Part shown: positions 1 to 64,000 of the stretch, in pieces
How positions within the stretch are numbered: position 1 is the stretch's first letter
Layout: the number at the start of each line of letters is the position of its first letter
Source: an uncultured virus (IMG/VR IMGVR_UViG_3300025139_000008)
Taxonomy: Duplodnaviria; Heunggongvirae; Uroviricota; Caudoviricetes
Length of the DNA: 64,000 nucleotides
Strand: one strand, 5' to 3'
IMG/VR virus record: IMGVR_UViG_3300025139_000008
The notes under the pieces: generated by a model
What the model was told of the DNA's origin: nothing
Seen by the model: the letters and a program-made list of their open reading frames with translations, nothing else
Databases searched by the model: none
Made by a program: the position numbers and the translations under genes

Positions 1-28
1 CGTTCTTTCATCTGTTCAGGAGTCTCGG

Positions 29-364
29 TCACGGTGTGTTCTCCATCAATACCCGCAGGCATTCCTTGGCTCCCAGTAGGGTCGGGTCACCCTTCTCGAA
101 GCGATAGCCCCAATGCTTGCCGGTGTCCTGACCGTCGCCGGTGAAGATGACGGTTCCGTTCAAACCAATCTCTTTCATGAAGGCGAGTGCCCAATCCTCG
201 CAGAGGTAATCGGCGTGTTCCATGGCGTCGCCGTCGAACTCCAGCGGGCCGTCTTCCGTCTCGTAGAGTTCGTGGTAGTTCTCTGAGGCGAGGGCGTTGA
301 AGCGGAGTCGATCGTTGGATGTGATGTGTGTGTCGTTGAAGACAGTCCAGATGTTCCAGCCCAT
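29..364 (-). CDS. hypothetical phage protein
   Basis: 111 aa ORF in a tightly coupled minus-strand gene run. Confidence 0.7.
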   Translation of the reverse strand: MGWNIWTVFNDTHITSNDRLRFNALASENYHELYETEDGPLEFDGDAMEHADYLCEDWALAFMKEIGLNGTVIFTGDGQDTGKHWGYRFEKGDPTLLGAKECLRVLMENTP

Positions 365-723
365 TATGCATCCTCTTCGGTTGGTGTATGCTCCAGCCCA
401 AATTCCTTAGCCCGGCGTTTGAACTCTTCGACTTCCGCGTGCGTGATCCACGACATACCACCACTTGTTGCGTAGGCCATATCGTCACACAATTTGTTGA
501 AGCCAGCGCGAAGCCGGGCGTTATCCTGACCCAGCTTTACCGCCACGTCAATCAGAGGTGATGTAATCTCCTCTTCGAACCGGGCGAACGCTTCCCGGAA
601 GAGGCTGGTATCATCAGGCTCAGAATAGATGTTGGAGTAGCCGGCTTGCTGCAACAGTCTAGCCATCTCATCCGAGAGGCAGTCGGCAGCCTCACGGGCG
701 GCTGGTGTGATTGACTTGTTCAC
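364..723 (-). CDS. hypothetical protein, paralogue of 720..1010
   Basis: Shares ITPxAxEAA and FAxFExEITSPLxD with its neighbour; coupled start/stop. Confidence 0.7.
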   Translation of the reverse strand: MNKSITPAAREAADCLSDEMARLLQQAGYSNIYSEPDDTSLFREAFARFEEEITSPLIDVAVKLGQDNARLRAGFNKLCDDMAYATSGGMSWITHAEVEEFKRRAKEFGLEHTPTEEDA

Positions 724-1010
724 CCTTCTTCTCCGTTTGTGAGTTGATCCAACCGGATCATGTGAGGGCAGCGAAGTTCTTCGCCCGGATAACGAGAGCG
801 CACGTCTGCGATCAGAGACCGGCTTGCGGCTTCCAGATCAGCGATGCGATCCAGAAGAGGTGAGGTGATCTCGTATTCGAACTGTGCAAAGACTTCGGCC
901 GTCGTCCGGAAGCCCTTGCGTTCTCGGATCGTCTTGGCGACGCCATGCTGACCAAGGAACTCGTAGAACTTGGCGGCGGCTTCGATGGCGGCTGGTGACG
1001 GGGTGATCAT
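720..1010 (-). CDS. hypothetical protein, paralogue of 364..723
   Basis: Coupled ORF with shared FAQFEYEITSPLLD motif. Confidence 0.7.
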   Translation of the reverse strand: MITPSPAAIEAAAKFYEFLGQHGVAKTIRERKGFRTTAEVFAQFEYEITSPLLDRIADLEAASRSLIADVRSRYPGEELRCPHMIRLDQLTNGEEG

Positions 1011-1318
1011 GTGACCGGTTCCTTCATATACTTGGACGCGATCTGCAAGACGCTATCCCAGTCGTGGGAGTCGAAGTATTCTTGGATGTCAACGGCATCT
1101 TCCATCTGCTCGGGAGGGATGATGAAGACGCCTTGTTCCACGAAGTAGCGAACATCATCAGCATCCTCAGAATACGCCTCGACGCGTGTCCGCTCCATAG
1201 GGGTCATCAAAGAGCCGATGACGCATGGCGAAGCGTAGTTGCATTCACCCATATAAGGCCGGCACTCAGCCAGCCGGGCCGGGGTGAGGTTGTTGAGGTC
1301 GATGGTGATCTTCGTCAT
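1007..1318 (-). CDS. hypothetical protein, IDLxxLT...PCxIG family copy 1
   Basis: Start re-assigned to ATG 1318 (MTKITIDLNNLT) by similarity to two paralogues. Confidence 0.7.
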   Translation of the reverse strand: MTKITIDLNNLTPARLAECRPYMGECNYASPCVIGSLMTPMERTRVEAYSEDADDVRYFVEQGVFIIPPEQMEDAVDIQEYFDSHDWDSVLQIASKYMKEPVT

Positions 1319-1328
1319 GGTAAGGCCC

Positions 1329-1523
1329 TTACTTACGGGGTTTGATGATATGGAACTTGAAAGCGGCTTCGACCTTCTCGACCAGTTCGCCCATGCTGTT
1401 GGCGTGGAAGCAGAAGTAGGGGTTCTCATTTCGAACAGCGAAATAGGTCCCGTCGTCAGCCTTCCGCATCTCGAAAAGATGACTGGTCTCATGCTCGTAG
1501 TAGATCACAGTGTTAGACATCAA
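1329..1523 (-). CDS. hypothetical protein
   Basis: 64 aa ORF filling the gap in the operon. Confidence 0.55.
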   Translation of the reverse strand: MMSNTVIYYEHETSHLFEMRKADDGTYFAVRNENPYFCFHANSMGELVEKVEAAFKFHIIKPRK

Positions 1524-1758
1524 TGACCTCCACAGGCTCGGGAATGTAGGCGACGATCTTGAACGGTAACCTTCCCCGTTGGTTCGGTCCGCGCTTACCA
1601 GTCCACCGAGAGTCCGACCATGAATCCGCCCGCATGATATAGAGCGGGTAGACCTGCCCGTCTGCGAGCTTGACCGCAGGCCGGGTGTGGCCGGGCACCG
1701 GGCAAGGACCGGGCGTGTGTTCGATCCAGCCTTCGAGATTGATCTCGGGCGTGATCAT
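1513..1758 (-). CDS. hypothetical protein
   Basis: Coupled 81 aa ORF with WIEHxxGPCPV motif. Confidence 0.65.
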   Translation of the reverse strand: MITPEINLEGWIEHTPGPCPVPGHTRPAVKLADGQVYPLYIMRADSWSDSRWTGKRGPNQRGRLPFKIVAYIPEPVEVIDV

Positions 1759-2168
1759 GCAGGCTCGGTCGCGAAGATGTAATCAACCTCACCGAACATC
1801 TGCTGCACCGCATCATCAGGAGCGCCGTGTTCGAGCATGTGGCGAATGCGCTTGGCAGCACCTTGGTGGGTGTTGTCCGTTGTGGACCACGACGACGAAA
1901 AGCACCACGACCATTCGGTGGAAGAAAGATCGAACACCCGGTCGGAGTAGTCGTCCCAGTTCTCGTAATCGGTAGCGGCGATCCCAGCCGTCGGGCCGTG
2001 ACCAACAGCGCACGCTACCGTCCCGCAATCGCCGATGATGTTCGCGTCTGCCACCATATAGATGTAACGATCGTCCTTGCGAAGATAGCTCGCCATATCG
2101 AAATGCTCATAGCCGATCGGCAAAGCTTCGAGGTAGGTGGCGAGGGTTTCGAGGTTGGTGCGGTTCAT
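1755..2168 (-). CDS. hypothetical protein (CGTVACAVGH motif)
   Basis: Likely start MNRTNLE at 2168, coupled to the upstream stop. Confidence 0.7.
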   Translation of the reverse strand: MNRTNLETLATYLEALPIGYEHFDMASYLRKDDRYIYMVADANIIGDCGTVACAVGHGPTAGIAATDYENWDDYSDRVFDLSSTEWSWCFSSSWSTTDNTHQGAAKRIRHMLEHGAPDDAVQQMFGEVDYIFATEPA

Positions 2169-2467
2169 TATGCAGGCTCCATATACTTGGCTGCGACCGT
2201 GAGGACGCCCTTCCAATTACTGGAGTCGAAGTGATACTGGAGTTCCGTCAGGTCGTCCAACTGTTCAGGGATGAACTCCACGAACGCCTTGATCCGCTCG
2301 CTGTTGATGCCGATATACTGAGGGAACTCCGGGTCTTCACGCACTTCCTTGGGAAGCAGGGTGCCGATGACGCACGGAGCCTTATAGGCTTCCACACCCA
2401 TATGCGGCCGGCACTCGTCGAGGTGGGCTTGGGTGAGGTCGTTGAGGTCGATCTTGGTCTTCTGCAT
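2168..2467 (-). CDS. hypothetical protein, IDLxxLT...PCxIG family copy 2
   Basis: GGAGA RBS; paralogous to 1007..1318 and 2518..2916. Confidence 0.75.
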   Translation of the reverse strand: MQKTKIDLNDLTQAHLDECRPHMGVEAYKAPCVIGTLLPKEVREDPEFPQYIGINSERIKAFVEFIPEQLDDLTELQYHFDSSNWKGVLTVAAKYMEPA

Positions 2468-2517
2468 AGCTGTCTCCTGTTACTGTCAGAATGGCGTAGG
2501 ACGATTCTTCCGGGTCG

Positions 2518-2916
2518 TCAAGATGCCTCGTGTGTCATATATTTCGAGGCGATCTCAACGACGGTCTCCCAATCGCTTTGATCGAAGGCTTCCTGAATGT
2601 CCGCCACATCATTGATCTGGTCTTCGGGGACAGTCACCGCTCCCTCAGCGATAAGGCGACCAATATCCAATTGGCTTACATGAAGGACACCGACAGGGTA
2701 TTTGAACTCGCCCGGCCTGATAATGAGGGTTTCCATTATCGAACCCGTTTCGCGATCGACCACCAACCAGTCAGCCAGATATTCCCGATTTTCTTCCGTC
2801 AGGAGAGAACCAATAATACAAGGGCTTGCATAATCACAACTTCCCATGCAGGGTTTGGCTGCTTCCATTTGATCGGGTGTGAGGTTACGCAGATCAATAA
2901 GGATAGGGGTGTTCAT
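2518..2916 (-). CDS. hypothetical protein, IDLxxLT...PCxIG family copy 3
   Basis: Paralogue with internal insertion; C-terminal W..V..IASKYM conserved. Confidence 0.75.
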   Translation of the reverse strand: MNTPILIDLRNLTPDQMEAAKPCMGSCDYASPCIIGSLLTEENREYLADWLVVDRETGSIMETLIIRPGEFKYPVGVLHVSQLDIGRLIAEGAVTVPEDQINDVADIQEAFDQSDWETVVEIASKYMTHEAS

Positions 2917-3881
2917 ACAGGGATTCCTTTCAACATCTTTTCGCGCCGGTGGGCTTCACGCTCGGCTTCCCAGATCGATCGGAACTTGAGAGGTTCGTCG
3001 CTGAACGCCGGGACGCGATCCAAGGTGCGAGCCTTGGCGCGGGCGTCCATGATCTGGAGGTAGCCTTCGGGGTTGGTTTCCTGCATCTGCCGGATCGAGC
3101 GAGTCGCATGACTGTCTGCCAGAACGGCCGGGCGGGTCTTGTCCACGAAGACCGGCTTGTTGTCGCGGGCGTTCCACAAGGTGAACGGCTTCTTCTCTCC
3201 ATTCATGTAAGGGTTGAACTCGATGTTGAAGTTCTCGGTCCGGCCAACCACGATGTCATCTTCCTTCCACGAGATCACATCATCCTCAGGCGCGTTCAGG
3301 AAGAGTTCCAGTGCGAAGTCGTATGCATCAGCCCAGCGGGGGAAGATGCGGATGGTGCCGTCGTCGTGGCGCACCGGCTCTTCACCGATCAGGACAGAGC
3401 ATTCACCCTTCTGGTGGCGGAAGGGGGTCTCATCAGCCGGGCGACCGTCGGCCTTCTTGCGGCCAACAGCCTTCTTCTCGCCCGGATAAGAGGTGCATTG
3501 CCACACCTGCGCATAGGGGTTGGCAGCAATACAGGTGAAATGATAGGTGGAAAAGGCTTCGACCTTTGCTTTGGGCGGACGGCCGCGCCGCTTCTTCTCA
3601 CCCTGTAAGCTGGATGCCGACGGCAGCGCTGTCACGATATGAAGGGCCCGGTCGGCAGGATGGGCCTTGAGCCAGCGCTTGGTAGCGTCCATAGCGATCT
3701 TGAGTGCGGCGTCCATGGTCGGCGCGTAACGGTTCAGTGTGGATGCTGTGCGGCGATGCGCGCCGGCGAACCACGGCATGGGGTGGTCAACGGTCTTGGA
3801 GGCAGCACGAACGAAATGGATGCCATCACTCCAGATGGCGATCGGAGTCTGTCTCGAAAGGGAGCCTCGGCCTGTCATCAC
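2913..3881 (-). CDS. hypothetical protein with AT-hook-like RRGRPPK
   Basis: 322 aa ORF, first gene of the leftward operon. Confidence 0.7.
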   Translation of the reverse strand: MMTGRGSLSRQTPIAIWSDGIHFVRAASKTVDHPMPWFAGAHRRTASTLNRYAPTMDAALKIAMDATKRWLKAHPADRALHIVTALPSASSLQGEKKRRGRPPKAKVEAFSTYHFTCIAANPYAQVWQCTSYPGEKKAVGRKKADGRPADETPFRHQKGECSVLIGEEPVRHDDGTIRIFPRWADAYDFALELFLNAPEDDVISWKEDDIVVGRTENFNIEFNPYMNGEKKPFTLWNARDNKPVFVDKTRPAVLADSHATRSIRQMQETNPEGYLQIMDARAKARTLDRVPAFSDEPLKFRSIWEAEREAHRREKMLKGIPV

Positions 3882-4543
3882 GCGTTATCATGCCTCTTGG
3901 TGTTGTGTCAGCGGGAATCAGGTCGTAACAACGACAAGCCAGCATGTCAGAGGGTATAGTGAGACTGTCGGAAAATGTCAAAAAGTTTCGTAGTCGAAAA
4001 ATCGTGATGTTTCATTGGCTTATCGTCGGGATGTTATTTTTACGAGATTATTTCATGTTTAGATGGCGGTGAAACGTGATGGCGTGATGCCGAGATGGTT
4101 GTGATGGGTTGGATGCGATGAGAACGCGTGATGTGGGTGTTTTGCACTTCTAAAAACTTAAATTTGCAAACTTTCTTGAGCTTTTTCAACTATATGAGAC
4201 CAGATACTGAGATGTTCTATCTTATTCCCCACGTTCGCTGGTGAATCCGGGAAGCCCGATCGGTGGTGTCTGGGGCCTGTCAGCCGGCGGTGTCTTCCTC
4301 TGTTTATTACCTTTTTAATAAATAAAGTATATATATATACACAGATAGGGGGACTGGAGCCCTGCACCCCAGCATGGCTGCGGGTCTCAGTGATTTCGAC
4401 TTTCTGAGATATTTCTAAAACTTTTTCGTTCTCTAATGTTTTCAACACCTTACTCAAATCACCTCGATCAGTGACATTCTCGCTTGACACTACGCCCATT
4501 CTGACTGATCAGTGGGCATCAAAACGAGCCAAGGAGTCGCTCA

Positions 4544-4891
4544 ATGACGCTTACTGGATACCGGCTGGCCGGCACCGCCAAGACAGCCCCACCAGACTAC
4601 ATTCCTTCCCTGATCGGGATCGATCCCCAACAGGTAGGTCCGGCCGCAACCGACACCTACTTCGAGCAGATCAACCTCCCCGCCTCTGCTATTAACCTTA
4701 ACACCGCTGCGCTGACCCGATGGGTCTCATACGACAGCCTGCCTCTGAAACAACGGGACCCAATCGTTGCAGTGAAGGCGGCTGGTGCTGATTTCTACAT
4801 CCCCTTGAGCGAACTGGTCGCCATGGTCAAAGAAAACGGCACGCCCACCGGACAACTCATCGTCGATGGGCTCTTGAAGCTGGTGCGCTGA
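4544..4891 (+). CDS. hypothetical protein
   Basis: AGGAG RBS; first gene of the rightward operon. Confidence 0.7.
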   Translation: MTLTGYRLAGTAKTAPPDYIPSLIGIDPQQVGPAATDTYFEQINLPASAINLNTAALTRWVSYDSLPLKQRDPIVAVKAAGADFYIPLSELVAMVKENGTPTGQLIVDGLLKLVR

Positions 4892-5223
4892 TGACGAACC
4901 TCAGCACCATCGAACTGATCCAGATCGCGAACGAAGCGCAAGTCCTCCGGCGGATGTCGATGGACGAGACAACTCGGGTGGTCGTGGATCACATCCCGGC
5001 CCGGTCGAGTATGTCGATCGCCCGCGAGCGTGGTGAAGATGACGTGGAACTGGAAGCCTATGTCCCCGAAGTCATCACTCTCACATTCACCTTAGCTGAT
5101 GCAACGTTCGGGGAGGCGATCTATGTGGCGCTGACCTGTAACAACCGCGTCATCGTTCATCCCTTTCTCTGGAGTGGTTATGCACACCTCGGCACCGTCA
5201 GCATCGCAGTCTCGCAACATTAA
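4891..5223 (+). CDS. hypothetical protein
   Basis: TGATG coupling to the previous ORF. Confidence 0.7.
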   Translation: MTNLSTIELIQIANEAQVLRRMSMDETTRVVVDHIPARSSMSIARERGEDDVELEAYVPEVITLTFTLADATFGEAIYVALTCNNRVIVHPFLWSGYAHLGTVSIAVSQH

Positions 5224-5275
5224 GCTCGAAACCGAGCGCACGGCCCTTCGTCAGTTGTTCTGGAAAGAGGATGTC

Positions 5276-5557
5276 ATGGCTCAGATGCGGGCTACAAATT
5301 CCGCCGCTGTCCGGCTGGACATCCCCCACACCATGTCGCCTCAAGAACTCATGGAAATGGTGTTCGGCTCCGGACCTGTCTGCCGCTACCCGGATGATCA
5401 TGTCACCTTCATGATCGCGGCTTTCGACATCGGCGACGAAATGTGGGGAGGCGTGTCAGCCGCGTTGAACTACGCCGCCCCTGTCCGCATCATCGAACCG
5501 TTTCTCATGCCCGATCGCACAGTCTCCGGCATCCCGCTCTTCAAGGAAGAACTCTGA
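5276..5557 (+). CDS. hypothetical protein
   Basis: Likely start ATG 5276 after GAGGA. Confidence 0.6.
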   Translation: MAQMRATNSAAVRLDIPHTMSPQELMEMVFGSGPVCRYPDDHVTFMIAAFDIGDEMWGGVSAALNYAAPVRIIEPFLMPDRTVSGIPLFKEEL

Positions 5558-5944
5558 ATGTTCTCATTCCCGGTGACCGTCCCGGTCCGCAAAAACGAAT
5601 CGATCTTCCCCATCATCGTCAGTGTGAATTGCGATGATGTGCTAGTTGTCAAGCCCCTACTTGACAAAGAACCACCTTTTGGTGTAGAGTCTGCTTCTTC
5701 TGACATGATACCCCTCACGGAGATATTGTTTCAGGATGGGCGGAAGCTGCCTGTCTTGGAAAATCACGAAATCATCTGTGGCTATCTCGACGCCTACCTT
5801 GCGCTCGAAGAGTTCTACACCGATCCTATGTTCGTTTGCGAAGAGGAAGTGGTGGAGGATATGGCTGACCGAGGGGATAATGTCGTTCCTCTGTTCGGCT
5901 CCAGAAAACCATGCGATACATCGGAGGGATCGACCCCGGATTGA
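5558..5944 (+). CDS. hypothetical protein
   Basis: 128 aa ORF adjacent to the previous stop. Confidence 0.6.
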   Translation: MFSFPVTVPVRKNESIFPIIVSVNCDDVLVVKPLLDKEPPFGVESASSDMIPLTEILFQDGRKLPVLENHEIICGYLDAYLALEEFYTDPMFVCEEEVVEDMADRGDNVVPLFGSRKPCDTSEGSTPD

Positions 5945-6447
5945 CCGGGGCTTTAGCGGTCCTCGACTTCCAAGACTTCCTCCTGCATTTGTGGGACACA
6001 CCAGTCAACATCACAAAGGTTGGCGACAAGCTCCGCAAGCGCTGCGACCCGTCCGCTTTCGCGGATGCAATGGCGCACTTCCCTCTCGACTACGCTACGA
6101 TCGAAAACGTCCAGTCCCTACCCAGCGACGGTCACGTCGGTGCCTTCACCTTTGGTAAGGTTACCGGGATCGCGATTGGTGTAGCGGCTGGTCTCGACAT
6201 CCCACTCGCCTCGGTCGCCCCTGCGAAGTGGAAGATGCAAATGCAGGTGCCGGCCGACAAGAAGGCTGCCAAGCACCGGGCGTCCCAACTATTCCCTCAT
6301 TGCACGTCCGGCTGGTCCCGCGAAATGGACCATGGCCGGGCCGAAGCTGCAATCATCGCACTCTACACCGCGATCGTCGCCGGGCTCCAGCCCACCCAAC
6401 CCTTCCAACTTGGTCTCATCAACGGGACCCTACCCAAACGGAAATAG
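5911..6447 (+). CDS. RuvC-like Holliday junction resolvase
   Basis: N-terminal IGGIDPGLTGALA, central IENV, WK and DHGRAEA motifs typical of phage RuvC-like nucleases. Confidence 0.85.
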   Translation: MRYIGGIDPGLTGALAVLDFQDFLLHLWDTPVNITKVGDKLRKRCDPSAFADAMAHFPLDYATIENVQSLPSDGHVGAFTFGKVTGIAIGVAAGLDIPLASVAPAKWKMQMQVPADKKAAKHRASQLFPHCTSGWSREMDHGRAEAAIIALYTAIVAGLQPTQPFQLGLINGTLPKRK

Positions 6448-6450
6448 GCC

Positions 6451-7029
6451 ATGTCCCGAAATGAAAGAAACCCCGACAAACCCCAAGGCTATTTGAACAA
6501 GAAGCAGGAACTCTTCTGCAAGTTCATGGCCGAAGGTTGTAACCAACTGGATGCCTACACCAACGCTGGTTACGAGCCTTCATCGGCGAATGCATCGACC
6601 ATGGCTAACAAGCCACTGATTAAAGCACGGATCGAAGAACTGAAACAACAGGCGGAACGCCGTGAGCTTGAGTTTCAAGTCATGCGACGTGAAGCCGCTG
6701 GTGCCCCGGAAAAACTGGTGGAGGTCGCTGAATGGACCATGCAACGCGTCATGGACATGATGGCCGAGAACGTCAAGCTCGCCCAGATCGCCGGTGAATA
6801 CCGGGCCGCCAACGAAACCTTCAAGATGATGGGCGAAGCCCTCAATATGTTCAACAAGGCAAAAGCAGATGCAGATCAAAGAAACTCGTCGGGAGCGAAA
6901 AACACGCTTGCTCTCATCGAGCAAGTCACTAACGTCTTTACAGAGGCGAGTGGAGGAGGCGATCCATCAGAACAGAACGCTCTCCGACCAAGACTGGCAC
7001 GCTCTGGTAACACTGACGCAAACGACTGA
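6451..7029 (+). CDS. terS: terminase small subunit
   Basis: LNKKQELFC...AY..AGY...A..P.IKARIEEL HTH pattern, directly upstream of terL. Confidence 0.85.
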   Translation: MSRNERNPDKPQGYLNKKQELFCKFMAEGCNQLDAYTNAGYEPSSANASTMANKPLIKARIEELKQQAERRELEFQVMRREAAGAPEKLVEVAEWTMQRVMDMMAENVKLAQIAGEYRAANETFKMMGEALNMFNKAKADADQRNSSGAKNTLALIEQVTNVFTEASGGGDPSEQNALRPRLARSGNTDAND

Positions 7030-8602
7030 TCTCGATCTACAGATAGAACTTCTTGAACAAGTCGTTGAGCAGGTCAATGATCTTCTCGAAGAGGTCTGGA
7101 TCGAACTTGCCCGAGAAAGCTACCATGACTTCTACGAGTTCATGGAGCGGGAAAATCAGTATGAAATGAGCCCGCACCAGAAGCTGATCGGCGACCTTCT
7201 CATGTCGTCGGCCAGCAAGGAAACCATGCGGTTCATGCTTTCACTACCACCGGGCCACTGTAAGTCAACCCATTCGTCGCACTACTTCCCAGCGTGGTGG
7301 TTCGGTAAGATCGGGACTAAGCAACGCTTCCTGCAAGCAGGTCACAGTCAGGACTTCGTTGCCAAAGAAATTGGCGCGAAGGTCCGGCAAATAATCCAGT
7401 CCGAAGACTACCAACGTATCTTCCCCGATGTCGTCATCAAGCACGACATGCGGGCGATGGACTATTGGGCTCTCACAAACGGACGCGGGAAATACGTGGG
7501 AAAAGGGGCCGGGCAGGGTATTTCCGGTTTCCGTGGCAACTACGGTATGGTCGATGACCCCTACAAGAGCCGGAAGGACGCAGAAAGTCCAACAATTCGT
7601 GACAGCGTTTTCAAATGGTATTCCGATGACTTTTCAACGCGTTTGCTCCCCGGTAGTCCTTTAGGGATTATTATGACGCGCTGGCACTCTGATGACCTTT
7701 GCGGAAGGATCACCGAACGCGAAGAAAAGGAAGCCCGCGAAGAAGCAGAAAAGTTGGAAGCATCACTATCGAAACAACTCGTTGAAAAACTTGAAGAACA
7801 ACAAGGAAACAACAAAAAATACCGCTTTGAGATCATTAACCTTCCAGCAATTTGTGAAAGTGAAGACGATCCTCTAGGTCGGGCGGTCGGCGAAGCACTT
7901 TGGCCCGAGTTATTTACGCTCGACGCGCTGGAAAATCTCAAAGCTGACATGACTCCTTCGTCATGGAACTCGCTCTACCAAGGGACCCCCATGGACGTGA
8001 GCGGGGGTGCTGTCGAGTCGGCATGGTTCCAGCGCTACGACCGGGCTCCCAGCCGAGGCGATGCCGAGAAGGGCTTGAAGAACGAAGTCCGGCGCTGCGT
8101 GGTATCGGTGGACGCCGCCAACACCGCGAAGGAGCGATCCGACTTCACGGTCATCACGGTCTGGTATGAGGACTTCAACAAGCGCCACTATCTGATCGAT
8201 GTGGTGCGGAAACAGATGGAGTTCACCGAAATGTCGGCCGAGATCGCCCGCGTCTGTAAGCGATACAACGCCGATGCGCTGCTGGTCGAAGCGAAGGGCA
8301 ACGGCTTGGCCTATTGCCAGTTGAAGAAGGACGGCGGCGCTCCGGCTCCGCTGATCGCGATCGAAGTCGGTATCTCGACCAAGGAGTTCCGCTTCGACGA
8401 AGTGACTCCCATGATCGAATCCGGCTCAGTCTTCCTTCCGAACCAAGCGACTTGGCTCGCCGACTACGAGAAGGAACTGGTTGCGTTCCCGAACGGCAAG
8501 CGAGACGACCAAGTGGACAGCACCTCGCAGTATCTCAAGTGGGCGCGGCAGAAGGGCCGGCGCGGGACGAAGAAGCTCGGAGGCACTGGAAATCGCCGAT
8601 AG
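6950..8602 (+). CDS. terL: terminase large subunit
   Basis: Walker A PPGHCKS, Walker B-like VDDP, coupling IMTRWH, nuclease SVDAA and FPNGKRDDQVD; start GTG 6950 after GAGG preferred (frame open from 6869). Confidence 0.95.
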   Translation: MEEAIHQNRTLSDQDWHALVTLTQTTDLDLQIELLEQVVEQVNDLLEEVWIELARESYHDFYEFMERENQYEMSPHQKLIGDLLMSSASKETMRFMLSLPPGHCKSTHSSHYFPAWWFGKIGTKQRFLQAGHSQDFVAKEIGAKVRQIIQSEDYQRIFPDVVIKHDMRAMDYWALTNGRGKYVGKGAGQGISGFRGNYGMVDDPYKSRKDAESPTIRDSVFKWYSDDFSTRLLPGSPLGIIMTRWHSDDLCGRITEREEKEAREEAEKLEASLSKQLVEKLEEQQGNNKKYRFEIINLPAICESEDDPLGRAVGEALWPELFTLDALENLKADMTPSSWNSLYQGTPMDVSGGAVESAWFQRYDRAPSRGDAEKGLKNEVRRCVVSVDAANTAKERSDFTVITVWYEDFNKRHYLIDVVRKQMEFTEMSAEIARVCKRYNADALLVEAKGNGLAYCQLKKDGGAPAPLIAIEVGISTKEFRFDEVTPMIESGSVFLPNQATWLADYEKELVAFPNGKRDDQVDSTSQYLKWARQKGRRGTKKLGGTGNRR

Positions 8603-8630
8603 GGGACCCTTTTCCTACAGAACAGGGGCC

Positions 8631-8785
8631 GCGTTAACCTTAACAAACGAGGATTCCGGCCGTTAACCATTTTCGTTAAGGTTAACGAAACGAGGATTCC
8701 ACCCGTTAACCATATTCGTTAAGGTTAACGGATTCACTCCACGCGTTAACCTTAACAAATTGCACTTCTTCGTTAACCTTAACAG
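8631..8785. repeat. dense cluster of GTTAAC / GTTAAGGTTAAC elements (CtrA-like half sites)
   Basis: GTTAACCTTAAC or GTTAAGGTTAAC five times plus GTTAACCAT twice in about 150 bp. Confidence 0.9.
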
Positions 8786-9584
8786 GGACCCCATGCTCCA
8801 CGGCATCGGGGTCCCTTTTCACATTACGTCCGGGACCTTCACCCACACATCGCCGGCCGGGCCCCTGAGCCTCAGCACATAGGCCGGGGGTCCCTTTTTC
8901 CACGACCTCCGGGACCCTAAGCGTCAGGATATAGGCCGGGGTCTTGATTTACGATTTCTTCCACCGATCGACACCCATCTGGCTGCCAACATACGACCAA
9001 ACCGGCATACCCTCGCTCTCCAGCCGCTCCAGAGCCGGGTTAGCCTCGCTCTCCAGCCCCGTGAGAGCGAGGCTAACCCGGCTCCCATCACGCCCAACAA
9101 CCGACCAGCCAAGCCGGCGACCAGCCGACCCCACCGAGGGCTTGAACTTAACTTCCAAAAAGATTTCGCGTAGATATTGGAAGTTAAGGGTGGAAAAACT
9201 CGTGTAATAACAACACCATCGATCTAAAGTTCCAGATCGCCCGATAAGCAATTTAACAATGAGGCTGACTGCCGAGGTGGAGCCCCCTCAGAGACCCCGA
9301 CAGTATGGATGACGGTCATTTTAACCCACCCCTGCCTAAACTTGCGAAAGGAGTCTTTTGGAAGATAATTTTGGGGCCATTTTGGCCCTTAAATGCTTGT
9401 TTTTGCCGCATTTTTGTTAAAATGTCGGTGAAAAATGGCCGATTCAGTGAAAATGGCGGTGATTCCGGGCCGTTTTAAGCCCTCTCAGCGTCATTCTGGC
9501 TGATCCAGCGGTCACCGAGCCCGGTCAAGCCTGCTGGAAGCTCCAGCGGCTCCCAGCTTCGGCTCAGCCATGTTCGATCGACTT

Positions 9585-9742
9585 TATGGATCGAGGCCAT
9601 TTTGCTTTGCTATGGATCGAGGCCATTTTATGGATCGAACTCATTTTATGGATCGAGGCCATTTTGCCGGCTGCTATGGATCGAGGCCATTTTGCCGGCT
9701 GCTATGGATCGAGGCCATTTTGCTATGGACGAAGGCCATTTT
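9585..9742 (+). repeat. seven tandem copies of TATGGATCGAGGCCATTTT (iteron-like)
   Basis: Copies at about 9585, 9611, 9629 (variant), 9647, 9675, 9703 and 9724 (variant). Confidence 0.92.
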
Positions 9743-9792
9743 GCCTGCGCGGCGCGAGACCCCTCCCGGAGGCCACTTCCGCGCCGGCTGCC

Positions 9793-10052
9793 GGTAAGGT
9801 TAACCGACGTTAACCTTTCTCCACCAGTAAGGTTAACAAAATCGGTCAATTTGTTAAGGTTAACAGCGCGTTAAGGTTAACGAACCCCTAATTTACCCCT
9901 CGTTAACCTTAACGAATATGGTTAACGGGCCATTAACCATGTTTGTTAACGTTAACGGCGAATTAAGGTTAATATGTGGAGCGATTTCGTTAAGGTTAAC
10001 AGATTCGGTGCATCCGTTAACGTTAACGAGGTCTCCCCTCCCCGTTAACCAT
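9793..10052. promoter_or_regulatory. second TTAA cluster containing perfect TTAA-N7-TTAA CtrA boxes
   Basis: TTAA-N7-TTAA at 9860-9874, 9922-9936 and 9952-9966, amid many GTTAAC. Confidence 0.75.
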
Positions 10053-10136
10053 CAAAGTGGAAAAAGTGCTTGACCGAATCGGCTGGGTCTGCGACTCAGG
10101 ATGCACGGCGAATCACCGCCGCTAGGAGACGACCGA

Positions 10137-10382
10137 ATGCCTTTGAAACCCGACGCCGCCGCCCGTAAGGACGCACTAGGGGCGAATCACCCTGCAACCC
10201 TCCAACATCGGCACTTCGCCGTAATCGCTGGAATCCTCGCCAACCTCGACCGGGACAGCCTCGGCTTGACGCAAGGCCAGCACCAGAACATCGCGGAAGA
10301 CTTCGCGGATGGCCTCGCCAACACGAATCCGAAGTTTGACCGCAAGCGATTCATGGTCGCCTGCGGCTTCGCGGCCCCCTGA
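10137..10382 (+). CDS. hypothetical cassette protein
   Basis: GGAGA RBS after the promoter repeat; ends in NPKFDRKRFMVAC. Confidence 0.8.
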   Translation: MPLKPDAAARKDALGANHPATLQHRHFAVIAGILANLDRDSLGLTQGQHQNIAEDFADGLANTNPKFDRKRFMVACGFAAP

Positions 10383-10526
10383 TGGGGTGTCTCGACGCTA
10401 TCGCCCGGTTCTTTCTGGGCATCTTTCTGCTGATCCTTGCAACTGGGCTGGCCTCGTGCCAGCCCCTTTTCTTTCGGTAACCATTCGTTAAGGTTAACAG
10501 ATTGGCCCTAGACGTTAACCATTAAA

Positions 10527-10576
10527 GTGGAAAAAGTGCTTGACCGAATCACTTGAGCCGCCTAGAAACGAATCAG
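10527..10576 (+). promoter_or_regulatory. representative cassette promoter: A-tract, TTGACC, 17-bp spacer, TAGAAA, two GANTC sites
   Basis: TTGACC-gaatcacttgagccgcc-TAGAAAC-gaatca resembles the alphaproteobacterial sigma70 consensus (TTGAC / GCTANAWC). Confidence 0.85.
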
Positions 10577-10624
10577 CAATGCAGGGCGCGACTCGCACCG
10601 GGCAGCTACAAACGGAGACAGACC

Positions 10625-11032
10625 ATGCCGGAATTTTTGATCGAATACACGAAGACCGAAGTCACCCGCGAACGGGTGTGGATCGAAGCCGACTCGCCTG
10701 CTGAGGCGCTGCGGATTGTCGAAGAATACGAATTTGACAACTCGGAAAGCTACGAAGTCGATTCGCTGCGCTGGGAAATCAGCGACGCGGAAGTGCAGGG
10801 CGAGACGCCGGACGAAGATGATCCGGAACCGGACGAAACGGAACCGAACGCCTTGCCAGTCGCTATCACCTGCGACCGTGGCGACACCATCGAAGTCGTT
10901 CACCGGACCGCCACCATCGCCGAGGCGGAAGAATGGATTAGCGTTGGCCTTGCCGACGGTTTCCTTGACGAAAACGACGTTGACCAAGGCCGCTACGGAA
11001 TCGACGCGCCGGAAGAAATGGTTAACCCATGA
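10625..11032 (+). CDS. acidic hypothetical cassette protein
   Basis: GGAGACAGACC-ATG; very D/E-rich. Confidence 0.8.
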   Translation: MPEFLIEYTKTEVTRERVWIEADSPAEALRIVEEYEFDNSESYEVDSLRWEISDAEVQGETPDEDDPEPDETEPNALPVAITCDRGDTIEVVHRTATIAEAEEWISVGLADGFLDENDVDQGRYGIDAPEEMVNP

Positions 11033-11469
11033 GCCGGGCCATCGCAATCCTGATCGACCCGCAAGGCGAAGAATGGTTCATGGCTTACGGGCCGAAAACC
11101 AAGCTTCGCGACAAGGCGAGCCGCTACATCAGCGCCGAAGTGGCGATGAAAGCGGCGCGGGCGATCATATTCGGACACCCGGATGCGTTCTGGAATAGCG
11201 AGCGCCAGCACGCCGAAAACACCCGGCGGGAACACAAGGGCTGGTCCTACCGAATTGAGGAAGTGCCGGACCACGACCGCAAGCGGGAAGGTTTCAGCGT
11301 GGCACGTTATCAGGCCGGGACAAGCGTCTACCACTATCACGCAATCGGCGGGGGTTTCACCACGGAAGAGGGCCGGGCCGTTCTATGGCCCACCCGCGCC
11401 AAGGCGCTGGAAATAGCGCAAGGCACTGTCAGGCCGGAAGGCTGGAACGTTTGCGTGCAAGACTACTGA
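11029..11469 (+). CDS. hypothetical cassette protein
   Basis: ATGA coupling; followed by a terminator. Confidence 0.8.
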   Translation: MSRAIAILIDPQGEEWFMAYGPKTKLRDKASRYISAEVAMKAARAIIFGHPDAFWNSERQHAENTRREHKGWSYRIEEVPDHDRKREGFSVARYQAGTSVYHYHAIGGGFTTEEGRAVLWPTRAKALEIAQGTVRPEGWNVCVQDY

Positions 11470-11473
11470 GATC

Positions 11474-11499
11474 GGCGGGCTCCGGCCCGCCTTTCTTTT
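11474..11499 (+). terminator. intrinsic terminator (representative of about 20 in the array)
   Basis: GGCGGGC-TCCG-GCCCGCC followed by TTTCTTTT. Confidence 0.85.
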
Positions 11500-11620
11500 G
11501 CCGGTAACTAATCGTTAAGGTTAACGCATCGGTGTAAATTGTTAACCATCAAAGTGGAAAAAGTGCTTGACCGAATCACTTGAGACACCTAGAAACGAAT
11601 CACCACAACGGAGACGACCA

Positions 11621-11926
11621 ATGCAAAAGACCTTTCAAGTTTACAACGATCCCGGCCACGGCTGGTGCAAGGTGCCGCTCGCAGTCATCGAAGCGATCGG
11701 CCTGACTGAGGGACACTTTTCGTCCTATAGCTACCGCAACGGGGACGCGCTGTTCCTCGAAGAGGATTGCGACCTCGGCACCTTCGCAAAGGCTTTCACT
11801 GAAAAGACGGGCTCGCCGCCCTCTTTCAAAGATAACTACTGCAACGGACGCAGCCGCATTCGCAGCTTTGCGTCGGTCCGCTCGGGCGAAGGTTATGCAG
11901 CCATCGCAGCCGCAAGGGGATATTGA
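11621..11926 (+). CDS. hypothetical cassette protein (DPGHGW...LEEDCD)
   Basis: RBS after the promoter repeat. Confidence 0.8.
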   Translation: MQKTFQVYNDPGHGWCKVPLAVIEAIGLTEGHFSSYSYRNGDALFLEEDCDLGTFAKAFTEKTGSPPSFKDNYCNGRSRIRSFASVRSGEGYAAIAAARGY

Positions 11927-11927
11927 C

Positions 11928-12257
11928 ATGGGAGACTTGCTTGACCGTTGCCTTGCCCGTCCGGGGAAAAACTACGGACCCGGCTACGGCTTCGCCCTTG
12001 CCTATCTTGACGACAAGATGAACCCCGCTCACTTGCGGGACGGCGCTTGTCACATGGTCGGCAAGGCATATGGCCCGCACGGCTGGGCTGAGGCTCGCAA
12101 GAGTCCTGATCTGGCGGCATTCGTGCTTGCATACAGCGAAGCGGAATGCTTCGAAGACTTCGCAATCGAAGCGGCGCAATTGCTGCTCGAATGGGGAATG
12201 CGTGGCGATCCGGACGCCGCCACCGTGCTTCGCCTTTGCGGCCATCCGGGTTATTGA
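11928..12257 (+). CDS. hypothetical cassette protein
   Basis: Second gene of the cassette, followed by a terminator. Confidence 0.75.
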   Translation: MGDLLDRCLARPGKNYGPGYGFALAYLDDKMNPAHLRDGACHMVGKAYGPHGWAEARKSPDLAAFVLAYSEAECFEDFAIEAAQLLLEWGMRGDPDAATVLRLCGHPGY

Positions 12258-12414
12258 GAGAGGGGCTTCGGCCCCTTTCTTTTGTCCTTTACCTGCTGTT
12301 AAGGTTAACGCATAGGGGTAATTTGTTAACCATCAAAGTGGAAAAAGTGCTTGACCGAATCAGCGAATCGCCCTAGCAAGGAATCACCGCAATCAAGCGG
12401 CTGGAGACAAAACA

Positions 12415-12771
12415 ATGACCACTCGAATCAACAAGGGCCGCGACGGTTGGCAGGCCAAGACTGAAACCGATCTGCCCGGCCTCACCCTGACGGAAGGTGA
12501 AAAGACGAAGCAAGGGGTTCTGACTATCAGCACCCGCAAGACTTCGCGTGGCCTCGAAACCGGCGTCAGTGTCGCTTTCCGCGACGGCATGTTCCTGACG
12601 CATCGTCTTTACGAAGACTTCAACGCCCGTTATGCCGCCAGCACCGCACGCTGCACGGAAAAGGCGATCCGCTCTATGCATGACGAAGCGCTCGCCAATC
12701 TGGAAACCCTCAAGGGCCATGCATACGCCCACTATGGCATGACTGCCCCGGTGGAAAGCGAAGCGGCATGA
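12415..12771 (+). CDS. hypothetical cassette protein
   Basis: GGAGA RBS after the promoter. Confidence 0.8.
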   Translation: MTTRINKGRDGWQAKTETDLPGLTLTEGEKTKQGVLTISTRKTSRGLETGVSVAFRDGMFLTHRLYEDFNARYAASTARCTEKAIRSMHDEALANLETLKGHAYAHYGMTAPVESEAA

Positions 12772-13073
12772 TCGAGCGCGATCAATTCTTCGACATGTTG
12801 CAACGCGTCGCCAATGACGGCGTTTGCGGCCAGCCCCGGCCCTATTCGGGCCGGGCCATGTATGGCAAGCAGTGCATCGCAGTGTCCGGTGATTATCTGG
12901 ACGAATGGGCGCTTGCCGTCGCGCTGGGGCACCAGTGCCGTTGCTGGGGACTTGACGTTCGCGATCTGCCTTCGCCGGACAGCGATTCGCTTGGCCGAGG
13001 CCGCGTCCTCTATTGGCCGCAATACGAATGGCCGGACGACCAGCCCGAACCGGCGGACGAAGACGAAGACTAA
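12768..13073 (+). CDS. hypothetical cassette protein (YSGRAMYGKQC)
   Basis: ATGA coupling; terminator follows. Confidence 0.8.
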   Translation: MIERDQFFDMLQRVANDGVCGQPRPYSGRAMYGKQCIAVSGDYLDEWALAVALGHQCRCWGLDVRDLPSPDSDSLGRGRVLYWPQYEWPDDQPEPADEDED

Positions 13074-13219
13074 GGGAAGGCGGGGCAACCCGCCTTTTCT
13101 TTTGTTCTTTACCCGGCGTTAAGGTTAACGAAGAGTTACGATTAAGTGGAAAAAGTTCTTGACCGAATCAGTTACCTACCCTAGAACGAATCATCGCATT
13201 AAGCGATTGGAGACAGACC

Positions 13220-13492
13220 ATGCTTATGAACCCCTCTGTAAATATCAATGGCACCAGCCGCGAGGCTCTTGTCGATGCCCGCCGGGATGCCTTCGAAGCG
13301 ATCCACGCCGCCATGAATGCGCTTCGCGAAACCATGCCCCATGGCCGCGATTACGTGGGCCGGGCGCATCAATTCTCGGTGGACCGGGCGATCTACATGG
13401 AACGGCACGCCGTCCTGTCGAAGCTGTCCGAAGACCTGATGGACGAAGCGCTCGCGATCCAGAATGCCGGGGCACGGGGCGCTGTGGTATGA
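13220..13492 (+). CDS. hypothetical cassette protein
   Basis: GGAGACAGACC-ATG. Confidence 0.8.
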   Translation: MLMNPSVNINGTSREALVDARRDAFEAIHAAMNALRETMPHGRDYVGRAHQFSVDRAIYMERHAVLSKLSEDLMDEALAIQNAGARGAVV

Positions 13493-13729
13493 CCTACATT
13501 CATCACGAAACATTCAGCAGCCCGGAAGCCGATGAGAACGAAAACGAGCGGACGCCGAGAAACGCGCAATGGAATATGAGAGAGGGGCTTAGGCCCCTCT
13601 TTCTTTACCGGAAACCACACGTTAACCTTAACAGACCAGCCGAACTCGTTAACCATCTGTGTGGAAAAAGTGCTTGACCTAATACAGCGACTCGCCTAGA
13701 AACGAATCACTTGAAACGGAGACAAGACC

Positions 13730-14428
13730 ATGAAACTTTTCCCTGATGCCGCCGCCCTCGAATCATCCGGCTATCTTTTCCGGATCACTGACAACGGCGG
13801 CGAAACCTTTGACAGAATCACCGTCACGTTTTGCGATGGCGACGCGCTCGTTTGCACGCTCGGGACCATTTGCGCCCACGTTGAACGGGTTGACGTTCAA
13901 GTTGACGCAGAAGCCGTCGAATCCGGCGAGGCGCGGGACTTGCGCTGGATTGATCTGGACCCCGGCCTGCAATCGCGCATCCTTGCCGATCTGAATAACG
14001 GCTTTGCGGATTATATCGAAGCCGCGCCCGCAGCCGCGACTCGGGACGAAGCCCGCGACTGGGAAGGGCTATGGGATCACTACAGTGATAAACGTTCGCC
14101 GATTTATAAGTTGGGGGATTATTATCGCATCCGCGATGATGAGCGCGACAATGAAAACGACGATGACGATGACGCCTTTGAGACGCCAGCATTCGCTACG
14201 TTCCGGGACGCCTTATTCTACATGTTGCCAACCGACTATGACTTGAGCGGCCCGGAATATCACACCACGGTCGATCTCTGGGATACCGAAGGGGGACCGG
14301 CTGAACCTTGGGAAAAGGAACAGGATTGCGGTCAATGCGAAGGCACCGGCACAATCGAAGGCGGACCGGGCGGTGATGGGGAGGATGAGGAATGCCCCGT
14401 CTGCGATGGGAAGGGCAAGCAGGGATAA
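13730..14428 (+). CDS. acidic protein with C-terminal DnaJ-type CxxCxGxG zinc finger
   Basis: CGQCEGTG...CPVCDGKG; own promoter and terminator. Confidence 0.8.
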   Translation: MKLFPDAAALESSGYLFRITDNGGETFDRITVTFCDGDALVCTLGTICAHVERVDVQVDAEAVESGEARDLRWIDLDPGLQSRILADLNNGFADYIEAAPAAATRDEARDWEGLWDHYSDKRSPIYKLGDYYRIRDDERDNENDDDDDAFETPAFATFRDALFYMLPTDYDLSGPEYHTTVDLWDTEGGPAEPWEKEQDCGQCEGTGTIEGGPGGDGEDEECPVCDGKGKQG

Positions 14429-14587
14429 ACTAGGCGGGCTCCGGCCCGCCTCTTTTCCCGGTAACCCGGCGTTAACCTTAACAAATCGGACTAAGTTGTT
14501 AACCATCAAAGTGGAAAAACTACTTGACCGAATCACTTGTGCCGCCTAGAAACGAATCACCGCAATCAAGCGGTTGGAGACTTGACC

Positions 14588-15010
14588 ATGCCTAAGTGGC
14601 AATACAGTGGCGACCTTGATCTGCGAGAGGGCGGATTCTTCTGGCTGGACAACGGCGATGAAGACTGGGTGGCAGCCGTAAGCGTGACCCCTTGCAGCAG
14701 CGCAAGCGGGCCTGACAATCTGTTCTATATCGAGTCGGGCTCGATCTACTTTGCCCGCGATAAGTATGCTGACTATCTGTCAGTGATCGGCATGGAACCG
14801 GAAGACGCGACTCGCGAAGACGTGATCTACGCCGCGCACGCCTATGCTGGAATCGAGCGGGACCACGAAACGGTCGTCCGAATTGGTAAGGACGAAAGAG
14901 CGTCGGACCCTTGGCGGTGGAACGATTCGGGGTGGAACCCGGAACCCGATGTAGTGCTGCGCGGTAATGCGAGCCTGCAACGTTGGGTTGAACGCGAGTA
15001 TCTGTCATGA
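14588..15010 (+). CDS. hypothetical cassette protein
   Basis: GGAGA RBS after the promoter. Confidence 0.8.
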   Translation: MPKWQYSGDLDLREGGFFWLDNGDEDWVAAVSVTPCSSASGPDNLFYIESGSIYFARDKYADYLSVIGMEPEDATREDVIYAAHAYAGIERDHETVVRIGKDERASDPWRWNDSGWNPEPDVVLRGNASLQRWVEREYLS

Positions 15011-15255
15011 ACGCCGATGCAATCGAAGCGGAAGCCGCCGCAATCGCCCAAGCCGTTGCCGAGCGTAAGGCCCGGCCCTATCAGGCCGATGACAAGGCCC
15101 TAGTGGCGGCCTACCTTGCCGCCTCTGGTGTCGCGGGCTCACGCTCTTGGGAGATAACCCCGGAAGCGTTGGACTTGCCCTACCCTGTGTGGGCGGCCAT
15201 CCGGGCGGCCTACTTCGAAGCCGCGTGCAAGTGGAAGCGGGAGTCCGGCGCATAG
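15007..15255 (+). CDS. hypothetical cassette protein
   Basis: ATGA coupling. Confidence 0.7.
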   Translation: MNADAIEAEAAAIAQAVAERKARPYQADDKALVAAYLAASGVAGSRSWEITPEALDLPYPVWAAIRAAYFEAACKWKRESGA

Positions 15256-15377
15256 CCGGGCTCTTTCCCGGTAACCATCCGTTAACCTTAACAAGTCGTT
15301 ACCACTAAGTGGAAAAAGTGCTTGACCGAATCGCTTGCGTCACTTAGAAACGAATCAGTTGAAACGGAGACAGACCA

Positions 15378-15881
15378 ATGCCTGAATTTCAAATGGATAA
15401 AGAGGGAACCGTCAATGGGATGGTTTTCGCCGATCTCTCCATGATCTTTCAGGGTTACGTGGAAGCGATGCTTTTCACGGAAAACTCGCCCGGCAATAGC
15501 ATGGTCGATTGGCTGGATGATGAAGTGCAGGCAGGCTTGCGGGAAGGCACCATTGACGGCTGCATTCCGGAAGATGCGGGCTGGGGTGATATTCACCCCG
15601 AATCGGCTGAGCGGATGCAACTCGATTGCCTTAACTTCGAAGTGCAAGCCCGCGATCTACTGGCGCAAGCCTATGAGCGCGACTATGACGCGGCGCAAGC
15701 GGGCCGGGATTTCTGGTTCACTCGCAACGGTCACGGCGTCGGCTTTTGGGACCGCAAGGAACTGGAAGCGGACGGGCTGGGGGATGCTCTCACCACCATC
15801 GCCGAGTCGTTCGGGCAAGTGTATGTCGATTTCATCGCAGACCCTGAAAGCCCGACCGGTTACGGTTACGTCCACGTCTGA
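15378..15881 (+). CDS. acidic hypothetical protein (GRDFWFTRNGHGVGFWDR)
   Basis: Single-gene cassette with promoter, RBS and terminator. Confidence 0.85.
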   Translation: MPEFQMDKEGTVNGMVFADLSMIFQGYVEAMLFTENSPGNSMVDWLDDEVQAGLREGTIDGCIPEDAGWGDIHPESAERMQLDCLNFEVQARDLLAQAYERDYDAAQAGRDFWFTRNGHGVGFWDRKELEADGLGDALTTIAESFGQVYVDFIADPESPTGYGYVHV

Positions 15882-16035
15882 GAGGGGAGGGGCCTTGCGC
15901 CCCTCTCTTTTTGTCCGGTAACCTATCGTTAAGGTTAACGTGCCGGCCGATCTTCTTAACCATCAAAGTGGAAAAAGTGCTTGACCGAATCACTTGGGTC
16001 ACCTAGAAACGAATCAGTTGAAACGGAGACAGACC

Positions 16036-16275
16036 ATGCAAACAGCTATTGAACGCCTCAAGGAAGCCGCCAAGGACTCATTCATGAAGCCGCAATCCTA
16101 CATGGGTGCGGACATTCAGGAAGCGATTATGGAAGCCGGGCTCGATCTGGAAGACGACAAGATTTATGCACGCCTCTCGGCTCCGGGCTATCTCGATTGC
16201 ACTGATTGGAGCGGTCCCTTCGACACCACGGAAGAGGCCGCACAAGCCTTGCTGGACCTCTACTTCGAAGATTGA
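16036..16275 (+). CDS. acidic hypothetical protein (ARLSAPGYLDCTDW)
   Basis: Single-gene cassette. Confidence 0.8.
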   Translation: MQTAIERLKEAAKDSFMKPQSYMGADIQEAIMEAGLDLEDDKIYARLSAPGYLDCTDWSGPFDTTEEAAQALLDLYFED

Positions 16276-16434
16276 GAGTAGGGGCTTCGGCCCCTCTCTT
16301 TTTGCCCGGTAACCAGCCGTTAACCTTAACAGCGTGGTAACTAAGTGGAAAAACTTCTGGACGAATTGGCTTGCGAATCACCTACGACTCGCCTATCAAG
16401 AGTTCAGCGCAATTCCGCGCTTGGAGACGACCAA

Positions 16435-16884
16435 ATGTCATCACCTTTCCTACCTTCGGTGCAAGAGCAACTACAAGCTCGCCGCGACGAATCGGACGAC
16501 GGCTTCGCCTGCGTTCATATCGATACCTGTCTTTCATCCTTTCTGAATGACCACCACAATCGCGATGGCGAATTGCTGCTGGGCGCAATCGTCTTCGGCG
16601 ATACTTCCATCGGTGAAGTCAAGAACGAACTGCTGAGCGAGTTCGACTCGGTGGCTTACGATCTGGCTGGTGAGCGTGCTGGCTATGACCACGACAAGGC
16701 TCGGAAAGCGATCCTGCGTGCGTTTGTGGACGTTCATCCCATGGAACTGGACCGGAAAGCTTTCGATCCTTCGCTGGATTTCCGCGACGAAGAGGACGAC
16801 GGCTTCGGCTGCGAGGAATACTGTCAAGCGTGGTTCCTCATTACGTGGAACGTTCCGGAAGAGGAGGACGAGACATCGGATTGA
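16435..16884 (+). CDS. acidic hypothetical cassette protein
   Basis: GGAGA RBS; variant promoter. Confidence 0.8.
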   Translation: MSSPFLPSVQEQLQARRDESDDGFACVHIDTCLSSFLNDHHNRDGELLLGAIVFGDTSIGEVKNELLSEFDSVAYDLAGERAGYDHDKARKAILRAFVDVHPMELDRKAFDPSLDFRDEEDDGFGCEEYCQAWFLITWNVPEEEDETSD

Positions 16885-17075
16885 TCGACGCACTCGCCCG
16901 CCTAGGTGTGGGCGTCCTCTTCCTTATCCTTGCAACTGGGCTGGCCGCGTGCCAGCCCCTTTTCTTTTGGTAACCATTCGTTAAGGTTAACAACAAGTGG
17001 AGTTCGGTGGAAAAAGTTCTTGACCAAATCGCTTGCACCGCCTAGAAACGAATCAGTTGAAACGGAGACAGACCA

Positions 17076-17348
17076 ATGATCAAAGCAGCAGCAGATTTCA
17101 GCCACATCCGCCCGGACGAAGTAGCTGAGTGTTGGGATGGTGTTGACGCCGTTCCCGGCCTTTACAGCGCCCTTTGGGGTTGTGTGAACGATTACAAGGC
17201 CCCGTCGCCGGAAGTATCGGAAGAGCCCTGCCACGGTATGGATTCGGTCGCTGACTTCTGGGATCGGTTCTCGGATGATCACAAAGAGGCGCTTAACGCC
17301 CTCTGCGAACGGCACGCTGAGTTCTGGACCGGCCACGAGGAGTATTGA
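17076..17348 (+). CDS. acidic hypothetical cassette protein
   Basis: GGAGACAGACCA-ATG. Confidence 0.8.
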   Translation: MIKAAADFSHIRPDEVAECWDGVDAVPGLYSALWGCVNDYKAPSPEVSEEPCHGMDSVADFWDRFSDDHKEALNALCERHAEFWTGHEEY

Positions 17349-17350
17349 AC

Positions 17351-17596
17351 ATGAAGCTATTTTTCGTTGCTCACTTCAACGGCGAAAACTACGACTTGTT
17401 CGTGGTTGCCAACACGGTGGCGGAAGTGACTCAAGTCTGGCGAGACCATTACGAAATGCCGGACGAAACGCCCGAAATGATCTTCAAGGTAGCTGGCGCG
17501 AGCCCGGTCGGATCACGGGAAGAGCCCCATGCCTTCGAATGGCACGGGGTCAATCTCCCACGGGTTGGCGGCTCTCGACCGGCCAACCCGCGCTGA
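17351..17596 (+). CDS. hypothetical cassette protein
   Basis: GAGGAG RBS; terminator follows. Confidence 0.75.
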   Translation: MKLFFVAHFNGENYDLFVVANTVAEVTQVWRDHYEMPDETPEMIFKVAGASPVGSREEPHAFEWHGVNLPRVGGSRPANPR

Positions 17597-17752
17597 GGGG
17601 AGGGGCTTTGGCCCCTCTCTTTTTGTCTGTAAAAATTCGTTAAGGTTAACAGCCCGATAACCACTGGAAAAATAAATGGAGAAAGTGCTTGCGTGAATCG
17701 AATCACCGGCCTATTACCGAATCACCGGCACGGAGCCGGAAGGAGAAAGACC

Positions 17753-18199
17753 ATGCAAGACGCCTCACTTTTCAAGCGCCGCGAAACGACCTTCAACGGC
17801 GGCGAATCGACCACTGGGGTTTACATCCCCAAGCAGACCGTCACGATCGGGCGGTGTGTTGATGAAAACGAAGACATCTGGACCGTCACAGACGTGAACG
17901 GCAAGACCCACCGGGTTGATGGATGCGAGTTGCACCCGCACCCGGAATCCGCGCTGACCAATGTCGAGTTCATGAATCTGGTCATGACGTGGTGCAAGAC
18001 CCCGTTGATGCACGCCTTCATCTTTCAGGCGCTGGATCAATACGCCAAGGCTGTCGTCAAGGCAGACGTGGCGACGCTCGAAACCCCGTTCATCGCTGGG
18101 GCGGCGTGGCAGGAAACGGCCCGTGAATATATGGGCTTCGCTGTCGCCCGTGAATACGTGGAGAAAGAGCGCCACAAGGAATTGACTCCGGCCGATTGA
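17753..18199 (+). CDS. hypothetical cassette protein
   Basis: AGGAGA RBS; variant promoter. Confidence 0.8.
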   Translation: MQDASLFKRRETTFNGGESTTGVYIPKQTVTIGRCVDENEDIWTVTDVNGKTHRVDGCELHPHPESALTNVEFMNLVMTWCKTPLMHAFIFQALDQYAKAVVKADVATLETPFIAGAAWQETAREYMGFAVAREYVEKERHKELTPAD

Positions 18200-18369
18200 G
18201 CCTTCGGGCTCTCGGCAGAGGGGCAGGGTTTGGTCGCCCTGCCCCTCACCTTTTTCTGGTAGGGACCCGTTAACCTTAACAAATAGGGGTGGGTTGTTAA
18301 TCGTGGAAAAAGTGCTTGACCGAATCAGTGGATAATGGCACCAACGAATCACCACAAAGGAGACAGACC

Positions 18370-18726
18370 ATGCGAATCACTTACGAAATTGTGACCCCGG
18401 AAAGCGCCGAACAAGGCGACGCCGAAGAACGGGGATTCGTCCTTCCGGCTCGTTTCTTCCATATGAAGGTATCAATCGAACAGGTCGATGAACTGGATGA
18501 CTCAGACTTGGAGTGGAGCTTGCGGGACGCTGAACAATACCTAGGCCGTAATGGCATGGAGGATTCCGGTCGCTGGTTTTCCACAATTGACCCGGACCGC
18601 GATTATCAAACAGGTGCTGAAACCTATGAATCGCTGCACCCGTCGGACAACATCACACCGGCAAGCTACGAACGCCTTGCGCGTATCTTTTGCTGGGATC
18701 GCGACCCTCGACAGTTGCGAAGCTGA
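18370..18726 (+). CDS. acidic hypothetical protein (TYEIVTPESAEQGD)
   Basis: AGGAGA RBS after the promoter. Confidence 0.8.
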   Translation: MRITYEIVTPESAEQGDAEERGFVLPARFFHMKVSIEQVDELDDSDLEWSLRDAEQYLGRNGMEDSGRWFSTIDPDRDYQTGAETYESLHPSDNITPASYERLARIFCWDRDPRQLRS

Positions 18727-18839
18727 TGGGCTGCCTTGACGCCGTGGCCCGGCTGCTGCTGGGTGTGTTCTTACTGATCATCGCCGCCGGGGTTGCATCA
18801 TGCACCCCGGCATTTTTCTTTCTGGTAACGGTTCGTTAA
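18726..18839 (+). CDS. possible lipoprotein signal-peptide ORF, likely truncated
   Basis: MGCLDAVARLLLGVFLLIIAAGVAS-C lipobox; TGATG coupling; terminator hairpin lies inside the ORF. Confidence 0.4.
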   Translation: MGCLDAVARLLLGVFLLIIAAGVASCTPAFFFLVTVR

Positions 18840-18947
18840 CCTTAACAGAAGTGTTTCACTTGTTAACCAACTTTGAAGTGGAAAAAGTGCTTGACCGAAA
18901 CAGCGAATCACCCTAGACCGGGATCACCAACAACGGAGACAAACCAA

Positions 18948-19346
18948 ATGAGCGAACACGCAATCAGCAATGCACGGGGCTGGCTCTCGACAATCGTCGG
19001 GGCGATGGCCGCGCTGGAAGCCCTGAACGACGGAGCCGAATCGGCTGAGTTCGACGGGGAGACCTTCACCGACCCGGACGACGTGCAGAACCGGATTCAG
19101 GAAATGCCGCTTTCCGTGGAAGTGCGCGACGGATGGCGGGCACCGGGCGGCGAATCGGAGCCGGAAGAGTTCGCGATTCTGCTCTCGACCGGCGGACCGG
19201 CCTTGCGGGTATATGGTGACATCGGCGGCGAACCTTTCTTGCAGTGGCAGGACTGGGGCACGCCGTGGACCACCTACCATGACACCACCGAACAGGAAGA
19301 CGAGGCCCTGCAAGCCTTTGTCGGAATGTTCTATCTCGGCGAATAA
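18948..19346 (+). CDS. acidic hypothetical protein (LLSTGGPA...QDWGTPW)
   Basis: Single-gene cassette. Confidence 0.85.
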   Translation: MSEHAISNARGWLSTIVGAMAALEALNDGAESAEFDGETFTDPDDVQNRIQEMPLSVEVRDGWRAPGGESEPEEFAILLSTGGPALRVYGDIGGEPFLQWQDWGTPWTTYHDTTEQEDEALQAFVGMFYLGE

Positions 19347-19515
19347 GGAAAGGCGGGGCAACCCGCCTTTTTCTTTGGGTGTAAACATTCGTTAAGGTTA
19401 ACGGAATCGGTCTATCGTGTTAACCATTCTTCAAAGTGGAAAAAGTGCTTGACCGAATCGCTGGAAAATGCGAATCAGGGTTTACCGGAAGAGACCGGAA
19501 AACAGGAGACAGACC

Positions 19516-19821
19516 ATGAAGACACTTTTTGAAATCCCGACCCGTGGCGATGACATGACCATGCCGGGCGGCATCGCGCTGCGCTACAACGAAAACCGCG
19601 AAGAGTTTGTGGTCCACAACTACAACACCGACCGGGAGACAGGCACCGAACGCAATTACTTTGGTGGCGGCTACTACTGCTCGGGCACACCGGCGGAACG
19701 TCTGAGCGGGGCCATGGCAGACCTCAGCAAGCGGGTTGCACGTCAGAGCAATTACGATCTGGGCGGCTCCATTGATGTGGAAGCTTTGACCGGACTCCCT
19801 GCCCGGCTCTACGCCATCTAA
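19516..19821 (+). CDS. hypothetical cassette protein
   Basis: AGGAGACAGACC-ATG. Confidence 0.8.
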   Translation: MKTLFEIPTRGDDMTMPGGIALRYNENREEFVVHNYNTDRETGTERNYFGGGYYCSGTPAERLSGAMADLSKRVARQSNYDLGGSIDVEALTGLPARLYAI

Positions 19822-20038
19822 TACCGGGACCCGGCACCCTGAGAACAGGGGCCGGGTTTCCAAACACCGGCGGGACCCGGCCCACTGAGAACAAGGGCCG
19901 GGTTTCCAAATTGGTAACCAATCGTTAAGGTTAACAAATTGATGAAATGAGTTAACTATTAAAGTGGAAAAAGTGCTTGACCGAATCGCTGGGAACGGGC
20001 AAACGAATCAGGCGCACTCAAGCGCAGGAGACAGACCA

Positions 20039-20326
20039 ATGCCCAAACTTTACAATGCGGACATTAGCATCACCGCGACCGCCTATGTGATCGCTGAGAA
20101 CGAAGACGACGCACGGGAAAAGATTAGCGCCCTTCAAGGGGACTACATCGAATTTTCCGACCGCCGCCAGCAAGTGGCAGACGACCTGTTCGTGACCGGC
20201 GAAACCTATGGCCCTGATATGCCGAAACTGTCGCTGAGCCCTGCTATGACCATCAACCACAGCGCGACTCGCCCCTATGTCTGTCTGGTGCAGGAACTGA
20301 CCGGCGAAGAAGAGGATGTAGGATGA
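20039..20326 (+). CDS. hypothetical cassette protein
   Basis: AGGAGA RBS. Confidence 0.8.
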   Translation: MPKLYNADISITATAYVIAENEDDAREKISALQGDYIEFSDRRQQVADDLFVTGETYGPDMPKLSLSPAMTINHSATRPYVCLVQELTGEEEDVG

Positions 20327-20598
20327 TGCACGAAGCCAATCAATCCCGGATCGACTGGGCAAAGAACGCCCTCGATACCTTCACCATCGAAACCTATGGC
20401 GGACGGCCTTACTCGACGCTTGAAGCGCAATGCGCCGACTGCGAAGAAGGTGAGGGTGACGACTACACGGCCATCCAAGACCTTATCGGTGATTTGCTCC
20501 ATGTGGCCCACGAAAGAGGCTGGAACACAGCCGAACTAATCCGGCGGGCGGAAGCCAACTTCGTCTATGAAGCTGCACCGGACTATCAAGGCGACTAA
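20323..20598 (+). CDS. acidic hypothetical cassette protein
   Basis: Coupled ORF; terminator follows. Confidence 0.8.
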   Translation: MMHEANQSRIDWAKNALDTFTIETYGGRPYSTLEAQCADCEEGEGDDYTAIQDLIGDLLHVAHERGWNTAELIRRAEANFVYEAAPDYQGD

Positions 20599-20932
20599 GG
20601 GAGAGGGGCTTCGGCCCCTCTTTGCTTTTTGGTCGTTTTGGATCACCGCCGCTTTGGATCGACGCGACTTTGGATCGCCCCGGTTTTGGGTTTGGATCAT
20701 TTCGATTTTCATGATCGCCGCCATTTTGCAGGAGCCCGGACCGACCGACCGAACCAGCCGACCGAGCCCCACGCTCCCCACCAGCAGATGGTTAACGAAA
20801 CTGACCAATCTGTTAAGGTTAACGCCGGCGGCCGAATCCGTTAAGGAATATGGTTAACAGATTGGCTGATTTTGTTAACCATCAAAGTGGAAATAGTGCT
20901 TGACCGAATCAGCGAATCGGTCCATACCCGAA

Positions 20933-21046
20933 TGGTAAATGGCTGGACAGCCAGATCAAGGAACTGGATTGCGATTGGGGCGACCCTGTTTCACCTGAAT
21001 GCGAATCGCATCTCTATTGAGGGAGCGGGCTTCGGCCCGCCTCTTG
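20933..21046 (+). ncRNA. candidate small RNA (cassette with promoter and terminator but no RBS-led ORF)
   Basis: Promoter at 20900, hairpins including GGG-GCGA-CCC, terminator GCGGGC-TTCG-GCCCGC. Confidence 0.4.
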
Positions 21047-21187
21047 GCTGGTAACGGTTTGTTAAGGTTAACGGTCGGCCGGGATTTGTTAACCATCAAA
21101 GTGAAAAGTAAGTGGAAAAACTGCTTGACCGAATCGGCTTAGACTGGCACTAACGAATCACCGCAATCAAGCGGACGGAGAAAGACT

Positions 21188-21274
21188 ATGAGCCGACACC
21201 AGAAACGCCGCCTTGCCGCCAAGCGTGCGCGCATCGCCATTCTTTCCTCGTGGATCGCAAAGGGCCGCCGCTAA
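21188..21274 (+). CDS. 28 aa basic peptide MSRHQKRRLAAKRARIAILSSWIAKGRR
   Basis: GGAGA RBS after the promoter; TAATG coupling to the next gene. Confidence 0.65.
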   Translation: MSRHQKRRLAAKRARIAILSSWIAKGRR

Positions 21275-21540
21275 TGGCTGGCTTCTGGGATCGCGTGGAC
21301 ACCCTCGAAATGGTGGAACTCTACGCCGAGGACAACGGCCAGATTGCCAGCGAAGAGGAGCTTTCCAAGCGCTTTGACGAAGAAGTGCTTCCCGATGTGA
21401 TCGCACACTACGGCGAAAACGATTCGGTTGCTATCAATGAAGAATTTAGCAACTGGTCGGACATGCTGTGTAAGGACGGCGAAATTCACCCGGAACAATA
21501 CAATTCGTATTGCTACGTTGGAAAGCTGGCAGACGACTAA
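21274..21540 (+). CDS. highly acidic small protein
   Basis: Coupled start MAGFWD. Confidence 0.8.
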   Translation: MAGFWDRVDTLEMVELYAEDNGQIASEEELSKRFDEEVLPDVIAHYGENDSVAINEEFSNWSDMLCKDGEIHPEQYNSYCYVGKLADD

Positions 21541-21651
21541 GGCGAGGGGCTTAGGTCCCTCACCAAACTTTTTTTTTGTAATTAGTGGAAAAAGTGCTTG
21601 ACCGAATCGGTTGGTTCGCCTAGAAACGAATCAACAGCAACGGAGGCAGTC

Positions 21652-21756
21652 ATGCAGATCAACACCTACCACGTTTACATCAACAACACCTTTTCCGGGA
21701 TCATCTCGGCGGTGTCTTACCGGCAAGCGCGCCAGCGCGCTAAGGCCAAGGTTTGA
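21652..21756 (+). CDS. 34 aa peptide resembling the N-terminus of 26214..26486
   Basis: GGAGG RBS; sole ORF between promoter and terminator. Confidence 0.65.
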   Translation: MQINTYHVYINNTFSGIISAVSYRQARQRAKAKV

Positions 21757-21918
21757 GGGGAGGGGCTTCGGCCCCTCTTTCTTTTTGCCCGGTGAAATTT
21801 GTTAACCTTAACGAATATGGTTAACAAATTGACGTTTGGGGTTAACTATCAAAGTGGAAAAAGTGCTTGACCGAATCGGTGACTCGTGCGAAAACGAATC
21901 ATCAATCGGAGACAGATC

Positions 21919-22050
21919 ATGCAAAACATCCGCAAGAATCCCATTGCCGCCTCGCTCGCCAGCGCTCACCTCGCCCCTCGCAAGGTTCGCGCTCGTAAAG
22001 GCAAGGGCTCTTTCCGCCGCAACCCCAAGCATCGGGGAGTGGCGGCATGA
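21919..22050 (+). CDS. ArfA-like (alternative ribosome rescue factor-like) peptide, 43 aa
   Basis: MQNIRKNPIAASLASAHLAPRKVRARKGKGSFRRNPKHRGVAA carries the N-x-I..L.....R.....KGKGS-aromatic-x-R..KH signature; GGAGA RBS; below the ORF-track cutoff. Confidence 0.7.
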   Translation: MQNIRKNPIAASLASAHLAPRKVRARKGKGSFRRNPKHRGVAA

Positions 22051-22229
22051 GCCGCGCTCGCAACACCCTCGACTCCCGCTATAGCGTGCGCCTCGAATGG
22101 TGCGGACGTGCGACGCAGCAATGGGTTGCCCGCTTCTGTGGTGATTGGCTCGGATGCGACTCGACCCGCTCGGGCGCTGAGGAAATCGCCCGTCTGTATG
22201 AGCGCGACCGCTGGAGCATGGCAGCATGA
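22047..22229 (+). CDS. hypothetical protein (EWCG...WVARFCGDW)
   Basis: ATGA coupling. Confidence 0.75.
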   Translation: MSRARNTLDSRYSVRLEWCGRATQQWVARFCGDWLGCDSTRSGAEEIARLYERDRWSMAA

Positions 22230-22570
22230 GCGACCGCATCCGCCCCGTGACTTTCGACTCGGCCCAGATCGAGCCCTTTGCTGCTCGCATCATCGGCATA
22301 GCCGCTTCGCAATTCTGTCGCCTCAAAGAGCGCGAGAAAGAGACCGGAGAGAAGTCGGACCCCTTCGACATGGAAGATGCTCTTATGCATCTCTGGTGGG
22401 CTCTCAAGGGGCTTGATCACATTGCAATAGCGTTACGCGGCGGCAGGGACTGCGACGACGTGTCAGGCGTTCATTTTTCCATGGTGATGAATGCGGAACA
22501 CAGCAGGATTCGCCGCCTCATCATGGAAGAACTTGGAGTCGATCCCGGATCGCATCCGCGCTGGAAATGA
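22226..22570 (+). CDS. hypothetical cassette protein
   Basis: ATGA coupling; terminator follows. Confidence 0.75.
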   Translation: MSDRIRPVTFDSAQIEPFAARIIGIAASQFCRLKEREKETGEKSDPFDMEDALMHLWWALKGLDHIAIALRGGRDCDDVSGVHFSMVMNAEHSRIRRLIMEELGVDPGSHPRWK

Positions 22571-22777
22571 GGGGCTTCGGCCCCTCTCTTTTTGCCCGGT
22601 AACCCCACGTTAAGGTTAACCGATCGGGCGAAGTTGTTAACCATCAAAGTGAAATTGAAGTGGAAAAAGTTCTTGCACGAATCAGCGAATCGCCCTAGAC
22701 CCGAATCACCGGGCGGCACCTACTGACTGGCAGAGCAGCAGCAAGGCTCGCCCGGTAACTCACACAGGAGACAGGCT

Positions 22778-22939
22778 ATGTTCGAAGTCAAGACCACCCT
22801 GCGGACCTACAAGGTCGAAGCCAATCACATCAACGCCGCTTTCATCGCCGCAAACGTGCTGGCAGTGGAAGGCGAAGAAATCCTTTCCGTGGCCTATGCT
22901 GGGCCCGTCACGTTCATCATCGTGGAGATCGCGGCATGA
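22778..22939 (+). CDS. 53 aa hypothetical protein
   Basis: AGGAGA RBS; coupled to the next gene. Confidence 0.7.
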   Translation: MFEVKTTLRTYKVEANHINAAFIAANVLAVEGEEILSVAYAGPVTFIIVEIAA

Positions 22940-23154
22940 TCAGCAAGAAAGATGCCATCGCCAAGGCAATCGCGGCTGGAGCCTCGGAGGAGGAAATTGA
23001 TCGCCAAGCCGCAAACTACGTCCGCCAAGTCGGCACCGTGCCTTTCAACAACATGATTCGGGCTCTCAACATCGGCCCTTGGCACAACACCGTTGACGAC
23101 TGGACTCGGCTGGCAGCAGCCCTGACCGCGAGGGGATTGGCGCGAAAGCGCTAA
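22936..23154 (+). CDS. hypothetical cassette protein
   Basis: ATGA coupling. Confidence 0.75.
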   Translation: MISKKDAIAKAIAAGASEEEIDRQAANYVRQVGTVPFNNMIRALNIGPWHNTVDDWTRLAAALTARGLARKR

Positions 23155-23274
23155 TTCCTTAACGGAATTGATGAATTTGTTAAGGTTAACGCGAATTAAG
23201 AATAAAGTGGAAAAAGTGCTTGACCGAATCAGTTAACCATCCTAGAAACGAATCAACAGCAACGGAGACACACA

Positions 23275-23487
23275 ATGAAGATCAAGATCAAGACCACCGC
23301 TCGCTACACCGCAAAGCGCAAAGCCGCCATCATCGCCGATGTGGACAACGGCACCACCACCCTCGAAGACGTTTGCAGCCTGCACAACATCACAAGCGAA
23401 GAGTTTGCTGGCTGGCGTAAGTCGCTGGATCGCTCGGGACAGCAGGGGCTTCGGATCACTCGCCTGCAACACTACCGGGCAGCATAA
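23275..23487 (+). CDS. sciP: SciP / DUF1153 family small CtrA-inhibitory protein homologue
   Basis: RYTAKRKAAII..V..G..TLEDVC..HNITSEEF..W...LDRSG..GLR.TRLQHYR matches the SciP pattern RW...RKA.VV..V..G....EEAC..Y.LS.EEF..W....DRHG..GLR.TR.Q.YR. Confidence 0.85.
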   Translation: MKIKIKTTARYTAKRKAAIIADVDNGTTTLEDVCSLHNITSEEFAGWRKSLDRSGQQGLRITRLQHYRAA

Positions 23488-23637
23488 GGGGAGGGGCTTC
23501 GGCCCCTTTTCTTTTGGCCTTAACCCAGTGTTAAGGTTAACAGATCAGCCGAATTAGTTAACCAATTAGCTGGAAAAAGTGCTTGACCGAATCAGCGAAT
23601 CACCTTAGACCCGAATCACAAACAACGGAGACAGACC

Positions 23638-23880
23638 ATGCGTTTTCTTTCTGCAACCCTTATGGCCCTCGGCCTTTTAGCTGGTTATGGTGCTTTCTAC
23701 ATGACAGCGAACATTGACCTAACCCCGCTCGCCCCTGAGGCCCGGACCGTCACCCAGATGCTCTTTAACGCCCTTGCTATGTGCGGGCTTTGCCTGCCCG
23801 CCTTGTCGATGCTAGCGCTGCACGACGACGCAAACTTGCGCCGCCAGTATCCCCACCGCTATCGCAAGAATCGCCGCTAA
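23638..23880 (+). CDS. small two-TM membrane protein
   Basis: Two hydrophobic segments and a basic C-terminal tail. Confidence 0.75.
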   Translation: MRFLSATLMALGLLAGYGAFYMTANIDLTPLAPEARTVTQMLFNALAMCGLCLPALSMLALHDDANLRRQYPHRYRKNRR

Positions 23881-24044
23881 TGGAAACGCTGGCAGAATAT
23901 CGCCACAAGCGCGACCGGGCAATCGTTCAACGCCGCATGGGCGAAGAGCGCCGCCGCCACGTCAATCAATGCGTGGCTGACATCATCGCACAAGGTAAGA
24001 TGGAAGAGCGCCGCCAGACCATCCGCCGGGAGGAAGATCAATGA
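23880..24044 (+). CDS. hypothetical protein (METLAEYR...)
   Basis: TAATG coupling. Confidence 0.65.
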   Translation: METLAEYRHKRDRAIVQRRMGEERRRHVNQCVADIIAQGKMEERRQTIRREEDQ

Positions 24045-24241
24045 CAGACCGCCGATTCGTTATCGTGGAAAACGCCGGATATGAAGGCGAAAAAGACATC
24101 ACCCACTTTCTCACCTTGCGGGAGGCATTCGCCTATCAGCGCGGCCATTATGAGCCGGACGAGATCGAAGAATTGCACGTCGATATTCGCCAAGACTGGA
24201 CGGACGAAAACGGCGATTTTCATCAGGAATATGTCTATTAG
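24041..24241 (+). CDS. acidic hypothetical protein
   Basis: GGAGG RBS; coupled. Confidence 0.75.
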   Translation: MTDRRFVIVENAGYEGEKDITHFLTLREAFAYQRGHYEPDEIEELHVDIRQDWTDENGDFHQEYVY

Positions 24242-24308
24242 GTGGAAAAAGTGCTTGACCGAATCGATGGACTATGCGAAAACGAATCATCGAAACGGAG
24301 ACAAGCAA

Positions 24309-24503
24309 ATGACCACCATCCTGATCCTCGCAATCGCCTTCCTGATCACCGCCACCGTGGCAATCATCAAGGCCCGCGCCGAACTCGCCGCTCACGCCGC
24401 CGAACAGGCAAGCAAGCATATCCCCAACCCAACCGAATACACCGGCCCGCGCTTCACCGCACATGGCCGGGAAATCCAACAGACCGGACGCCGGATCATC
24501 TGA
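24309..24503 (+). CDS. single-TM small protein
   Basis: GGAGA RBS; hydrophobic N-terminus. Confidence 0.75.
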   Translation: MTTILILAIAFLITATVAIIKARAELAAHAAEQASKHIPNPTEYTGPRFTAHGREIQQTGRRII

Positions 24504-24659
24504 GAAAGGGGCGGGAGAAATCCCGCCCTTTTCTTTGTCTGGTAACCGGGTGTTAAGGTTAACAAAACGGTTAAATTCGTTAACCATCAAAGTGGAAAAA
24601 ATGCTTGACCGAATCGGCTGGTATGTTTAGACCCGAATCACTGGAAACGGAGACAGACC

Positions 24660-24857
24660 ATGAGCAATTCCACCGAACAAGCAATGGCCGCCGACCTCGA
24701 CCTTTGCGACATGATCCTTGCATTCGGAACGCCTGCCGCCAAGCGCAAGGCCCGCGCCCACCGCAAGGCTTGTTTCGCAGAAATCGCCCGGATGAACGCC
24801 GAGTCTGGGACTGACAAGCTGAGCGATGATGAATTACTCGCCGAATTGATGGCCTGA
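24660..24857 (+). CDS. hypothetical cassette protein
   Basis: GGAGACAGACC-ATG. Confidence 0.8.
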   Translation: MSNSTEQAMAADLDLCDMILAFGTPAAKRKARAHRKACFAEIARMNAESGTDKLSDDELLAELMA

Positions 24858-25045
24858 CAGGAACCGGCCCCTGACAACAGGGGCCGGGACCCTAATTCAC
24901 TGAGAAAAGGGGCCGGGCTCCAAAATCGTAAATTCAGGTTAACCTTAACCGATCGGCCGAAATCGTTAACCATCAAAGTGGAAAAAGTGCTTGACCGAAT
25001 CGGCTGGCGCGTTTAGACCCGAATCACTGGAAACGGAGCCAGACC

Positions 25046-25321
25046 ATGGAAAGATTCGAACTGACAGGCTCGGGCATCAGCGACGGGCAGAATCCGGAAA
25101 AACTGCTTGCCGCCGCGAAAAAGTGCGGCCTTCACAATCCCCGACTCGCCTATCACTTCGGCTGGTCGAATCAGCCGAAAACGATTCGTTTCAGCGCTGA
25201 AAGCTGGGAAGCTGCCGATAAGGTCGCCGATCTGGTGCGAACCGAATTTTACCCGGAAAATGCCGAGGGCCGTTTGTGCCCGATGATTCGGGCCTATCCG
25301 GTGAAAGCCCCGGAAGCCTGA
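25046..25321 (+). CDS. hypothetical cassette protein
   Basis: GGAG RBS; terminator follows. Confidence 0.8.
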   Translation: MERFELTGSGISDGQNPEKLLAAAKKCGLHNPRLAYHFGWSNQPKTIRFSAESWEAADKVADLVRTEFYPENAEGRLCPMIRAYPVKAPEA

Positions 25322-25494
25322 TCCCGGAAAAGCCCGATTCGCCGAATCGGGCTTTTTCTTTGGCGGTAATCTCTGGTTAACCTTAATAAAACGGCGAAAT
25401 TCGTTAACCCTAAAAATCGGGATTTTCTGGAAAAAGTGCTTGACCGAATCGGCCTTTTCTGGAAAAACCGAATCACCGCAAACGGAGAAATGAC

Positions 25495-25650
25495 ATGATC
25501 ACCATGGAAGCGATTATCGGGGGCCTTATTTCGGGGTTCGCTGTGCGCCTCTATGGTGCAGGACTGGCGCTCTATGTGGGCCTGTGTGCGAGCGACCTTA
25601 TCAGCAGCACCCTTGCCAGCGCCACGGCTACCCTAGACACCCTACCCTAA
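25495..25650 (+). CDS. 51 aa hydrophobic peptide
   Basis: GGAGA RBS after promoter 25440; MITMEAIIGGLISGFAVRLYGAGLALYVGLC. Confidence 0.55.
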   Translation: MITMEAIIGGLISGFAVRLYGAGLALYVGLCASDLISSTLASATATLDTLP

Positions 25651-25719
25651 CCTACTCTGTCCTGCCCGGCCTAGGCTGTGTGCGCGGCTCTCGGCTGCTA
25701 TGGATCAAGGTCATTTTAG

Positions 25720-25830
25720 GTATGCGTGCGTGTGCGCGTGCGTGCGTGTGCGCCTGTGCGTGCGCCTGTGCGGGCGCGTGCGCCTGCGGGTGTGCGCGCC
25801 TGCGTGTGTGTGTGCATGTGTGCGCGTGCC
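25720..25830. repeat. alternating purine-pyrimidine (GT/GC)n tract
   Basis: gtatgcgtgcgtgtgcgcgtgcgtgcgtgtgcg... for about 110 bp with few interruptions. Confidence 0.9.
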
Positions 25831-25848
25831 TGCCTAGGCGCGCACGAG

Positions 25849-26207
25849 GTGGAAAAACAAACTCACAAACTAATTCATTTTGTTATTGATTTGGTAACGA
25901 ATCCCTGCGATAAAGGGACATCGAAAGCGAACGGAGACAAGACCATGTTCAAGATCATTGACACCGCAAACAACAGCGAATGCCTTGGTAGCTATGAAAC
26001 CCGCGCTGGGGCAGACTACGGGCTCGGCATGGTAGCTTGTGGACGTGGTAACGACTCGGGCTTGCGTATCGTCAACCAAATGACTCATTGCGTAGAAGTG
26101 CCCGCCACGTTCTAAGTAGTGGAAAAACAAACTAACAAAATAATTCATTTTGTTATTGATTTGGTAACGAATCCCTGCGATAAAGGGACATCGAAAGCGA
26201 ACGGAGA
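25849..26207 (+). repeat. two near-identical ~89-bp promoter/RBS units (second cassette promoter type)
   Basis: GTGGAAAAACAAACT.ACAAA.TAATTCATTTTGTTATTGATTTGGTAACGAATCCCTGCGATAAAGGGACATCGAAAGCGAACGGAGA at 25849 and 26119. Confidence 0.9.
25945..26115 (+). CDS. hypothetical cassette protein
   Basis: GGAGA RBS; MFKIIDT start. Confidence 0.7.
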   Translation: MFKIIDTANNSECLGSYETRAGADYGLGMVACGRGNDSGLRIVNQMTHCVEVPATF

Positions 26208-26213
26208 AACAAC

Positions 26214-26486
26214 ATGACCAACCTGATCCCCACCTTCCGCGTTTACAAGAACAAGGTCCTTGTCGGCACCGTGTCGGCAACCACCGAACAGCAGGCCCAT
26301 GCCCGCGCATACGGCAAGTATGGCCGCTGCGAAGTCATGAAGGCTGACATGGAGCGCCGCCTTAGCACTAGCGGCCGTGTGGAGCGCGCTGACAGCAGCT
26401 TCACCCATGGCCGCAGCCCCTACCCCACCCCCGGCTTTGAGGCACGCCGTGCCGCTGAAATCGCCCGCTGGAAAGCGGGCGAATAA
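26214..26486 (+). CDS. basic hypothetical cassette protein
   Basis: GGAGA RBS; last gene of the array. Confidence 0.75.
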   Translation: MTNLIPTFRVYKNKVLVGTVSATTEQQAHARAYGKYGRCEVMKADMERRLSTSGRVERADSSFTHGRSPYPTPGFEARRAAEIARWKAGE

Positions 26487-27079
26487 GCCCACCTTAACAA
26501 ACGTTAACCTAAACGAAGGGCGAGTCGAGTGATCGACTCGCCCTTCCGATTCGCGTGCGAATCGAATCGATTCGTTCCTTTGCGAAAAAATTTGACCCCC
26601 TAGGGGACCCAAAGGGGTTTACCCCCACCTGAAAAAATCGGCCCTCTTAGCTCCTACATGAATCAAAACAGGTAGACATTCTCATATAGCTGTGCTAGTA
26701 TCCCTGTCCATGGTCAACTAAGATCATGCAGCAAGTGGAGGGGGACCCAACGACCCTCCCATCACGCCCAACTCCCAACAAAACCACCCGTATATTATAT
26801 ATTTTTTCATCACGCCCACTAAAGCTTTGATCCCCTCATCACTCCCATCTCGGCAAACCGGCGAACCGGCAAACCGACCAAAATGGTGACATGACGATCC
26901 GGTAATAGCCGTCGTGATGATATGTATTTTTGCGACCCACCGGGGGACCCAAAGGAGGGGGACCCATCGCCGGGGGACCCCGATGGCGATACACCGCCAT
27001 TATTACGTGACAGTGATGCACCTTAGCTGTGATGCAGTGGTGTCTTCCTGACGGATGCCTATCTTCCCCACCAAAATGA

Positions 27080-27901
27080 TTGGACCCAATACCCGTGGCC
27101 CACAAGAAGAAGCAGATTTTCTTTCCCACCGATCCTGTTCACGTCGCCGAGAAGGTCGCAGCCAGCCGGCAGCCGCCCAAGCCGGTCCCAGTCCTGAAAG
27201 CGCAGACCCCCGGTCAGAAAGGTTACATCCGCAAGCTTACCCAGAACCACCACGACATTCTTTTCGCCGTCGGCCCGGCCGGCACCGGTAAGACCTACGC
27301 CGCTGTTCTCGATGCCATCATCAAGTTCCGCCGAGGCGATTGCACCAAGATCATCATCACGCGTCCCATGGTCGGTGCTGGTGGTGAAGAGCTTGGCACT
27401 CTGCCGGGCGGCGTGATGGAGAAGGTGGCACCATGGTGCATCCCGCTCCTCGACATCTTCAAGGAGTTCTATACCAAGTATGAGGTCGAGCAGATGCTGG
27501 ACCGCGAGGAGATCGAAATCGCTCCCCTTGCCATCATGCGTGGCCGCACCTTGAAGAACGCGATCGTGATCGCCGACGAAGCCCAGAACTGCACGATCGA
27601 GCAGATGAAGATGCTGATGACGCGTATCGGCTCGGGCTCGCGGATGGTCATCACGGGCGACATCGAACAGCACGACCGACCGCACGGCCAGTCGGGTCTC
27701 GCCGACGTGATCCGCCGGATCGAGGAAAAGGAAGCACGGACGCGTTTCGAGGCGGCCATTCCCGGATCGATCGTTGCGAGTGATGAGGACGAAGAGACGC
27801 CCCGGCTGCGTCACAGCCGCATCGGCGTCGTGCGTCTTGGTCGCAAGGACATTGTGCGTCACGAGGTGATCGATGACGTTCTGAGCCTCTACGAGGAGTA
27901 A
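27080..27901 (+). CDS. phoH: PhoH-family ATPase
   Basis: GPAGTGKT, RGRTL, DEAQN and TGDIEQHD motifs; start uncertain. Confidence 0.95.
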   Translation: MDPIPVAHKKKQIFFPTDPVHVAEKVAASRQPPKPVPVLKAQTPGQKGYIRKLTQNHHDILFAVGPAGTGKTYAAVLDAIIKFRRGDCTKIIITRPMVGAGGEELGTLPGGVMEKVAPWCIPLLDIFKEFYTKYEVEQMLDREEIEIAPLAIMRGRTLKNAIVIADEAQNCTIEQMKMLMTRIGSGSRMVITGDIEQHDRPHGQSGLADVIRRIEEKEARTRFEAAIPGSIVASDEDEETPRLRHSRIGVVRLGRKDIVRHEVIDDVLSLYEE

Positions 27902-28090
27902 GAAAAAGGTGGGTGCGGCGGTTCTTGGGGGCGGCCGCACCCACAGACAAAGCCGGCCGGGGGTATGGCGGGCTTCGGACGATCGGAATCGGGTAACCGA
28001 TCTCTTCGTCGGTATCTCAACAATTCCCCTACGTCAAGAACCTTTCCCACACATTAACAATGCCGCCGGCATCCACCTCAAGGAAATCCC

Positions 28091-28621
28091 ATGTTTCACC
28101 CACCCATCTTCGTAACCGAGAGCCGCCCCGGCGGCGCGAACGCCAATCACAATCTGTTCCGGATCAAAATCTGGCGCAAGGCTGTCAGCGGAGCGGCCAC
28201 CTTGCTGCAAGAAGTGGTGGAGTGGCAGTTCATCGTTCCGATCATGTTGATGATCCCCGTCTTGGTGGGAGGCGCTGGTTATCTGCTCATCGATTTCCCC
28301 TCGAACGTCGAGTTGGGTTTTTGGATGTTCTTGTCCGTTCTGCTGGGGATCGCCAGCCCGATCTACCTGACGCCGGTCACCCGTGAGATGGAGCTTCGGG
28401 GTAAGACCTGCGAAGCTGTCGCAGCGCATCGGGCCTATGGTGTCGATTTCGAAGAGCGCTTCAACATGGAAGCCGGCTCTCTCACTTACTACAAGCAGTT
28501 CAAGGGTTGGACCCTCGACCGGATCAAAGCCGGGATGCTCAAGAAGGTGCCCTACGCCCAACGCAAGTATGAGGCGAACGCCGCTTGGGTCCTCAAGTGG
28601 AAAGAGAAGCTGGAGAAATAA
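28091..28621 (+). CDS. two-TM membrane protein
   Basis: AAGGA RBS; two hydrophobic helices. Confidence 0.7.
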   Translation: MFHPPIFVTESRPGGANANHNLFRIKIWRKAVSGAATLLQEVVEWQFIVPIMLMIPVLVGGAGYLLIDFPSNVELGFWMFLSVLLGIASPIYLTPVTREMELRGKTCEAVAAHRAYGVDFEERFNMEAGSLTYYKQFKGWTLDRIKAGMLKKVPYAQRKYEANAAWVLKWKEKLEK

Positions 28622-28623
28622 TA

Positions 28624-28790
28624 TGAGACCTCGTTGGCAAGTCACTCTCCTCTTGCTCACCCTTCCGATCTGGTTCCTTCCGGCGATGGTCTACGTTGGC
28701 TGGATGGAAGCAGGACGAGACATCATCACCAAGGATGTCCCGGTCGGTGTGCCGTGGATGCTCTTCGGTAAGAAGCCACGCGGATATTAA
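28624..28790 (+). CDS. small membrane protein (MRPRWQVTLLLL...)
   Basis: Follows the previous stop; start approximate. Confidence 0.5.
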
Positions 28791-28793
28791 ACC

Positions 28794-29318
28794 ATGGAAA
28801 CCTTCTTCATCCTTCTCGGGCAAGCTGTCGTCGGCTGGATCATCGCTGATCTGCTGGGCGGTTTTGTTCATTGGTATCTCGATAGGGTTGCCCGGCCGCG
28901 CTGGGATTGGCTGGAGAAGTCAGTCTGGGCCCCGAACCGGGTTCACCACGCTGACCCGCTGGCGTTCACCGCTCATGGTTTCTTCAACCGCAACTCGACG
29001 ACCTTTGTGGCGGCCAGTGTAGCCGCCGGTTTGTGGCTCTTGGCGTTCGGACCGTCTGTTGTTCTCCTGTTTGCCTACGCCGGTGGGATGTTGCAGAACG
29101 AGGTCCACTACTGGACTCACAAGAAGTCCACCGGTTGGATCAAGGTCATTCAACAAACTGGTGTCATCCAGTCTATCCCAACACATGCCCGGCACCACAA
29201 ACCACCCCAGAACCGGAACTACTGCATCCTGACTGAATGGTGCAACCCGGTGCTGGAGCGTCTGGATGTATGGAACCGGTTGGAGCGCCGCTTCGGAATC
29301 ACCGACATTATTACTTGA
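28794..29318 (+). CDS. CarF/TMEM189/FAD4-type lipid desaturase
   Basis: D..GG.VHW..D, HH..P, HYWTH, HARHH and YC..T.W.NP.L motifs with TM segments. Confidence 0.85.
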   Translation: METFFILLGQAVVGWIIADLLGGFVHWYLDRVARPRWDWLEKSVWAPNRVHHADPLAFTAHGFFNRNSTTFVAASVAAGLWLLAFGPSVVLLFAYAGGMLQNEVHYWTHKKSTGWIKVIQQTGVIQSIPTHARHHKPPQNRNYCILTEWCNPVLERLDVWNRLERRFGITDIIT

Positions 29319-29343
29319 CAGTGGTGGAACATTCTGTTAGGTT
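29301..29343 (+). promoter_or_regulatory. putative late-type promoter
   Basis: CCGACATT-N5-TTGACA-N17-TAGGTT. Confidence 0.65.
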
Positions 29344-29349
29344 TACATC

Positions 29350-29700
29350 AAATCAAATGTAGCATCACGCGCCTAGGCGACATCTCGTTGTAAGATCGAG
29401 ACCACGGGGAGGCGAGTTGGAGGTAGTAAGTCCTTGGTCGGACCGAACCCCGAGACGGACCAATCTGCGATCGAAAAGGCGGACTGTCATTTACCGAAGT
29501 GCTTGATGTGGTAGGTGAGCCCGGTTCCAGTGGGGCCAGATGGGTAAGCCCCTTCTCACGCGTGGTAGGTCTTACAAGACCGCTCGAAGCGCGGGGATTG
29601 TTTCAGATACCGGCTTCGGCCGGCGGTTGGCCCCGTCATCGGCCTGTCTCCTCCCAGACTGGCCCCCTCGCTCCTCGGATCGAGAGGGTCCTTTTCCCGG
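29350..29700 (+). ncRNA. candidate large structured RNA or leader upstream of the portal gene
   Basis: About 350 nt with no convincing ORF; long-range and local helices; own promoter. Confidence 0.5.
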
Positions 29701-29712
29701 AAGTTCTTCTCC

Positions 29713-31479
29713 TTGGCTGATAAAATCACAAAGCGGCAAGCCCGCACCTTCGCTCAGCGACAGGCGCTCTATGCTACGCGTCAGTCGAAGCAGCAGATGA
29801 TGGAGAATGTCCCGCTCTTCGCGAACTGGGACTATGCCAACTGGCGCTTGATCTGGCTGGCGATCCGTCACGCCATGATCGGTGAAGTAGAGATCAAGAA
29901 GCACGGCACCGAATATCTACCCCAGCCGGAAGGCATGGACGAGAGCCAGTATTCGGCCTACCTCGATCGCGCTGTTTTCTACAACATGGTTTACCGCACC
30001 GTCACCGGCCTTACCGGTGCGATCTATCGGCGTGACCCGCGCCTGATGAAGGCTGGTCCCAAGGTCCGTGAGCTTTCGAAGCGCATCTCCAAGGACGGTC
30101 TGTCCCTCAAGCTGTTCGCCAAGGTCATCACTCAGGAAATGCTTTCGACCGGACGCTACGGCGTTCTGGTTGACAAGACTGATGACGCCAACAGCGTGAC
30201 CGCCAAGCCTTACCTCGCCGGCTACACCTGCGAGAACATCTTGGACTGGACGACGACCGAGATCGAAGGACGCGACGAGTTCGACTACATTCTCCTGCGA
30301 GAGTTCAGCGTCGATCGCCGCTTCTTCGAAATGGTTGCCGATCAAGTGGTGCCGAATGCCACCTACGGGCAGTTGTTCACTGTCTACCGCGTCCTGCGTC
30401 TGGTCTACAACGACATGGATAATCGCTGGGAATACCGGCAGGAACTCTACGCCCGTGGTTCGGCCGATGCCGATCTTTCGGAAGAGCCGATCATCACGAC
30501 CCCGATGGTATTCGGCGTCCCAATGAAGCGCATCCCGTTCCGCTTCTTCAATGCCACGACCAATCTCGGCGACATCGAAAAACCGCCGATCCTCGACATC
30601 CTCACCCTCAACCTCTCGCACTACAAGAGCTACGCTCAGCTTGAGCATGGCCGCTTCTACACTGCCAACCCGGTCTACTATGTGTCGGGCGGACAGGAAG
30701 ACGACGAATACCACATCGGCCCCTCGGTCGTCTGGGAAATCGGAAACGGCGAGAAGGCTGGTATCATCGAGTTCAACGGCTCTGGTATGAAGAGCCTTGA
30801 GAATGCCTTGCAGCAGAAGGAGACGCAAGTCGCTTCGCTGGGTGGGCGTTTGCTGGGAGACTCATCGACCGCCGGCCAGTCGGACAATCAGGTCAAGCTC
30901 AAGGATCGCAACGAAGCATCCTTGCTCCTCAACGTCACCACGGTCCTCAACGAGAACTTCACTGAGCTTCTGATCATCCTCGGTAACTGGATGAACGAGC
31001 GCTCAGAAGGTCTGGAGTTCCGCGTCAACCAAGACTTCCTGCTCGATCAGGCCGCCGCCCGTGAGTTCCGCGCCATCACGATGATGTATCAGGCCGGGCT
31101 CATCGGCATCGAGATCATCTATGAATACTTCCTCAAGGCGGATGTTATCCCGGAGTATGTGACTCTGGAAACCTTCACCAAGATGCTGGAAGATCAGGCC
31201 CAGTTCCCGAACAACCCGGACTTCGCCAGCCGCAAGGAAGGGTTCCCGGATGCCCGGACCCAGCGCGCCGACGAACTGGCTCGCGATCTCGACGACAACG
31301 AAACCGGCCGCCTCGACAGCGAACTGGAATCGGACGAAGCGATTGCCGAACAGGCCCGCAAGTCCGCCGAGAAGGTTGCCAAGGAACAGCCGAAGATCGC
31401 TCCTGTCCCAGCGACCGCAAAGCAAGCAATGCAAAAAGACGCCCCGGCACCAGCGCCAAAGCCGGCACCAAAGGCGTAA
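29713..31479 (+). CDS. portal protein (DUF4055-like)
   Basis: YLP...Y..YL.RAVFYN...RTV.GL.G and PP.LD...LNL.HY pattern; position before scaffold and capsid; start uncertain (TTG 29713 or ATG 29797). Confidence 0.88.
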   Translation: MADKITKRQARTFAQRQALYATRQSKQQMMENVPLFANWDYANWRLIWLAIRHAMIGEVEIKKHGTEYLPQPEGMDESQYSAYLDRAVFYNMVYRTVTGLTGAIYRRDPRLMKAGPKVRELSKRISKDGLSLKLFAKVITQEMLSTGRYGVLVDKTDDANSVTAKPYLAGYTCENILDWTTTEIEGRDEFDYILLREFSVDRRFFEMVADQVVPNATYGQLFTVYRVLRLVYNDMDNRWEYRQELYARGSADADLSEEPIITTPMVFGVPMKRIPFRFFNATTNLGDIEKPPILDILTLNLSHYKSYAQLEHGRFYTANPVYYVSGGQEDDEYHIGPSVVWEIGNGEKAGIIEFNGSGMKSLENALQQKETQVASLGGRLLGDSSTAGQSDNQVKLKDRNEASLLLNVTTVLNENFTELLIILGNWMNERSEGLEFRVNQDFLLDQAAAREFRAITMMYQAGLIGIEIIYEYFLKADVIPEYVTLETFTKMLEDQAQFPNNPDFASRKEGFPDARTQRADELARDLDDNETGRLDSELESDEAIAEQARKSAEKVAKEQPKIAPVPATAKQAMQKDAPAPAPKPAPKA

Positions 31480-31482
31480 CCT

Positions 31483-31659
31483 ATGAGTAACCCGGACTAC
31501 GACATCCACTTGGATCGCGGCCAGTTCAATTCTTTGTTCGATGATGATGGAGAGTCCGGGTTCCCATACGGGGAAGATTTGGATGATATTGAACGTGCCA
31601 TAGCCGAAGAACTAGGCCCTCCAAAACCTAGGAAGAAACGGAAGAAGGCAAAAAAGTAA
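31483..31659 (+). CDS. 58 aa protein, acidic N-terminus and lysine-rich C-terminus
   Basis: ATG 4 nt after the portal stop. Confidence 0.5.
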   Translation: MSNPDYDIHLDRGQFNSLFDDDGESGFPYGEDLDDIERAIAEELGPPKPRKKRKKAKK

Positions 31660-31674
31660 CTTTTTTATTCCATC

Positions 31675-31717
31675 ACCGCCATTTTAGCTTGACAGTGCAT
31701 GGAAAATCTCGTATCCT
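31675..31717 (+). promoter_or_regulatory. putative late-type promoter for the head operon
   Basis: CCGCCATT-N5-TTGACA-N17-TATCCT. Confidence 0.7.
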
Positions 31718-31948
31718 TGTCGGCATATTGGAATTGAAAGCGTTTACCGGGGTCCGGATCAACCGCTTCTTCCACTTTCCCACAAACATGGCTCCGGGGG
31801 AGCCTCTACCCAATCCCCAAGGTTCGGAACAAGAAGTAACGCGTCGGTGCGCCGGCAGTCAGCCTTCTTGTTCTGGAAATCCTCTGGAGGGTCCGGAGGT
31901 CGCGATGTGAGACGCGTTCATCTCCAGAACCCTCGGTGAGGATTTCCA

Positions 31949-32737
31949 ATGCCCATTATCAATTTCAACACCCTCGAAGAAGTTCCGGCGGAACTCCGCG
32001 AGTATGCCAAGGCTGACGAAGAGTCCGGCAAGTTCGCCGTCAATGTCGTCCCCAACCAGAAGCTCGTCGAGTTTCGTGAAAAGAATATCGACCTGAGCAA
32101 GCGGCTCGAAGCGGTCACTCCGACCCTCGCCCGTGTTCAGGAAATCGCCGGCGAAGACCTCGATGCCTTCGTCAATGACCTCAACGGTCTCCGCGACATC
32201 GCCCAGCGGGTGAAGGACGGGGAACTCAAGACCGACGACCAGATCGAATCTGCGGTTCAGGACCGCATCAAGGTTCTCCGGGATGGCTACGACGAAAACT
32301 CGAAGGCGCTCCGCAAGGAACTGACCGAATACCAGCAGAAGGCCCAGACGCTCACCGAGCGACTGAACCGCACTGTTATCGACAAGGAAGTCACAGCGGC
32401 CGTCATCGTGCCGGAAAGTGGTGTCCAGCCTCAGGCCCTGCCGGACATTCTCCAGCGTGCCTACGGTCTCTTCAAGATCGAGGACGGACAACTGGTTCCG
32501 AAGCGCGGCGAAAGCGTGATTTACGGCAGCGACGGCGCAAGCCCGATGAGCGTTTCCGAATGGCTCATCAAGCTCCGCGACGAAGCGCCCCACTACTTCA
32601 AGGGCAATACCGGCGGCGGCGCTGCTGGTGGCAAGGAAGAGAAGATTGGCGGCATGACCGCTGCTCAGATCGCCCAGCTTTCGCCCATGCAACGCCTTGA
32701 ACTGGCGAACAAGACCAACGGCAACAAGGGTCGTTAA
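31949..32737 (+). CDS. capsid scaffolding protein
   Basis: Coiled-coil, PHYFK...GGGA C-terminal motif, directly before the MCP. Confidence 0.8.
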   Translation: MPIINFNTLEEVPAELREYAKADEESGKFAVNVVPNQKLVEFREKNIDLSKRLEAVTPTLARVQEIAGEDLDAFVNDLNGLRDIAQRVKDGELKTDDQIESAVQDRIKVLRDGYDENSKALRKELTEYQQKAQTLTERLNRTVIDKEVTAAVIVPESGVQPQALPDILQRAYGLFKIEDGQLVPKRGESVIYGSDGASPMSVSEWLIKLRDEAPHYFKGNTGGGAAGGKEEKIGGMTAAQIAQLSPMQRLELANKTNGNKGR

Positions 32738-32862
32738 GGTTAACGGCTTCGGTCGGTCGTCAGTTCCACGAGATCACCCCGGCTTTGGTAGCCTGTCGGG
32801 GTTAGTCAATCAACCCCTCAGGCTACCGACGACCAACCACCACTCTCTAGGAGTTTTTCAAT

Positions 32863-33789
32863 ATGCTCACTCTGCACGAGGCATCCAAGCTCGTCGATGG
32901 TGATCTCAAGCGTCAGGCGATCATCGAGATGTTCGCTGGCTCGACCGATCTCATGGCCGCTCTGCCCCTCATGGATATTCCGGGTAACTCGTATAGCTAC
33001 GCTCAGGAAGCGAAGCTGCCGAGCGTCGGGTTCCGTGGTTACAACCAAGGCTATGACGCGTCGATCGGCGTGATCAACCCGCAGTCCGAAACCCTCCGCA
33101 TCGCCGGTGGTGAACTGGATGTCGATACCGCGCTCGTCAAGACGCACGGCATCGGTGTTCGCACCCGTCAGGAAGCGATGCAGGTCAAGGCAATGGGTGC
33201 CAAGATCACCGCAGCCTTCATCAACGGCGACTCCAGCGATGGCGTTTCGTTCGATGGTCTGCGTGCCCGCGTCAATGGTTACCAGCTTCTGGCAGCCGAC
33301 GAAGACAGCCCGGCCGCAAACGGCCCGCTGAGCCTCGCAACGCTCGACGAAGCGATCGACCGTGTGGACAATCCGACCCACATCATCATGTCCAAGCGTA
33401 TGCGCAACCTGCTCTCGCAGGCCGCAAAGGACAAGGATGTCGGCGGTGACCTCCAGTGGTCGAAGGACGACTTCGGCCGTCGCGTTGGCTTCTACAACGA
33501 CCTGCCGATCCTCATCACTGAGGACGACGACAAGGGCGAGAAGATCATCGACTTCAACGAAGCCGGCCCGGCCGGTGGTGCAGTCAGCCAGTCCGTCTAT
33601 GTCGTGAGCATGGGCGACGGCAAGATCGTCGGCCTCCAGAACGGCATCATGGATGTCCGCGATCTGGGCGAGATCGACGCAATGCCGGTTTACCGCACCC
33701 GCGTCGAGTGGCTGATTGCCATGGCCGTCATGCACGGCAAGGCAGTGGCCCGCATCTGGGGCATCACCAACGCGGCGATCGTTCGCTAA
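32863..33789 (+). CDS. major capsid protein
   Basis: 308 aa; FINGD...FDGL, LDEAID and YRTRVEW pattern of HK97-fold MCPs; strong RBS. Confidence 0.9.
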   Translation: MLTLHEASKLVDGDLKRQAIIEMFAGSTDLMAALPLMDIPGNSYSYAQEAKLPSVGFRGYNQGYDASIGVINPQSETLRIAGGELDVDTALVKTHGIGVRTRQEAMQVKAMGAKITAAFINGDSSDGVSFDGLRARVNGYQLLAADEDSPAANGPLSLATLDEAIDRVDNPTHIIMSKRMRNLLSQAAKDKDVGGDLQWSKDDFGRRVGFYNDLPILITEDDDKGEKIIDFNEAGPAGGAVSQSVYVVSMGDGKIVGLQNGIMDVRDLGEIDAMPVYRTRVEWLIAMAVMHGKAVARIWGITNAAIVR

Positions 33790-33797
33790 GTTGGTAG

Positions 33798-33825
33798 GTG
33801 GGGGAGGTCTTCGGACTTCCCCACT
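33798..33825 (+). terminator. hairpin after the MCP
   Basis: GTGGGGGAGGTC-TTCG-GACTTCCCCAC; no U-tract. Confidence 0.5.
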
Positions 33826-33863
33826 GACCCTCCTCCACCAAACCTACCTCAGGAGTCATTCAA

Positions 33864-34307
33864 ATGGCAAAGCTCAAGTCCAACTTCAAGTATATGCTGG
33901 ATGCTGCACCGTCGATCACTTTCCGTGACGCTGCCGCTGCCCCGCTGACCGCAGACGGCAACACTGCTGCAATCGTTCTCGACACCCTCGACGGTTACTG
34001 GAACGACAACAACGAACTCGCCGACAGCACCTTCGCGATCGTCGTGAACGTCAACGCTCTCGCCACCGCCGGTGCCGATGAAGAGTATGTTCTCAACCTC
34101 GTGGCAGGCCCGGTTGGCTTCGCAACCTCGACTGTGGTCGGGACCATCACGGTCCTCGAAACCGGCCAGCACGTCTTCCTCGTTGACATCGATACTGTCC
34201 GCAAGTCGGTTCCCGACGCTGCTGCTCTGCGTATCGCCGTTGACGTGACCGGCGTTGCACCGTCGATCGACTTCGTTGCCTTCATCGGCGGCGCGATCAT
34301 CCGCTAA
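33864..34307 (+). CDS. minor capsid / decoration protein
   Basis: Beta-rich 147 aa protein after the MCP. Confidence 0.6.
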   Translation: MAKLKSNFKYMLDAAPSITFRDAAAAPLTADGNTAAIVLDTLDGYWNDNNELADSTFAIVVNVNALATAGADEEYVLNLVAGPVGFATSTVVGTITVLETGQHVFLVDIDTVRKSVPDAAALRIAVDVTGVAPSIDFVAFIGGAIIR

Positions 34308-34313
34308 GTCTTA

Positions 34314-34340
34314 GAGGGCCGGGTAACACCGGCCCTTTTC
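34314..34340 (+). terminator. intrinsic terminator
   Basis: AGGGCCGG...CCGGCCCT-TTT. Confidence 0.7.
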
Positions 34341-34367
34341 GGCCCGACCCAGACTTAGGAGTAACCC

Positions 34368-34850
34368 ATGCAGAACCCGAACACCGTGACGGTCTACAGC
34401 CCTGAGGGCGAACCGTTCGAAATGAGCCGTGTGAACGCACGCGACCTTTGCAGCCACCGTGGCTGGTCGATGTCGCCGCTGACTGTTCCGCCGGTCAAGG
34501 CTGAAAAGCCCGCTGAGATCAAGACCGAAACACCGGTCGAAACCAAGGAAGAAACCCATGCCGAAGCTGACAGCGAAGGAAGCGGGCAAGCTGATGCCAC
34601 CGGTGAAACCGAAGATGGCGAAGGCGAAGGGACAGAAGGCAGCACCAGCGGCGAAACGCCGGGATCGGAACAAGAAGATGTATTGACCGATCCGGTCATC
34701 TTCACAACCGAAGAGCAGTTCGCTGGAATGACCGATCGTGAAGATGTGGTGGTCTATCTGGCAGGCGCTTTCCCTGACTTCAAGCCCCACCACAAGGCAG
34801 GTCGCGACGGCCTCGTTGCCAAGGCAATCGAACTCGCAACGGGCGAATAA
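34368..34850 (+). CDS. hypothetical protein with acidic linker
   Basis: AGGAG RBS. Confidence 0.75.
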   Translation: MQNPNTVTVYSPEGEPFEMSRVNARDLCSHRGWSMSPLTVPPVKAEKPAEIKTETPVETKEETHAEADSEGSGQADATGETEDGEGEGTEGSTSGETPGSEQEDVLTDPVIFTTEEQFAGMTDREDVVVYLAGAFPDFKPHHKAGRDGLVAKAIELATGE

Positions 34851-34932
34851 TCAACAATCAATACCGCTAAGGCGGCTCCGGGCTTGGCAGGCAATTAGCT
34901 TGCCAAGCCCTTTCCTTTTCAAGGACTTTCTC

Positions 34933-35358
34933 ATGGGAAAGCACCTAAAACCAGAACCCAACACAGTCCGTGGTATCTGTATCGAATGTGGTGAAAAACC
35001 TCAAAGAAGCGCTGGTAAAAGAGCAGATGGAAAAACTAAATTTTCATCCTTATGCGGAAAATGCACTCACCAAAGAAATCCACAAAAGAAGCCAAGCAAG
35101 CGCCCAGAAAGATACTGGGAAAATTGGAAAAGAAGTAGTTACAGAAGCCACAAAAAGGACAAGTGCGAGGAATGTGGTTTTATACCACAAGACCCCTGTC
35201 AACTCGATGTGGATCATATTGATGGAGATCATAACAACCATGATCCCAAAAACCTACAAACCTTGTGCGCAAATTGTCATCGATTGAAAACCAAGATGAA
35301 TGGCGACGGGGTTTACCGGAATAAACAAGCAGGAGCAACCCATGGCACTCGTAGTTGA
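34933..35358 (+). CDS. free-standing HNH endonuclease
   Basis: CEECG...LDVDHIDGDHNNHDPKNLQTLCANCH; AT-rich relative to neighbours. Confidence 0.9.
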   Translation: MGKHLKPEPNTVRGICIECGEKPQRSAGKRADGKTKFSSLCGKCTHQRNPQKKPSKRPERYWENWKRSSYRSHKKDKCEECGFIPQDPCQLDVDHIDGDHNNHDPKNLQTLCANCHRLKTKMNGDGVYRNKQAGATHGTRS

Positions 35359-35851
35359 AGATGGCACCGGTGTGGTCACCGCGAATGCCTATGCATCGGT
35401 CGAAGAGGTCGATGAAATTCTGGGTGTCAACATCCACTCACAGTGGAGCCTTATCGTTGATGTGGAGACCAAGGAAAAGCTGATCCAATGGGCCAGCCGC
35501 ATCCTTGATGAACGCGTCAAGTGGTTCGGTAAAAAGACCCACCCCACCAGCGGCCGGGCATGGCCTCGCGTCATGGTCAAAGATCGCGAAGGCCTCTTGA
35601 TCGAAGACAACGTTGTGCCGTTGGCTGTCAAGGTTGCTACGGCTGAGCTTGCCGACCATCTTCTGGCCGGTGACCCTGAGACCGCAAACACCGGATCGAA
35701 CATCACGGCGCTACAAGTCGATGTGGTTATGATCAAGTTCGACGCCCGCCTCGATGCCGAACGCTTCCCGCCCAACCTTTCGAAAATCCTTTACGGACTC
35801 GGCTTTATGTCGTTCGGCCGTGGTGGGCCCAAGAAGATCATCAAGCACTAA
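35342..35851 (+). CDS. head-tail adaptor (DnaT-like/gp15-type)
   Basis: MALVVEDGTG..ANAY.SV and WPR motifs; AGGAG RBS. Confidence 0.8.
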   Translation: MALVVEDGTGVVTANAYASVEEVDEILGVNIHSQWSLIVDVETKEKLIQWASRILDERVKWFGKKTHPTSGRAWPRVMVKDREGLLIEDNVVPLAVKVATAELADHLLAGDPETANTGSNITALQVDVVMIKFDARLDAERFPPNLSKILYGLGFMSFGRGGPKKIIKH

Positions 35852-35854
35852 GTC

Positions 35855-36238
35855 ATGGCACTCAACGACATCATCAAGCAGCAGGTGACCAATGCGTTCA
35901 CCAACATCCTAGCACCGGGTGGTCTCACAGAGTCCATCACGATGAAGTATTTCGTCGCCGACGGTGTATTCGATGTTGAGGAAGATACGGCAGTGCCGCA
36001 GTTCAACGACGTTCCGGATGTCATTGCTCTGGTCGCCAAGCCGACATTTGACGACATGAAGAACCACAAGGTGGTCATGGCTGATGTCAAGCTGGTGATC
36101 GCCGGTCCACTACTTCCAGCAGAGCCGCAAGCTGACACCGATAAGGTGATCCGGGCAAACGGCGAGGAATGGGATGTCCGCAAGGTCGTCGGCGTTCCGG
36201 GCGGATCGGTGTGGCTGGTTTTCATCTATCGGACCTAA
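35855..36238 (+). CDS. head-closure protein (putative)
   Basis: Size and synteny. Confidence 0.6.
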   Translation: MALNDIIKQQVTNAFTNILAPGGLTESITMKYFVADGVFDVEEDTAVPQFNDVPDVIALVAKPTFDDMKNHKVVMADVKLVIAGPLLPAEPQADTDKVIRANGEEWDVRKVVGVPGGSVWLVFIYRT

Positions 36239-36239
36239 T

Positions 36240-36734
36240 ATGGCCGGCGCACGTCTCGAAGGCCGGCAGCAGGCCCATGCAGCAGCAATGGCATCGATCG
36301 AAGCGCTGGAACGGAAGTTCGCTCAGAACATCCAGAATCTGGTGGAAGAAATCGACCATCACATCAAGGCGCTGACCCCGGTCAACACCGGTCAAGCAGT
36401 TCGCAATTATATCTGGTCGATCAACAACCCAAACCCGGTTGTTTATCAAGCGATCAATAATGGCGATCCCGGCCGCACCAACCAGATGGCCTTGGGGACC
36501 GAACCCCGGCGTGGTGTGAACGAAGCAGCGGCCGCCGAAAGCATGAACACCCTTGGGTTGATGAGCAATCCGTTCGGGGTGATCTACCTGACCAACAATT
36601 CTCCGGACATCGTGGGACTTGAAATGGGTATCCTACCGGGCCCGCCTTTCAAATCACGTTCGCCTCGCGGAATGTTCGGCGTCACCGAAGCCTACTTCAA
36701 CGCGCTGATCAAAGCACAAGGAATACTCAGGTGA
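36240..36734 (+). CDS. neck / tail-completion protein (putative)
   Basis: TPVNTG...W, IYLTNN and P.GM motifs; synteny. Confidence 0.65.
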   Translation: MAGARLEGRQQAHAAAMASIEALERKFAQNIQNLVEEIDHHIKALTPVNTGQAVRNYIWSINNPNPVVYQAINNGDPGRTNQMALGTEPRRGVNEAAAAESMNTLGLMSNPFGVIYLTNNSPDIVGLEMGILPGPPFKSRSPRGMFGVTEAYFNALIKAQGILR

Positions 36735-37171
36735 GTAAAGAAGCAGAGCGGGTCTATCTGACCAACAAGATGAAGGCTCGGGCCGACGAACTGGGATTCC
36801 CGATCTCTTATCCCAATCACCAGTTCAACATCCCAGTCAATGACATCTATGGTGAGTTTCACATCATGTCAGGGCCAAAGCCCATCATCGTCGGGGGTGA
36901 AGGTAAGGGACGTATCAGAGTCCGCTACGTCGGTATGGTGCAGCTTACGGTTTACATCCCCAAGGACAAGGGGACTAAGAAGGCCGCCCTTGCTCAGGAT
37001 GTGTTCAAGGAAATCTTCCAGTTCAAACTCGGGCGTGACGCTGAGCAATCCAGCTACAAGTTCGGTGTCCTCCAAGACTACAACCCGGAAACCAAAGTGG
37101 GTTGGGAATGCTATGTGGTTCGGGTGAGTTTCCAGCGGGATTCAATTGAGACTGTCCAGATCAGCGAATAA
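36731..37171 (+). CDS. tail terminator protein (putative)
   Basis: YPN..F..P and G.VQ..VY.PK..G pattern; precedes the tail tube. Confidence 0.7.
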   Translation: MSKEAERVYLTNKMKARADELGFPISYPNHQFNIPVNDIYGEFHIMSGPKPIIVGGEGKGRIRVRYVGMVQLTVYIPKDKGTKKAALAQDVFKEIFQFKLGRDAEQSSYKFGVLQDYNPETKVGWECYVVRVSFQRDSIETVQISE

Positions 37172-37203
37172 TTTTAGGCAACACCGACATTATGGCTGCG
37201 TGA

Positions 37204-37245
37204 ACGACATTCTCGCTTGACACGTTAACCATTTTCGTTTACCAT
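37204..37245 (+). promoter_or_regulatory. putative late-type promoter of the tail operon with GTTAACCAT in the spacer
   Basis: CGACATT-N5-TTGACA-cgttaaccattttcgtt-TACCAT. Confidence 0.7.
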
Positions 37246-37325
37246 TGGCGTCTTAATTCCGCCCCTTTGGATGGGGCTGCGTTTAGACGCATCACTCCAC
37301 CATAACTGAGAAGGGCAATTCCAAA

Positions 37326-39119
37326 ATGGCAAACAAGCTGCTCGCCGATAGCAACCGCGCTTCGCTCCGCGAGATCATCGAATCCAACAACGCGTGGGGC
37401 GAGACCCCGGCAGCAGGTGTTACCCGCGCCCGTCGTTTCCGCACGTCCTCGATCACGGCCTCGAAGGAGACCGTTGAGTCGGAGGAAATCCGGGACGACC
37501 GCATGATCTCCTCGGTCATCGAAACCGCTGCAATGTCGGGCGGCGAGATCGCTTGGGAATTTGCAGCCGGCACGACCGACCTCGACTTCCAACGCACCCT
37601 CATGGGTGCGTGGTCGCGTCCGATGGACTGGGACGTGTTCCGTGGTAAGACTGTCTCGATCACAGCCAACAACACCGTCCGCATCAGCGGCGCTGATGTG
37701 GCAGCCTACTTCACTGTCGGCCGTCGTATCAAGACCAGCGGTTTCGTGAACCCGTCGAACAACGACTATCTCCAGATCAGCAGCGTCGCGTTCGCGGGTG
37801 GAAACACCGACATCGTGGTCACTGGCACTTCGCTGGTGGTTGAAGCCGGTTCTCCGAACACAACTGTCGCCGACGCAAACGATGTCATCATCCTGCGTGC
37901 GACCACCCTTCGTTTCGGTAACTCGCCGAACACCATCGACGGTGAAGGCGCTAACCCGTTTGCTGCTGCGATCGCTGCTGGTCAGTTGAAGACCGGTCAG
38001 CGCATCTTCGTCGAAGGCATCGGCTACGAGACCGGAACCATCACGGCCAACACTGTTGTCGCCGGTGATACTGTCACGCTGTCTGACGGCGTTGATACCG
38101 TTACTCTGGAAGCCGACCTCGATTTCGACATCGGCGCGGACGACACCGAAACCGCAACCAATCTGGCGGCTGCAATCAACGCGCTGCGCCCGACCGGAAC
38201 CGTTGCTCTCTCGGCCACTTCGGCACTGGGCGTCGTTACGGTTCGCAACCTCCTCAAGGTCGGCGGCGTCCTGACCGAAGACGCGGCAACCCTCGCGGTT
38301 GTTGACTTCACTGGTGGCTCGGCAACGGACGGCGGCTTCTACACCATCGTTTCGCTGACCGATGACACCCTCGTTCTGGATCGCGCTGTCCCGGCAATCG
38401 CTGCTGGTGGCCCGATCACGATCAAGGGCTCGATGCTCCGCAATCCGGGCAACAGCGCCGACATTACGCCGCAATCGGCATCGATCGAAACCGGCTTCCA
38501 AGACGTGAGCCAGTTCTTCACCGTGGACGGCCTGCGTTGCGGTGGTATCGAAATGGAAGTCGCTGCCGGCTCGATCGTCACCGGTCAGTCCACTCTCATG
38601 GGCCGCGCTACCAAGCGCGCCTCGACCGAGAAGCTGACTGGCGCTGCTTATACCGCGCTCGAAGCCCCGGCAACCGAAGTCGTTTCGGCGACTGCGAACG
38701 TCGGCGCTCTGACCGTGAACGGTGTCGAACAGGCAACCGCGATCAACTCGATCCAGTTCTCGATCGAAGGCAACCTGCGCAACCAGCAGGCCATCGGCTC
38801 GAAGTTCCCGGTCGGCATCGCTGCTGGCCGTCTGAACCTCACTGGCACGATCGAAGCCTACTTCGCCGACGGTGAAATGTATGATCGCTTCATCAACCAC
38901 GAGACGGTCAGCCTCACCTTCCCGATCATCGATCAGGACAAGAACACCTACTACTTCACCATCCCAGCATTCAAGGTCACCAGCGATCCGATCGCACCGG
39001 GCGGCCTCGATCAGGATGTCATGGAGTCGCTGGAGTTCAGCGCCTTCCGCGACGCGACCACGGCCTGCATGGTGCAGATCGATCGCTTCTCGTCCACCGC
39101 TCCGATTACTGCACTGTAA
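37326..39119 (+). CDS. major tail tube protein
   Basis: E...WGETP...R..SSI...S.EIR.DR N-terminus and GTIEAYF C-terminal region; synteny. Confidence 0.88.
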   Translation: MANKLLADSNRASLREIIESNNAWGETPAAGVTRARRFRTSSITASKETVESEEIRDDRMISSVIETAAMSGGEIAWEFAAGTTDLDFQRTLMGAWSRPMDWDVFRGKTVSITANNTVRISGADVAAYFTVGRRIKTSGFVNPSNNDYLQISSVAFAGGNTDIVVTGTSLVVEAGSPNTTVADANDVIILRATTLRFGNSPNTIDGEGANPFAAAIAAGQLKTGQRIFVEGIGYETGTITANTVVAGDTVTLSDGVDTVTLEADLDFDIGADDTETATNLAAAINALRPTGTVALSATSALGVVTVRNLLKVGGVLTEDAATLAVVDFTGGSATDGGFYTIVSLTDDTLVLDRAVPAIAAGGPITIKGSMLRNPGNSADITPQSASIETGFQDVSQFFTVDGLRCGGIEMEVAAGSIVTGQSTLMGRATKRASTEKLTGAAYTALEAPATEVVSATANVGALTVNGVEQATAINSIQFSIEGNLRNQQAIGSKFPVGIAAGRLNLTGTIEAYFADGEMYDRFINHETVSLTFPIIDQDKNTYYFTIPAFKVTSDPIAPGGLDQDVMESLEFSAFRDATTACMVQIDRFSSTAPITAL

Positions 39120-39353
39120 TCGTGAGCCCCGGTGGGTTCCCCCGACCCACCGGCGCGATTTGAGGTAAGGACTTCGGTCCTTGTCCTCCGCCACCCCGGT
39201 TAGCCGGTAATAGTCCCCGCATACAGTCTAGGCTCTGTGCGGACGACGGGTGGAGTATCCAGTTCCCCGACACCGATTTCGCTGGCGAAACGGGGTGCAG
39301 CCTTGTCGGGAGGCTGCATCCCACCCTCCCGACAACCGACAAGGATTACCCCG

Positions 39354-39755
39354 ATGAACCTCTACGAAGCATTTGAAAGCAACCTCGACGACACCGCCAA
39401 GGAGTTCCCGCTCTCGGACACGGCGTCGATCACACTGATGCCGATCGCTGGCGACAAATCGCGCCGGGCCTTCGAGCGCATGATGGAACCCTACAGTGTC
39501 CGCCTGAACGCCGGCGGCAAGCTCACCGACGAAGAGAACAAGGCGCTGAACGTTCGGTTCTACGCTGAGAACATCGTCAAGGGCTGGAAGGGCATCAAGG
39601 ATCGCGAAGGCAAGGAAATCAAGTTCAGCCCGGAAGCTGCTACGGCTCTCTTCTCCGATGAGAAGCTGGCGGGCTTCTTCGCTCTGATCATCCGTATGGC
39701 ATCGAACGACGCCTCGTTCGAAGCCAAGAAGGCCGAAGCAGACGAGGGAAACTGA
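39354..39755 (+). CDS. tail assembly chaperone (gpG analogue)
   Basis: Between tube and TMP; ends in the slippery heptamer G GGA AAC TGA. Confidence 0.85.
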   Translation: MNLYEAFESNLDDTAKEFPLSDTASITLMPIAGDKSRRAFERMMEPYSVRLNAGGKLTDEENKALNVRFYAENIVKGWKGIKDREGKEIKFSPEAATALFSDEKLAGFFALIIRMASNDASFEAKKAEADEGN

Positions 39756-40183
39756 TAGCCTACCTCAACTGGACGCAGCGTCCGACTGCTAAAAAGTCGG
39801 ACTGGCTGCGCCAGATTGAGGCTGAGAAAGGCATCAAGATCAAAACCCTTGAGGACGAACCCGTTCTCTCTCCACATCTCTATTGGATTTGGAAAGCCTT
39901 CACCGATCTCAACAGCCGGCGACCGGTTGCAGGGATGGGAGGTTTTCTACCATTCTCCTACACCGAGATCGAAGCCTACTGCCGGCTCAAAGGCATTTAC
40001 TCCCTCGGTGAACGTGAGCGCTTGCTGCGTCTCCTCGAAATCCTCGATCATGAATGGATCAAGGCTTACGTCGAGCGTGAAGAAAAGAAGAACAATTCTT
40101 CGAAAGGCACACCCCCACCACCATCCCACTCGCCCCCTCGCGGCGGTGGACGAAAAGCACCCCCTCGAAAACAGGTAGCGTAG
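39752..40183 (+). CDS. -1 frameshift extension of the tail chaperone (gpGT analogue)
   Basis: Open -1 frame LIAYLNW...W.AF.DL..RR...MGG..P...TEIEAY to 40183. Confidence 0.8.
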   Translation: MIAYLNWTQRPTAKKSDWLRQIEAEKGIKIKTLEDEPVLSPHLYWIWKAFTDLNSRRPVAGMGGFLPFSYTEIEAYCRLKGIYSLGERERLLRLLEILDHEWIKAYVEREEKKNNSSKGTPPPPSHSPPRGGGRKAPPRKQVA

Positions 40184-40186
40184 CCA

Positions 40187-43100
40187 ATGGATACCCATGG
40201 CATGAAGTTTGTCGTTGACACGACTGGAGTCGCGAAGGGTTTTCGCGACTACAAGTCGGCTGTCGATGGCATCTTCGCTTCCCTGACCAAGTTCGAAGCC
40301 CACGTCGATAAGACGATGAAGGGGGTTGCTAAGGCTTCGGCTAACCCACAAGCACTCAACGCATTCAAGAAGGCCGTCAGCGCCTTTGCGAAGGTAGACA
40401 TCGACACGTCGGCAGCCCGCAAGCTGTCGGCGCTGTCGGCTGCCATGCAGGGCTTTAAGGCCCCCTCCAGCGCCCAGACAGCAAACACCAAGCGCTTCTT
40501 CAATGTTCTGGGTAACTCGCTCCCAGACCTGACTAACGCATACCGTTCGATCAAGATGCTGAACGACTTGAAGACCGCGCTGGCGGGCTTCAAGGCACCA
40601 CCGGCTGGGGCTTCCAAAAATCTCACGGCGTTCGCCAATGCAATGCGGACCGCCGCGCCGGCTTTCAATAGCCTCAAGAGCGTGTCTGGCACAGCGCGGG
40701 TCGCTAATGAACTGGCGCTGCTCGGCGCTGCATTCCAAAATCTCCGAGTCCCTACCGCTGGTCAGGTTACCAACCTTGGTAATTTTGCCCTTGCAATGCG
40801 CTCCTTAAACTTCTCCAACCTTCAAGGTTCGGGGAACTTTTATGCTGCGCTGGCCGCGATCGGAAACTTCCGGGCCCCAACAGCAGCACAGATTCGTAAC
40901 CTCCAGTCGTTCGTAACGGCTGTTGCCAACATGCGTGTTCCCCAGAACGCGGATGCGGTCGCAGCCGCACTGGCTCGGATCGCAGGGGCGGTCGGTCGGG
41001 CAAGTGACGCGATGCGAGGTCTTCGCGGCAATGTAGGCAGCCTCGGTAACAGCCTCGGTAACTTGGGAGGACAGGCACGCGGCGCTTCGATCCAGATGAT
41101 GGGTCTCCAGAACGCTTTCTCTGGCACGTTCCAAGTGGGCTCTGTTTTGCGTTCGCTTCTGGGATCGCTGACCATTGCTGAGCTTGGTCGCAACTTCTTT
41201 GAAGCGACCAACGCAGCTATCCAATTCAAGGCACAGATGGGCGTCCTGAACAAGGACCTTCAATTCGCCGACGCTCAGATGACCTATGTCCGAAACACAG
41301 CCAATGCTTTCGGAACGGACATGCTTGCGGCGGCCACCGGCTTCGCCAAGGTCAGCATCGCGGCTGATAAATCCAACATGACCGTCATGCAGACGCGTCA
41401 CATCTTCGAAGGTCTGTCCACCGCCATGACGGTTCTGGGCACGACCACTGCTGGGCAGGGCGATGTGTGGTTGGCTCTGCAACAGGTCATGAACAAGGGC
41501 TATCTGTCGGCCGAAGAACTCAACCAGCAGCTTAACGAAAAGCTGCCGGGTGCGATGGCTTATGCTACCGAGTATGCCAACAGCCTCGGACTGTCTCTGG
41601 AAAAGGGTTTGAAGACCAAGGCGCTGGATGCCGCTGGTGTGCTTGCCCATATTGCACAGCGGATGAAGGAAGACTTCGGTCCTTCTGTGGCTGCTGCTTT
41701 GATGCGCCCGGCCGCACAGATGAATATCCTGCGTAACAACATCGATCAGTTGTTCATCGCCATCGGCGAGAACGGCGGTAACGACGCGTTCGCAAACCTG
41801 CTCGCGAAGATCAACGAGCGGATGAAGCCCGAAGACATCGAACGCTATGCAGTAGCGATCGGTGAGGGCCTGAAAAACGCGGTCGATAGTCTGTCGGCGG
41901 CCTTCGATTGGTTGTATCAGAACTGGGATTCGATCAAGGGCCCGCTTTCGGCAACCCTGGAACTCCTCGGTAAGTGGATGATTGTATCCAGCGCCCTCCA
42001 GATTGGCCGCTTTATCGTTCAGCCGCTGATGGCTATCGGACCGGCATTAGGTGGTTTACGGACCGCTGGGGCCCTTCTGGGTGTGACCTTCGCAACAAGC
42101 GCCCGTGCTGCTGTCGGTGCCATGGCGGGCCTGACAGGCAGCGCTAGAGCCGCTGCTGTGTCGATGCTCCAGTTCCGTGCATCTCTGGCTGCTACGATCG
42201 TAGCTATGCGCGGTGCTACTGTGAGCGTCGCCGGTCTGCGTGCGGCTATGCTGGCATTGGCGACCACCGGTATCGCCGGGGCTGTCGCCGGCCTGCGTGG
42301 GCTGGTTGCCTTGCTTGGTGGTCCGCTCCTGCTTACACTGGCGGCTGTTGGTTACAGCATCTACCGGGTGGTGGATGCTTGGGACTCGCACAAAAGAACG
42401 CTCGAAGAGGCGAACGTCACGATCGACAAGAACAGAAAGTTGATCGATGAAACACGCACTTCTTTAGCATTCGGCAGCACGGCAACCGACACCGCGACGG
42501 GTGCGACCAACCTCTATGGTATCTCGATGGACACTGCACGCGGGTTCATGGAGCGATTCCGCCAGAAGGCCGATGAAGCAACCAACGGGTTGTTCTCGAT
42601 GGCATTACAGGCGCGTCAAACCCGCGTCGAGATGTTGAAGTTGGCGCAAGCCGACATCACCAAGAAGCTGTCCAGCCTGCAAACCAACTCCGTCCGGGAG
42701 CTTGGTCAGTTGGCTGATCAACAGTTCGCGAAGGGTAACTATTTCACCGGTGCTGGAGCCAAGCTTTACCAAGGTATGCAGGGTCTCCGCAACATCGGTG
42801 ACCGTGCGCGTGAAAAGGATGTCAACGAAGGGATTGACCGACTCAAAGCACAGCGGGACGAACTGGCTGCGCTGCAAAAAGAGGTAGAATCGGAATCTCT
42901 CGACACCGGTATGGACAGACTCCGAGCCCAAGGGTTCGGTGGTAAGCCGCCGCGTGCGTCCACGCCGACCGAAGCTGGTAGCGGTGGTGGTTCTTCGGGC
43001 GTCAACAAGGCAGCCCGCGAAGCTGAGCGTCTGGCTAACTCGGTAGACCAGATCATGGGAACCTTGATGGAGAACGACCCGATCGGGAAGCTCTATCAGG

Positions 43101-44959
43101 ACTTTGTTGAAACTCTCGGTGATCAGGCTAGAGTCCTGCTCAACGATAAGGGTTACGAACAGTTCGTTGCCAACGTCAAGGCGCAGAACAAGGACGGTGT
43201 GGTTTCGGTCGAGTCACTGATTTCGGTGATGAAGGCCAGTGGAACCACCTCGGCCGGTGCTTTGAAGCTGATCGAAGACAAGTATGGTAAGACCAGCGAC
43301 CAAATCGTAAACCTGCTCAAAGAACAGCAGGCGGCGTTGGAAGAAGCTTACACCGACGCGGCTATCAAGGAATTGGATAAGTCCTTCCGTTCGCTGTCGC
43401 GTGGTATTTCCATGGTTGGGGATAGCATCCCCGCTGTGGCTGAATTGGGTGCTAACCTTCAAACTATTGAAGGTCTGGCTCGCTTTGTCATGCCTGCCAA
43501 TGAGGGCTTTGTTAAGTTCCTCAGCGACGTTCGTTCAGGTGCGCTTTCAGCAGCGGAAGCGATGGATAAGCTGGAAGCCATCATGGCTGATCCAAACCAG
43601 CGTTCGGCAACCGCAAGCCAGTTTTTCGCTACTTCCAACACCAACCCGGCCGAAGTTGCGAAAGCAAATCGTGATCGCGTCGCGGCGAATGCAAACGCAC
43701 GCGCCGAAGCTGAGTTGGATATGCAGTTCGGTGAACGACTGCTCCAGCAGCGCAACAACGAAATCAAGCTCCTCCAGATGTCTTCGCAGGAGGCGGAAGC
43801 CTACACGACGGTAATGGAAGAAGTTAACCGGATGCGCGCTAAGAGCGGCCCGGTTTCTCAGGAGGTTATCAACAACCTCCTTGAGGAAGTTCGTGCGCAG
43901 CAGGCACTCGCTAACCAGATGCAGCGGAACAAGGAGTTCTTCGAGAACAACGGGGTTCGCAGCTACATCAACGACATCAAGAGCGTTGGTGAGTCGATCA
44001 ACGAGTTGGACAAGAACGTCCTCCAGTCGTTGGAAGATCAGTTGTTCAGCCTCGGCACGACTGGGAAGTTCAGCTTCCAAGCTATCTTTGACACGCTCCA
44101 ACAGGGCCTGATTCGTTTCGCTTCCCAGAACATCCTCAAGGAAGGGCTGGGCAAGCTGTTCGGCGGGGATCAATTGGAGGGCGGAACCCCGAGCCTTCTG
44201 GGCGGCCTCTTCAAGGCGATGGGCTTTGAACACGAAGCTGGCACTACCGACCCACTCGGAACTGCAAGACGCCCGATGCACGTCATCATCGATGGTGGCA
44301 CCGGTAACTTGATCAGAAAAACCGGTGAAGTCATCATGGAAACTGGTGGCACCCCTGAGGAAGCTGTTGGCAACGCTGTGAACAGCTTGATCAGCGGAAC
44401 CAATCAGGTCGGACAGATCATCCGTGACCAGTGGGGTAACGAAGTCAAGGGCATTGGTGGTATCCTCGGCCAGATCGCCGGGAGCTTGATGGGCGGAGGT
44501 GCTGGTGGTGGCGCTGGTGGCATCCTTGGAAGTCTGCTCAACATCGGCATGTCGGCACTTGGCGGCGGCGCGGGTCCTCTTGCTTCTCTGGCAGGTAGCG
44601 CGGCTCAGACGATCGCAGCAAATCCGGGCATCTTCAAGGAAGGTGGTTTTCCGGGATCGCCGGTGGCGCGGGCTTCGGTCCACCCGTCGGCATTCACCAA
44701 CGCCCCGCATTATGCGGAAGGCACGCCGAACACCAGCGGCGGTCACCCGGCTATTCTGCACGACAATGAAGCGGTGATCCCTCTCAGCCGTGGCCGCAAG
44801 GTTGCTGTTGAGATGAACGGGGGAAGCCGTGGGCAGACGATCAACAACAACTTCATGATCAACAGCCCAGATGCGAACTCGTTCCGTAAGAGCGAAACTC
44901 AGATCGCGACCAAGATGCACATGCAAGCCGGCCGCGCCTACCGCCGCAACCACGGCTAA
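40187..44959 (+). CDS. tape measure protein
   Basis: 1590 aa, Ala/Gly-rich; LQQVMNKG.LSAEEL.QQL.E tape-measure motif. Confidence 0.95.
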   Translation: MDTHGMKFVVDTTGVAKGFRDYKSAVDGIFASLTKFEAHVDKTMKGVAKASANPQALNAFKKAVSAFAKVDIDTSAARKLSALSAAMQGFKAPSSAQTANTKRFFNVLGNSLPDLTNAYRSIKMLNDLKTALAGFKAPPAGASKNLTAFANAMRTAAPAFNSLKSVSGTARVANELALLGAAFQNLRVPTAGQVTNLGNFALAMRSLNFSNLQGSGNFYAALAAIGNFRAPTAAQIRNLQSFVTAVANMRVPQNADAVAAALARIAGAVGRASDAMRGLRGNVGSLGNSLGNLGGQARGASIQMMGLQNAFSGTFQVGSVLRSLLGSLTIAELGRNFFEATNAAIQFKAQMGVLNKDLQFADAQMTYVRNTANAFGTDMLAAATGFAKVSIAADKSNMTVMQTRHIFEGLSTAMTVLGTTTAGQGDVWLALQQVMNKGYLSAEELNQQLNEKLPGAMAYATEYANSLGLSLEKGLKTKALDAAGVLAHIAQRMKEDFGPSVAAALMRPAAQMNILRNNIDQLFIAIGENGGNDAFANLLAKINERMKPEDIERYAVAIGEGLKNAVDSLSAAFDWLYQNWDSIKGPLSATLELLGKWMIVSSALQIGRFIVQPLMAIGPALGGLRTAGALLGVTFATSARAAVGAMAGLTGSARAAAVSMLQFRASLAATIVAMRGATVSVAGLRAAMLALATTGIAGAVAGLRGLVALLGGPLLLTLAAVGYSIYRVVDAWDSHKRTLEEANVTIDKNRKLIDETRTSLAFGSTATDTATGATNLYGISMDTARGFMERFRQKADEATNGLFSMALQARQTRVEMLKLAQADITKKLSSLQTNSVRELGQLADQQFAKGNYFTGAGAKLYQGMQGLRNIGDRAREKDVNEGIDRLKAQRDELAALQKEVESESLDTGMDRLRAQGFGGKPPRASTPTEAGSGGGSSGVNKAAREAERLANSVDQIMGTLMENDPIGKLYQDFVETLGDQARVLLNDKGYEQFVANVKAQNKDGVVSVESLISVMKASGTTSAGALKLIEDKYGKTSDQIVNLLKEQQAALEEAYTDAAIKELDKSFRSLSRGISMVGDSIPAVAELGANLQTIEGLARFVMPANEGFVKFLSDVRSGALSAAEAMDKLEAIMADPNQRSATASQFFATSNTNPAEVAKANRDRVAANANARAEAELDMQFGERLLQQRNNEIKLLQMSSQEAEAYTTVMEEVNRMRAKSGPVSQEVINNLLEEVRAQQALANQMQRNKEFFENNGVRSYINDIKSVGESINELDKNVLQSLEDQLFSLGTTGKFSFQAIFDTLQQGLIRFASQNILKEGLGKLFGGDQLEGGTPSLLGGLFKAMGFEHEAGTTDPLGTARRPMHVIIDGGTGNLIRKTGEVIMETGGTPEEAVGNAVNSLISGTNQVGQIIRDQWGNEVKGIGGILGQIAGSLMGGGAGGGAGGILGSLLNIGMSALGGGAGPLASLAGSAAQTIAANPGIFKEGGFPGSPVARASVHPSAFTNAPHYAEGTPNTSGGHPAILHDNEAVIPLSRGRKVAVEMNGGSRGQTINNNFMINSPDANSFRKSETQIATKMHMQAGRAYRRNHG

Positions 44960-44967
44960 TTTTCCCT

Positions 44968-45005
44968 TGACAGTCACCGCTATTTTGAATAGACGGTGAC
45001 TGTCA
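44968..45005. promoter_or_regulatory. long inverted repeat overlapping a TTGACA promoter
   Basis: TGACAGTCACCG-CTATT-TTG-AATAG-A-CGGTGACTGTCA. Confidence 0.6.
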
Positions 45006-45017
45006 GAAGGACCCTCT

Positions 45018-45620
45018 ATGGAAATTGCAAACTTTCACGATGTCCGATTCCCGGAGGACATCAGCTACGGCTCGTCCGGCGGACCGGGATTCAATACCAG
45101 CGTCATCGATCTGGCATCCGGACACGAACAACGGAACATCAACTGGTCCTTGGCCCGCGCCAAGTATGACGCCTCTTACGGCGTCAAGACCCGCGAGCAG
45201 ATGGAGGAAGTGCTTGACTTCTTCTATGCGCGCCGGGGTAAGGCTTATGGCTTCCGGTTCAAAGACTGGATGGATTTCGTTCTTGATCGTCAGGCGATCG
45301 GGGTAGCCGGCGGCACAAACACGCTCCAAGTTTTCAAGCGTTACGAGCCACTAACCAGTTATTTTTACGATCGCCCGATCATGAAGATCGTTCCGGGGAC
45401 GGTGCAGGTGTGGGCAAATGGCGTCGAACTCTCACCGCTGCTGGTTAACACTGGAACCGGTCTCGTCAACACGACCACTTACGCTGGTCAGACATTCGAA
45501 GTTGCCTGTGAGTTCGATGTCCCGGTTCGTTTCGACACCGACGAAATCAACATCACCCACGACGACTGGGAATTGATGTCGTGGCCTTCCATCCCCCTCA
45601 TCGAACTGCGTCCGCGATAA
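45018..45620 (+). CDS. distal tail protein (DUF2460 / GTA-like)
   Basis: FHDVRFP..ISYGS.GGP, SG.EQRN..W, FF.AR.G...GFRFKD and FDVPVRFD. Confidence 0.92.
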   Translation: MEIANFHDVRFPEDISYGSSGGPGFNTSVIDLASGHEQRNINWSLARAKYDASYGVKTREQMEEVLDFFYARRGKAYGFRFKDWMDFVLDRQAIGVAGGTNTLQVFKRYEPLTSYFYDRPIMKIVPGTVQVWANGVELSPLLVNTGTGLVNTTTYAGQTFEVACEFDVPVRFDTDEINITHDDWELMSWPSIPLIELRPR

Positions 45621-45623
45621 GCC

Positions 45624-46478
45624 ATGAAATCCATCAGCATTGAACTTTCAAACCATCTGGATGGCGAGGTCACCACCTTGGCATCATGCTGGCGCGTGGT
45701 TCGACGCGACGGCCGTGAGTTCTACTTCACTGACCATGACCAAGACATCGTGTTCGAGGGTAACACCTACGAAGCGGAATCGAGCTACGACCGAACGGCG
45801 GTAGCAAACGGTTCGGACATGAGCGTCGATAACATGGACGTTGCCGGTATTCTCGATTCCGAGAAGATTAGCGAAGAGGACATGCGCAACGGTCTCTTCA
45901 ACCGGGCTGATGTCTACGTCTTCATCGTCAACTGGCAACACCCGGAATATGGCCCACTCAAGGTCCGTCGGGGATGGTTTGGCGAAGTGACGATCACCGA
46001 TACCGGGATGTTCACTACCGAAATTCGTGGTCTGGCACAGGCTCTGTCGCACAACTTCATCGAAGTCTATGCGGCCGAATGCCGGGCCGACTTCTGCGAT
46101 TTCAGATGCAAGCTCAACATCGAAGATTACGAAATCCCGACGACCGTCTTGGTTGCCTTTCAGCGGGACTCCTTCGTTCTCCCGGTCAATTTTGTGCCGC
46201 CTTCGCAAGGACTAGCGCCGGGCACTGTTCGTTTCGTCGATGGACCGAATGCCGGACGAACAGTTGAGATCACAGGATACAACACTGACACCCGCACCGT
46301 CGAACTGTTCGAAAGCGTGGCTTACGAAATCACGACCGGGACAGCGATCGTGGTTGCTCCCGGTTGCGACGGATCGCTTGAGCGGTGCAAGCTCTACAAC
46401 AATGTCATCAACCGCCGCGCCGAGGATTACGTCCCCGGCAACGACGAACTCATGAAGTATCCCGATGCCAAACAGTGA
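45624..46478 (+). CDS. baseplate hub protein (DUF2163 / GTA-like)
   Basis: TTLA.CW...RRDG....TDHD, CRA...D.RC and GCD.....C...NN..N. Confidence 0.92.
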   Translation: MKSISIELSNHLDGEVTTLASCWRVVRRDGREFYFTDHDQDIVFEGNTYEAESSYDRTAVANGSDMSVDNMDVAGILDSEKISEEDMRNGLFNRADVYVFIVNWQHPEYGPLKVRRGWFGEVTITDTGMFTTEIRGLAQALSHNFIEVYAAECRADFCDFRCKLNIEDYEIPTTVLVAFQRDSFVLPVNFVPPSQGLAPGTVRFVDGPNAGRTVEITGYNTDTRTVELFESVAYEITTGTAIVVAPGCDGSLERCKLYNNVINRRAEDYVPGNDELMKYPDAKQ

Positions 46479-46881
46479 CGATTTTATCGCAGCAGCCCGT
46501 TCCTACATGGGGGTAAAATGGCGACATCAGGGACGAAATCGATTGGGAGTAGATTGTGTCGGTCTGGTCCTTTGCAGTCTGGCTGATCTGGGAATCCCAG
46601 CACCGGACATGCAGGGATACCGGAGAACACCTGATCCGATCTTCGTCGAGCATATCCGAAACAATTCATTACCAGCCGAAAGCACAGCGCCCGGAACTCT
46701 CGGTATCTTCCGAGATGGAACCCAGCCGTGTCACGTTGGTATCTTCGCAACCATGCACGGTCAAACTTCGCTGATCCACGCTTATGCTGGAACCGGGATC
46801 GTCATGGAAGAAGTCTTCATCCACGACTGGCCGAACAAGCTGGTTGAGGTCCGTGCATTCAAAGGACTTGAATACATCTAA
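46465..46881 (+). CDS. NlpC/P60 tail-associated peptidase
   Basis: WRHQGR...GVDCVGL, HVGI and IHAY. Confidence 0.92.
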   Translation: MPNSDDFIAAARSYMGVKWRHQGRNRLGVDCVGLVLCSLADLGIPAPDMQGYRRTPDPIFVEHIRNNSLPAESTAPGTLGIFRDGTQPCHVGIFATMHGQTSLIHAYAGTGIVMEEVFIHDWPNKLVEVRAFKGLEYI

Positions 46882-49800
46882 TGGGACAACTCGCGACCAC
46901 CATTGCTGGCGGCGTCATCGGCTTTGCAATCGGCGGGCCCTTCGGGGCTCAGGTCGGGATGATGCTTGGCGGCATGATCGGTGCCACTTTGTTTGGTCCG
47001 ACGGTCCATGGCCCGCGCCTCAACGACCTCAAGGTCACAGCCTCAACATATGGGGTCGCGATACCTGAAATCTACGGGACCGTCCGGGTGGGTGGAAACC
47101 TCATCTGGACCAGCGGCATCCGCGAAACCAAGAAGTCTTCGCGCCCCGGTAAGGGCGGACCGAAGCAGACAACCTATTCCTACGATGCCACTTTCGCCAT
47201 GGGCTTGTGTAAAGGGGAAGTGGGAGAGATTTTGCGTATCTGGGCTGACAGCAAGATCATCTACGACAAAACCGGAGGGACGACCAGAACGCCGGCACCG
47301 AGCGGCGGTAGTGTCTTCCAGACCTTGTTCGTGGAAATCCTCAACGCAAAGAAAAAGAAGAAGCGGATCAACCTTCGTCTCTACCGTGGCGACGAAAACC
47401 AACTTCCCGATTCTCTCATCGAAGCAGACAAGGGCGTGGGCAACGTTTCGGCTCACCGTGGGTTGGCTTATGTCGTGTTCGAACGACTGGAGTTGGAGAA
47501 CTTCGGTAATCGCATTCCTCAGATGACCTTCGAGGTTACCAAGGCGAGAACGCGTGGGTTGTCTGCCCTTCCCGTGCGTGATCGCAGCGGCGTCGTCGAG
47601 GACACTGCAAACCGCGATTGGCTCCCAGACTTTGCGTCCGGGCGTTTGCTCAGCTTCGACAGAAGCGGGGGTGGCACCAAGCTCTACAACACAGCGGACA
47701 ACACCTTGATTGCAGAAGACGAGTCGATGGACTTCGATCTGAGCGACAAGTCCTACAGTCTGGTTGATGGTCAAAACGGATTGCTGGTTGCCAACTTCCC
47801 CAGCGGGGTAGGTTTCTCCTATTACAACACTGCGATTCTGACAAAGATCAAGGAATACAATTCCTCCACCGGAACTTCCAACATTTGGGACCCGGAGGAG
47901 CAGGATATAACACTGGCAACGAATGGCAAGATCGGACACGGCCGATTTGTGTCAGGAACGTCAGGCGGCCTGCACGTCGTCCATACCGACACGACCGGCA
48001 AGACTTTCTTGATGGACAGCGAAGGCCGTCTGCTCAACGAGGTCGATGCTCCGTTCCAGCCAGACGTATTCCTCGAAGGACGACGTGACGCGCCCAACTC
48101 GCAGATCATCGGTTGGCGGTTTGCCAACGATCGCCTCGAAATGTTCGAGGTCAAGATCGGATCATCCGCGAACTATACCACCATATCTGATGGCGCGACC
48201 ACGACGTGGGTTCCTCAAGAAGACTTTGAGTTGAAAACCATCAACCTCAAACCATACCCCGATGAGAAATTCCAGCCGCTGGTTCTGGTCTATGATCCAA
48301 CCGATGATCACTTCTTCTGTCTGGGTGTCGATCCTGACAAATACAATGACATGGGTTCGTTCGGCAACGGCGGCGGCGTCATCGTGTTCAAATACTCGAT
48401 GGCGACCGAGACCTACAAGTTTCTGGTTAGACACGCTGGCACGCCTGTCCCTCGTGGCCTGACGCAGAACATGCGCGCCTCTAGGGTCGCCGGTGGCACA
48501 TTCGGATGGGTAGGTAAACCGGTTGTTGGGGCTCCCACAGTCAATCAAGTGAGTCTGCAAACCGGCGGCCTTGAAAATCTCTTTGAGGCACAGGACGATT
48601 TTGGCTCCGGCTTGACCGGCGACGGGGACCAGTATTGGGATGATGAAACGGACAGCATCTTCGCCGACAGGATCGTCGGAGGGGAAACGAATAGCTACCG
48701 ACTGCGCGTGAGTGACAGCGTGTCACAGGTGACCGTTCCAGCTATTGTCGAGGACATCTGTCTCCGCACTGGTGTCTTGGCACCAGAAGACATTGACATC
48801 ACTGAACTGGATGCCTCGCCTCTGGTCGGTTATTCTCTCGACCGGATGACCACGGCTCGCGACGCCTTGAAGCAGATGGCTACAGCGTTTCTGTTTGACG
48901 GCTACGAAAGTGACTACAAGCTCAAGTTCCGCTCGCGGGGCGGGGATTCGGTTGTCAACATCCCGGAAGACTGGATGGTCCGGGAAGGCGAGGATGGTGT
49001 CATCAAAGAGACCATCACGCAAGAGCTTGAAATGCCGGTTCGGATCAGCGTCAACTATTACGACATTGCTCGCGATCACCAGCAGAACAGCCAGACCGCG
49101 AAGCGCAAGGTTGCCCCTTACCCGACCATGTGGACGGCCAAGGAAGACTTGATCGACCTGCCCATCACATGGGACGCGGACTCGGCCAAGCAGTGTGCAG
49201 ACAAGTTGCTCAAGATGGCGTGGGCAAATCGGATCGGTCATCAGTTCAGCTTGCCGTGGCGCTATCTGAAATATGATCCGACCGATGTCGTCACCATCAC
49301 GATGGAAAACCAGACGACTTACAATCTGCGTCTGACCGAAGCGAACATCGGGTCCAGCTTTTCGATCGAGGCGATGGCGGTTAGCGAAGTTGCGACCGCT
49401 TATGTCTCGACCGCGACCGGGGCCCAGTCGCCGGCTCCTATCCAGACCGTTGAGGGTGATGGGACGGCCTTCCCGATCATCATGAATACACCGCTGCTGC
49501 GTGATGTCGATTACGACACCACTGGCTCCTCTATCTGCTACTTTTCGGCCGGCACCAATGAAGTCACCTTCAACGGGGCGGCAGTGTATATCGATGACGG
49601 TAGCGACTATCAGTCCGTTGGTGTCATCGATAGCCAGACGACCACAGGATACGTCGTAGAGGCTCTTCCGGATACGAATAGCTACGAAGCCACCGACGAC
49701 ACCACGGTCCTGAGGGTGCGGCTGTCCGATCCAAGCATGGAGCTTGAGTCGGTCACTCAGGATGACATCCTGAATTTCGAAGCCAACTCGGCCTTGATCG

Positions 49801-50480
49801 GAAATGAAATCATCCAGTTTCGGGACGCAACACTGCTGCCGACCGGAGAGTGGGCGCTGACCGGCATCCTGCGTGCCCGTCGGGGCACCAACTACGCTGT
49901 GCTGGGCCACCAGCCGGGTGAGAACTTCCTGTTGGTCAACAGCCTCTCGACGGGAAAATTCTCTCGCCCGCCTGAGAGCTATGTGACAACTCGGTTGTTC
50001 AAGGCAGCCCCTGTTTCAGTGCCGTTGTCGGACGTGGTGCCTATCTCGGTGGACTTGATCCCGCGAGACCTCATGCCTTACACCCCTGAGGCGGTCAAGG
50101 TGACCGATGACGCCACTGATGTAGTGATCAGCGCCGAACGCCGCTCGCGTGTCACAGCGCCTCTCAGAGACGGTCTGGGCACCATTCACTACAAGGAAGG
50201 GGATATGCTCAGCGCCCGGATCGTTACCAAGGTCTGGTTCGGCAAGGGGTTGTCCGATGTGAACACCGTCGGTGATCCAGACCTGACCTTGACAAACTAT
50301 TTGTTCGACGCCGCCGGTCAAGACATCCCTGTGGAAGCAACCTTCCCTGTGGCTTCTCTGGGTGCCGAGGACATGATCCTGATCCAACTCGCAGAGATCG
50401 GTGAAGTGACAGGCACGCCCAAGTGGGTGCAAGCCATCCGAAATGGTCCAGCCGGGTGGGACCTCCTCGAATTATATTGA
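46881..50480 (+). CDS. tail tip / host-specificity protein (GTA gp15 / J-like), copy 1
   Basis: YG..IP..YGT.R..GN.IW, AHRGLAYVVFE.L.L..FGNRIP and GNEIIQF...LRARRGT. Confidence 0.88.
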   Translation: MGQLATTIAGGVIGFAIGGPFGAQVGMMLGGMIGATLFGPTVHGPRLNDLKVTASTYGVAIPEIYGTVRVGGNLIWTSGIRETKKSSRPGKGGPKQTTYSYDATFAMGLCKGEVGEILRIWADSKIIYDKTGGTTRTPAPSGGSVFQTLFVEILNAKKKKKRINLRLYRGDENQLPDSLIEADKGVGNVSAHRGLAYVVFERLELENFGNRIPQMTFEVTKARTRGLSALPVRDRSGVVEDTANRDWLPDFASGRLLSFDRSGGGTKLYNTADNTLIAEDESMDFDLSDKSYSLVDGQNGLLVANFPSGVGFSYYNTAILTKIKEYNSSTGTSNIWDPEEQDITLATNGKIGHGRFVSGTSGGLHVVHTDTTGKTFLMDSEGRLLNEVDAPFQPDVFLEGRRDAPNSQIIGWRFANDRLEMFEVKIGSSANYTTISDGATTTWVPQEDFELKTINLKPYPDEKFQPLVLVYDPTDDHFFCLGVDPDKYNDMGSFGNGGGVIVFKYSMATETYKFLVRHAGTPVPRGLTQNMRASRVAGGTFGWVGKPVVGAPTVNQVSLQTGGLENLFEAQDDFGSGLTGDGDQYWDDETDSIFADRIVGGETNSYRLRVSDSVSQVTVPAIVEDICLRTGVLAPEDIDITELDASPLVGYSLDRMTTARDALKQMATAFLFDGYESDYKLKFRSRGGDSVVNIPEDWMVREGEDGVIKETITQELEMPVRISVNYYDIARDHQQNSQTAKRKVAPYPTMWTAKEDLIDLPITWDADSAKQCADKLLKMAWANRIGHQFSLPWRYLKYDPTDVVTITMENQTTYNLRLTEANIGSSFSIEAMAVSEVATAYVSTATGAQSPAPIQTVEGDGTAFPIIMNTPLLRDVDYDTTGSSICYFSAGTNEVTFNGAAVYIDDGSDYQSVGVIDSQTTTGYVVEALPDTNSYEATDDTTVLRVRLSDPSMELESVTQDDILNFEANSALIGNEIIQFRDATLLPTGEWALTGILRARRGTNYAVLGHQPGENFLLVNSLSTGKFSRPPESYVTTRLFKAAPVSVPLSDVVPISVDLIPRDLMPYTPEAVKVTDDATDVVISAERRSRVTAPLRDGLGTIHYKEGDMLSARIVTKVWFGKGLSDVNTVGDPDLTLTNYLFDAAGQDIPVEATFPVASLGAEDMILIQLAEIGEVTGTPKWVQAIRNGPAGWDLLELY

Positions 50481-50527
50481 CAACCACCGCCATTTTCCCT
50501 ATACACTCTCCTCATTTAGGATAGCCG

Positions 50528-50929
50528 ATGCCCAACACGCCGCTCCTCAACATCCCGCAGGTTTCGGCCTCTCAGAACAACAAAGAGATCACCATCAACG
50601 ACTCGATCCTCGCATTGGAAAATGCGACGAATGCGAATCTGGATGTTTCCTTTACGAGCAGCAACGACGTTGTTCTGACCCAGACCCAAGCTACCCGAAA
50701 CTTCATCTACACCGCGATCGACGCGACGGGAGTAAGCACTTTGCGATTCCCGAACACGATCGGTGCTGCGAACTTCAACCGGGTCGTCTGCGTCCGCAAC
50801 ACCAGCGGCGCTGTTCTGACTGTAAGCTTCGAGACCGGGGCTGGTGCTGCCGTGGAAATCCCGGACGGACAGGCCCGCTTGATTCTCGCTGTCAACGGGT
50901 TGGACATGATCGCGGTTTCTGCGCCTTAA
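50528..50929 (+). CDS. short tail protein, paralogue of the N-terminus of 54547..59238
   Basis: MPNTPLLNIPQVSASQNNKEITIND (DUF2793-like start). Confidence 0.75.
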   Translation: MPNTPLLNIPQVSASQNNKEITINDSILALENATNANLDVSFTSSNDVVLTQTQATRNFIYTAIDATGVSTLRFPNTIGAANFNRVVCVRNTSGAVLTVSFETGAGAAVEIPDGQARLILAVNGLDMIAVSAP

Positions 50930-50949
50930 TTATCAGATAGCCAAAACCC

Positions 50950-53900
50950 ATGGGTCAACTTGTTACCACCATCGCCGGCGGCGTCATCGGCTTCTTGATC
51001 GGCGGCCCGATGGGCGCGTCGATCGGTATGGCACTTGGTGGTATGATTGGTGCTACCTTGTTCGGTCCGACCATCAAGGGACCGCGCCTCAACGATCTCA
51101 AGGTTTCCTCCTCGACCTACGGGATTGCGATCCCTGAAATCTACGGAACCGTTCGGCTCAGCACGAACTTGATCTGGACAACCGGGATCAAGGAAACCAA
51201 GAAGACACGCCGCGCCGGTAAGGGTGGCCCGAAGATCGAAACCTACTCCTACGATGCTTCCTTTGCCCTAGGACTGTGTAAGGGCCCGATCCGGGAAGTT
51301 CTTCGTATCTGGGCTGACAGCAAGCTCATTTACGATGTCAGCAGCAATGGCACCCGTAACCCGCTCAACGCAGGTCAGTCAGGTATTCTCGCACCCATTC
51401 TTCTGTCCTTCCGAACCGGAAGCACAAAGAAGAAGCGGGTCAATATGCGTATCTACCTCGGTAACGAAGAGCAGCTTCCAGACTCCCTGATCGAAGCCGA
51501 TAAGGGTGTTGGGAACGTCTCGGCTCATCGCGGCTTGGCTTATGTCGTGTTTGAGCGACTCCAGCTTGAGGATTTCGGTAACCGGATTCCCCAGTTCACA
51601 ATGGAAGTCACTAAGGCTCCTGCCGAATCTTTTCCTTCTGTCGAAGTCAAAGAAGGACCGGCCGGCCCGGTAGAGCGGCCCGATGGACGATTCTGGTTTC
51701 CTGACTGGGAAAACGGCAAAGTCTATTCCAGCATCATCGGGGATGACACCACACAGGTGTTTGATCTCAATACCATGCAGCAAATGCAGAGTTGGTCGGG
51801 ATCGGATATGTGGTTGACTAAACGCTATGGCTTTGCGCCTTGGGCTGGTATTTTCTTCGAGGACGCCGGGTCTGGTAACTCGCGTCCATTAGCCATTTAT
51901 AGCCTCAGCACTGGCGCTCGTATCAATCTTGTAGGTGTTGGTTCCCGCTCTCTGTCTGGATTTTATGTCCAGAGTGGACCGGACCAAGGTGCTTTAGCTA
52001 TGGGTGCTAATTTTGGTAACCAAGCTACCGCAACCTTGGATGGGCGATACATCGTTCTGGCAGGGTGGACACGCGATAACTGGATCATCACACCGGGCGG
52101 GCAACCGGTGGGCTGGTATGAATCAGCTTGGTCTCCGCAACACTTGTTCCCAGCCCTTGGCTCTGTGTGGGGCTGGCGTAATGGAAACAACGGCCTCCAG
52201 ATCGCTGACTTCTTGAGCGGTGGGATTGGAGGGTTTACCTTAGCTCCGCCTGATAATAACGGAAATGTCTTTTGGAGACAAGGTGGTAGCCTTGCTTTCA
52301 ACACGACGTTGCGTCCGTTACCGGGTGAAACTTACATTGCATCGCTTTGTCTTTACGATCCATCTGACGGACATTTTTTCTCTGTTGGTCGCTCGAACGA
52401 TGGAACACGATCCATCGCTGTTGCATTCAAATATAATCCGCTAACGGGGTTATATAAATTCATCAATGCCGACCCGGAAATCATAGTCCCAAGTGGCCCT
52501 ATGCAATGGTCCCGCTTAAATGGTGGAACTTTTGGTTACATTGCTGATAGCCTTAACCGTAACTTTAAAGTAAACTTGCAGCAGATCAGCCTACAGGATG
52601 GTTCGATCGTAAAAGACGTTCCTTATGGTAGCACTTGGGGTGGCCCTATCTATATCAGCGGTCGGCAATACTGGGATGATGTTAGCGGTAGTATTATCAC
52701 TACAACCAGATACAATTTCCGTCGTATCTGGTTCAACGACAGTGCGAAAGCTGTCAGACTTTCTGATGTGGTCAGGGATATTGCTACGAAGTCCAACGTT
52801 CTGACTGTTGATGATGTTGACACCACCGGATTGTTCAACGAGGAGATCATTGGTTTTTCCATTGATCGGCAATCGTCAGCAGCCGATGCTCTAAAGCAGT
52901 TGGCTACTGGTTATATGTTCGACGCGTTCGAGAGTGACTACAAGCTCAAGTTCCGGACGCGAGGACGCGACTCCGAAGTTGTCATTCCACAAGATTGGCT
53001 TGCTCGGCCGGGCGACGAGATGATCAAGGAGAACCTTGTTCAGGAACTTGAAATGCCTCTCAAGGTCACGGTGAACTACTATGATACTTCGCGTGATCAC
53101 CAACAGGGATCGCAGTCGTCTCGCCGCAATTCCGGCCCATTTCCGACCATGTGGACGGCCAAGGAAGACATCATTGACTTGCCGCTGGTATGGACGCCGG
53201 ATATGGCTAAGCAATCGGCTGACAAGCTTCTCAAGATGGCGTGGGCAAACCGCGTCGGACTGCAATTCAGCTTGCCGTGGCGCTACCTGAAATATGAGCC
53301 TTCGGACGTGATCACGATCACCACCGATAAGGCTGTCTATTTCACACGCTTGACTGAGGTTACGATCGGGCAGGACTTCTCGATCGAAGCGTCCGGGGTG
53401 ACTGAGAAAGCCAGCGCCTATGTCTCGACCAAAGTAGGTAGCCGGGTCGAATCCCCTGAGCAAACAATTGAAGATGGTTACCCAGCCTATCCGATCGTGA
53501 TTAACACACCGTTATTGCGGGATGAAGATTACGACACAAGTGGTTCATCTGTATGTTTCGTTTCCGCTGGAACAAATGCCTTCACTTTCAGTGGAGCAGC
53601 AATCTATGTCTACGATGGTATCGAAGATCAGCGGATTGGGTTCATCGGAGCCGACACTACGCGTGGGGTGGTGATCAACGAACTCCCCTACACCACGGCT
53701 TACGAATCGACGGATGAAACTACTGTCTTGCGGGTAGTATTGAACAACCCCAACGATGAGCTTGAGTCTGTGACGCAACTAGACATGCTCAACTTCGACA
53801 TGAACGCGGCCTTGGTTGGTGAGGAAGTCATTCAGTTCCGGGACGCTGTTCAGCAGCCCAACGGTGAGTGGTGGCTGACCGGGCTCCGTCGGGCGCGACG

Positions 53901-54498
53901 CGGCACCAACTATGCGTTGCGTAGTCACAAGCCGAACGAACTCTTTCTGCTTCTGGAACCACAGGCAATTACCTCGTTTGTCCGGCCGCCGGAATCCTAC
54001 GTGACTACGACTGAGATCGTTGCTGTCACCGCTGGGCAGATTATTGCAGATGCAATCCCAGTCCGGGCAGACCTCCAGCCTCGCGATCTCATGCCTTACA
54101 CCCCGGAAGACATCAAGATCGACGACGATGGTTCTGACATCACCATCATGGTTCAACGTCGTTCGCGGATTATTGCTCCGTTGCAGGATGGGATTAGCAA
54201 CATCCACTTCAAGGAAGGTGCAAAGCAAACGTCCAAGATCGCCTGTCAGGTGTGGCCGGGTCGAGGCTTCGAGGTGATCGATACAAACCTCCCACCTACG
54301 CTGGTTGAGCATGTCCCGATCTTTGATTCCAACGGGCAAGACCTTCCGTTGGAAATCAGCTTCCCACTCTCGACACTGGGATCATCCACAAATTTTGTGG
54401 CCCGGATCACCGAACAAGGTGTGGTGGATGGCATCGCCAAGTGGATCGCTTTCGAGCGGGTAGGTGAGGGACGCTGGAACCAGACCGAATTTTATTGA
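50950..54498 (+). CDS. tail tip / host-specificity protein (GTA gp15 / J-like), copy 2
   Basis: Full-length paralogue of 46881..50480 with a divergent central region. Confidence 0.88.
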   Translation: MGQLVTTIAGGVIGFLIGGPMGASIGMALGGMIGATLFGPTIKGPRLNDLKVSSSTYGIAIPEIYGTVRLSTNLIWTTGIKETKKTRRAGKGGPKIETYSYDASFALGLCKGPIREVLRIWADSKLIYDVSSNGTRNPLNAGQSGILAPILLSFRTGSTKKKRVNMRIYLGNEEQLPDSLIEADKGVGNVSAHRGLAYVVFERLQLEDFGNRIPQFTMEVTKAPAESFPSVEVKEGPAGPVERPDGRFWFPDWENGKVYSSIIGDDTTQVFDLNTMQQMQSWSGSDMWLTKRYGFAPWAGIFFEDAGSGNSRPLAIYSLSTGARINLVGVGSRSLSGFYVQSGPDQGALAMGANFGNQATATLDGRYIVLAGWTRDNWIITPGGQPVGWYESAWSPQHLFPALGSVWGWRNGNNGLQIADFLSGGIGGFTLAPPDNNGNVFWRQGGSLAFNTTLRPLPGETYIASLCLYDPSDGHFFSVGRSNDGTRSIAVAFKYNPLTGLYKFINADPEIIVPSGPMQWSRLNGGTFGYIADSLNRNFKVNLQQISLQDGSIVKDVPYGSTWGGPIYISGRQYWDDVSGSIITTTRYNFRRIWFNDSAKAVRLSDVVRDIATKSNVLTVDDVDTTGLFNEEIIGFSIDRQSSAADALKQLATGYMFDAFESDYKLKFRTRGRDSEVVIPQDWLARPGDEMIKENLVQELEMPLKVTVNYYDTSRDHQQGSQSSRRNSGPFPTMWTAKEDIIDLPLVWTPDMAKQSADKLLKMAWANRVGLQFSLPWRYLKYEPSDVITITTDKAVYFTRLTEVTIGQDFSIEASGVTEKASAYVSTKVGSRVESPEQTIEDGYPAYPIVINTPLLRDEDYDTSGSSVCFVSAGTNAFTFSGAAIYVYDGIEDQRIGFIGADTTRGVVINELPYTTAYESTDETTVLRVVLNNPNDELESVTQLDMLNFDMNAALVGEEVIQFRDAVQQPNGEWWLTGLRRARRGTNYALRSHKPNELFLLLEPQAITSFVRPPESYVTTTEIVAVTAGQIIADAIPVRADLQPRDLMPYTPEDIKIDDDGSDITIMVQRRSRIIAPLQDGISNIHFKEGAKQTSKIACQVWPGRGFEVIDTNLPPTLVEHVPIFDSNGQDLPLEISFPLSTLGSSTNFVARITEQGVVDGIAKWIAFERVGEGRWNQTEFY

Positions 54499-54546
54499 CA
54501 TCCAGCGACATTTTGACTATACACTGTCGCCTCATAGAGAGCCCTA

Positions 54547-57500
54547 ATGCCCAGCACACCCATCCTCGGTATCACGCAGGTTTCGACTTCTCAGAACGGG
54601 AAAGAGACCACGATCAACGACGCGATCATCGCGTTGGAAAACGCGACCAACGCAAAGTTGGCCGTGTCGATGGCTGCTGGTAACGTTACTCTGAGCGTCC
54701 CCGAAGCAACACGGAACTTCATTTTCACAGCCGCCGGGGCAACAGAAGCCAGTGAGTTGCTTTTTCCGATCGAGGTCAACGGTAACCCATACAATCGTGT
54801 GATCGTGGTTCGGAATGTTAGCGGCCACGGCCTTACCGTTCGCTTTGTTTCGGGTGGTGGTGATACCGTCACGATCCCGAACGGAGAGTCGCGCCTGATC
54901 AGTGCCGCTGATGGGCTCGACATGAGCGTTGCGGCTGAACCGCCGAGCGTCATTACGTTTCTGTCCCTGACTGATGCCCCTGAGACTTTCACCGGTCAGA
55001 CTGGGAAGTTTTTGTCCGTCAACGAGACCGAAACCGCTCTGGAGTTCACGGACGCCGCTGTGTTCCCGACACTCGCAGGTAACGCTAACCGATTCTTGAA
55101 AGTCAATTCCGGAGCCACCGGTGTCGAGTGGTCAGAAATTGATTTTGCTGGTGCTTTCACAGAGCTATCCGACACACCGGCCAGCTATGCTGGGCAAGGT
55201 GGAAAGCTCGTTAGGGTAAATGATCTTGCCACTGGCCTTGAGTTCGTGGAAGCGTCGGACGCCGAAGCGGTCAACTTCCAAGAAGCCAGCCGCTGGCGCA
55301 TCCTCCTGCTTGAGCCGGGTGTGTGGCCTGAGAACCCTCCGGGTGTGGAGCCGGGAGACCCTGAGTTCATTGAGCAGACCGATCAGGTAGGCTTCGGTGA
55401 AGTCGAGTTCTTGGATCAGGATGGAATCGATCTCACCGGGACCGGGACCGCTACGGCTTCCAACTTCCTGACGGGAAACGAACCGAGCCGGGCATTCAAC
55501 AACAACACTGACCCGGCTGACGGCTGGCTGACCGAAGCCACCTACGTCGGTGAAGTCTGGATCGAATACGACTTTGGGGCTCCTGTGGCTCCGCGCCGCG
55601 TTCGGCTGTCTTCGATCGACTCCTTCCCGCAATACGGCACCACACGCTTCCTGATCCAGTATTGGGACGGAAGCGCTTGGATCAGCTTAGGTGACCGCTC
55701 GCCGGCACCTTGGGAATCTGGGGTTCCCCAGACGTTCAAGATCAATGGTATCCCGCTGGACTTCCTTGAGGAAGCCCCGTCGAACGGATCGCTGTATGGT
55801 CGGATCGACGGCGAGTGGTTGAAGATCAACGCCGAGGTCGTTTCAGACAACACGACCACCAGCAATCTCGATGCTTCTCAGACCTTCCAGTATCGGCGCT
55901 ACATCAACGAAGGCACCAAGACACTCAATATCCGAGCGAACATCGATCATCCGACTCCAGCGGATGGTGAGTGGTATGTCTACGTGGCGGTCGGAGCCGC
56001 CTTGAGCATTGTCCCGGCACCGGGCGTAACAGTGAATGCACCGGCCGGTGGATCGCTCATTGTGCCCTTAAATGGCACCGTGCGGATCAAGCGCGTAGCT
56101 GTCGATGTCTACGATGTGTTTGGCGACACTGTGTCGTCAGGCGGCGTGGGCGCGGAAGATATTCCGCCGATCATCGGTAATGAGAACAAGCTACTGGCGG
56201 TCAAGCCGGATGCCAGTGGTATCGAATGGATTACACCGCCGGTTACTTACACCGACGAGAACGCCCGCGATGCGCTGGCAACAGCTTTGGTGGCCGGCAC
56301 CAACGTTACGATCGTCAACAACGATGCGGCAAACACGATCACCATCTCGGCTGCTTCGATCGGTCTGGATGCCGAACAGGTTCGGGATACGATAGGAGCG
56401 GCGCTACGCGCCGGGACAAACCTGTCGTGGTCGATCAATGATGCTGGGGATACGATCACGATCTCGACTAGTGCGTTGGATGCCGAAGGGGTTCGCGACA
56501 CTATCGGTGCGTCTCTCGTGGCCGGTGCCAACATGGCGATCAGCGTCAATGACGCGGCGAACACTATCTCGCTTGCTGCGACGATGGACACCGAGGTCAT
56601 TCAAGACATCGTAGCGGACACCTTGGTGGCCGGCTCGAACACCTTGATCACCTATGACGACGTGACCGGAACCATCACGATAGACTCGCTCGGAGGCGGG
56701 GGCGGAGGAGGTCTGGACGCTGAGCAAGTCCGCGATGTGGTTGGCGCTACGCTGGCCGCTGGGAACAATATCACGATCAACGTGAACGACGCAGCCGACA
56801 CGATTACGATCGACTCGACCACCGACCCGGAAGTTGTCCGGGACACGATCTCTTCCGCTCTGGTCGCGGGCTCGAACGTTACGATCGTCCACAACGACGC
56901 AGCGAACACCATCACCGTTTCGGTGGCGATGGATCAGGAAGTCATTCGCGACACGATTGGTTCCGCCTTGGTGGCTGGTGATGGCATCACCATCACACCG
57001 AACGACGCGGGAAATACCATCACAATCACCGCGACTGGCGGGGGCGGGGGAGGCTCGACCGACCCGGAAATCGTGCGTGATGTGATTGGGACCGCGCTGG
57101 TGGCCGGTGCCAATGTCACGATCACTGTAAATGATCTAGGCGATACGATCACCATCGCAGCATCCGGCGGTCTGGATGCCGAAGCGGTGCGCGACACGAT
57201 CGGTGCTACGCTGGTGGCTGGCACGAACATCACTGTCGATGTCAACGATGCGGCCAACACGATCACGATCAGTTCGGCGACAAACCCGGAAACGATCCGA
57301 GACACCATGGCTTCGGCTCTGGTGGCCGGGGCTAACATCACCATTACCCCGAACGACGCGGCTGATACGATCACGATCACGGCCGCTTCGGACCCTGAGT
57401 TCGTCCGGGACACCATCGCTACCGCGCTGGTGGCGGGAAGCAACATCCTGATCACCCACGATGATGTGGCGAACACGATCACAGTTGATTCCTTAATCGC

Positions 57501-59238
57501 GGACGGAAGCACGTTCACGATCGATGAGAACCCGTGGAAATATGGTCAACGCTGGGAGCCCGGCGCTGAAATCACCTTCTCCGGACTGGGGGGGGGAAAT
57601 ATCTCAGCATCGTTTGATACGATGCCACGGAATGATTTTTACTTCTCAAGCTCTTCTGGATCACAGATCGTCAAGATCGATTTCGGATCGGGTGATACCA
57701 AGATCATTCAAGGGTTTCGCATTTTCCAAAATAACGGTGTTTCTCAGGGAACGTGGAGCTTCCAAGGGAGCAACGATGACGTTAACTGGGTAGACGTTGA
57801 TGCTGGTTGGGACTGGACCCCTATCACTGTCGCCGGCCTTGTCTACCTTGAACGTGAGTTCGCCAATTTGGCGGCTTTCAGATATTATCGATTCACCAAG
57901 ACAGCGGGAAGCACTTCCAACTCTCCCTACGTTAATTGGTTTCAGTTCCGCTACGCTCAGACCTATTTCAGCGGCGGTAATGGCGCTGTAGGGATCGACG
58001 ACGAAGGCGTTGAGGTCGTCCCTGAGGCAGCCCGCATAAACTTCGTTGGTGCCGGGGTAACTGTCACTGACGCTGGTAGTGGTCAGGTAGAAGTCAACAT
58101 CCCCGGTGGAGGCGGGGGCGGCGGCGGCGGCGCTGTGGCGATCGAAGATGAAGGGGTGGAAGTCATCTCCGAGGCTTCGCGCCTGAACTTTACCGGCGAC
58201 GGTGTTACCGTTACCGATTCAGGTGCAGGTGAAGTCGAGATCAACGTCACCGGTGGTTCCGGCGGTGGGGTTGTAGGTAGCTCTTTGGCGAACCCACCTA
58301 GTATCCGGGCAACCAGCGCGGCACAGGCTTTCAACGCAAATTCCGTTGTGGTCAATTGGCCGAGCGGGACGGTGGCTGGTGATTTGGTTCTTATTTTCAC
58401 AGGACATGGCTGGGAAACCTTAGCACCTGTTGGTTGGTCACAATACGCAAACCTTATTGGAACAGGATCAAACGGAGCTGTGCTTGGACGCATCATGACA
58501 CCTGCTGATATATCGTCCGGGTCTGTGACCGTAACTTTTGGAGGCTCGTTCAACGGCGTGGTCCAAGCAGTCAGCATCGTTGGTAGCACAGTGGCCGGTA
58601 TTCGCAGCGTAACTGGGTTCCGAAGTGGTTCGGCTGCATCTACCATTCCTTTGAATGGTGATAGTTCTTCTGACCGAGATTTGGCACTTGGTTTTGCCTT
58701 CAATCGAGCAGCTTCAAACAACAGCTTACCAGCAAACTGGACGACATTGGCGTCTGTCAACGCCGCTAATGGCTCAAGCGTTTTTGGTCGTATTTCGAAC
58801 AACCCACCGGTCATAATCCAAGACAACGCCACTTCTTCCGCCACCGGCCCCGGACGATACTCAGCAGTTGTCTCTCTAATTGGTGTGGTGACCTCCACCT
58901 TATTGGACTTCGATATTTCTTCGTATTTCCAAGGTGTTCCTCCGGGTCTTTTCGAAGTGTTCACCTACACCGCTACACGGGACTTCACGCTCCCAATCAA
59001 TTTCGAAGGATCGTTCGCTTACGCAAATATCACACCCATCGGTCCTGTGACTTTCCAGATCAAGAAGAATGACACGGTTATCGGAACCGTAAGCTTCGCT
59101 TTTGGAGAAAATACAGGAACATTCGTAGCCGCTGAGGGTGCATCGTTTGTTGCTGGAGACCGTTTGTCAGTGGTTAGTCCATCTGATGTTAGTGAATTAG
59201 CTAACCTTTCGGTGAGTTTCGCAGGAACAAGAGTATGA
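54547..59238 (+). CDS. large tail fibre with 11 internal ~36 aa repeats and discoidin-like domains
   Basis: Repeat D.E.VRD.I...LVAG.N.TI..ND..NTITI at about 56250-57495; W..YDFG and W.FQGSND segments. Confidence 0.8.
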   Translation: MPSTPILGITQVSTSQNGKETTINDAIIALENATNAKLAVSMAAGNVTLSVPEATRNFIFTAAGATEASELLFPIEVNGNPYNRVIVVRNVSGHGLTVRFVSGGGDTVTIPNGESRLISAADGLDMSVAAEPPSVITFLSLTDAPETFTGQTGKFLSVNETETALEFTDAAVFPTLAGNANRFLKVNSGATGVEWSEIDFAGAFTELSDTPASYAGQGGKLVRVNDLATGLEFVEASDAEAVNFQEASRWRILLLEPGVWPENPPGVEPGDPEFIEQTDQVGFGEVEFLDQDGIDLTGTGTATASNFLTGNEPSRAFNNNTDPADGWLTEATYVGEVWIEYDFGAPVAPRRVRLSSIDSFPQYGTTRFLIQYWDGSAWISLGDRSPAPWESGVPQTFKINGIPLDFLEEAPSNGSLYGRIDGEWLKINAEVVSDNTTTSNLDASQTFQYRRYINEGTKTLNIRANIDHPTPADGEWYVYVAVGAALSIVPAPGVTVNAPAGGSLIVPLNGTVRIKRVAVDVYDVFGDTVSSGGVGAEDIPPIIGNENKLLAVKPDASGIEWITPPVTYTDENARDALATALVAGTNVTIVNNDAANTITISAASIGLDAEQVRDTIGAALRAGTNLSWSINDAGDTITISTSALDAEGVRDTIGASLVAGANMAISVNDAANTISLAATMDTEVIQDIVADTLVAGSNTLITYDDVTGTITIDSLGGGGGGGLDAEQVRDVVGATLAAGNNITINVNDAADTITIDSTTDPEVVRDTISSALVAGSNVTIVHNDAANTITVSVAMDQEVIRDTIGSALVAGDGITITPNDAGNTITITATGGGGGGSTDPEIVRDVIGTALVAGANVTITVNDLGDTITIAASGGLDAEAVRDTIGATLVAGTNITVDVNDAANTITISSATNPETIRDTMASALVAGANITITPNDAADTITITAASDPEFVRDTIATALVAGSNILITHDDVANTITVDSLIADGSTFTIDENPWKYGQRWEPGAEITFSGLGGGNISASFDTMPRNDFYFSSSSGSQIVKIDFGSGDTKIIQGFRIFQNNGVSQGTWSFQGSNDDVNWVDVDAGWDWTPITVAGLVYLEREFANLAAFRYYRFTKTAGSTSNSPYVNWFQFRYAQTYFSGGNGAVGIDDEGVEVVPEAARINFVGAGVTVTDAGSGQVEVNIPGGGGGGGGGAVAIEDEGVEVISEASRLNFTGDGVTVTDSGAGEVEINVTGGSGGGVVGSSLANPPSIRATSAAQAFNANSVVVNWPSGTVAGDLVLIFTGHGWETLAPVGWSQYANLIGTGSNGAVLGRIMTPADISSGSVTVTFGGSFNGVVQAVSIVGSTVAGIRSVTGFRSGSAASTIPLNGDSSSDRDLALGFAFNRAASNNSLPANWTTLASVNAANGSSVFGRISNNPPVIIQDNATSSATGPGRYSAVVSLIGVVTSTLLDFDISSYFQGVPPGLFEVFTYTATRDFTLPINFEGSFAYANITPIGPVTFQIKKNDTVIGTVSFAFGENTGTFVAAEGASFVAGDRLSVVSPSDVSELANLSVSFAGTRV

Positions 59239-60272
59239 TTTACGAGTTAATTGGTTTTGACGAGTTCGAGACACTTGAAGATGTTCAAAGGACTTTTTCA
59301 ACTGTAGGTGCAGGCTGCTCGTTGGTAACCGATACAGAATCTGGGAGAGGAAAAGCCCTCCGGATCGTTTCCGGTGGTGGCTCGGTTCTCGTCCCTGTAT
59401 CCCCGCCGCCTTTGACAGTAATGGGTGCTTCTTTCCGTGTCCGTGTCATAAGCATGGAAAGTCAATCGAACCGACGCATCCTGTATCGCGTAGAGCGTGA
59501 TGGTGTTGCTCAATACTCTTTACAGATGGATAACATCGGTAGACTTTATACGACCACAGCCGGTGGAACAGGTAATCCCAACGTGACATACCCTGTCCCG
59601 CTGGTTTTTGGGCAGTGGTATCATATCGAAGTCAAAGGTAGGTCAGCCGACTTCGGAGTCGATGGTGGATTCTTTGAAGTAAAGCTCAACGGAAAAACCA
59701 TCATTTACATCGAAAGAGACACAAACAACGTAAACGGTGCGGTTTCGGTGGATTCAGTGAGGCTAAACCTAGCTTTTGCTTTCGGTGGTGTGGTTGATAT
59801 TGATGATATTACCTTATGGGATGAAACTGGTGACGAGAACAATGACTTCCTAGGGGATGTCGAAGTTGAGACTTTGTTCGCAAATGCGGACGGGACCATC
59901 ACCGGGTGGACTCCCAACACCGGAACGGCGTGGGAAGCTGTGGACGATACCAGCGAGGATGGCGACACCACTTACATCTCAAGCTCAACTGTGGGGGGCT
60001 CAGCTTCCTTCGGAGTCACTGACTTAGCCAGCAACCCTACCGAGGTCTTGGCGGTGAAGGTCTTCGGTATAGCTCGTAAAGATGGATTAGGTGACCGGGC
60101 AATTAAGCTAGGTGTGGTCAGTAACGGGATCGTGTCGGAAGGTTTGGAGACAACATTATCGACCAGCTATGGGCCTGTGATAGCTGTGTTCAATAGAGAC
60201 CCTGATGGTGATGTAACTTGGACACCTCTTTCTGTAAATGCATTACAACCACGAGTTAGTTTGACACTATGA
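59235..60272 (+). CDS. virion protein with LamG/ConA-like domain
   Basis: GQWYHIEVK...G.FEVKLNG...IDDI motif. Confidence 0.7.
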   Translation: MIYELIGFDEFETLEDVQRTFSTVGAGCSLVTDTESGRGKALRIVSGGGSVLVPVSPPPLTVMGASFRVRVISMESQSNRRILYRVERDGVAQYSLQMDNIGRLYTTTAGGTGNPNVTYPVPLVFGQWYHIEVKGRSADFGVDGGFFEVKLNGKTIIYIERDTNNVNGAVSVDSVRLNLAFAFGGVVDIDDITLWDETGDENNDFLGDVEVETLFANADGTITGWTPNTGTAWEAVDDTSEDGDTTYISSSTVGGSASFGVTDLASNPTEVLAVKVFGIARKDGLGDRAIKLGVVSNGIVSEGLETTLSTSYGPVIAVFNRDPDGDVTWTPLSVNALQPRVSLTL

Positions 60273-63200
60273 CGGCACGCGTTACTCAGATTGGCATCCA
60301 AGGGCTCGTAAAGGGCGATCCTGACGCACGTCTGGCTCAGATCGGTGTGCAGAGCCTTGTCAAGAATATCCCCGACGTGCGCGTCAGCCAATTGGGTATC
60401 AAGGCGCTTGCCCGGAATAATAAAAACGCCGACGAAATTGAACCCACCACACGACTCCTGCAAGCCACGACCAGTGCCTCGTTAGGTATTCCCGGTGATC
60501 CTTACTACAACAAAGTCTCTCTTCTTCTCCAAGCGGATAAGGGGTTTCGGGACCTGTCGAAATACAATGACTATGTGAACGGAGATAGGGGGTTTTTGTT
60601 CATCCGGGACACGCCGGCTAAGTTCCTAAAGGCATTTGAATCTGTCTCCAGTAACACCATGGGAATCCGTTACGATCGCAATCCAGAGCGGTTCGATTTC
60701 GGACGCGGGGCTTTTACCATTGAGGGCTGGATCAATCGTCCGGCGTTTAGCGGTTTCCGCTATATCATGGGTAACTGGTATCTGAAAACGGAGCGTTCTT
60801 GGTTCATTGGGACCAACAACAACGCCCTGACTTTCAGAGCCTCGATCGATGGGACGGAAGCCAACTTCTTCAATCTCGAAGGAGCGGACTTACCAGCCAA
60901 TACGTGGACTCACATCTGCGTAGAGCGCGACATCGAGGGGACGGTCCGTATGTATGTCAACGGTCAAACCGTGGCAACTGGGACTTTTCCAAATGAAATC
61001 CGAAAGGTTGATACTAAGCTGATCTTGATGGGTAGAAACCACTCATCGTCTATTGGTGGTATGAATAATTTTGAGGGCTTATTGGATGATTTCCGGGTAA
61101 CAAAGGGGGTTGCTCGGTATGCTTCTGATGCCGGGTTTGTCATTCCAACAGCCCCGAATCCGATTGGCCCTGTTGACTACGAGCCATTCAATACCGATCC
61201 TTTCTGGGATAAGACTACGTGTGTCCTCGATCCTTTCGATGGTGCTGCTATTGATTACAAGCGCGGAGCCACGATCACTGGTTTAACCGCAAGTAGCTTA
61301 CAATTCAGCGGCGTCGGAACCATAGCGCATGTGGACGGACAATGGAACTTTGGTGGGCGGACGGAGCCTTTCACCTTTGAAGTCGATATTGGTTGGAATA
61401 GTTCTTCGGGTAACAGTGTCGTTCAGATTATTTGTCCGGGCAACTGGCACCTCGCTACCGGAACTTCTGTTATAGCCTTTCGCGTCTGGAATGGGACATC
61501 TTTTGTTGAGGTGTTTTCGTGGCCCAACATAGATGCTGACTGGTATTTCCCCAGAGCCACTGAAACCACAATAATTACCCGTGACGAGATGGGGGTTTAT
61601 CGGTTCTACCAGCAGGGTAAATACATGGGTAGCGCCGTGGCTCCATTTGCACCTGACACACCGACGGCTGATTTGACCATCAATGCTGACTCGGCTCGCG
61701 TAATCCGCTGCTTGCGGATGACGTGGGACGCCGTTCGTTACCGGGAAGAAGACTTCATCAATAGCCCGATCGCGGATTTACCGCCCCCGCGTAGTGGGCC
61801 GGCTTATGCCGCCCCGATCCTCCCGGATGCGACATACCCCTATGACTTGGCATTCCCTGATCCCAAGGACGGAGCAGTAACTTGGCGGAGCGTTGTCGGT
61901 GCCAGCCCGTCCCCTAGGACTATCCATACTTCTGGTGTTCTTTACGAAGAAGACCCGAATGATCGCTGGCGTTGGGCTACAGGAAATTCTTCCACCACAT
62001 TGTTGGATTATCATAGACTCCTTATCCCTGTTCAATATCTTGATGACATTGATGCAGGTGGAGTCTTCCTTGAATACTCCGCACTAGCGGCTGCCCCTTT
62101 CGATCACGCTGGGAACGGCACCCTCGTGGCGCTCGCGTTGGATAAGAATAGTCAAATGCTAAACGCATCCAGCAGCGACGCTGTTGTGACGGATAAGACT
62201 TTCAAGAACACGCAAGGGGCTATGTTCCTACCAGTGGGAACCCGGACCGTTGAGGTGGGTATCCTAGCTGGGTTGAGTGCTTTCCAAGGTAACTACGTCA
62301 TGAGCCGCATCTCTGCCCGTCTCGTTGACGGGTTTGAGGATGCTCGCGAATATCTCAGCAAACCGACTCAGTTGATGGGCTCGATCATCAAGACTGACAA
62401 TACGGAATGGACCGACGCTCGCGGCGGCACCATTATCGATACAGCAAACCTGAGTTGGCTGGCTACTTCGCTGACCACAACCCAGAGGGTGATGGACCTT
62501 CGGTGTGTGGATGATCTTCCGAGCAGCTACTTCACCAGCATCGACAACGGACTGGCGGCTTTTCGTTTTAAGGCTATCGCAACTCAGAATGAGGTCGATG
62601 ATTTTGGGTGGGCCTATGTCGAGTTTCTGGATGTGTCAGATCAAGTAGTCGGCCGCCGGGTTTTCAGTTCACCTAACCCACGGGTTGCATCGCCAAGGTT
62701 TGTGGGTCTCAATGTCGATTGTCCGATCCCGGTCGGTGCCCGTAAGGTCGTCATGGCTATCATGGGCTCGATGAATTATGGCGAAGTCGTGAATGGCACC
62801 AACCAGATCAATTTCCCGACGAACTTCCACGAGGCATATTGCTACATCCCGGCGTCAGGGGAGATGCCAGTAATCCCGGTCCCGCCGACTCCGGCAGGGG
62901 ATGAGCATTGGGATAACGTAGTCTGCCTTCTGTCTACCCGTAATGGGGTGATCGAGAATCTGGGTAACCCCCGATACAGAGAACACATCGCTCCGGTCGG
63001 TGTGTCCGTAGCCTCGATCGATTCTCCATTCGGAGACACAGCCATAGCGTCCAACTTGTCTCTGGTGACAGGTAATTCGTTCTATGTCGAAGTCAAACTG
63101 GCTGACTTTGAAGGAGGGGCCTTTGGTCCCCAGATGACTTTCGAGGGCTGGTTCTACAGAACTCATCCAGTTAACACAGCGTTACCGAGTATCGGTATTC

Positions 63201-63628
63201 ACAACCAGTTAAACGGTAATAACGGCGCTATTGATGGCGCGACTACTGGTATCCTGATGGATGGTGTGACGACGACAAACGTCCAAAGCATCATCGATCA
63301 GTGGTATCACATCGCCTATTGTCGTGACGAAACTGGTAGAGCGGTTCTGTTCGTAAACGGCGAACGTCAGAATATCGGTAGAACCGCGTTTGCAACGTTG
63401 TGGAACCGGGTTTTCCGGATCGGCCAATGGAATGTCGCATCCAATGTTTTCGGATGGTGCGGGTATTACGACGAAATTCGGATTACCAAAGACGTTGAAC
63501 GATACACCGAAAACTTCACACCTCCGGGCAATCGTTACCCGACCAAGCTGCCTTCTGGGTCGCTTTTGTTGAATGGCGAAACCGGGCGCTTGCTACTCTC
63601 CGGAGACACTGGTGGAATCCTTACCTAA
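60269..63628 (+). CDS. multi-LamG/ConA-domain tail fibre or receptor-binding protein
   Basis: Repeated DP.W..V..LL, FTIEGW, WTH/WYH and G..D..R.TK.V.RY modules. Confidence 0.8.
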   Translation: MTARVTQIGIQGLVKGDPDARLAQIGVQSLVKNIPDVRVSQLGIKALARNNKNADEIEPTTRLLQATTSASLGIPGDPYYNKVSLLLQADKGFRDLSKYNDYVNGDRGFLFIRDTPAKFLKAFESVSSNTMGIRYDRNPERFDFGRGAFTIEGWINRPAFSGFRYIMGNWYLKTERSWFIGTNNNALTFRASIDGTEANFFNLEGADLPANTWTHICVERDIEGTVRMYVNGQTVATGTFPNEIRKVDTKLILMGRNHSSSIGGMNNFEGLLDDFRVTKGVARYASDAGFVIPTAPNPIGPVDYEPFNTDPFWDKTTCVLDPFDGAAIDYKRGATITGLTASSLQFSGVGTIAHVDGQWNFGGRTEPFTFEVDIGWNSSSGNSVVQIICPGNWHLATGTSVIAFRVWNGTSFVEVFSWPNIDADWYFPRATETTIITRDEMGVYRFYQQGKYMGSAVAPFAPDTPTADLTINADSARVIRCLRMTWDAVRYREEDFINSPIADLPPPRSGPAYAAPILPDATYPYDLAFPDPKDGAVTWRSVVGASPSPRTIHTSGVLYEEDPNDRWRWATGNSSTTLLDYHRLLIPVQYLDDIDAGGVFLEYSALAAAPFDHAGNGTLVALALDKNSQMLNASSSDAVVTDKTFKNTQGAMFLPVGTRTVEVGILAGLSAFQGNYVMSRISARLVDGFEDAREYLSKPTQLMGSIIKTDNTEWTDARGGTIIDTANLSWLATSLTTTQRVMDLRCVDDLPSSYFTSIDNGLAAFRFKAIATQNEVDDFGWAYVEFLDVSDQVVGRRVFSSPNPRVASPRFVGLNVDCPIPVGARKVVMAIMGSMNYGEVVNGTNQINFPTNFHEAYCYIPASGEMPVIPVPPTPAGDEHWDNVVCLLSTRNGVIENLGNPRYREHIAPVGVSVASIDSPFGDTAIASNLSLVTGNSFYVEVKLADFEGGAFGPQMTFEGWFYRTHPVNTALPSIGIHNQLNGNNGAIDGATTGILMDGVTTTNVQSIIDQWYHIAYCRDETGRAVLFVNGERQNIGRTAFATLWNRVFRIGQWNVASNVFGWCGYYDEIRITKDVERYTENFTPPGNRYPTKLPSGSLLLNGETGRLLLSGDTGGILT

Positions 63629-63640
63629 AAGGAAATTGAA

Positions 63641-64000
63641 ATGGCTGATAAAGACACATTAGCATTAGACGTAGCGGGCCTGCTGGATGGCTCAGAGCAG
63701 GTTCACATCGTTCAGGACGGGGAGAGCGTGAGGACGAGTGCCGGCGACATTGCCGCTCTCGCGGGCGATCCCGGATCGGTATTTGGTCCTAAGTGGGAGA
63801 TCGCTTTCCAGTGGACGTGGACGACTAACGTCACGATGGTCGATGCAAACAATCTGGGCGATTACAAAGAACTGATTGTTATCTGTAAAGATATTTCAAC
63901 CAGTGCTTCTGTTCTTCGTTTGTTACAGCTTAGCACCAATAACGGAGTGAGCTACTTTTCTGGTGCAACTGACTACACTCTTCTGGCGAATACAGGAACC
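63641..64000 (+). CDS. putative tail protein, truncated by the window end
   Basis: AAGGA RBS; MADKDTLALDVAGLLDGSEQVHIVQDG open to the end. Confidence 0.65.
   Translation, partial: MADKDTLALDVAGLLDGSEQVHIVQDGESVRTSAGDIAALAGDPGSVFGPKWEIAFQWTWTTNVTMVDANNLGDYKELIVICKDISTSASVLRLLQLSTNNGVSYFSGATDYTLLANTGT

Follow-up and report, generated by a model that had tools for sequence, protein, structure and literature searches.

Organization of the array

The window analyzed here, a stretch of 64,000 nucleotides from an uncultured virus, carries an array of short promoter-gene units which fills the interval between terL and phoH (Table 1). Judged from its sequence, the phage is a Lacusarx/XM05-like siphophage of sphingomonads belonging to the phiCbK cluster, virulent and prolate-headed. 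Its portal protein is 90% identical to that of Erythrobacter phage XM05, 72% to L02 and 68% to Lacusarx, TerL has 91% amino acid identity to XM05, and the layout terL, array, phoH and portal is common to the window, XM05, L02, Lacusarx and RXM.

Table 1. Features of the window from the resolvase gene to phoH; units comprise a promoter and the genes listed.
Feature	Position	Strand	Content
RuvC-like Holliday junction resolvase (context)	5911-6447	+	phrog_1770, E 1.8e-32
Terminase small subunit (context)	6451-7029	+	Pfam Terminase_2, E 4e-8; PHROGs
Terminase large subunit	6869-8602	+	Pfam Terminase_6C; array starts downstream
First box cluster	8633-8783	.	five GTTAA-SS-TTAAC boxes, two TTAACCAT; tandem 43- and 27-bp units
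Tandem repeat	9570-9744	+	about seven copies of ATGGATCGAGGCCATTTT; same place in V1, V2, XM05, RXM
Second box cluster	9793-10027	.	just 5' of first promoter; three of four canonical CtrA sites
Unit 1	10049-10382	+	promoter 10049-10106; 10137-10382 (81 aa), XM05 homologue 79%
Unit 2	10519-11469	+	promoter 10519-10577; 10625-11032 (135 aa, pI 4.05), 11029-11469 (146 aa)
Unit 3	11546-12257	+	11621-11926 (101 aa), 11928-12257 (109 aa)
Unit 4	12330-13073	+	12415-12771 (118 aa), 12768-13073 (101 aa)
Unit 5	13140-13492	+	13220-13492 (90 aa)
Unit 6	13653-14428	+	13730-14428 (232 aa, largest, pI 4.05)
Unit 7	14503-15255	+	14588-15010 (140 aa), 15007-15255 (82 aa)
Unit 8	15303-15881	+	15378-15881 (167 aa, viral family phrog_1915)
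Unit 9	15960-16275	+	16036-16275 (79 aa)
Unit 10	16339-16884	+	diverged promoter (E 7e-4); 16435-16884 (149 aa), 84% to XM05
Unit 11	17003-17596	+	17076-17348 (90 aa), 17351-17596 (81 aa)
Unit 12	17673-18199	+	diverged promoter (TTGCGT); 17753-18199 (148 aa)
Unit 13	18299-18726	+	18370-18726 (118 aa)
Unit 14	18871-19346	+	18948-19346 (132 aa)
Unit 15	19429-19821	+	19516-19821 (101 aa)
Unit 16	19956-20598	+	20039-20326 (95 aa), 20323-20598 (91 aa)
Unit 17	20879-21050	+	about 125 nt without convincing ORF or RBS, then terminator
Unit 18	21108-21540	+	21188-21274 (28 aa), 21274-21540 (88 aa)
Unit 19	21582-21756	+	21652-21756 (34 aa)
Unit 20	21846-22570	+	21919-22050 (43 aa, ArfA-like), 22047-22229 (60 aa), 22226-22570 (114 aa)
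Unit 21	22654-23154	+	diverged promoter (TTGCAC); 22778-22939 (53 aa), 22936-23154 (72 aa)
Unit 22	23202-23487	+	23275-23487 (70 aa, SciP-like, DUF1153)
Unit 23	23562-24241	+	23638-23880 (80 aa), 23880-24044 (54 aa, start uncertain), 24041-24241 (66 aa)
Unit 24	24235-24503	+	promoter overlaps 3' end of preceding gene, no box or terminator; 24309-24503 (64 aa)
Unit 25	24584-24857	+	24660-24857 (65 aa)
Unit 26	24970-25321	+	25046-25321 (91 aa), 80% to L02, no XM05 homologue
Unit 27	25424-25650	+	last type-1 promoter; 25495-25650 (51 aa, hydrophobic)
Right-end element	25687-25835	+	one TCGGCTGCTATGGATCnnnnnCATTTT copy, then alternating GYGC tract; kept in V1, V3, XM05
Type-2 unit A	25842-26115	+	AT-rich promoter TTGATT-N17-GATAAA, GAATC in spacer; 25945-26115 (56 aa)
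Type-2 unit B	26112-26486	+	type-2 promoter; 26214-26486 (90 aa), homologues in XM05, Lacusarx, RXM
PhoH-like ATPase (context)	27080-27901	+	Pfam PhoH, E 1.6e-67; downstream limit of array

A junction profile built with nhmmer from 24 strict copies matched 27 type-1 promoters, all on the plus strand at 10049-25478 and none elsewhere in the 64 kb (E 4e-19 to 7e-4; 12 further matches had E of at least 0.24), which is the number given by the first-pass annotation of this DNA. Two promoters of the second type, also listed there, lie downstream of them (25842-25935 and 26112-26205). The 22-mer AAAGTGGAAAAAGTGCTTGACC was matched 22 times at up to three mismatches, with 0 expected. In each unit a terminator is followed by the palindrome GTTAA-SS-TTAAC, the ungapped CtrA-variant motif TTAACCAT, an A-rich tract, TTGACC, a spacer, a weak -10, a strong GGAGAC ribosome-binding site and the genes. 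TTGACC, shared by 130 of the 144 promoters compared in five genomes, stands 17 nt from a -10-like hexamer that is weak and variable.

The proposal of self-contained phage units with their own promoters is supported, although its details hold to different degrees. GGAGA or GGAGAC precedes the first gene in 26 of the 27 units, as had been stated. A terminator is less regular: a crude scan placed a T-tailed hairpin (dG <= -10) upstream of 17 of the 27 promoters, promoter 24235 has none, and a consensus scan gave about a dozen strong plus-strand terminators. The 40 called genes (28-232 aa, median 90) are unrelated in that no homology family is represented twice in the window, but the claimed one to three genes per unit fail in unit 17. 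The box GTTAAGGTTAAC has 41 matches at up to one mismatch (0.09 expected), among them 33 exact copies, 32 of these within 8633-24949; it is held by 23 of 27 junctions and not by every module, promoter 24235 being again an exception, and its supposed two orientations are only the GG or CC center of the palindrome. Boxes already occur upstream of the given start, 10043, in the two clusters. Scanning of relatives, proposed as a check, found the same promoter design in XM05 (32 matches), L02 (19), Lacusarx (8, by pattern) and three further relatives, V1 (40), V2 (31) and V3 (31); array size runs from 27 units in the window to 31-40 in close relatives.

Encoded proteins

Pfam gave no family match for 38 of the 40 array proteins, for which a role in host takeover or anti-defence had been proposed. 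The 43-aa protein of unit 20 matches ArfA (E 2e-7, 30.8 bits, cut-off 25.5) and is predicted to be an ArfA-like ribosome-rescue factor. The helix-turn-helix protein of unit 22 matches DUF1153 (E 6.5e-20) and the NCBIfam model "CtrA inhibitor SciP" (E 7.5e-19), with 67.7 bits, below the equivalog cut-off of 100 bits, and without the N-terminal ~27 profile positions. A SciP-like protein is also present in XM05 and G001 and absent from L02, Lacusarx and RXM.

Control of the promoters

Taken as a whole, the array is probably an early region of host-sigma-70 units under CtrA/GcrA-type control, shaped by ordinary mosaicism; early transcription is plausible. Each of the 27 type-1 units would be a small transcription unit read by host sigma-70 RNA polymerase, which after injection would fire all of them at once. 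Through upstream boxes at helically phased distances CtrA, a host response regulator, would activate the promoters, and the two CGAATCA sites per promoter would be targets of CcrM methylation, placed in a sequence context that the sigma-70 cofactor GcrA favors; there they may make up for the weak -10. The SciP-like protein made from unit 22 may subsequently reduce transcription that depends on CtrA.

All 43 plus-strand copies of CGAATCA lie inside the array, and in type-1 promoters the heptamer occurs at two places, after the -35 and after the -10. Among the 144 promoters of the five genomes GANTC directly follows the -35 in 128, and CGAATCA follows the -10 in 114, which makes it better conserved than the adjoining hexamer, TAGAAA in only 49. 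It is possible, if somewhat doubtful, that these copies are unrelated to CcrM methylation or GcrA and represent core promoter, start-site or mRNA-leader elements kept from an ancestral unit. All units plausibly arose from one ancestor by duplication, and the second site coincides with the inferred start, where it would double as the 5' end of every mRNA. The two sites are centered near -27 and -3 relative to that start, while excerpts of the published work place those of GcrA-regulated Caulobacter promoters near -20 or at +2 to +30. The relatives yielded neither a GcrA gene nor a gene for a CcrM-type methylase, and Mascolo et al. saw no bias in the position of GcrA, SciP or DnaA motifs among the phages of their set. 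Against this, the heptamer is exactly the reverse complement of TGATTCG, the top GcrA consensus (TGATTCG / YGAKTCK) in the same excerpts, which also have GcrA promoting open-complex formation; it is biased in strand and place, and both places are kept in L02 and Lacusarx, whose TerL proteins are only 68-70% identical.

For CtrA-type control speak 23 matches of TTAACCAT (0.88 expected), 22 of them within 8663-24973, this motif being named as a CtrA variant in an excerpt of PMC6180460. Near-sites TTAA-N7-TTAC number 18 in the junctions; canonical full sites TTAA-N7-TTAA are only four in the window, three of them upstream of the array (9860-9966). TTAACCA stands 25 nt upstream of the -35 in 52 of 81 cases, and the box lies 53 nt (46 cases), 41 nt (18) or 63/64 nt (10) from it, in steps of about one helical turn. 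The N2 spacing of the 12-mer box is that of no known CtrA site, and the box could be an operator of another protein.

The corresponding alternative, that palindrome and TTAACCAT are operators of a phage regulator or of a host regulator other than CtrA, for example an early-gene repressor that turns the array off, we consider rather unlikely; the likeness to CtrA motifs would then be only partial. The box is a nearly invariant perfect inverted repeat with a 2-bp center, which is characteristic of operators bound by helix-turn-helix dimers and differs from the CtrA site; it forms dense clusters without promoters upstream of the array, which itself encodes at least one helix-turn-helix protein. 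However, the only candidate DNA-binder found, the SciP-like protein, is missing in L02 and Lacusarx, where the box is retained; of the 144 junctions, 65 have a near-full site GKTAA-N7-TTAA that overlaps the box; and binding and activation by CtrA are described, in excerpts of the literature, for CbK_gp005, CbK_gp018 and Cp1R7AA1_019 in the terminal repeats of the phiCbK cluster.

Turnover of units among relatives

The first-pass annotation took the array for a functionally integron-like, plug-and-play library whose cassettes are gained, lost or reordered by recombination at conserved junctions, which as a rival model would be a dedicated and frequent mechanism. Content does turn over: of the 37 gene families in the window 32 are common to V1, 22 to V2, 19 to V3, 20 to XM05 and 13 to L02. 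Reordering is rare, with 30 of 32 (V1), 22 of 22 (V2), 17 of 19 (V3) and 17 of 20 (XM05) shared families collinear. Order is thus largely fixed. Junctions, 33% of the array by length, contain 76 of the 101 homology-block ends, and adjacency is kept by 131 of 236 promoter-separated neighbors versus 69 of 88 co-transcribed ones (Fisher p 1.7e-4, non-independent pairs); neither count is of independent events because the genomes compared are related, and alignments tend to run through any junction since all are alike. Consecutive non-collinear blocks overlap in junction sequence (e.g. 10462-10498, 12336-12362, 19436-19477 and 22598-22711). Some genes are nearer to L02 than to XM05, overall the closest relative (79% versus 52% for 17076-17348 in unit 11), and the variable array size also fits such a library. 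Promoter-to-promoter joints seen in contigs sit within repeats and are unreliable.

Junctions are not the only borders used. Nine block ends fall between neighboring genes of one unit, with no junction repeat there, so the exchange unit is the gene and not the cassette alone. The XM05 homologue of gene 11029-11469 (unit 2) is located in another unit; gene 18370-18726 (unit 13) is not in XM05, and the flanking V1 homology stops exactly at its ATG. Orthologous promoters are 0.74 identical, while within-genome pairs and non-orthologous between-genome pairs are both at 0.59; promoters stay linked to their genes and are not homogenized within the genome. No integrase was found among the 81 window ORFs scanned, as the first-pass annotation had it for integrases and recombinases, though a RuvC-like resolvase is encoded upstream of terL. 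No attC-like logic was found, a promoter per unit is the opposite of integron logic, and over 15909-55906 (40 kb) another assembly of this phage matches the window at 99.98% identity, collinear and with no structural difference. A dedicated cassette system is therefore improbable: we read the array as an ordinary mosaic early region and not as integron-like. In such a mosaic, units would diversify by insertion, deletion and replacement at gene borders, and the ~100-bp junction homology would ease their turnover without a dedicated recombination system.

Another reading, very improbable, takes the invariant 23-bp block TGGAAAAAGTGCTTGACCGAATC, longer than sigma-70 recognition alone needs, for a promoter used by a phage-specific RNA polymerase or sigma factor, which would make the units middle or late. 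The block includes a textbook -35 followed after 17 nt by a -10-like hexamer, and four complete relatives and G001 gave no match to sigma-70 region 2. No T7-type polymerase was matched either, in a weak search that left control genomes silent too, and phiCbK terminal-repeat promoters are, in published excerpts, active in uninfected Caulobacter.

Comparison with the phiCbK cluster

The array is probably the long direct terminal repeat of the phage, because the terL-phoH interval is such a repeat in two relatives, as doubled read coverage shows. In Lacusarx the 2x coverage extends, in the published excerpt, over a ~10.5-kb region directly 3' of terL, and in RXM over the first 10,992 bp, which in its record span the interior of terL to just 5' of phoH. 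The terminal repeat of phiCbK (10.3 kb) begins within terL, and that of Colossus is ~16.7 kb. The onset of the array downstream of terL agrees with relatives whose repeat begins in or just after this gene. In excerpts on the cluster these repeats are described as densely set with predicted CtrA sites and as carrying numerous small genes of unknown function; an early region of this kind is already known there. The promoter motifs of host cell-cycle regulators possibly add a new regulatory layer, in which the proposed activation by CtrA is modelled on phiCbK gp005 and gp018, where activation was shown.

Structure of the repeated units

The array, which is probably the early region of a phage of the phiCbK cluster, is built from repeated units with promoters of the host type. 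A profile of the junction between units (terminator, box and promoter), made from 24 strict copies and searched against the 64 kb, gave 27 copies (E values 4e-19 to 7e-4), which lie without exception on the + strand within 10049-25478; the other 12 profile matches in the 64 kb have E values of at least 0.24. Three of these 27 type-1 promoters, at 16339, 17673 and 22654, are diverged. With the two AT-rich type-2 copies this gives the 27 + 2 modules counted in the first-pass annotation, whose count is therefore correct. From upstream, a unit consists of the intrinsic terminator of the previous unit, often GGTAACC, the 12-bp palindrome GTTAA-SS-TTAAC (the box), about 15 nt, GTTAACCAT, the A-rich tract AAAGTGGAAAAAGTGC, TTGACC, GAATC(A), about 12 nt, a -10-like hexamer which is at best TAGAAA, CGAATCA, a short leader, GGAGAC and ATG. 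The TTGACC-N17-TAGAAA of a typical unit has the -35/-10 spacing of sigma-70 promoters (16-18 nt). TTGACC is present in 130 of 144 promoters from five genomes and the -10 varies, reading TAGAAA in 49 of the 144; a generic promoter scan misses the array promoters because it demands T at position 6 of the -10.

The box is found in 23 of the 27 junctions. Its 12-mer GTTAAGGTTAAC has 41 matches in the window at up to one mismatch, against 0.09 expected, and 32 of the 33 exact ones lie within 8633-24949, while the 22-mer AAAGTGGAAAAAGTGCTTGACC has 22 matches at up to three mismatches, against 0 expected, on the + strand only. The box had been described as occurring in either orientation; two forms do exist, but they differ only in the GG or CC centre of the palindrome. 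Boxes also form two clusters without a promoter, and a lone exact box upstream of the major capsid gene and a lone TTAACCAT in the tail module are the sole copies beyond the early region. Tandem repeats of the TTTGGATC type were noted in the middle of the array. Clusters of GGGGACCC flanking the array were considered and rejected, as they show no enrichment (6 against 3.2 expected).

Promoter 24 overlaps the 3' end of the preceding gene. Unit 17 may have decayed or may encode a small RNA: this stretch is 87% conserved in V1, one of three related IMG/VR contigs (V1, V2 and V3), it has no match in Rfam (nor has any other part of the window) and its folding is not better than that of shuffled sequences (z -1.25).

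The same promoter design was found in Erythrobacter phage XM05 (32 profile hits), phage vB_EliS-L02 (L02; 19), Sphingobium phage Lacusarx (8, by pattern) and V1, V2 and V3 (40, 31 and 31 hits), and the TerL proteins of the phages sharing it are only 68-91% identical to that of the window. The Lacusarx annotation, as described in part of its genome paper, gives each module a single promoter and a single terminator (PMC5648845), and the main text of the L02 publication mentions neither promoters nor repeats. Four complete relatives and G001, a second assembly, gave no match for a gene of the sigma-70 family, and a search for a T7-type polymerase, whose controls were silent as well, gave none either; the array promoters are therefore probably read by the host polymerase. 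Eleven short RNA-contig pieces from two metatranscriptomes are identical to array genes and none match the 3.6 kb of flanks, which is at most a weak hint at expression of the array because the array makes up 82% of the stretch examined and DNA carry-over is possible.

Positions in the window of the array and of the features discussed with it
Feature	Position	Strand	Remarks
terL	6869-8602		
First box cluster	8633-8783		5 copies, no promoter
Tandem ATGGATCGAGGCCATTTT	9570-9744		about seven copies, before the array
Second box cluster	9793-10027		9 copies, no promoter
Array	10049-26486	+	
TTTGGATC-type repeats	20637-20730		x5, tandem period 16, between units 16 and 17
Unit 17	20879-21050	+	full type-1 promoter, about 125 nt without RBS or convincing ORF, then terminator
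ArfA-like protein	21919-22050	+	Pfam ArfA, 30.8 bits against a gathering score of 25.5
SciP-like protein	23275-23487	+	unit 22, 70 aa; Pfam DUF1153, 71.5 bits (cut-off 23.5)
TCGGCTGCTATGGATCAAGGTCATTTT and GYGC tract	25687-25835		single copy after the last type-1 unit, then about 110 bp of alternating GYGC
Type-2 AT-rich promoters	25842-25935 and 26112-26205	+	TTGATT-N17-GATAAA; GGAGA RBS as in type 1
phoH	27080-27901		
Lipid desaturase / fatty-acid hydroxylase domain protein	28794-29318		Pfam PF10520, E 9e-34; between phoH and portal
Portal	29713-31479		
Lone exact 12-mer box	32733-32744		some 120 nt ahead of the major capsid gene
Major capsid gene	32863-33789		
HNH endonuclease domain protein	34738-35358		within the head-tail module
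Lone TTAACCAT	37225-37232		tail module
Paralogous tail proteins	46881-50480 and 50950-54498		about 1,190 aa each, side by side

Phage identity and probable terminal redundancy

The portal protein of the window is 90% identical to that of XM05, 72% to that of L02, 68% to that of Lacusarx and 59% to that of the Citromicrobium phage RXM, with farther matches in phiCbK-like Caulobacter phages. The genes run from a RuvC-like resolvase over terS and terL to 1.4 kb of non-coding repeats, the array, phoH and the portal gene, and the order terL, array, phoH, portal is identical in XM05, L02, Lacusarx and RXM. Public runs which contain the sequence are aquifer metagenomes. G001 is 99.98% identical to the window over 15909-55906, that is, it is the same phage and so gives no information on variation. 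Between phoH and the portal gene lies a gene for a PF10520 protein that is also present in L02; auxiliary genes of this kind are unusual in phages. Both paralogous tail proteins have Phage-tail_3 and Rcc01698_C domains, as in host-specificity proteins of gene-transfer agents.

In the passages of the genome papers that deal with genome ends, Lacusarx is described with a region of about 10.5 kb directly after terL at 2x coverage (PMC5648845), RXM with 2x coverage over its first 10,992 bp (PMC8953757), phiCbK with a 10.3-kb repeat from codon 652 of terL and Colossus with a repeat of about 16.7 kb that starts just after terL (PMC3556154). In the RXM record the 2x span extends from within terL to just before phoH. 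Judged by gene order, the array is the syntenic equivalent of the direct terminal repeat of the phiCbK cluster, and by analogy with these phages we infer that it is probably terminally redundant in this one too. A 2x step in depth was dropped as a proof of the repeat, as contig depths of two DNA runs show no clean step: in run X8 the array and its terL flank have depths of about 20-22 and the phoH side 12.2, and run X1 gives 8.0, about 11, 10.3 and 5.7 in succession, each depth being one figure per contig with contigs that break at promoters. The contig over units 6-7 (13695-15374) is roughly twice as deep as its neighbours in both runs (25.9 against about 11 and 46.2 against about 21); these units may be common to a co-occurring relative, or duplicated. 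At 8000-27999 of the window, X1 and X8 contain an L02-type promoter variant in the letters between joints and in loose ends, which suggests that a second related phage co-occurs in these samples.

The type-1 units are bracketed by the tandem ATGGATCGAGGCCATTTT, conserved in V1, V2, XM05 and RXM, and by TCGGCTGCTATGGATCAAGGTCATTTT with its GYGC tract, conserved in V1, V3 and XM05. These elements could be a packaging or replication signal. The bracketing 18-mers were also considered as boundaries of the repeat and dropped: in RXM the tandem 18-mers are found some 730-860 nt beyond terL, and the published repeat already starts about 700 nt inside this gene, therefore the 18-mers are not the left boundary there.

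Gene content of the array

Forty genes were called in the array, encoding proteins of 28-232 aa (median 90), and each of their homology families is single-copy within the window. Thirty-eight of the 40 proteins have no match to a Pfam family, all PHROGs matches are of 'unknown function' except a weak transposase-HTH match of the SciP-like protein, and 19 of the 40 are acidic (pI < 5). An ArfA homologue is also annotated in the terminal repeat of RXM, as is an ArdA anti-restriction gene. No homologue of this ArdA was found in the window, where the protein at 15378-15881 was compared with it and showed no similarity; in the ESM Atlas this protein matches unnamed viral clusters only.

The SciP-like protein matches the NCBIfam model NF051866 'CtrA inhibitor SciP' with an E value of 7.5e-19 and 67.7 bits, below the equivalog cut-off of 100, and its alignments to this model and to Pfam DUF1153 both cover positions 28-90 of the 90 in the profile, without the N-terminal third. 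Its gene is present in XM05 and G001 and absent from L02, Lacusarx and RXM; only eight close homologues were found, all of 68-70 aa.

Turnover of units

The first-pass annotation had proposed a functionally integron-like library whose cassettes are gained, lost or reordered by recombination between conserved junctions. V1 shares 32 of 37 gene families with the window, 30 of them collinear; the numbers of shared and collinear families are 22 and 22 for V2, 19 and 17 for V3, 20 and 17 for XM05, and 13 and 9 for L02. Gene order is therefore mostly kept, so that reordering finds little place here, but gain and loss stand, as gene presence varies widely among relatives and the array has 27 to 40 units.

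The junctions as sites of recombination hold in part. We counted 101 ends of homology blocks of at least 250 bp against V1, V2, V3 and XM05: 76 fall in intergenic junctions (33% of the length), 9 at gene-gene borders within units (1.1% of the length) and 16 inside genes, and neighbours stayed adjacent in 69 of 88 cases within units as against 131 of 236 across promoters, though these counts overstate the case because the genomes are related and alignments run through any junction. Homogenisation of the promoters by concerted evolution was looked for and not found: the identity of orthologous promoters between genomes is 0.74, compared with 0.59 within a genome and 0.59 for non-orthologous promoters between genomes. 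Promoters travel with their own genes, which, like the absence of an integrase match, speaks against a mechanism specific to the junctions. Genes also move between units without their promoter, as the genes at 11029-11469 and 22047-22229 belong to different units in the window and are neighbours in XM05. The array probably diversifies by ordinary mosaicism at gene borders, with exchange being eased by the homology of the junctions.

The integron analogy should be dropped. An integron has an IntI integrase, attI and attC sites, and promoterless cassettes read from one Pc promoter. The array resembles it as an ordered same-strand series of small unrelated genes with a recurring junction and a content that differs among relatives. 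However, no tyrosine recombinase of the IntI kind was found beside it; the earlier statement that the window has no integrase was borne out in the 40 array and 41 flanking ORFs, among which no integrase or recombinase family was found and the only related matches were the RuvC-like resolvase and the HNH endonuclease. In place of a common promoter there are 27 type-1 and 2 type-2 copies, one per unit, with terminators of their own, and the junction is composed of terminator, 12-bp palindrome and promoter, a layout unlike that of an attC site. The largely conserved order, the breakpoints at plain gene borders and the inheritance of promoters together with their genes are equally unlike integrons. 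Contig joints such as 10535->18881 (run X8, one contig, side 39), and further ones that contain inserted letters, were rejected as evidence of deletions in the population, as they fall within the promoter or box repeats or derive from a relative present in the same samples.

Putative regulatory sites of the promoters

TTAACCAT, reported in part of PMC6180460 as the ungapped variant of the CtrA motif, has 23 matches in the window against 0.88 expected, 22 of them within 8663-24973. Of the canonical TTAA-N7-TTAA there are only four copies, with three at 9860-9966 in the second box cluster just before the first promoter, and 18 full sites with one mismatch, TTAA-N7-TTAC, are located in junctions. 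The geometry is fixed across the 144 promoters from five genomes: in 52 of 81 cases TTAACCA begins 25 nt upstream of the -35, and the start of the box precedes the -35 by 53 nt in 46 cases, by 41 nt in 18 and by 63/64 nt in 10, in steps of about one helical turn; the distance from box to TTAACCA half-site is 21 nt in 53 cases. Such helical phasing would be expected for an upstream activator. According to the portion of PMC9437464 on which we draw, the terminal repeats of the phiCbK cluster, also that of Lacusarx, contain numerous small genes without known function and dense predicted CtrA sites, and CtrA binds and activates three terminal-repeat promoters of phiCbK and Cp1R7A-A1.

CGAATCA is present in 43 copies on the + strand, all 43 inside the array. 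GANTC directly follows the -35 in 128 of the 144 promoters and CGAATCA directly follows the -10 in 114. As far as the relevant part of PMC4647560 goes, GANTC is the CcrM methylation site, the top GcrA consensus is TGATTCG, of which CGAATCA is the reverse complement, and GcrA is a sigma-70 cofactor which promotes open-complex formation. GANTC in YGAKTCK context lies within 40 bp of the predicted start site at two fixed offsets, centred near -27 and -3 in type-1 promoters; the GAATC of the type-2 promoter is centred near -20. The type-1 positions count against control by GcrA; likewise, GcrA or CcrM-type genes were not found in the relatives, and the portion of PMC9437464 consulted gives no GcrA-motif skew in its phage set.

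We consider it possible, though unlikely, that the early programme is tied threefold to the host's CtrA/CcrM/GcrA/SciP circuit as a self-limiting switch that senses the state of the host. CtrA-type boxes would then be helically phased upstream of every early promoter, and the two GcrA-consensus CcrM sites would flank a deliberately weak -10 in each of them, making early transcription dependent on the methylation state of the DNA and allowing the phage to tell injected from newly replicated DNA. Finally, the truncated SciP made by the phage would turn CtrA-dependent transcription back off.

Relation to known systems

The CtrA link of the terminal repeats of this cluster is, by the part of PMC9437464 that we cite, already published. 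Paired GcrA-type sites at each early promoter and a phage-borne SciP-like gene were not found in a limited literature search, nor, in the literature searched, was the unit design itself (27-40 sigma-70 promoters that are almost identical, each with boxes at set distances, two GANTC and a terminator); the supplements of Mascolo 2022 (PMC9437464) may contain relevant data on the CtrA sites. The present data place an uncultured aquifer phage in a cluster with terminal repeats already linked to CtrA, and that link gains a concrete, testable anatomy in the form of a single promoter type that recurs 27-40 times in a genome and is conserved among phages of hosts from Erythrobacter to Sphingobium. If the GcrA-type sites and the SciP-like gene are functional, the 'lytic deferment' by CtrA would widen to a more complete hijack of the cell-cycle and motility circuit. 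The roughly 40 small, often acidic and fast-turnover proteins per genome make a screening set for host-takeover or anti-defence activity.

Bacillus phage SPO1 keeps a host-takeover module in its terminal redundancy; there, as in coliphage T5, small early genes are grouped into many short operons that each have a strong promoter of the host type and a strong RBS, and many products are of unknown or host-shutoff function. In coliphage T5, as stated in passing in PMC3556154, the pre-early first-step-transfer region lies in the terminal repeat. The array is similar to both in that its terminal repeat, as predicted here, is packed with small early genes in short operons with host-type promoters; SPO1 and T5, however, are phages of unrelated lineages and hosts and are without CtrA or GANTC motifs.

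With the GcrA/CcrM-dependent promoters of Caulobacter, as presented in the part of PMC4647560 used here, the array promoters share the sigma-70 type and GANTC in TGATTCG context on both sides of a weak -10. The Caulobacter sites are near -20 or +2 to +30, instead of about -27 and -3 from the predicted start, and that system belongs to the Caulobacter host, whereas in this phage setting dependence on GcrA and methylation is putative. In comparison with Caulobacter SciP, the SciP-like protein is phage-borne, has 70 aa, misses the N-terminal third and its CtrA binding is putative. Close counterparts of the array are the terminal repeats of its own cluster, and one difference noted, besides the unit design, is that the canonical TTAA-N7-TTAA is rare in the array. 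As far as these repeats are described in the portions of PMC3556154, PMC5648845 and PMC9437464 consulted, they occupy the same place directly after terL, they too are 10-17 kb long and made up of small + strand genes without known function, and they have CtrA-type motifs concentrated between genes, with both sites and genes gained and lost among relatives.

Follow-up and report, generated by a model that had tools for sequence, protein, structure and literature searches.

The window, meaning here the whole 64,000-nucleotide stretch of viral DNA that was analysed, carries a tandem array of small-gene cassettes (Table 1). Repeat finding recovered 27 copies of the promoter core (family D5), all on the + strand between positions 10052 and 25457. 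In each cassette, a terminator hairpin and GTTAAGGTTAAC/TTAACCAT boxes are followed by an A-rich upstream element and the -35 hexamer TTGACC; next come box 1 (CGAATCR), a spacer of 17 bp, and either TAGAAA or an extended -10 (TGn), and then box 3 (CGAATCA), the predicted start, a ribosome site (GGAGA), and a small ORF. Comparison with NCBIfam and PHROGs left 37 of 38 cassette ORFs without a named function, the exception being a SciP-like ORF, and a Pfam screen returned no match for 43 of 44. The window phage is large and aquifer-derived.

Table 1. Promoter cassettes and neighboring features of the window, with positions of GANTC sites (boxes)
Feature	Position	Strand	Details
Upstream field of GTTAAGGTTAAC/TTAACCAT boxes, 5' of first cassette	8630..10052		Repeat and motif listing
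Seven tandem repeats in upstream field	9585-9751		~28 nt each; repeat finding
Promoter-cassette array	10070..25475	+	27 copies; repeat finding and promoter listing
Promoter 1	10070..10105	+	GANTC at 10076 (CGAATCG), 10093 (CGACTCA), 10110 (CGAATCA)
Promoter 2	10540..10575	+	10546, 10570, each CGAATCA
Promoter 3	11567..11602	+	11573, 11597
Promoter 4	12351..12386	+	Three sites: 12357, 12365, 12381 (GGAATCA)
Promoter 5	13159..13194	+	13165, 13188
Promoter 6	13674..13709	+	Box 1 lost (CTAATA); spacer CGACTCG 13689; box 3 13704
Promoter 7	14524..14559	+	14530, 14554
Promoter 8	15322..15357	+	15328, 15352; RNA-run contig begins 15373, 16 nt past predicted start
Promoter 9	15981..16016	+	15987, 16011
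Promoter 10	16358..16393	+	Degenerate (TGGACG); 16375 (CGAATCA), 16386 (CGACTCG)
Promoter 11	17020..17055	+	Box 1 lost (CAAATC); box 3 17050
Promoter 12	17689..17724	+	TTGCGT; 17695, 17700, 17719
Promoter 13	18316..18351	+	Extended -10 type (TGGCACCAA); 18322, 18346
Promoter 14	18891..18926	+	Box 1 (CGAAAC) and box 3 (GGGATC) both lost; spacer box 18905
Promoter 15	19449..19484	+	Box 1 19455; second box 19472
Promoter 16	19977..20012	+	19983, 20005
Promoter 17	20900..20935	+	20906, 20914; box 3 lost (CGAATGG)
Promoter 18	21125..21160	+	Extended -10 type; 21131, 21155
Promoter 19	21598..21633	+	21604, 21628
Promoter 20	21867..21902	+	21873, 21881 (TGACTCG), 21896
Promoter 21	22673..22708	+	TTGCAC; three boxes: 22679, 22687, 22703; RNA-run contig begins 22717, 9 nt past predicted start
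Promoter 22 (SciP-like gene)	23220..23255	+	23226, 23250; spacer holds TTAACCAT (23233-23240)
SciP-like (DUF1153) cassette gene	23275..23487	+	70 aa; profile match, CtrA-inhibitor homologue
Promoter 23	23583..23618	+	Three boxes: 23589, 23597, 23613
Promoter 24	24255..24290	+	24261, 24284
Promoter 25	24605..24640	+	24611, 24635
Promoter 26	24991..25026	+	24997, 25021
Promoter 27	25440..25475	+	25446, 25470
Right end of cassette region	26520..26575		Seven GANTC sites in 55 nt, two hairpins

The promoter model is coherent: the -35 hexamer is TTGACC, the spacer measures 17 bp, A occupies -11 in 97%, TGn is seen where the -10 hexamer is weak, and the RNA contigs are placed accordingly. In two metatranscriptome runs, 13 contig pieces, 100% identical to the window, avoid every promoter zone (P ~3e-5 for random placement), and 7 of the 13 start 9 to 31 nt downstream of a predicted start. 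We read the 27 repeats as sigma70-type promoters, used by the host RNA polymerase, for small phage genes that are each terminated separately, a reading held with moderate confidence jointly with that of the boxes given below. The cassette genes are probably early, judged only by gene size, position, and promoter type.

With the T of TTGACC numbered 0, GANTC is found at offset 6, directly 3' of the -35 hexamer, in 23 of the 27 promoters (as CGAATC(A/G) in 22 and TGAATCG in one) and again in 23 at offset 28-30, 3' of the -10 and 5' of the predicted start, so that both sites are present in most copies, as stated in the preliminary description. Its wording that a third site is often present was somewhat generous: 11 promoters have an additional GANTC at offset 8-24, and only 6 have three sites. 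GANTC was counted 58 times in the promoter cores, which at 46 nt for each of the 27 total 1242 nt, versus 196 times in the remaining 62758 nt. Dinucleotide shuffling (100 shuffles) produced 1.35 ± 1.33 copies of the pattern GAATC-N17-21-GAATC (maximum, 6), whereas the window itself has 21, of which 20 lie within 10546-25474 and one at 60638.

Pooling the window with three related sequences (G002, G003, and XM05) yielded 119 unique promoters. Of their 236 promoter-zone GANTC sites, 228 fit YGAKTCG, as opposed to only 19 to 28% of non-promoter sites, and 232 have A or C as the middle base. The YGAKTCG consensus is on the template strand in 225 of the 228 fitting sites, so that the non-template strand carries the box as CGAATC(A/G) and the template strand as (T/C)GATTCG. 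The CGAATC columns after TTGAC, which were not used for selection, are 89 to 99% conserved, whereas information drops to about 0 to 0.3 bits in spacer columns 17 to 22. G003 retains the boxes despite 60% GC and a different upstream element. In the cultured, more distant phage vB_EliS-L02 (21 matches in a box-pair search versus 0 for the control), both boxes are shifted by 1 nt. The conservation of the box columns next to a near-random spacer and the retention of boxes in G003 and vB_EliS-L02 argue for selection, not shared descent. A spacer box does not significantly more often accompany a lost box 1 (7/16 versus 24/103; Fisher p = 0.12).

All the promoters are clearly copies of one module, and the boxes might have no regulatory reader at all, representing instead polymerase-intrinsic context, a conserved 5' end of the mRNA leader, or copying via duplication or recombination. 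If transcription started a few bases upstream of the predicted position, the mRNAs would share GAAUCA as their 5' end, and the RNA contigs do begin only 9 to 31 nt downstream of the predicted starts. We find this explanation highly improbable: the spacer columns are randomized and the box columns are not, boxes survive in relatives with only 1 to 17% alignable DNA in the cassette region, and accidental upkeep of ~60 copies of the genome's most avoided word would be odd. Moreover, a natural control is provided by 19 rows of unrelated AT-rich viral contigs, which share the 17-mer upstream element and the -35 with the phage promoters but, in 18 of 19 cases, have no GANTC at the box spot. To our knowledge, there is no sigma70 contact at -29 to -25, which also counts against this explanation.

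Among large lytic phages, T4 and T5, for example, have early arrays of many strong, near-consensus sigma70 promoters, used by the host polymerase, with A-rich upstream elements and small genes of unknown function. We know of no host methylation-reader site embedded in T4 or T5 early promoters, whereas in the window phage the candidate reader site equals the -35 itself in conservation (119 promoters).

Outside the cassette region, GANTC ranks first of 256 abNcd words in under-representation in the window, G002, and G003 (observed/expected [O/E] ratios of 0.45, 0.50, and 0.39, respectively), and it is likewise the most avoided word (rank 1/256; O/E, 0.35) in 360 kb sampled from an Erythrobacter chromosome. 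Thus, GANTC is "seen" by selection. Under a stricter model conditioning on 4-mers, the depletion outside promoters is modest (O/E, 0.80 to 0.92). The host is likely an Erythrobacter-like bacterium, whose family has GcrA and a CcrM-type methylase. In the family of an Erythrobacter MAG, GcrA (PF07750) is encoded in 61 of 61 genomes and a CcrM-sized PF01555 methylase in 60 (E values of 1e-61 to 1e-71), the 61st having one at 3e-42. The DNA-binding domain of Erythrobacter GcrA aligns without gaps to Caulobacter residues 1-45 and is identical at the methyl-pocket residues W3, W15, R33, N34, I37, and G38. A check for gcrA or ccrM homologues in the phage, suggested earlier, found neither: PF01555 and PF02086 methylases and GcrA were not detected in five related records (XM05 and G001 to G004), nor was PF01555, the sole family searched there, in vB_EliS-L02. 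The 12-mer CTTGACCGAATC is not used as a promoter in the host-family genomes.

According to three reports on Caulobacter crescentus (Haakonsen 2015, PMC4647560; Wu 2018, PMC5887438; Wu 2023, PMC9976885), GcrA prefers m6A-GANTC in the contexts TGATTCG, YGAKTCK, and YGAKTCG at sigma70 promoters, as the preliminary description had correctly stated, and the sites bound by GcrA have TGATTCG as their MEME consensus. Reverse-complementing CGAATCA yields TGATTCG, and CGAATCG gives CGATTCG, which fits YGAKTCG; the phage boxes therefore match the GcrA-preferred context, as had been claimed. Like the phage promoters, PcsM and PmipZ have a sigma70-type core, and in GcrA/CcrM promoters the start lies no more than 40 bp from the GANTC of TGATTCG/YGAKTCG. 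On the non-template strand, the PcsM scaffold in the GcrA-RNAP cryo-EM structure reads TTGACA-N7-CG(m6A)ATCC, placing its site at -22..-18; the phage spacer box, at -21..-17, has the identical strand orientation. In these reports, the Caulobacter promoters mostly have one box each, in classes at -20 ± 1, -30 ± 2, and +2/+5 to +30, and sites are nearly absent around -10. Taking the A after box 3 as the predicted start, the phage box centers are at -27, -19, and -3, so that only the optional spacer box (-19) is squarely within a known class, box 1 is 1 nt outside one, and box 3 is in a zone almost empty in Caulobacter. The phage genome further differs in having 27 tandem cassettes with one to three boxes per promoter, mostly two or three, and main boxes that abut the -35 and fill the discriminator, positions rare or unreported in Caulobacter.

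The best reading, to which we give about an even chance, is that the boxes are methylated by the host and read by GcrA-RNA polymerase. Host CcrM would methylate the adenines of the box GANTC sites, and host GcrA, bound to sigma70 domain 2, would be carried along as part of the holoenzyme; its N-terminal domain would dock at a box located beside the -35, within the spacer, or in the discriminator and aid polymerase binding and promoter opening, giving strong cassette expression dependent on the host CcrM/GcrA state. Unlike in Caulobacter, we infer methylation of the sites, GcrA binding and action, the effect on transcription, and expression timing from sequence alone. The GcrA reading makes predictions at the sequence level, and these were borne out: the sites have the extended context and the PcsM strand orientation, and the likely host family encodes both GcrA and a CcrM-type methylase. 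Counting against it are the centers of boxes 1 and 3, the number of boxes, the methylase search of the phages, which found none, the modest GANTC depletion under the 4-mer model, the nonsignificant link between spacer boxes and a lost box 1, the YGAKTCG sites within cassette bodies, and the nonuse of the 12-mer in host-family genomes. By such promoter boxes, the phage probably ties ~27 small genes into the host epigenetic machinery. If the virion DNA is unmethylated, a methylation-dependent promoter would be unable to fire at once.

Boxes 1 and 3 keep a strict 24-bp spacing, even in vB_EliS-L02 with its shift relative to TTGAC, and the CGAATCR boxes could accordingly be operators, two direct repeats bracketing the core promoter, for another sequence-specific protein that acts independently of methylation and GcrA. 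This could be an unannotated cassette protein, serving auto-shut-off or activation, or a host factor; most cassette ORFs have no function assignment, leaving room for a DNA binder. Such operators would also fit the position of box 3, rare for GcrA sites in Caulobacter, and the 3.3-fold enrichment of YGAKTCG within cassette bodies, far from any start, which is not accounted for by the promoter-proximal model. We nevertheless regard them as unlikely, since the base-for-base GcrA consensus in the PcsM orientation would be a coincidence and the tolerated variants (CGACTCR and, in promoters outside the array, two inverted CGATTCG) all stay within YGAKTCG. The genome-wide GANTC purge, seen in the phage and the host alike, points to the CcrM/GcrA system, and a 17-bp spacer with one box after each hexamer would automatically give a 24-bp spacing.

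m6A lowers duplex stability, and its placement in the discriminator (box 3, -5 to -1) and beside the -35 might allow methylation itself, not the GcrA DNA-binding domain, to act by altering duplex stability or polymerase contacts; fully, hemi-, and unmethylated copies would then differ in strength, creating a replication-coupled clock. Box 3 is inside the region melted in the open complex, no phage methylase was found, so that the methylation state must track host CcrM, and the discriminator at -7 to -4 is contacted by the basic patch of GcrA and not by its DNA-binding domain in the structural work (PMC4647560; PMC5887438; PMC9976885). However, CcrM methylates any GANTC, which leaves the strict flanks and middle base (228/236 YGAKTCG) unexplained and makes action by methylation itself very unlikely; these features indicate a reader with the specificity of GcrA.

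The GcrA reading has a precedent in the prophage-like 26-gene operon of Brevundimonas subvibrioides, described as GcrA-dependent (Adhikari 2021, PMC7987155). Both this operon and the window array involve phage-type genes, but in Brevundimonas a single operon of structural genes lies on the chromosome and its dependence on host GcrA was measured, whereas the window has an array of small-gene promoters in a virulent-type phage, with dependence predicted from sequence. phiCbK, cited as carrying a GcrA homologue, and Erythrobacter phage vB_EliS-R6L, with its CcrM-like methylase, likewise engage the host CcrM/GcrA module; in contrast to these phages, the window phage carries the cis sites and a SciP-like protein, and neither trans factor was found in the five related records. 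A literature search found no paper on GcrA-type boxes in phage promoters.

The CtrA-off/GcrA-on gate and the epigenetic shut-off proposed in the preliminary description are speculative. Strong enrichment of the CtrA half-site TTAACCAT, together with the SciP-like homologue among the cassettes (which scores below the NCBIfam equivalog cut-off), makes a link of the phage to the host cell-cycle circuit plausible.

The window derives from a large tailed phage, whose marker genes are listed in the table. The interval between the large terminase and PhoH genes is filled by about 45 small plus-strand ORFs arranged in cassettes, and the genes for the major capsid protein, the tape measure protein, and GTA-like tail proteins lie 3' of the portal gene. 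The closest named relative is Erythrobacter phage XM05 (~80% identity across 17% of a 16-kb query); the other one, vB_EliS-L02, is far more distant. Both were cultured on Erythrobacter strains, XM05 on Erythrobacter sp. JL475, and both share the promoter design of the window phage. The latter probably infects an Erythrobacter-type alphaproteobacterium. DNA of the window is present in 18 aquifer metagenome runs.

Positions of selected genes and of the tail module in the window
Feature	Position	Remark	Family match
Large terminase gene	6869-8599		
SciP-like (DUF1153) gene	23275-23487	cassette gene, 70 aa	PF06627, E 6.5e-20
PhoH gene	27080-27898		
Lipid-desaturase-like gene	28794-29315		PF10520, E 9e-34
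Portal gene	29713-31476		
Tail module	45018-50477	GTA-type	DUF2460; phiJL001 Gp84 N-terminal domain with BR0599; NlpC/P60; Rcc01698-like

Repeat finding in the window recovers 27 copies of a promoter module. Its 5' part consists, in this order, of a GC-rich hairpin with a T run, GTTAAGGTTAAC/TTAACCAT boxes, and AAGTGGAAAAAGTG-CTTGAC-C; the 3' part continues with GAATC(A/G), a variable stretch of about 12 bases, CCTAGAAA or TGnCAnnAA, C-GAATC-A, roughly 10 further bases, and GGAGACAGACC-ATG. According to the preliminary description, most cassette promoters carry two GANTC sites, often with a third in the spacer. The first part of this claim is borne out, as 23 of the 27 promoters have a GANTC directly 3' of the -35 hexamer (box 1) and 23 have one between the -10 element and the predicted start (box 3). 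The additional site is also real, although "often" was slightly generous: a further GANTC between boxes 1 and 3 is found in 11 of the 27 promoters, and three sites are found in six. Every promoter of the window has at least one GANTC and 25 have at least two. The spaced pair GAATC-N17-21-GAATC occurs 21 times in the window (1.35 expected), with 20 of these occurrences within the array.

We assembled a set of 119 unique promoters, drawn from the window, the XM05 locus, and two complete related virus records (G002 and G003); it was built from whole records, and the sole selection rule was the presence of no more than 3 mismatches to an 18-mer covering the upstream element and the -35 hexamer. 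At least one GANTC is present in 116 of these promoters and at least two in 104. The six CGAATC columns that follow TTGAC played no part in the selection and are 89-99% conserved, equal to the -35 hexamer, whereas columns 17-22 carry 0-0.3 bits. Column 25 is an A in 97% of the set, which marks it as the -11 adenine and thus places the -10 hexamer in columns 24-29, with a 17-bp spacer. Hexamers without TA come with TG at -15/-14, i.e., an extended -10 (TGn) element. By its sequence, the core promoter can be assigned to the sigma70 type, with TTGACC, a 17-bp spacer, an A at -11, and TGn accompanying weak hexamers. The start is predicted at the A directly after the second GAATC, which puts box 1 at -29 to -25, the optional spacer box at -21 to -17, and box 3 at -5 to -1. 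An ECF-sigma or sigma54 reading of the repeats was dropped in view of the consensus sigma70 -35 hexamer, the 17-bp spacer, and the invariant A at -11; TGGCA is seen only within the TGn extended -10 elements.

Among the matches listed, 13 contig pieces with 100% identity come from two aquifer metatranscriptome runs, one of which, X22, has 8 of its 10 pieces in this list. None of these 13 pieces overlaps the 95-nt promoter zones (P of about 3e-5 under random placement), and 7 of them start 9 to 31 nt past a predicted start. These data hint, if weakly, that each cassette is a transcription unit with the predicted boundaries; contigs cannot prove the starts, and stretches of the region with no RNA cover are uninformative. 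Two wastewater runs labelled RNA-Seq (X19 and X20) were left out of this comparison, as they probably represent DNA of divergent relatives with chimeric joints.

The boxes persist in relatives with different surrounding sequences. In G003, with its 60% GC content and the upstream element CTGGAATAAGTG, 19 of the 21 promoters retain box 1 and 17 retain box 3. The pattern CTTGACNGANTC-N15-21-GANTC has 21 matches in the whole XM05 genome, all on a single strand, against 0 in the control, and TTGACGANTC-N15-21-GANTC likewise has 21 matches in vB_EliS-L02 against 0 in the control, in a region almost without alignable DNA. Box 1 of vB_EliS-L02 is shifted one base into the -35 hexamer, with the C of TTGAC as its flank, and in most promoters box 3 is shifted along with it, at a distance of 24 bp (23 bp in 3 of 21). 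Two lone promoters of this type that lie away from the array, at 25596 (+) in G003 and 17526 (-) in G002, have the post -10 box inverted (CCGATTCG), so that the box orientation is not absolutely fixed. Several unrelated AT-rich viral IMG/VR contigs (L007, L009, L041, L042, L053, and others) share the 17-mer TGGAAAAAGTGCTTGAC without a mismatch; in them, A-rich spacers and TATAAT-like hexamers come next. When the collection was scanned with this 17-mer alone, 18 of the 19 rows from such contigs had no GANTC at the box 1 spot, which indicates that the upstream element and the -35 hexamer do not require the GANTC word. The 17-mer itself looks like a strong upstream element with its -35 hexamer, either generic or arrived at by convergence.

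The sequence context of the boxes matches that preferred by GcrA, the host cell-cycle factor. In the accessible text of Haakonsen et al. 2015 (PMC4647560), the motif derived from GcrA-bound sites is TGATTCG or, more broadly, YGAKTCK, and the corresponding part of the work of Wu et al. gives the consensus as YGAKTCG. The reverse complement of TGATTCG is CGAATCA, which accounts for 142 of the 236 promoter-zone GANTC sites, with another 76 being CGAATCG and the remainder mostly CGACTCA or CGACTCG. The GcrA-preferred context claimed for these sites in the preliminary description thus stands: YGAKTCG fits 228 of the 236 promoter-zone sites, compared with 19-28% of the GANTC sites outside promoters, and in 225 of these 228 the consensus is on the template strand. 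CcrM methylates any GANTC, so the strictness of the promoter sites points to a reader with the specificity of GcrA. The direct repeats could instead be read by another protein, or methylation could act without the GcrA DNA-binding domain, e.g., through easier melting of the discriminator; both explain the exact consensus match less well, and so does the reading in which the boxes have no reader at all. Judging from the sequence, the most economical interpretation is that the cassettes have sigma70 promoters with GcrA boxes, whose GANTC sites would be methylated by the host CcrM and then read by GcrA carried on the RNA polymerase holoenzyme.

The likeness to Caulobacter promoters is greatest for the spacer box. 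The PcsM scaffold in the GcrA-RNAP cryo-EM structure, as described in the accessible part of the source, has TTGACA-N7-CG(m6A)ATCC on the non-template strand, with the box at -22 to -18; the phage boxes have the same strand orientation, and the spacer box is one base off in position. The site classes given in the available text for Caulobacter are -20±1, -30±2, and +2/+5 to +30. Relative to the predicted start, the phage spacer box (centre -19) fits the first of these, whereas box 1 (centre -27) misses the second by 1 nt; the box 1 centre in vB_EliS-L02 would be at -28 if the start moves along with the box. Box 3 (centre -3, again from the predicted start) falls in a zone that, in the Caulobacter data accessible to us, is nearly empty of sites, and the same data describe mostly single-box promoters. 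The downstream class has no counterpart in the form of high-ranking sites piled at +1 to +30 (the window has 3 of 94 there, G002 has 5 of 128). In a test for compensation, the spacer box is not significantly commoner where box 1 has been lost (p = 0.12). The positions of boxes 1 and 3, the multiplicity of boxes, and the lack of a phage methylase all speak against counting the phage promoters as full members of the Caulobacter class; with no phage methylase, methylation of the injected DNA is hard to account for.

Both the reader and a candidate writer are widespread in the likely host family. An Erythrobacter MAG chromosome was reached via a GTA-like tail protein, and 61 genomes of its family were surveyed. 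GcrA (PF07750) is encoded in all 61, and a PF01555 methylase, within an open reading frame of ~360-490 aa and with E values of 1e-61 to 1e-71, in 60 of them (3e-42 in the remaining genome); this enzyme is presumably GANTC specific. The N-terminal domain of Erythrobacter GcrA aligns without gaps to residues 1-45 of Caulobacter GcrA, with W3, W15, and the methyl-pocket residues R33, N34, I37, and G38, the latter named as such in the accessible text of Wu 2018 (PMC5887438), being identical. The preliminary description had proposed a search for gcrA and ccrM homologues in the rest of the phage genome. PF07750, PF01555, and PF02086 had no match in six-frame searches of XM05 and the four related virus records (G001-G004), PF01555, the only family searched there, had none in vB_EliS-L02, and a Pfam search of 89 window ORFs returned no sigma factor, regulator, or methylase. 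The 12-mer CTTGACCGAATC has 26 matches in 41 host-family genomes, whereas its reversed control has 6. The contexts of 12 matches were inspected and looked mostly coding, and this result argues neither for nor against the GcrA reading.

A count of GANTC inside and outside the promoters, also proposed earlier, showed it to be concentrated in promoters and avoided outside the cassette region. There, it is the most under-represented of the 256 abNcd words under a first-order Markov model, with observed/expected ratios of 0.45 in the window, 0.50 in G002, and 0.39 in G003; it is also the most under-represented one in a 360-kb sample of the Erythrobacter MAG chromosome (0.35). Dinucleotide shuffles of the rest of the window gave 262.6±16.2 sites versus 117 observed, and under a 4-mer-conditioned model the depletion is only mild (0.80-0.92). 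No such depletion of GANTC is seen in the cassette region once the promoters are masked, and YGAKTCG is even enriched there, about 3.3-fold in the window (10000-26700; 40 versus 11.9±3.4) and likewise in G002 (71900-95000; 56 versus 17.6), but not in G003 (13 versus 11.2). These extra sites are scattered over gene bodies and terminators, not near starts, and the promoter reading does not account for them. Of the ~100 top-ranked GcrA-type sites in 16 kb, 58 are in promoter cores and ~40 are in gene bodies or terminators. Seven GANTC sites within 55 nt at the right-hand margin of this region (26520-26575) make up two hairpins (GGGCGAGTCG..CGACTCGCCC and CGATTCGC..GCGAATCG), and the terminator at 25331-25353 likewise consists of CGATTCG/CGAATCG.

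The promoters are also associated with TTAACCAT, which is given as a CtrA half-site in the accessible part of PMC3692519. It occurs 23 times in the window, versus 0.88 expected; 22 of these copies lie at 8.6-25 kb, and the half-site typically ends 5 nt ahead of GTGGAAAAAG; the match to CtrA sites near promoters is to this half-site (the full site is TTAA-N7-TTAAC). One of the cassettes encodes a SciP-like protein, which scores 67.7 bits against the NCBIfam equivalog model NF051866 ("CtrA inhibitor SciP"), below the cut-off of 100, over model positions 28-90 of 90, and is best described as a DUF1153/SciP-like homologue, not a confirmed SciP. Its gene is kept in 5 of 5 related phage records, and its promoter (23220-23255) has TTAACCAT within the -35/-10 spacer (23233-23240), as does that of the G002 orthologue. 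Used as a query against host genomes, the protein found no relatives. The enrichment of TTAACCAT and the conserved SciP-like gene make a link of the phage to the CtrA/GcrA circuit plausible. The CtrA-off/GcrA-on gate and the epigenetic shut-off proposed in the preliminary description are speculative. CtrA is an activator of ccrM in Caulobacter, and with a putative SciP-like inhibitor of CtrA and no phage methylase, replicated phage copies might stay unmethylated. It is conceivable, though we consider it unlikely, that the cassette region is an epigenetic device, a repressor-free switch whose promoters would fire only on a methylated template and be silent on progeny DNA, while the sites would draw GcrA-loaded holoenzyme off host cell-cycle genes.

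GcrA and CcrM are a textbook case of bacterial epigenetic transcription control, and nearly all studies of this system concern chromosomal cell-cycle genes. In the literature searched, largely outside subscription journals, we found no published description of GcrA-type boxes in phage promoters; a term search of the accessible text of the vB_EliS-L02 paper found no mention of GcrA, CtrA, or methyltransferase, and "promoter" only in a reference title. If a family of large lytic phages embeds the GcrA word in every small-gene promoter, this would be a virus using a host m6A reader for entry into transcription. The family would then also supply natural promoters whose boxes occupy new places, next to the -35 hexamer and in the discriminator, as a test of the "flexible-linker" model of GcrA. 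In combination with the SciP-like gene and the CtrA half-sites, this design would offer a handle on the coupling of phage infection to the alphaproteobacterial cell cycle. As XM05 and vB_EliS-L02 were cultured on Erythrobacter, the idea is directly testable.

Several other features of the window deserve mention. Dense arrays of GTTAAGGTTAAC and GTTAACCTTAAC, in both orientations, occupy 8630-10052 and the regions upstream of most cassettes. A tandem array of seven repeats, each about 18-28 nt long (TATGGATCGAGGCCATTTTGC) and containing GATC, is located at 9585-9751, with one more copy at 25696-25723; those at 9585-9751 look iteron-like. The lipid-desaturase-like gene lies, as does PhoH, between the cassettes and the portal gene, and the two are possibly auxiliary metabolic genes. 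The DUF2460 protein of the tail module shares 52% identity with a protein from an Erythrobacter MAG chromosome (L127).

Follow-up and report, generated by a model that had tools for sequence, protein, structure and literature searches.

An arfA-like gene in a bank of small cassettes

The window, i.e., the whole 64,000-nt stretch of DNA analysed here, carries a 43-codon arfA-like gene within a small-gene array that lies between the terminase and the PhoH/portal genes and forms a bank of cassettes of ~16 kb (Table 1). The major head protein encoded further downstream shares 96.8% identity with that of Erythrobacter phage XM05 and 90.6% with that of Erythrobacter phage vB_EliS-L02 (L02), followed by Sphingobium phage Lacusarx (80.5%), Citromicrobium phage RXM (71.0%) and Microcystis phage Mwe-JY26 (59.5%). 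The window therefore represents a Lacusarx-like siphophage, and the hosts of these relatives point to a probable host among the Sphingomonadales. No tRNA or tmRNA gene and no Rfam family was found within the 64,000 nt. Nineteen sequencing runs labelled as aquifer or hot-spring metagenomes contained half or more of the words sampled from the stretch, and no RNA run was among the runs containing it; from four runs labelled RNA-Seq, which we judged to be probably DNA, only short contigs of relatives were assembled. Two adjacent large tail proteins, encoded at 46881-50477 (1,199 aa) and 50950-54495 (1,182 aa), match the same PHROGs (phrog_4271 and phrog_1101) and are probably paralogues.

The cassettes of the array share a common layout. 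A 22-nt box, GGAAAAAGTGCTTGACCGAATC, has 25 copies between 10059 and 25450 (three or fewer mismatches; 0 expected by chance), each of them on the + strand, and the order within a unit is terminator, GTTAAC repeats, TTGACC box, weak -10-like element and (A)CGGAGACAGACCATG. Each box of the array is preceded by a GGGGCTTCGGCCCC-type terminator and GTTAAC-rich repeats, and behind it stands a conserved leader with GGAGACAGACCATG at its end. An E. coli-type sigma-70 scan called no promoter at the box sites; we infer that the box is a promoter from the repeated layout. The GTTAAC-rich repeats, which stand upstream of many cassettes, are possible regulator sites. Past the last of the 25 boxes, two direct repeats of 89 nt (25849-25937 and 26119-26207; 98% identical, 270 nt apart, family D12) begin with GTGGAAAAAC and then diverge from the common box, and possibly represent a second promoter type. 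Very stable structures were also observed at 9030-9086 and 25743-25799, one an almost perfect hairpin of ~22 pairs (-49.3 kcal/mol) and the other a GC-rich stretch of TGCGTGTGCGC-like repeat units (-38.6 kcal/mol).

Table 1. Features of the arfA-like unit and flanking phage genes in the 64,000-nt window
Feature	Position	Strand	Remarks
Holliday-junction resolvase		+	PHROGs
Small and large terminase	6451-8599	+	PHROGs
Terminator-like hairpin with T-run	21757-21780	+	closes preceding cassette; 10 pairs, loop 4, CTTTTT; repeat family D8
GTTAAC-rich repeats	21801-21846	+	GTTAAC at 21801, 21820 and 21841; families D3, D4, D9
Promoter-like box	21856-21877	+	GGAAAAAGTGCTTGACCGAATC; TTGACC at 21867-21872
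Weak -10-like element	21889-21895	+	CGAAAA/GAAAAC, downstream of the box
Shine-Dalgarno sequence	21908-21912	+	GGAGA, 6 nt upstream of the arfA-like ATG
arfA-like gene	21919-22050	+	43 codons and TGA (22048-22050)
RNA hairpin	22014-22045	+	over codons 32-43; last pair 3 nt before the stop codon
Shine-Dalgarno sequence of next gene	22034-22039	+	GGGGAG, inside the 3' half of the RNA hairpin
Downstream gene	22047-22229	+	60 aa; ATGA overlap with the arfA stop
Third gene of the unit	22226-22570	+	114 aa; ATGA overlap
Terminator-like hairpin with T-run	22569-22586	+	closes the arfA unit
PhoH	27080	+	PHROGs
Portal	29713	+	PHROGs; followed by scaffold
Major head protein	32863	+	PHROGs; followed by HNH endonuclease and adaptors
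Tape measure	40187-44956	+	PHROGs
Large tail proteins	up to 63625	+	PHROGs

The gene starts with ATG and its translation is MQNIRKNPIAASLASAHLAPRKVRARKGKGSFRRNPKHRGVAA (43 aa). The initial annotation had claimed an unlisted 43-aa frame here, first in its cassette and with a canonical ribosome-binding site, and had quoted NPIAASL strings from it. The frame is indeed present on the + strand at that position, the quoted strings occur in its translation, and the gene, with its GGAGA, comes first behind the terminator hairpin and the promoter-like box. An open-reading-frame track run at a default cut-off of 60 aa would miss a gene of this length. A GTG start at 21886 (54 aa) was rejected because it falls within the promoter-like box and because relatives keep the Shine-Dalgarno sequence and the ATG. 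The two genes that follow in the unit yielded no family in Pfam, NCBIfam or PHROGs, and for the 114-aa gene the Atlas was empty as well.

The frame is very short and, as a single sequence, it matches solved ArfA chains only weakly, as might be expected if it were a leader-region frame open by chance, with a motif that reflects only the composition of a basic peptide. Comparison with relatives, however, makes the probability of such an accident close to nil, and this explanation is already refuted as far as sequence can tell. Nine viral contigs encode the peptide (four the same as the window and five distinct), and the nearest virus record holds an identical copy of the gene. Between the window and the five distinct relatives, 59 of the 74 differences over codons 1-38 fall at the third codon position (7 and 8 at the first and second), and 52 codon changes are synonymous vs. 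11 non-synonymous; the window and two of these relatives, L008 and L009, are 88-92% identical to each other. GGAGA and ATG stand at unchanged spacing in all six distinct sequences from viral-contig loci, while the downstream genes vary from locus to locus (L008, for instance, does not have the 60-aa gene), and the score against the Pfam ArfA profile (below) exceeds the curated cut-off. Seven close relatives in the protein database are all 43-44 aa long and, overall, relatives keep a length of 42-44 aa; that is, the short, stop-terminated form is conserved, which agrees with the length part of the earlier description of a constitutively short version. By these comparative measures, the frame is a protein-coding gene under purifying selection. 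The gene, its family, its layout and its conservation are established.

Membership in the ArfA family and parts retained

ArfA is a bacterial back-up for ribosome rescue that appears only once trans-translation fails. The single Pfam match of the phage peptide is ArfA (PF03889), at 30.8 bits (E 2e-7, profile positions 8-43 of 44) against a curated gathering cut-off of 25.5 bits, and all seven close relatives are also above this cut-off in precomputed Pfam results. The profile search that had been proposed as a check on the ArfA-like assignment thus upholds it. BLASTP aligned the peptide without gaps to the 72-aa E. coli ArfA, taken from the RefSeq chromosome (locus L019), with 14 of 35 positions identical (residues 4-38 on 11-45, E 2e-6), and hhalign matched an 8-row family alignment to the same protein with a probability of 93.2% (E 3e-7). 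A single-sequence search of solved structures returned E. coli ArfA chains only, in weak (E ~0.3), ungapped matches. When the family profile was searched against 1.84 billion representatives, 79 proteins were recovered at E<=1e-3, of which 78 match PF03889 at E<=0.01 and 62 are above its cut-off. Six of the 79 are canonical long ArfA forms (67-85 bits on PF03889) and, therefore, the search returns to textbook ArfA. Fifty of the 79 do not exceed 55 aa, although some of these gene calls may be cut by contig ends. For the phage peptide there was no match in NCBIfam or, at 1e-5, in PHROGs, and the Atlas gave no useful taxa. Twelve of the 79 representatives also match Pfam DUF7230 (PF23876), whose small proteins have no known function, at 17.0-26.4 bits, none reaching the cut-off of 27, and the window peptide has no match to DUF7230 even at E 10. 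Judging from its sequence, the phage peptide is a true member of PF03889.

The ungapped alignment sets phage residue n against E. coli residue n+7. In this register, the phage tail K27-G-K-G-S-F-R-R-N-P-K37-H38 aligns without gaps to E. coli K34-H45, so that the ArfA tail KGKGS[YF]-x-R-x-x-KH is present in the phage peptide and the two proteins share KGKGS[FY], the R and the KH; the last residue of the phage peptide, 43, falls on E. coli residue 50, and its stop on residue 51. The equivalents of E. coli residues 1-7 and the entire C-terminal hydrophobic extension are absent. Within the 8-row alignment of the close family, K27, G28, K29, G30, R34, K37 and H38 are invariant, and so are the N-terminal N-P-I-A stretch and A10 and A11; in the 47-row alignment of the wider family, N7, A10, K27, G28, G30 and R34 are conserved at 90% or more. 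In the aligned sequences of the wider family, the N-terminal stretch is thus as conserved as the tail.

What is known of E. coli ArfA allows these parts to be read in functional terms. According to the account of ArfA in PMC8012679, the protein is encoded as 72 aa, remains fully active without its last 17-18 residues (i.e., at 54-55 residues) and is inactive as a 40-residue form, with at most 46-48 residues modelled on the ribosome. The phage peptide, ending at the equivalent of residue 50, extends past the inactive length of 40 as well as past the modelled 46-48. In the same account, the basic C-terminus with its KH motif occupies the mRNA channel, Q27-E30 dock on domains II/IV of RF2, and the A18T variant recruits RF2 but does not activate it (PMC8012679). 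Phage A11 aligns with A18 and its neighbor A10 is also alanine, which leaves a small residue at the A18 equivalent; in the wider family, the nearly invariant alanine is A10, one residue off the ungapped match, and the exact register is uncertain. At the RF2-docking stretch, phage P20-R21-K22-V23 stands against E. coli Q-R-V-E, with identity at R21/R28 only. A complex prediction from the family alignment and Caulobacter RF2 (Swiss-Prot RF2_CAUVC), with its controls left unfolded, scored 0.10 vs. a mark of 0.32, a value that speaks neither for nor against docking. Taken in this alignment, the phage peptide keeps the whole ribosome-visible part of ArfA without the regulatory extension.

A hairpin over the last codons

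In bacterial arfA, the message loses its stop codon, either by an RNase III cut in a hairpin or at a terminator, and the hydrophobic extension is dispensable. The phage gene departs from this non-stop feature in that TGA follows codon 43 and no extension is encoded, with the hairpin ending just before the stop codon. This hairpin consists of an outer stem of 7 bp (CCGCCGC/GUGGCGG) and an inner stem of 4 bp (CCCC/GGGG), with the codons of K37 and H38 in a 7-nt loop. Its predicted energy is -22.7 kcal/mol (z -2.3), and the 57-nt stretch around it has a z of -3.0. We assessed the fold against recodings in which the protein sequence was fixed and codons were resampled by the phage's own usage. Recodings folding as well made up 0.2% for the window, 2.0% for L008, 0.1% for L009, 0.6% for L012 and 0.2% for XM05, vs. 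47% for L010, 33% for L011 and 13% for L02. That is, in five of eight distinct sequences the stability of the hairpin goes beyond what protein sequence and codon usage demand; with the closely related window, L008 and L009 counted as one, about three lineages have the hairpin and three lack it.

It is possible, although we consider it improbable, that the peptide is a rescue factor made non-constitutively, the hairpin being the place where processing or termination leaves the message without a stop codon, so that, like the product of bacterial arfA, the peptide would build up only once trans-translation is saturated. Consistent with such regulation, the hairpin outperforms synonymous recodings in the five sequences above (fractions of 0.001 to 0.020), including XM05, where no gene follows the arfA-like gene; it ranks in the top 0.84% of 5,981 57-nt windows between 9000 and 27000, an 18-kb stretch whose 18 comparably stable places are mostly intergenic terminators; and E. 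coli arfA itself has an in-frame hairpin. Several observations speak against it. The E. coli hairpin sits at about codons 51-66, ~6 codons after KH, whereas the phage hairpin covers the KH codons and, since these lie in its loop, a cut in the loop or in the 5' arm would cost the peptide the KH motif that it needs. No T-run follows the phage hairpin. It is missing in three of the eight sequences (L010, L011 and L02), and the five carriers are not independent, given the kinship of three of them noted above. Further, the presence of the next gene's Shine-Dalgarno sequence in the hairpin, together with the two ATGA overlaps, fits plain translational coupling. Finally, across a wider set of phage arfA-like genes no excess of hairpins at gene ends was evident, with z<=-2 in 11 of 61 ends vs. 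15 of 61 control stretches, the latter probably hitting intergenic terminators. The phage hairpin may serve in processing, in coupling or as a stabiliser, and may regulate the gene; with such a structure at the gene's end, expression may be other than simply constitutive.

Phage relatives, likely hosts and proposed role

A tblastn search of 50,697 phage records returned seven records, which represent six phages because Cr30 is filed twice, and all six peptides exceed the PF03889 cut-off. The peptides are those of XM05 (36.9 bits, 42 aa, product annotated as hypothetical), Roseobacter phage CRP-212 (33.3 bits, 41 aa, locus L016 at 1492-1617), L02 (33.0 bits, 43 aa, locus L014 at 1498-1629, no annotation at the site), RXM (29.6 bits, 60 aa, g10 annotated as ArfA), Caulobacter phage Cr30 (27.2 bits, 50 aa, locus L015 at 1450-1602) and Mwe-JY26 (27.1 bits, 52 aa, product annotated as hypothetical). 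The CRP-212 frame is unannotated and lies within the annotated long gene gp38 in another frame; the Cr30 frame, also unannotated, overlaps an annotated gene at that gene's end, and its product terminates in RKGK without KH. Five of the six phages infect Alphaproteobacteria and one a cyanobacterium. A six-frame search of the five named relatives of the phage found PF03889 above cut-off in four, with none in Lacusarx.

Viral contigs hold many more such loci. A degenerate DNA pattern for KGKGS[YF]xRxxKH matched at least 118 viral-contig stretches, compared to ~1-2 expected by chance by our own estimate. Eighty loci of these matches gave 71 distinct peptides, of which 61 have ten or fewer residues after KH and 60 are 70 aa or shorter; 67 of the 71 match PF03889 at E<=0.001 and 40 are above its cut-off, counts that are partly circular because the loci were chosen by the tail motif. 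The same tail was also found joined to unrelated N-termini, namely 'SPEELQEYLxFKRRG' in 16 and 'KARVNxEGxMGSASREHRVKKGKGS' in eight of the 71 distinct peptides, in viral contigs of which many are 120-196 kb long; here the Pfam match covers the tail only. These loci include L021, L023, L025, L027, L029, L030, L034, L045, L049, L058, L066, L073, L076 and L082, and their products may be other kinds of ribosome-docking peptides.

To our knowledge, ArfA has been reported only from Gammaproteobacteria, some Betaproteobacteria and the B. subtilis group. The phage gene falls outside this range, its nearest cultured phages infecting Erythrobacter, Sphingobium and Citromicrobium. In the survey of 15,259 genomes summarized in Table 1 of PMC11633108, arfA was found in 699 of 2,704 Gammaproteobacteria and 37 of 1,000 Betaproteobacteria, and in 0 of 2,376 Alphaproteobacteria and 0 of 162 cyanobacteria; this survey may miss short divergent genes because it searched DNA with nhmmer, using profiles derived from annotated genes. 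As described in the same paper, Caulobacter crescentus is without ArfA and needs ArfB on loss of trans-translation (PMC11633108). Our own scan of 185,579 species genomes with two close-family peptide patterns, a test of near relatives only, found no true relative. A weak locus in a Planctomycetota MAG was rejected as an ArfA, being without the KGKGS motif. Since the survey finds no arfA in the class of the likely hosts, their RF2 has no known history with ArfA.

A phage ArfA is already in print as an annotation. RXM g10 is named ArfA in passing (section 3.4.2 of PMC8953757), and the description of pelagiphage HTVC027P gives the same name in passing to gp30, whose transcripts are reported to be high 3 h and 12-15 h post infection (PMC12753301). 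The former comes from the same wider phage lineage as our peptide and is 41.5% identical to it over the tblastn match, but it differs in having a 22-residue, partly hydrophobic tail past the basic motif and RKGR in place of KH; the latter is likened to our peptide by its annotation only, as known from that description. In the literature searched, which did not include subscription journals, we found no functional test of any phage ArfA and no remark on the short stop-terminated form. BrfA of Bacillus subtilis and ArfT of Francisella tularensis are, as described in PMC8012679, likewise small and basic and bring a release factor to non-stop ribosomes, BrfA sharing the KH motif and ArfT being only ~40 aa long, but that review regards them as having evolved independently, with very low sequence similarity, and we set them apart on the basis of this description. 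Compared to E. coli ArfA (YhdL), which is RF2-dependent, the phage peptide belongs to the same Pfam family but is 43 rather than 72 aa long and is phage-borne, in a group whose cultured hosts are Alphaproteobacteria.

We favor, with moderate confidence, the reading that the gene encodes a minimal, phage-borne rescue factor of the ArfA family that acts on stalled host ribosomes in an RF2-dependent manner. That is, the peptide probably frees host ribosomes stuck on broken messages, as its sequence suggests. By homology, we infer ribosome binding, RF2 recruitment and peptide release, as well as the timing and the benefit to the phage. Following transcription from the repeated, host-type-looking promoter-like cassette, the basic tail (K27-H38) would enter the mRNA entry channel left vacant when a host ribosome stalls at the 3' end of a truncated message; P20-V23, the counterpart of E. 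coli Q27-E30 in the alignment, would dock as a beta-strand on host RF2; and N7-P-I-A-A11 would help RF2 to open and hydrolyse the peptidyl-tRNA. The released ribosome would return to the pool for phage translation, and the gain would be more free ribosomes while messages are degraded during infection. Because its own stop codon follows the core and no hydrophobic extension is present, the peptide would be made independently of a failure of trans-translation. Against the favored reading stand the weak single-sequence similarity to the solved E. coli ArfA chains and the empty NCBIfam and PHROGs searches, together with the missing equivalents of residues 1-7, the near-invariant alanine that is one off A18, the hairpin at the gene's end and the likely hosts' RF2, which has no known history with ArfA. 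In addition, Thermus RF2 combined with E. coli ArfA was used to observe a closed, not yet active state (PMC8012679) and, therefore, recruitment need not mean activation.

The main rival, which we consider unlikely, is that the peptide blocks rather than rescues: it would fill the empty mRNA channel and either compete with tmRNA-SmpB (or ArfB), for instance so that phage products are spared tagging for degradation, or hold RF2 inactive. The channel-binding tail is the best conserved part of the peptide (K27, G28, G30 and R34 invariant or nearly so), and its presence on unrelated viral N-termini is consistent with a portable ribosome-docking module. The sites of ArfA and SmpB overlap in the mRNA channel, and an SmpB-tail peptide inhibits trans-translation, according to PMC8012679; moreover, as far as Table 1 of PMC11633108 goes, the likely hosts have no known ArfA-adapted RF2. 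However, N-P-I-A, which in E. coli is RF2-activating rather than ribosome-binding, matches the tail in conservation (N7 and A10 in 90% or more of 47 sequences, N-P-I-A invariant in the close family), and a mere blocker would not need this conserved N-terminal stretch, which disfavors blocking.

Returning to the rescue factor that we favor, its use as a counter-defence tool, i.e., freeing ribosomes stranded by the RNases of abortive-infection or toxin systems, without awaiting a failure of trans-translation, and so sustaining phage protein synthesis in Alphaproteobacteria without RF2-dependent rescue of their own, is a purpose that we regard as doubtful. What the locus offers is the working core of ArfA without its regulatory extension, behind its own promoter-like box and in a phage, while the class of its likely hosts is reported to have no ArfA, its rescue depending on tmRNA and ArfB. 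Many viral contigs have comparable short genes, as do cultured phages infecting Erythrobacter, Citromicrobium, Caulobacter, a Rhodobacteraceae strain and Microcystis. Should the peptide prove active, such phages would routinely bring their own ribosome-rescue route; this would bear on how phages maintain translation while messages are destroyed, and on whether a peptide of this kind can activate RF2 from bacteria that have no ArfA. With hosts in culture for XM05, L02 and Cr30, the question is open to direct test.

Two minor observations concern the wider set of peptides. In three viral contigs (L041, L054 and L093), the tail motif lies inside long frames of more than 220 aa that run off the end of the fetched stretch, one of which also contains DUF5824. 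Many short family members carry [KR]-x-[AG]-[WYF]-A (AWA, AYA or AFA) at the extreme C-terminus, among them P0003, P0004, P0006, P0008, P0009, P0014, P0019, P0041, L014 and L056, whereas the window peptide ends in VAA. The AWA codons of L012 are base-paired with those for P-K, and AWA could be either a protein motif or a by-product of the RNA stem.

Follow-up and report, generated by a model that had tools for sequence, protein, structure and literature searches.

The ORF at 23275-23487 of the window, by which we mean the whole stretch of 64,000 nucleotides analysed here (IMG/VR record IMGVR_UViG_3300025139_000008), is a true phage gene and encodes a minimal SciP-like protein, consisting of the three-helix DUF1153 core without the tail of about 25-30 residues. 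In Caulobacter, SciP switches off the master regulator CtrA; judged from its sequence, the phage may tamper with the CtrA of its host by means of this protein. The phage origin of the window, claimed in an earlier note made from the letters of the DNA, is confirmed by PHROGs matches to a large terminase (6869-8602), a portal (29713-31479), a scaffold, a major head protein (32863-33789), a tape measure (40187-44959), large tail proteins up to 63628 and PhoH.

The 70-aa product matched Pfam DUF1153 (PF06627) at E 6.5e-20 with 71.5 bits against a cut-off of 23.5, and the DUF1153 assignment of the earlier note thus holds in a profile search. The best NCBIfam model was "CtrA inhibitor SciP" (NF051866, E 7.5e-19). 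The score of 67.7 bits is, however, below the curated equivalog cut-off of 100, whereas a chromosomal SciP from Sphingopyxis reached 141.4 bits and covered the whole model. Of the 87 profile positions, 25-87 are matched, by residues 6-68. The claim that the ORF matches the SciP pattern end to end is therefore true for the ORF but not for the profile, the first 24 positions of which are absent; the N-terminal extension is indeed missing in comparison with host-type SciP, which covers positions 2-87. Because the DUF1153 match is strong, yet the NF051866 cut-off is missed and part of the profile is absent, membership is to be called true but diverged: the protein is a short member of the DUF1153 domain family and belongs to the SciP family in this sense, but is not a SciP orthologue by the NCBI criterion. 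A longer N-terminus is not readable because the ATG is the first start codon after the in-frame stop, and a longer ORF with a hidden N-terminus was ruled out, an upstream in-frame start being absent. The Pfam model HTH_Tnp_1 was passed as well (29 bits, cut-off 24.1) but overlaps the far stronger DUF1153 match. In PHROGs there was no family for the protein except a weak match to the transposase family phrog_151 (E 4.6e-4).

To define conserved positions, 12 phage-type sequences were compared with 157 cellular ones. Both sets have 18 positions in common (T8, R10, K16, A17, G26, C34, E43, W47, R53, G55, G58, L59, R60, T62, R63, Q65, Y67 and R68), which include the C-terminal GLRxTRxQxYR. Where the cellular proteins have an L-P-P-P motif directly before the core, the phage protein begins with a basic K-I-K-I-K, and none of the 12 phage-type sequences has retained the N-terminal tail and its LPPP motif. 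Every phage-type sequence also shows two aromatic switches: Y11 stands in place of a W present in 93% of the cellular rows, and H37 in place of a Y present in 98%. In SciP, R35 and R40 are needed for CtrA binding. Their spacing would presumably fit R10 and R15 of the phage protein, a correspondence that we do not count as evidence; a literature search on SciP R35A / R40A found nothing relevant. T24 of SciP, by the numbering that we assume, would fall in the tail missing from the phage protein. A loss-of-function allele, sciP(T24I), is reported in a passage of PMC4083442, and if its residue lies in the missing tail, the tail may matter for function.

An AlphaFold2 model of the 70-aa protein (27-row alignment, mean pLDDT 76.6) has helices at residues 13-24, 30-37 and 41-58, and its residues 10-11 and 62-63 form a small strand pair. 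For a host-type SciP with 100 aa, modelled from an 8-row alignment (mean pLDDT 64.4), the equivalent helices are at 36-47, 53-60 and 64-77, and residues 1-23 have a pLDDT below 50. The helices match and the host tail is of low pLDDT; therefore the phage protein is predicted to keep the folded core and to be without a tail of predicted disorder. When the model was compared with the PDB by Foldseek, no match at E <=0.001 was obtained; the best was 2JRT (probability 0.97, E 0.18), and all others were at E above 3. By sequence, 2JRT (Rhodobacter sphaeroides RHOS4_12090) and 2OA4 (SiR5), both from structural genomics, are relatives of the protein over residues 7-68 (2jrt_A, E 6.3e-9; 2oa4_A, E 4.4e-7), but with 95-101 aa they have about 29 extra N-terminal residues. 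A co-fold with the DNA-binding domain of Sphingopyxis CtrA (residues 118-235), done without control complexes, gave a score of 0.00, which weighs neither for nor against a contact.

Identical or near-identical genes are present on seven IMG/VR contigs and two metagenome contigs. The nearest related IMG/VR fragment is 96.8 kb long, and related contigs reach 132-176 kb. Close relatives of 68-70 aa, 8 in number, came from a word-indexed search of proteins. An exhaustive HMMER search gave 1694 proteins at E <=0.001 and 71 at <=1e-10; short forms of 64-68 aa ranked at the top, and cellular proteins of about 90-150 aa came after them. The SciP-like proteins of this short type form a small clade, mostly of 64-70 aa. 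Among 50,697 phage records, queried with the 70-aa protein and with a host SciP, a homologue was found only in Erythrobacter phage XM05 (152 kb). XM05, the only related isolate, is a virulent siphovirus with Erythrobacter sp. JL475 as its host, according to PMC12014285 as far as that text was available. Estimates from the sequences show purifying selection on the gene: dN/dS is 0.057 against relative L007, 0.040 against L008 and 0.33 against L009, with an overall range of 0.04-0.39.

A quick maximum-likelihood tree was calculated from 171 rows with at least 50 domain residues each; it is poorly resolved because it has only 65 columns. The short forms are one group of 13 (SH-aLRT 92, stem 0.29). 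Two further short DUF1153 proteins behave differently in it: P0146 (75 aa) joins the phage-type proteins by a long branch, and P0073 (64 aa) is placed outside this group. By path length, the cellular rows closest to the group are SciP proteins of Sphingomonadales, at about 1.15 changes per site, with a support of 43 for the joining branch. The tree thus fits an old capture from a sphingomonad host, without proving it, and a phage of sphingomonad-type bacteria is suggested. A DUF1153 gene was found in 145 of the 151 genomes of a Sphingomonadaceae sample (about 111-143 bits, profile positions 2-87). In a sample of 31 genomes from the family of Sphingopyxis, 30 gave a CtrA gene (NF045991), with a score over the cut-off in 27. 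In some Sphingomonadaceae genomes (e.g. G021, G034, G007, G013) a few hundred bases at most separate the DUF1153/SciP and CtrA genes; in one Sphingopyxis genome (G002) they are far apart.

The features of the cassette are collected in Table 1. As the earlier note had proposed, the gene is a stand-alone cassette: a repeat promoter, a Shine-Dalgarno sequence and a hairpin terminator surround a single gene. With a promoter and a terminator of its own, and with an upstream hairpin that separates it from the previous cassette and is conserved in relatives, the SciP-like gene is therefore regarded as a single-gene unit. The TTGACC-17 nt-TAGAAA arrangement resembles what we take to be the housekeeping (sigma-70-type) promoter consensus of Alphaproteobacteria. 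A generic scan of 22700-24000, the model of which is E. coli-type, called neither promoter nor terminator; the promoter call thus rests on the repeat family and this consensus, and the terminator call on fold energies. None of 200 shuffles folded as well as the terminator hairpin, and five similar hairpins form one family. The leader AACGGAGAC, which contains the Shine-Dalgarno region, recurs in most cassettes. The ORF is flanked by orphan ORFs of 72 and 80 aa, both without a Pfam match. The former stays beside the SciP-like cassette in the relatives L007, L008, L009 and L107; the downstream gene varies between relatives.

Table 1. Position of the SciP-like gene, its putative expression signals and the adjoining elements in the window
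Feature	Position	Strand	Remark
Orphan ORF, 72 aa	22936-23154	+	directly upstream of the SciP-like cassette
Strong hairpin without U-tract	23131..23160	+	end of the upstream 72-aa ORF; -25.7 kcal/mol, z -5.86
Promoter repeat GGAAAAAGTGCTTGACCGAATC, 22 nt	23209..23230	+	one of 26 copies (<=4 mismatches)
Putative -35, TTGACC	23220-23225	+	supplied by the promoter repeat
CtrA half-site-like 8-mer TTAACCAT	23233..23240	+	within the -35/-10 spacer of the promoter of the SciP-like gene
-10-like TAGAAA	23243-23248	+	17-nt spacer after TTGACC
Shine-Dalgarno GGAG	23264..23267	+	7 nt before the ATG; read from the sequence
CDS, 70 aa, ATG start	23275..23487	+	diverged member of the DUF1153/SciP family with a short N-terminus
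Intrinsic-terminator-like hairpin (GC stem, UUCG loop, U-rich 3' side)	about 23486..23517	+	-24.9 kcal/mol, z -3.26
Perfect TTAA-N7-TTAA box TTAACCCAGTGTTAA	23520..23534		upstream module of the next cassette (promoter repeat 23572-23593)

The cassette belongs to an array in the genome of a large siphovirus. With up to 4 mismatches allowed, the promoter repeat occurs 26 times from 10059 to 25450, without exception on the + strand, and each of these near-identical repeats heads a cassette of one to three small orphan ORFs. Most cassettes have an upstream module in common, consisting of a terminator, [G/T]TAA-N7-TTAA, GTTAAC, about 16 nt and GTTAACCAT, as well as a leader of the form GAATCA...AACGGAGACAGACC before the ATG. 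When 35 other small ORFs of the array were scanned against Pfam, a family was found for only one. This ORF, at 21886/21919-22050 (+), is ArfA-like (30.3 bits, cut-off 25.5) and possibly encodes a phage-borne ribosome-rescue factor (alternative ribosome-rescue factor A). An array of about 35 small orphan genes looks like an early host-takeover block, and its cassettes would presumably be expressed early.

The array, in which the earlier note had placed CtrA boxes, is rich in CtrA-type motifs. In the 64-kb window, four perfect TTAA-N7-TTAA boxes were observed where 0.25 are expected, and boxes with at most one mismatch have a density of 1.78 per kb in the array and 0.13 per kb outside. TTAACCAT was observed 23 times where 0.88 are expected, 22 times within 8663-24973. 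A [G/T]TAA-N7-TTAA box is found within 115 nt upstream of 17 of the 26 promoters, 2 of these boxes being perfect and 15 having GTAA; in 8 of the 17 promoters it starts exactly 52 nt before the repeat. TTAACCAT is found upstream of 13 of the 26, where it mostly starts 14 nt before the repeat. By analogy, these motifs are putative CtrA sites: they resemble the consensus quoted in PMC4083442, and according to the available parts of PMC9437464 CtrA binds and regulates promoters of several alphaproteobacterial phages, and TTAACCAT-containing repeats are present in a Sphingomonas phage. TGTCGCG, proposed by Tan et al. as the DNA motif of SciP (as quoted in PMC4083442), is not enriched in the window, with 10 sites against 14.2 expected and none in the intergenic modules.

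The earlier note had reported a perfect CtrA box following the gene. The box at 23520-23534 is real. It lies 52 nt before the repeat at 23572, a spacing also seen for the GTAA-N7-TTAA boxes in seven other cassettes. From its position, it is the standard module of the next cassette, with T instead of G, and not a special appendage of the SciP-like gene. The box is perfect in L007, L008 and L009 (in the last with a changed N7); in L107, which is more distant, it has the form GTAA-N7-TTAA.

The promoter of the SciP-like gene itself has neither the usual box at -52 nor TTAACCAT at -14. Instead, it is the only one of the 26 array promoters with TTAACCAT inside the promoter core, in the spacer between -35 and -10. 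The promoter repeat upstream of the gene is conserved in L007, L008, L009 and L107, and the in-core TTAACCAT is at the same place in the window and in all four, though the proteins diverge to 72% identity. A regulator bound between -35 and -10 would be expected to hinder RNA polymerase. Since this promoter alone has the putative site in its core, the control of the SciP-like gene by CtrA, which the position of TTAACCAT suggests, would probably differ from that of the other 25 promoters, most simply by occlusion.

Some further observations concern the surroundings of the array. Just upstream of the first repeat (10059) is the densest CtrA-type cluster of the window, with three perfect TTAA-N7-TTAA boxes and two copies of TTAACCAT in about 110 nt (9860-9966). 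Beyond the other end there is a direct repeat of 89 nt (25849-25937 and 26119-26207, 98% identical) with a small ORF after each copy and a different leader, GTGGAAAAACAAACT...; it is preceded by a GT/GC-rich low-complexity stretch (25700-25840). No RNA sequencing run with the stretch was found; 19 aquifer DNA runs contain it and may be its source. Four wastewater runs are labelled RNA but are probably DNA. Their contigs mainly cover repeated promoter units of relatives and carry no expression information. In comparison with 21500-25500, different promoter repeats are joined in these contigs, e.g. with skips of 584, 1037 and 1645 nt. This suggests gain and loss of cassettes by recombination at the repeats, weakly, as the sides of the joints are short and the likeness is low.

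By ChIP, SciP is found at the S-phase class of CtrA-activated promoters, namely those of flagellar, pilus and chemotaxis genes. It binds CtrA directly and blocks the recruitment of RNA polymerase (passages in PMC4083442 and PMC6847485), but its mode of action is disputed between contact with CtrA and direct DNA binding, as set out in a part of PMC4083442. The Caulobacter promoter PsciP is CtrA-activated and SciP has a short half-life due to the Lon protease (PMC6847485, in the part available); the texts consulted define no degron. In the mechanism that we propose, the phage gene would be transcribed alone by host RNA polymerase from the repeated sigma-70-type phage promoter. The minimal SciP would then dock on host CtrA at CtrA-occupied promoters, as Caulobacter SciP does, and prevent the activation of transcription by CtrA. 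As a result, the CtrA regulon of the host, in sphingomonads motility and related surface functions, would be damped, and there would be a feedback on those array promoters of the phage that have upstream CtrA-type boxes.

We put forward tentatively, as a reading whose chances fall somewhat short of even, that the 70-aa protein docks on host CtrA and damps CtrA-activated motility and surface genes of the host, and probably the phage array as well. We favour docking because the core and surface-type residues are conserved, the gene is constrained and the block in which it lies is dense with CtrA-type sites. A feedback loop with the CtrA-type boxes of the array, already envisaged in the earlier note, can reasonably be inferred, and it is sharpened by the conserved TTAACCAT in the gene's own promoter. 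An arrest of the cell cycle, also envisaged there, seems less likely. Outside Caulobacterales and Hyphomicrobiales, CtrA is known for functions in motility, in chemotaxis as well as in quorum sensing and not in cell-cycle control, according to the part of PMC9437464 that we draw on, so that in a sphingomonad host an effect on motility or the cell surface would be the likelier outcome.

The lost tail, the missed equivalog cut-off and the two aromatic switches, which together with the missing LPPP motif argue against docking, are the reason for keeping three other readings in view; a further point against docking is the XM05 homologue, which is not stand-alone and whose promoter is without the core half-site. 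One possibility is that the protein is a sequence-specific HTH regulator that binds phage or host promoters independently of CtrA, for example at the GTTAAC-rich modules, and in this way sets the timing of the early array. The DUF1153 fold is of HTH type, the protein also passes the HTH_Tnp_1 model, and its net charge is +6. Its weak Foldseek neighbours are DNA-binding HTH domains (DeoR, ArdK, CENP-B), yet apart from 2jrt these matches are all in the range of E above 3. Direct DNA binding by SciP is one of the published views (PMC4083442, as far as seen), and a phage factor instead of CtrA could bind the TTAAC motifs of the array. On the other hand, TTAACCAT and TTAA-N7-TTAA match the CtrA consensus quoted in the available passages of PMC9437464 and PMC4083442 and no SciP motif, and the proposed SciP motif shows the lack of enrichment described above. 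We consider such a regulator unlikely, though worth keeping in mind.

Even less probable, in our estimate, is that the tail-less core acts as a decoy, i. e. that it holds the SciP site on CtrA without blocking RNA polymerase and thereby shields CtrA-activated phage promoters from the SciP of the host. This would account for the conservation of core positions along with the loss of the LPPP tail in all 12 phage-type sequences, and the array boxes are in upstream, activator-like positions, so that the phage may want CtrA active. However, an inhibitory role of the tail is unsupported, the host-type model predicts it to be disordered, and the role of T24 rests on a single passage of PMC4083442 and on an assumed numbering. 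A remnant of an IS transposase helper (HTH_Tnp_1 / IS3-IS66 OrfA type), or a gene without a present function, is disfavoured as very improbable. The HTH_Tnp_1 and phrog_151 matches and weak NCBIfam matches to IS3 and IS66 TnpA would fit it, and one source names the relatives "transposase-like protein". Yet the DUF1153 match is far higher, the NCBIfam IS3 model gives 17 bits against 160, and an adjoining transposase ORF is absent. The dN/dS of 0.04-0.06 against L007 and L008 indicates constraint, and the place and promoter of the gene are kept in five diverged relatives. The helper remnant was rejected on the dominance of DUF1153, the lack of an adjacent transposase and the dN/dS constraint.

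The protein on which the docking reading is modelled is SciP of Caulobacter crescentus with its alphaproteobacterial orthologues (NF051866). The phage protein has the same domain family, the three-helix core and the 18 conserved positions, and its gene is likewise set among CtrA-type motifs. It differs in length (70 aa against about 90-100 aa), in the absence of tail and LPPP, in its score below the equivalog cut-off and in the Y11/H37 switches, and it is encoded by a virulent-type phage and not by a chromosome. Closer is gp97 of XM05 (XYM60381.1, annotated as hypothetical), 64 aa as translated, with an identity of 56% in the alignment and of 58% in the segment matched by tblastn. XM05 is of the same phage type and has the promoter repeat and a TTAACCAT-rich array (38 copies of TTAACCAT against 3 for a reversed control). 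In contrast to the stand-alone gene of the window, gp97 is the second gene of a two-gene cassette, and the core of its promoter is without TTAACCAT. A mention of CtrA or SciP was not found in the part of the XM05 paper available to us (PMC12014285).

CtrA sites in phage genomes and phage copies of GcrA and CcrM-like proteins are already known, as can be taken from the accessible text of PMC9437464. The CtrA-site clusters and the "lytic deferment" described there likewise involve CtrA-type sites concentrated in promoter regions of one genome block. In that work, as far as available, the action is that of host CtrA on the DNA of phages, and SciP enters solely as a model of its binding motif, whereas here the phage also carries a relative of a CtrA inhibitor. 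The GcrA homologue of phiCbK-like Caulobacter phages and the CcrM-like methyltransferases of Sinorhizobium phages, cited in the same text, are also phage copies of host regulators from the CtrA network; the SciP-like protein, however, is from a different family and concerns a different node of the network. In our literature search, a phage-encoded SciP or a phage DUF1153 was described in no title or abstract found, and as most subscription journals were outside its scope this is not proof of absence.

The family can be assigned with confidence, and the setting is unusual and testable; the function is what we infer. In the fullest and, as we see it, rather doubtful form of the docking reading, a virulent phage lineage would have captured a host CtrA inhibitor, pared it down and made it part of an early array read by CtrA. 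Some two dozen early promoters would be driven by host CtrA on their upstream boxes, and the minimal SciP, expressed from the one promoter with a CtrA half-site in its core, would then turn promoter-bound CtrA off; a self-timed shut-off of early genes would result, along with a shut-down of host motility and of the synthesis of surface appendages. The phage would then have built a feedback circuit from the master regulator of its host and a viral copy of the antagonist of this regulator. XM05 and Erythrobacter sp. JL475 are a culturable system in which this can be tested. With a natural minimal SciP it could also be settled through which part SciP makes contact with CtrA, and what the N-terminal tail is for. 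A phage factor that acts on CtrA itself is a kind of player that has been missing so far, and a viral relative of the CtrA inhibitor would be one.
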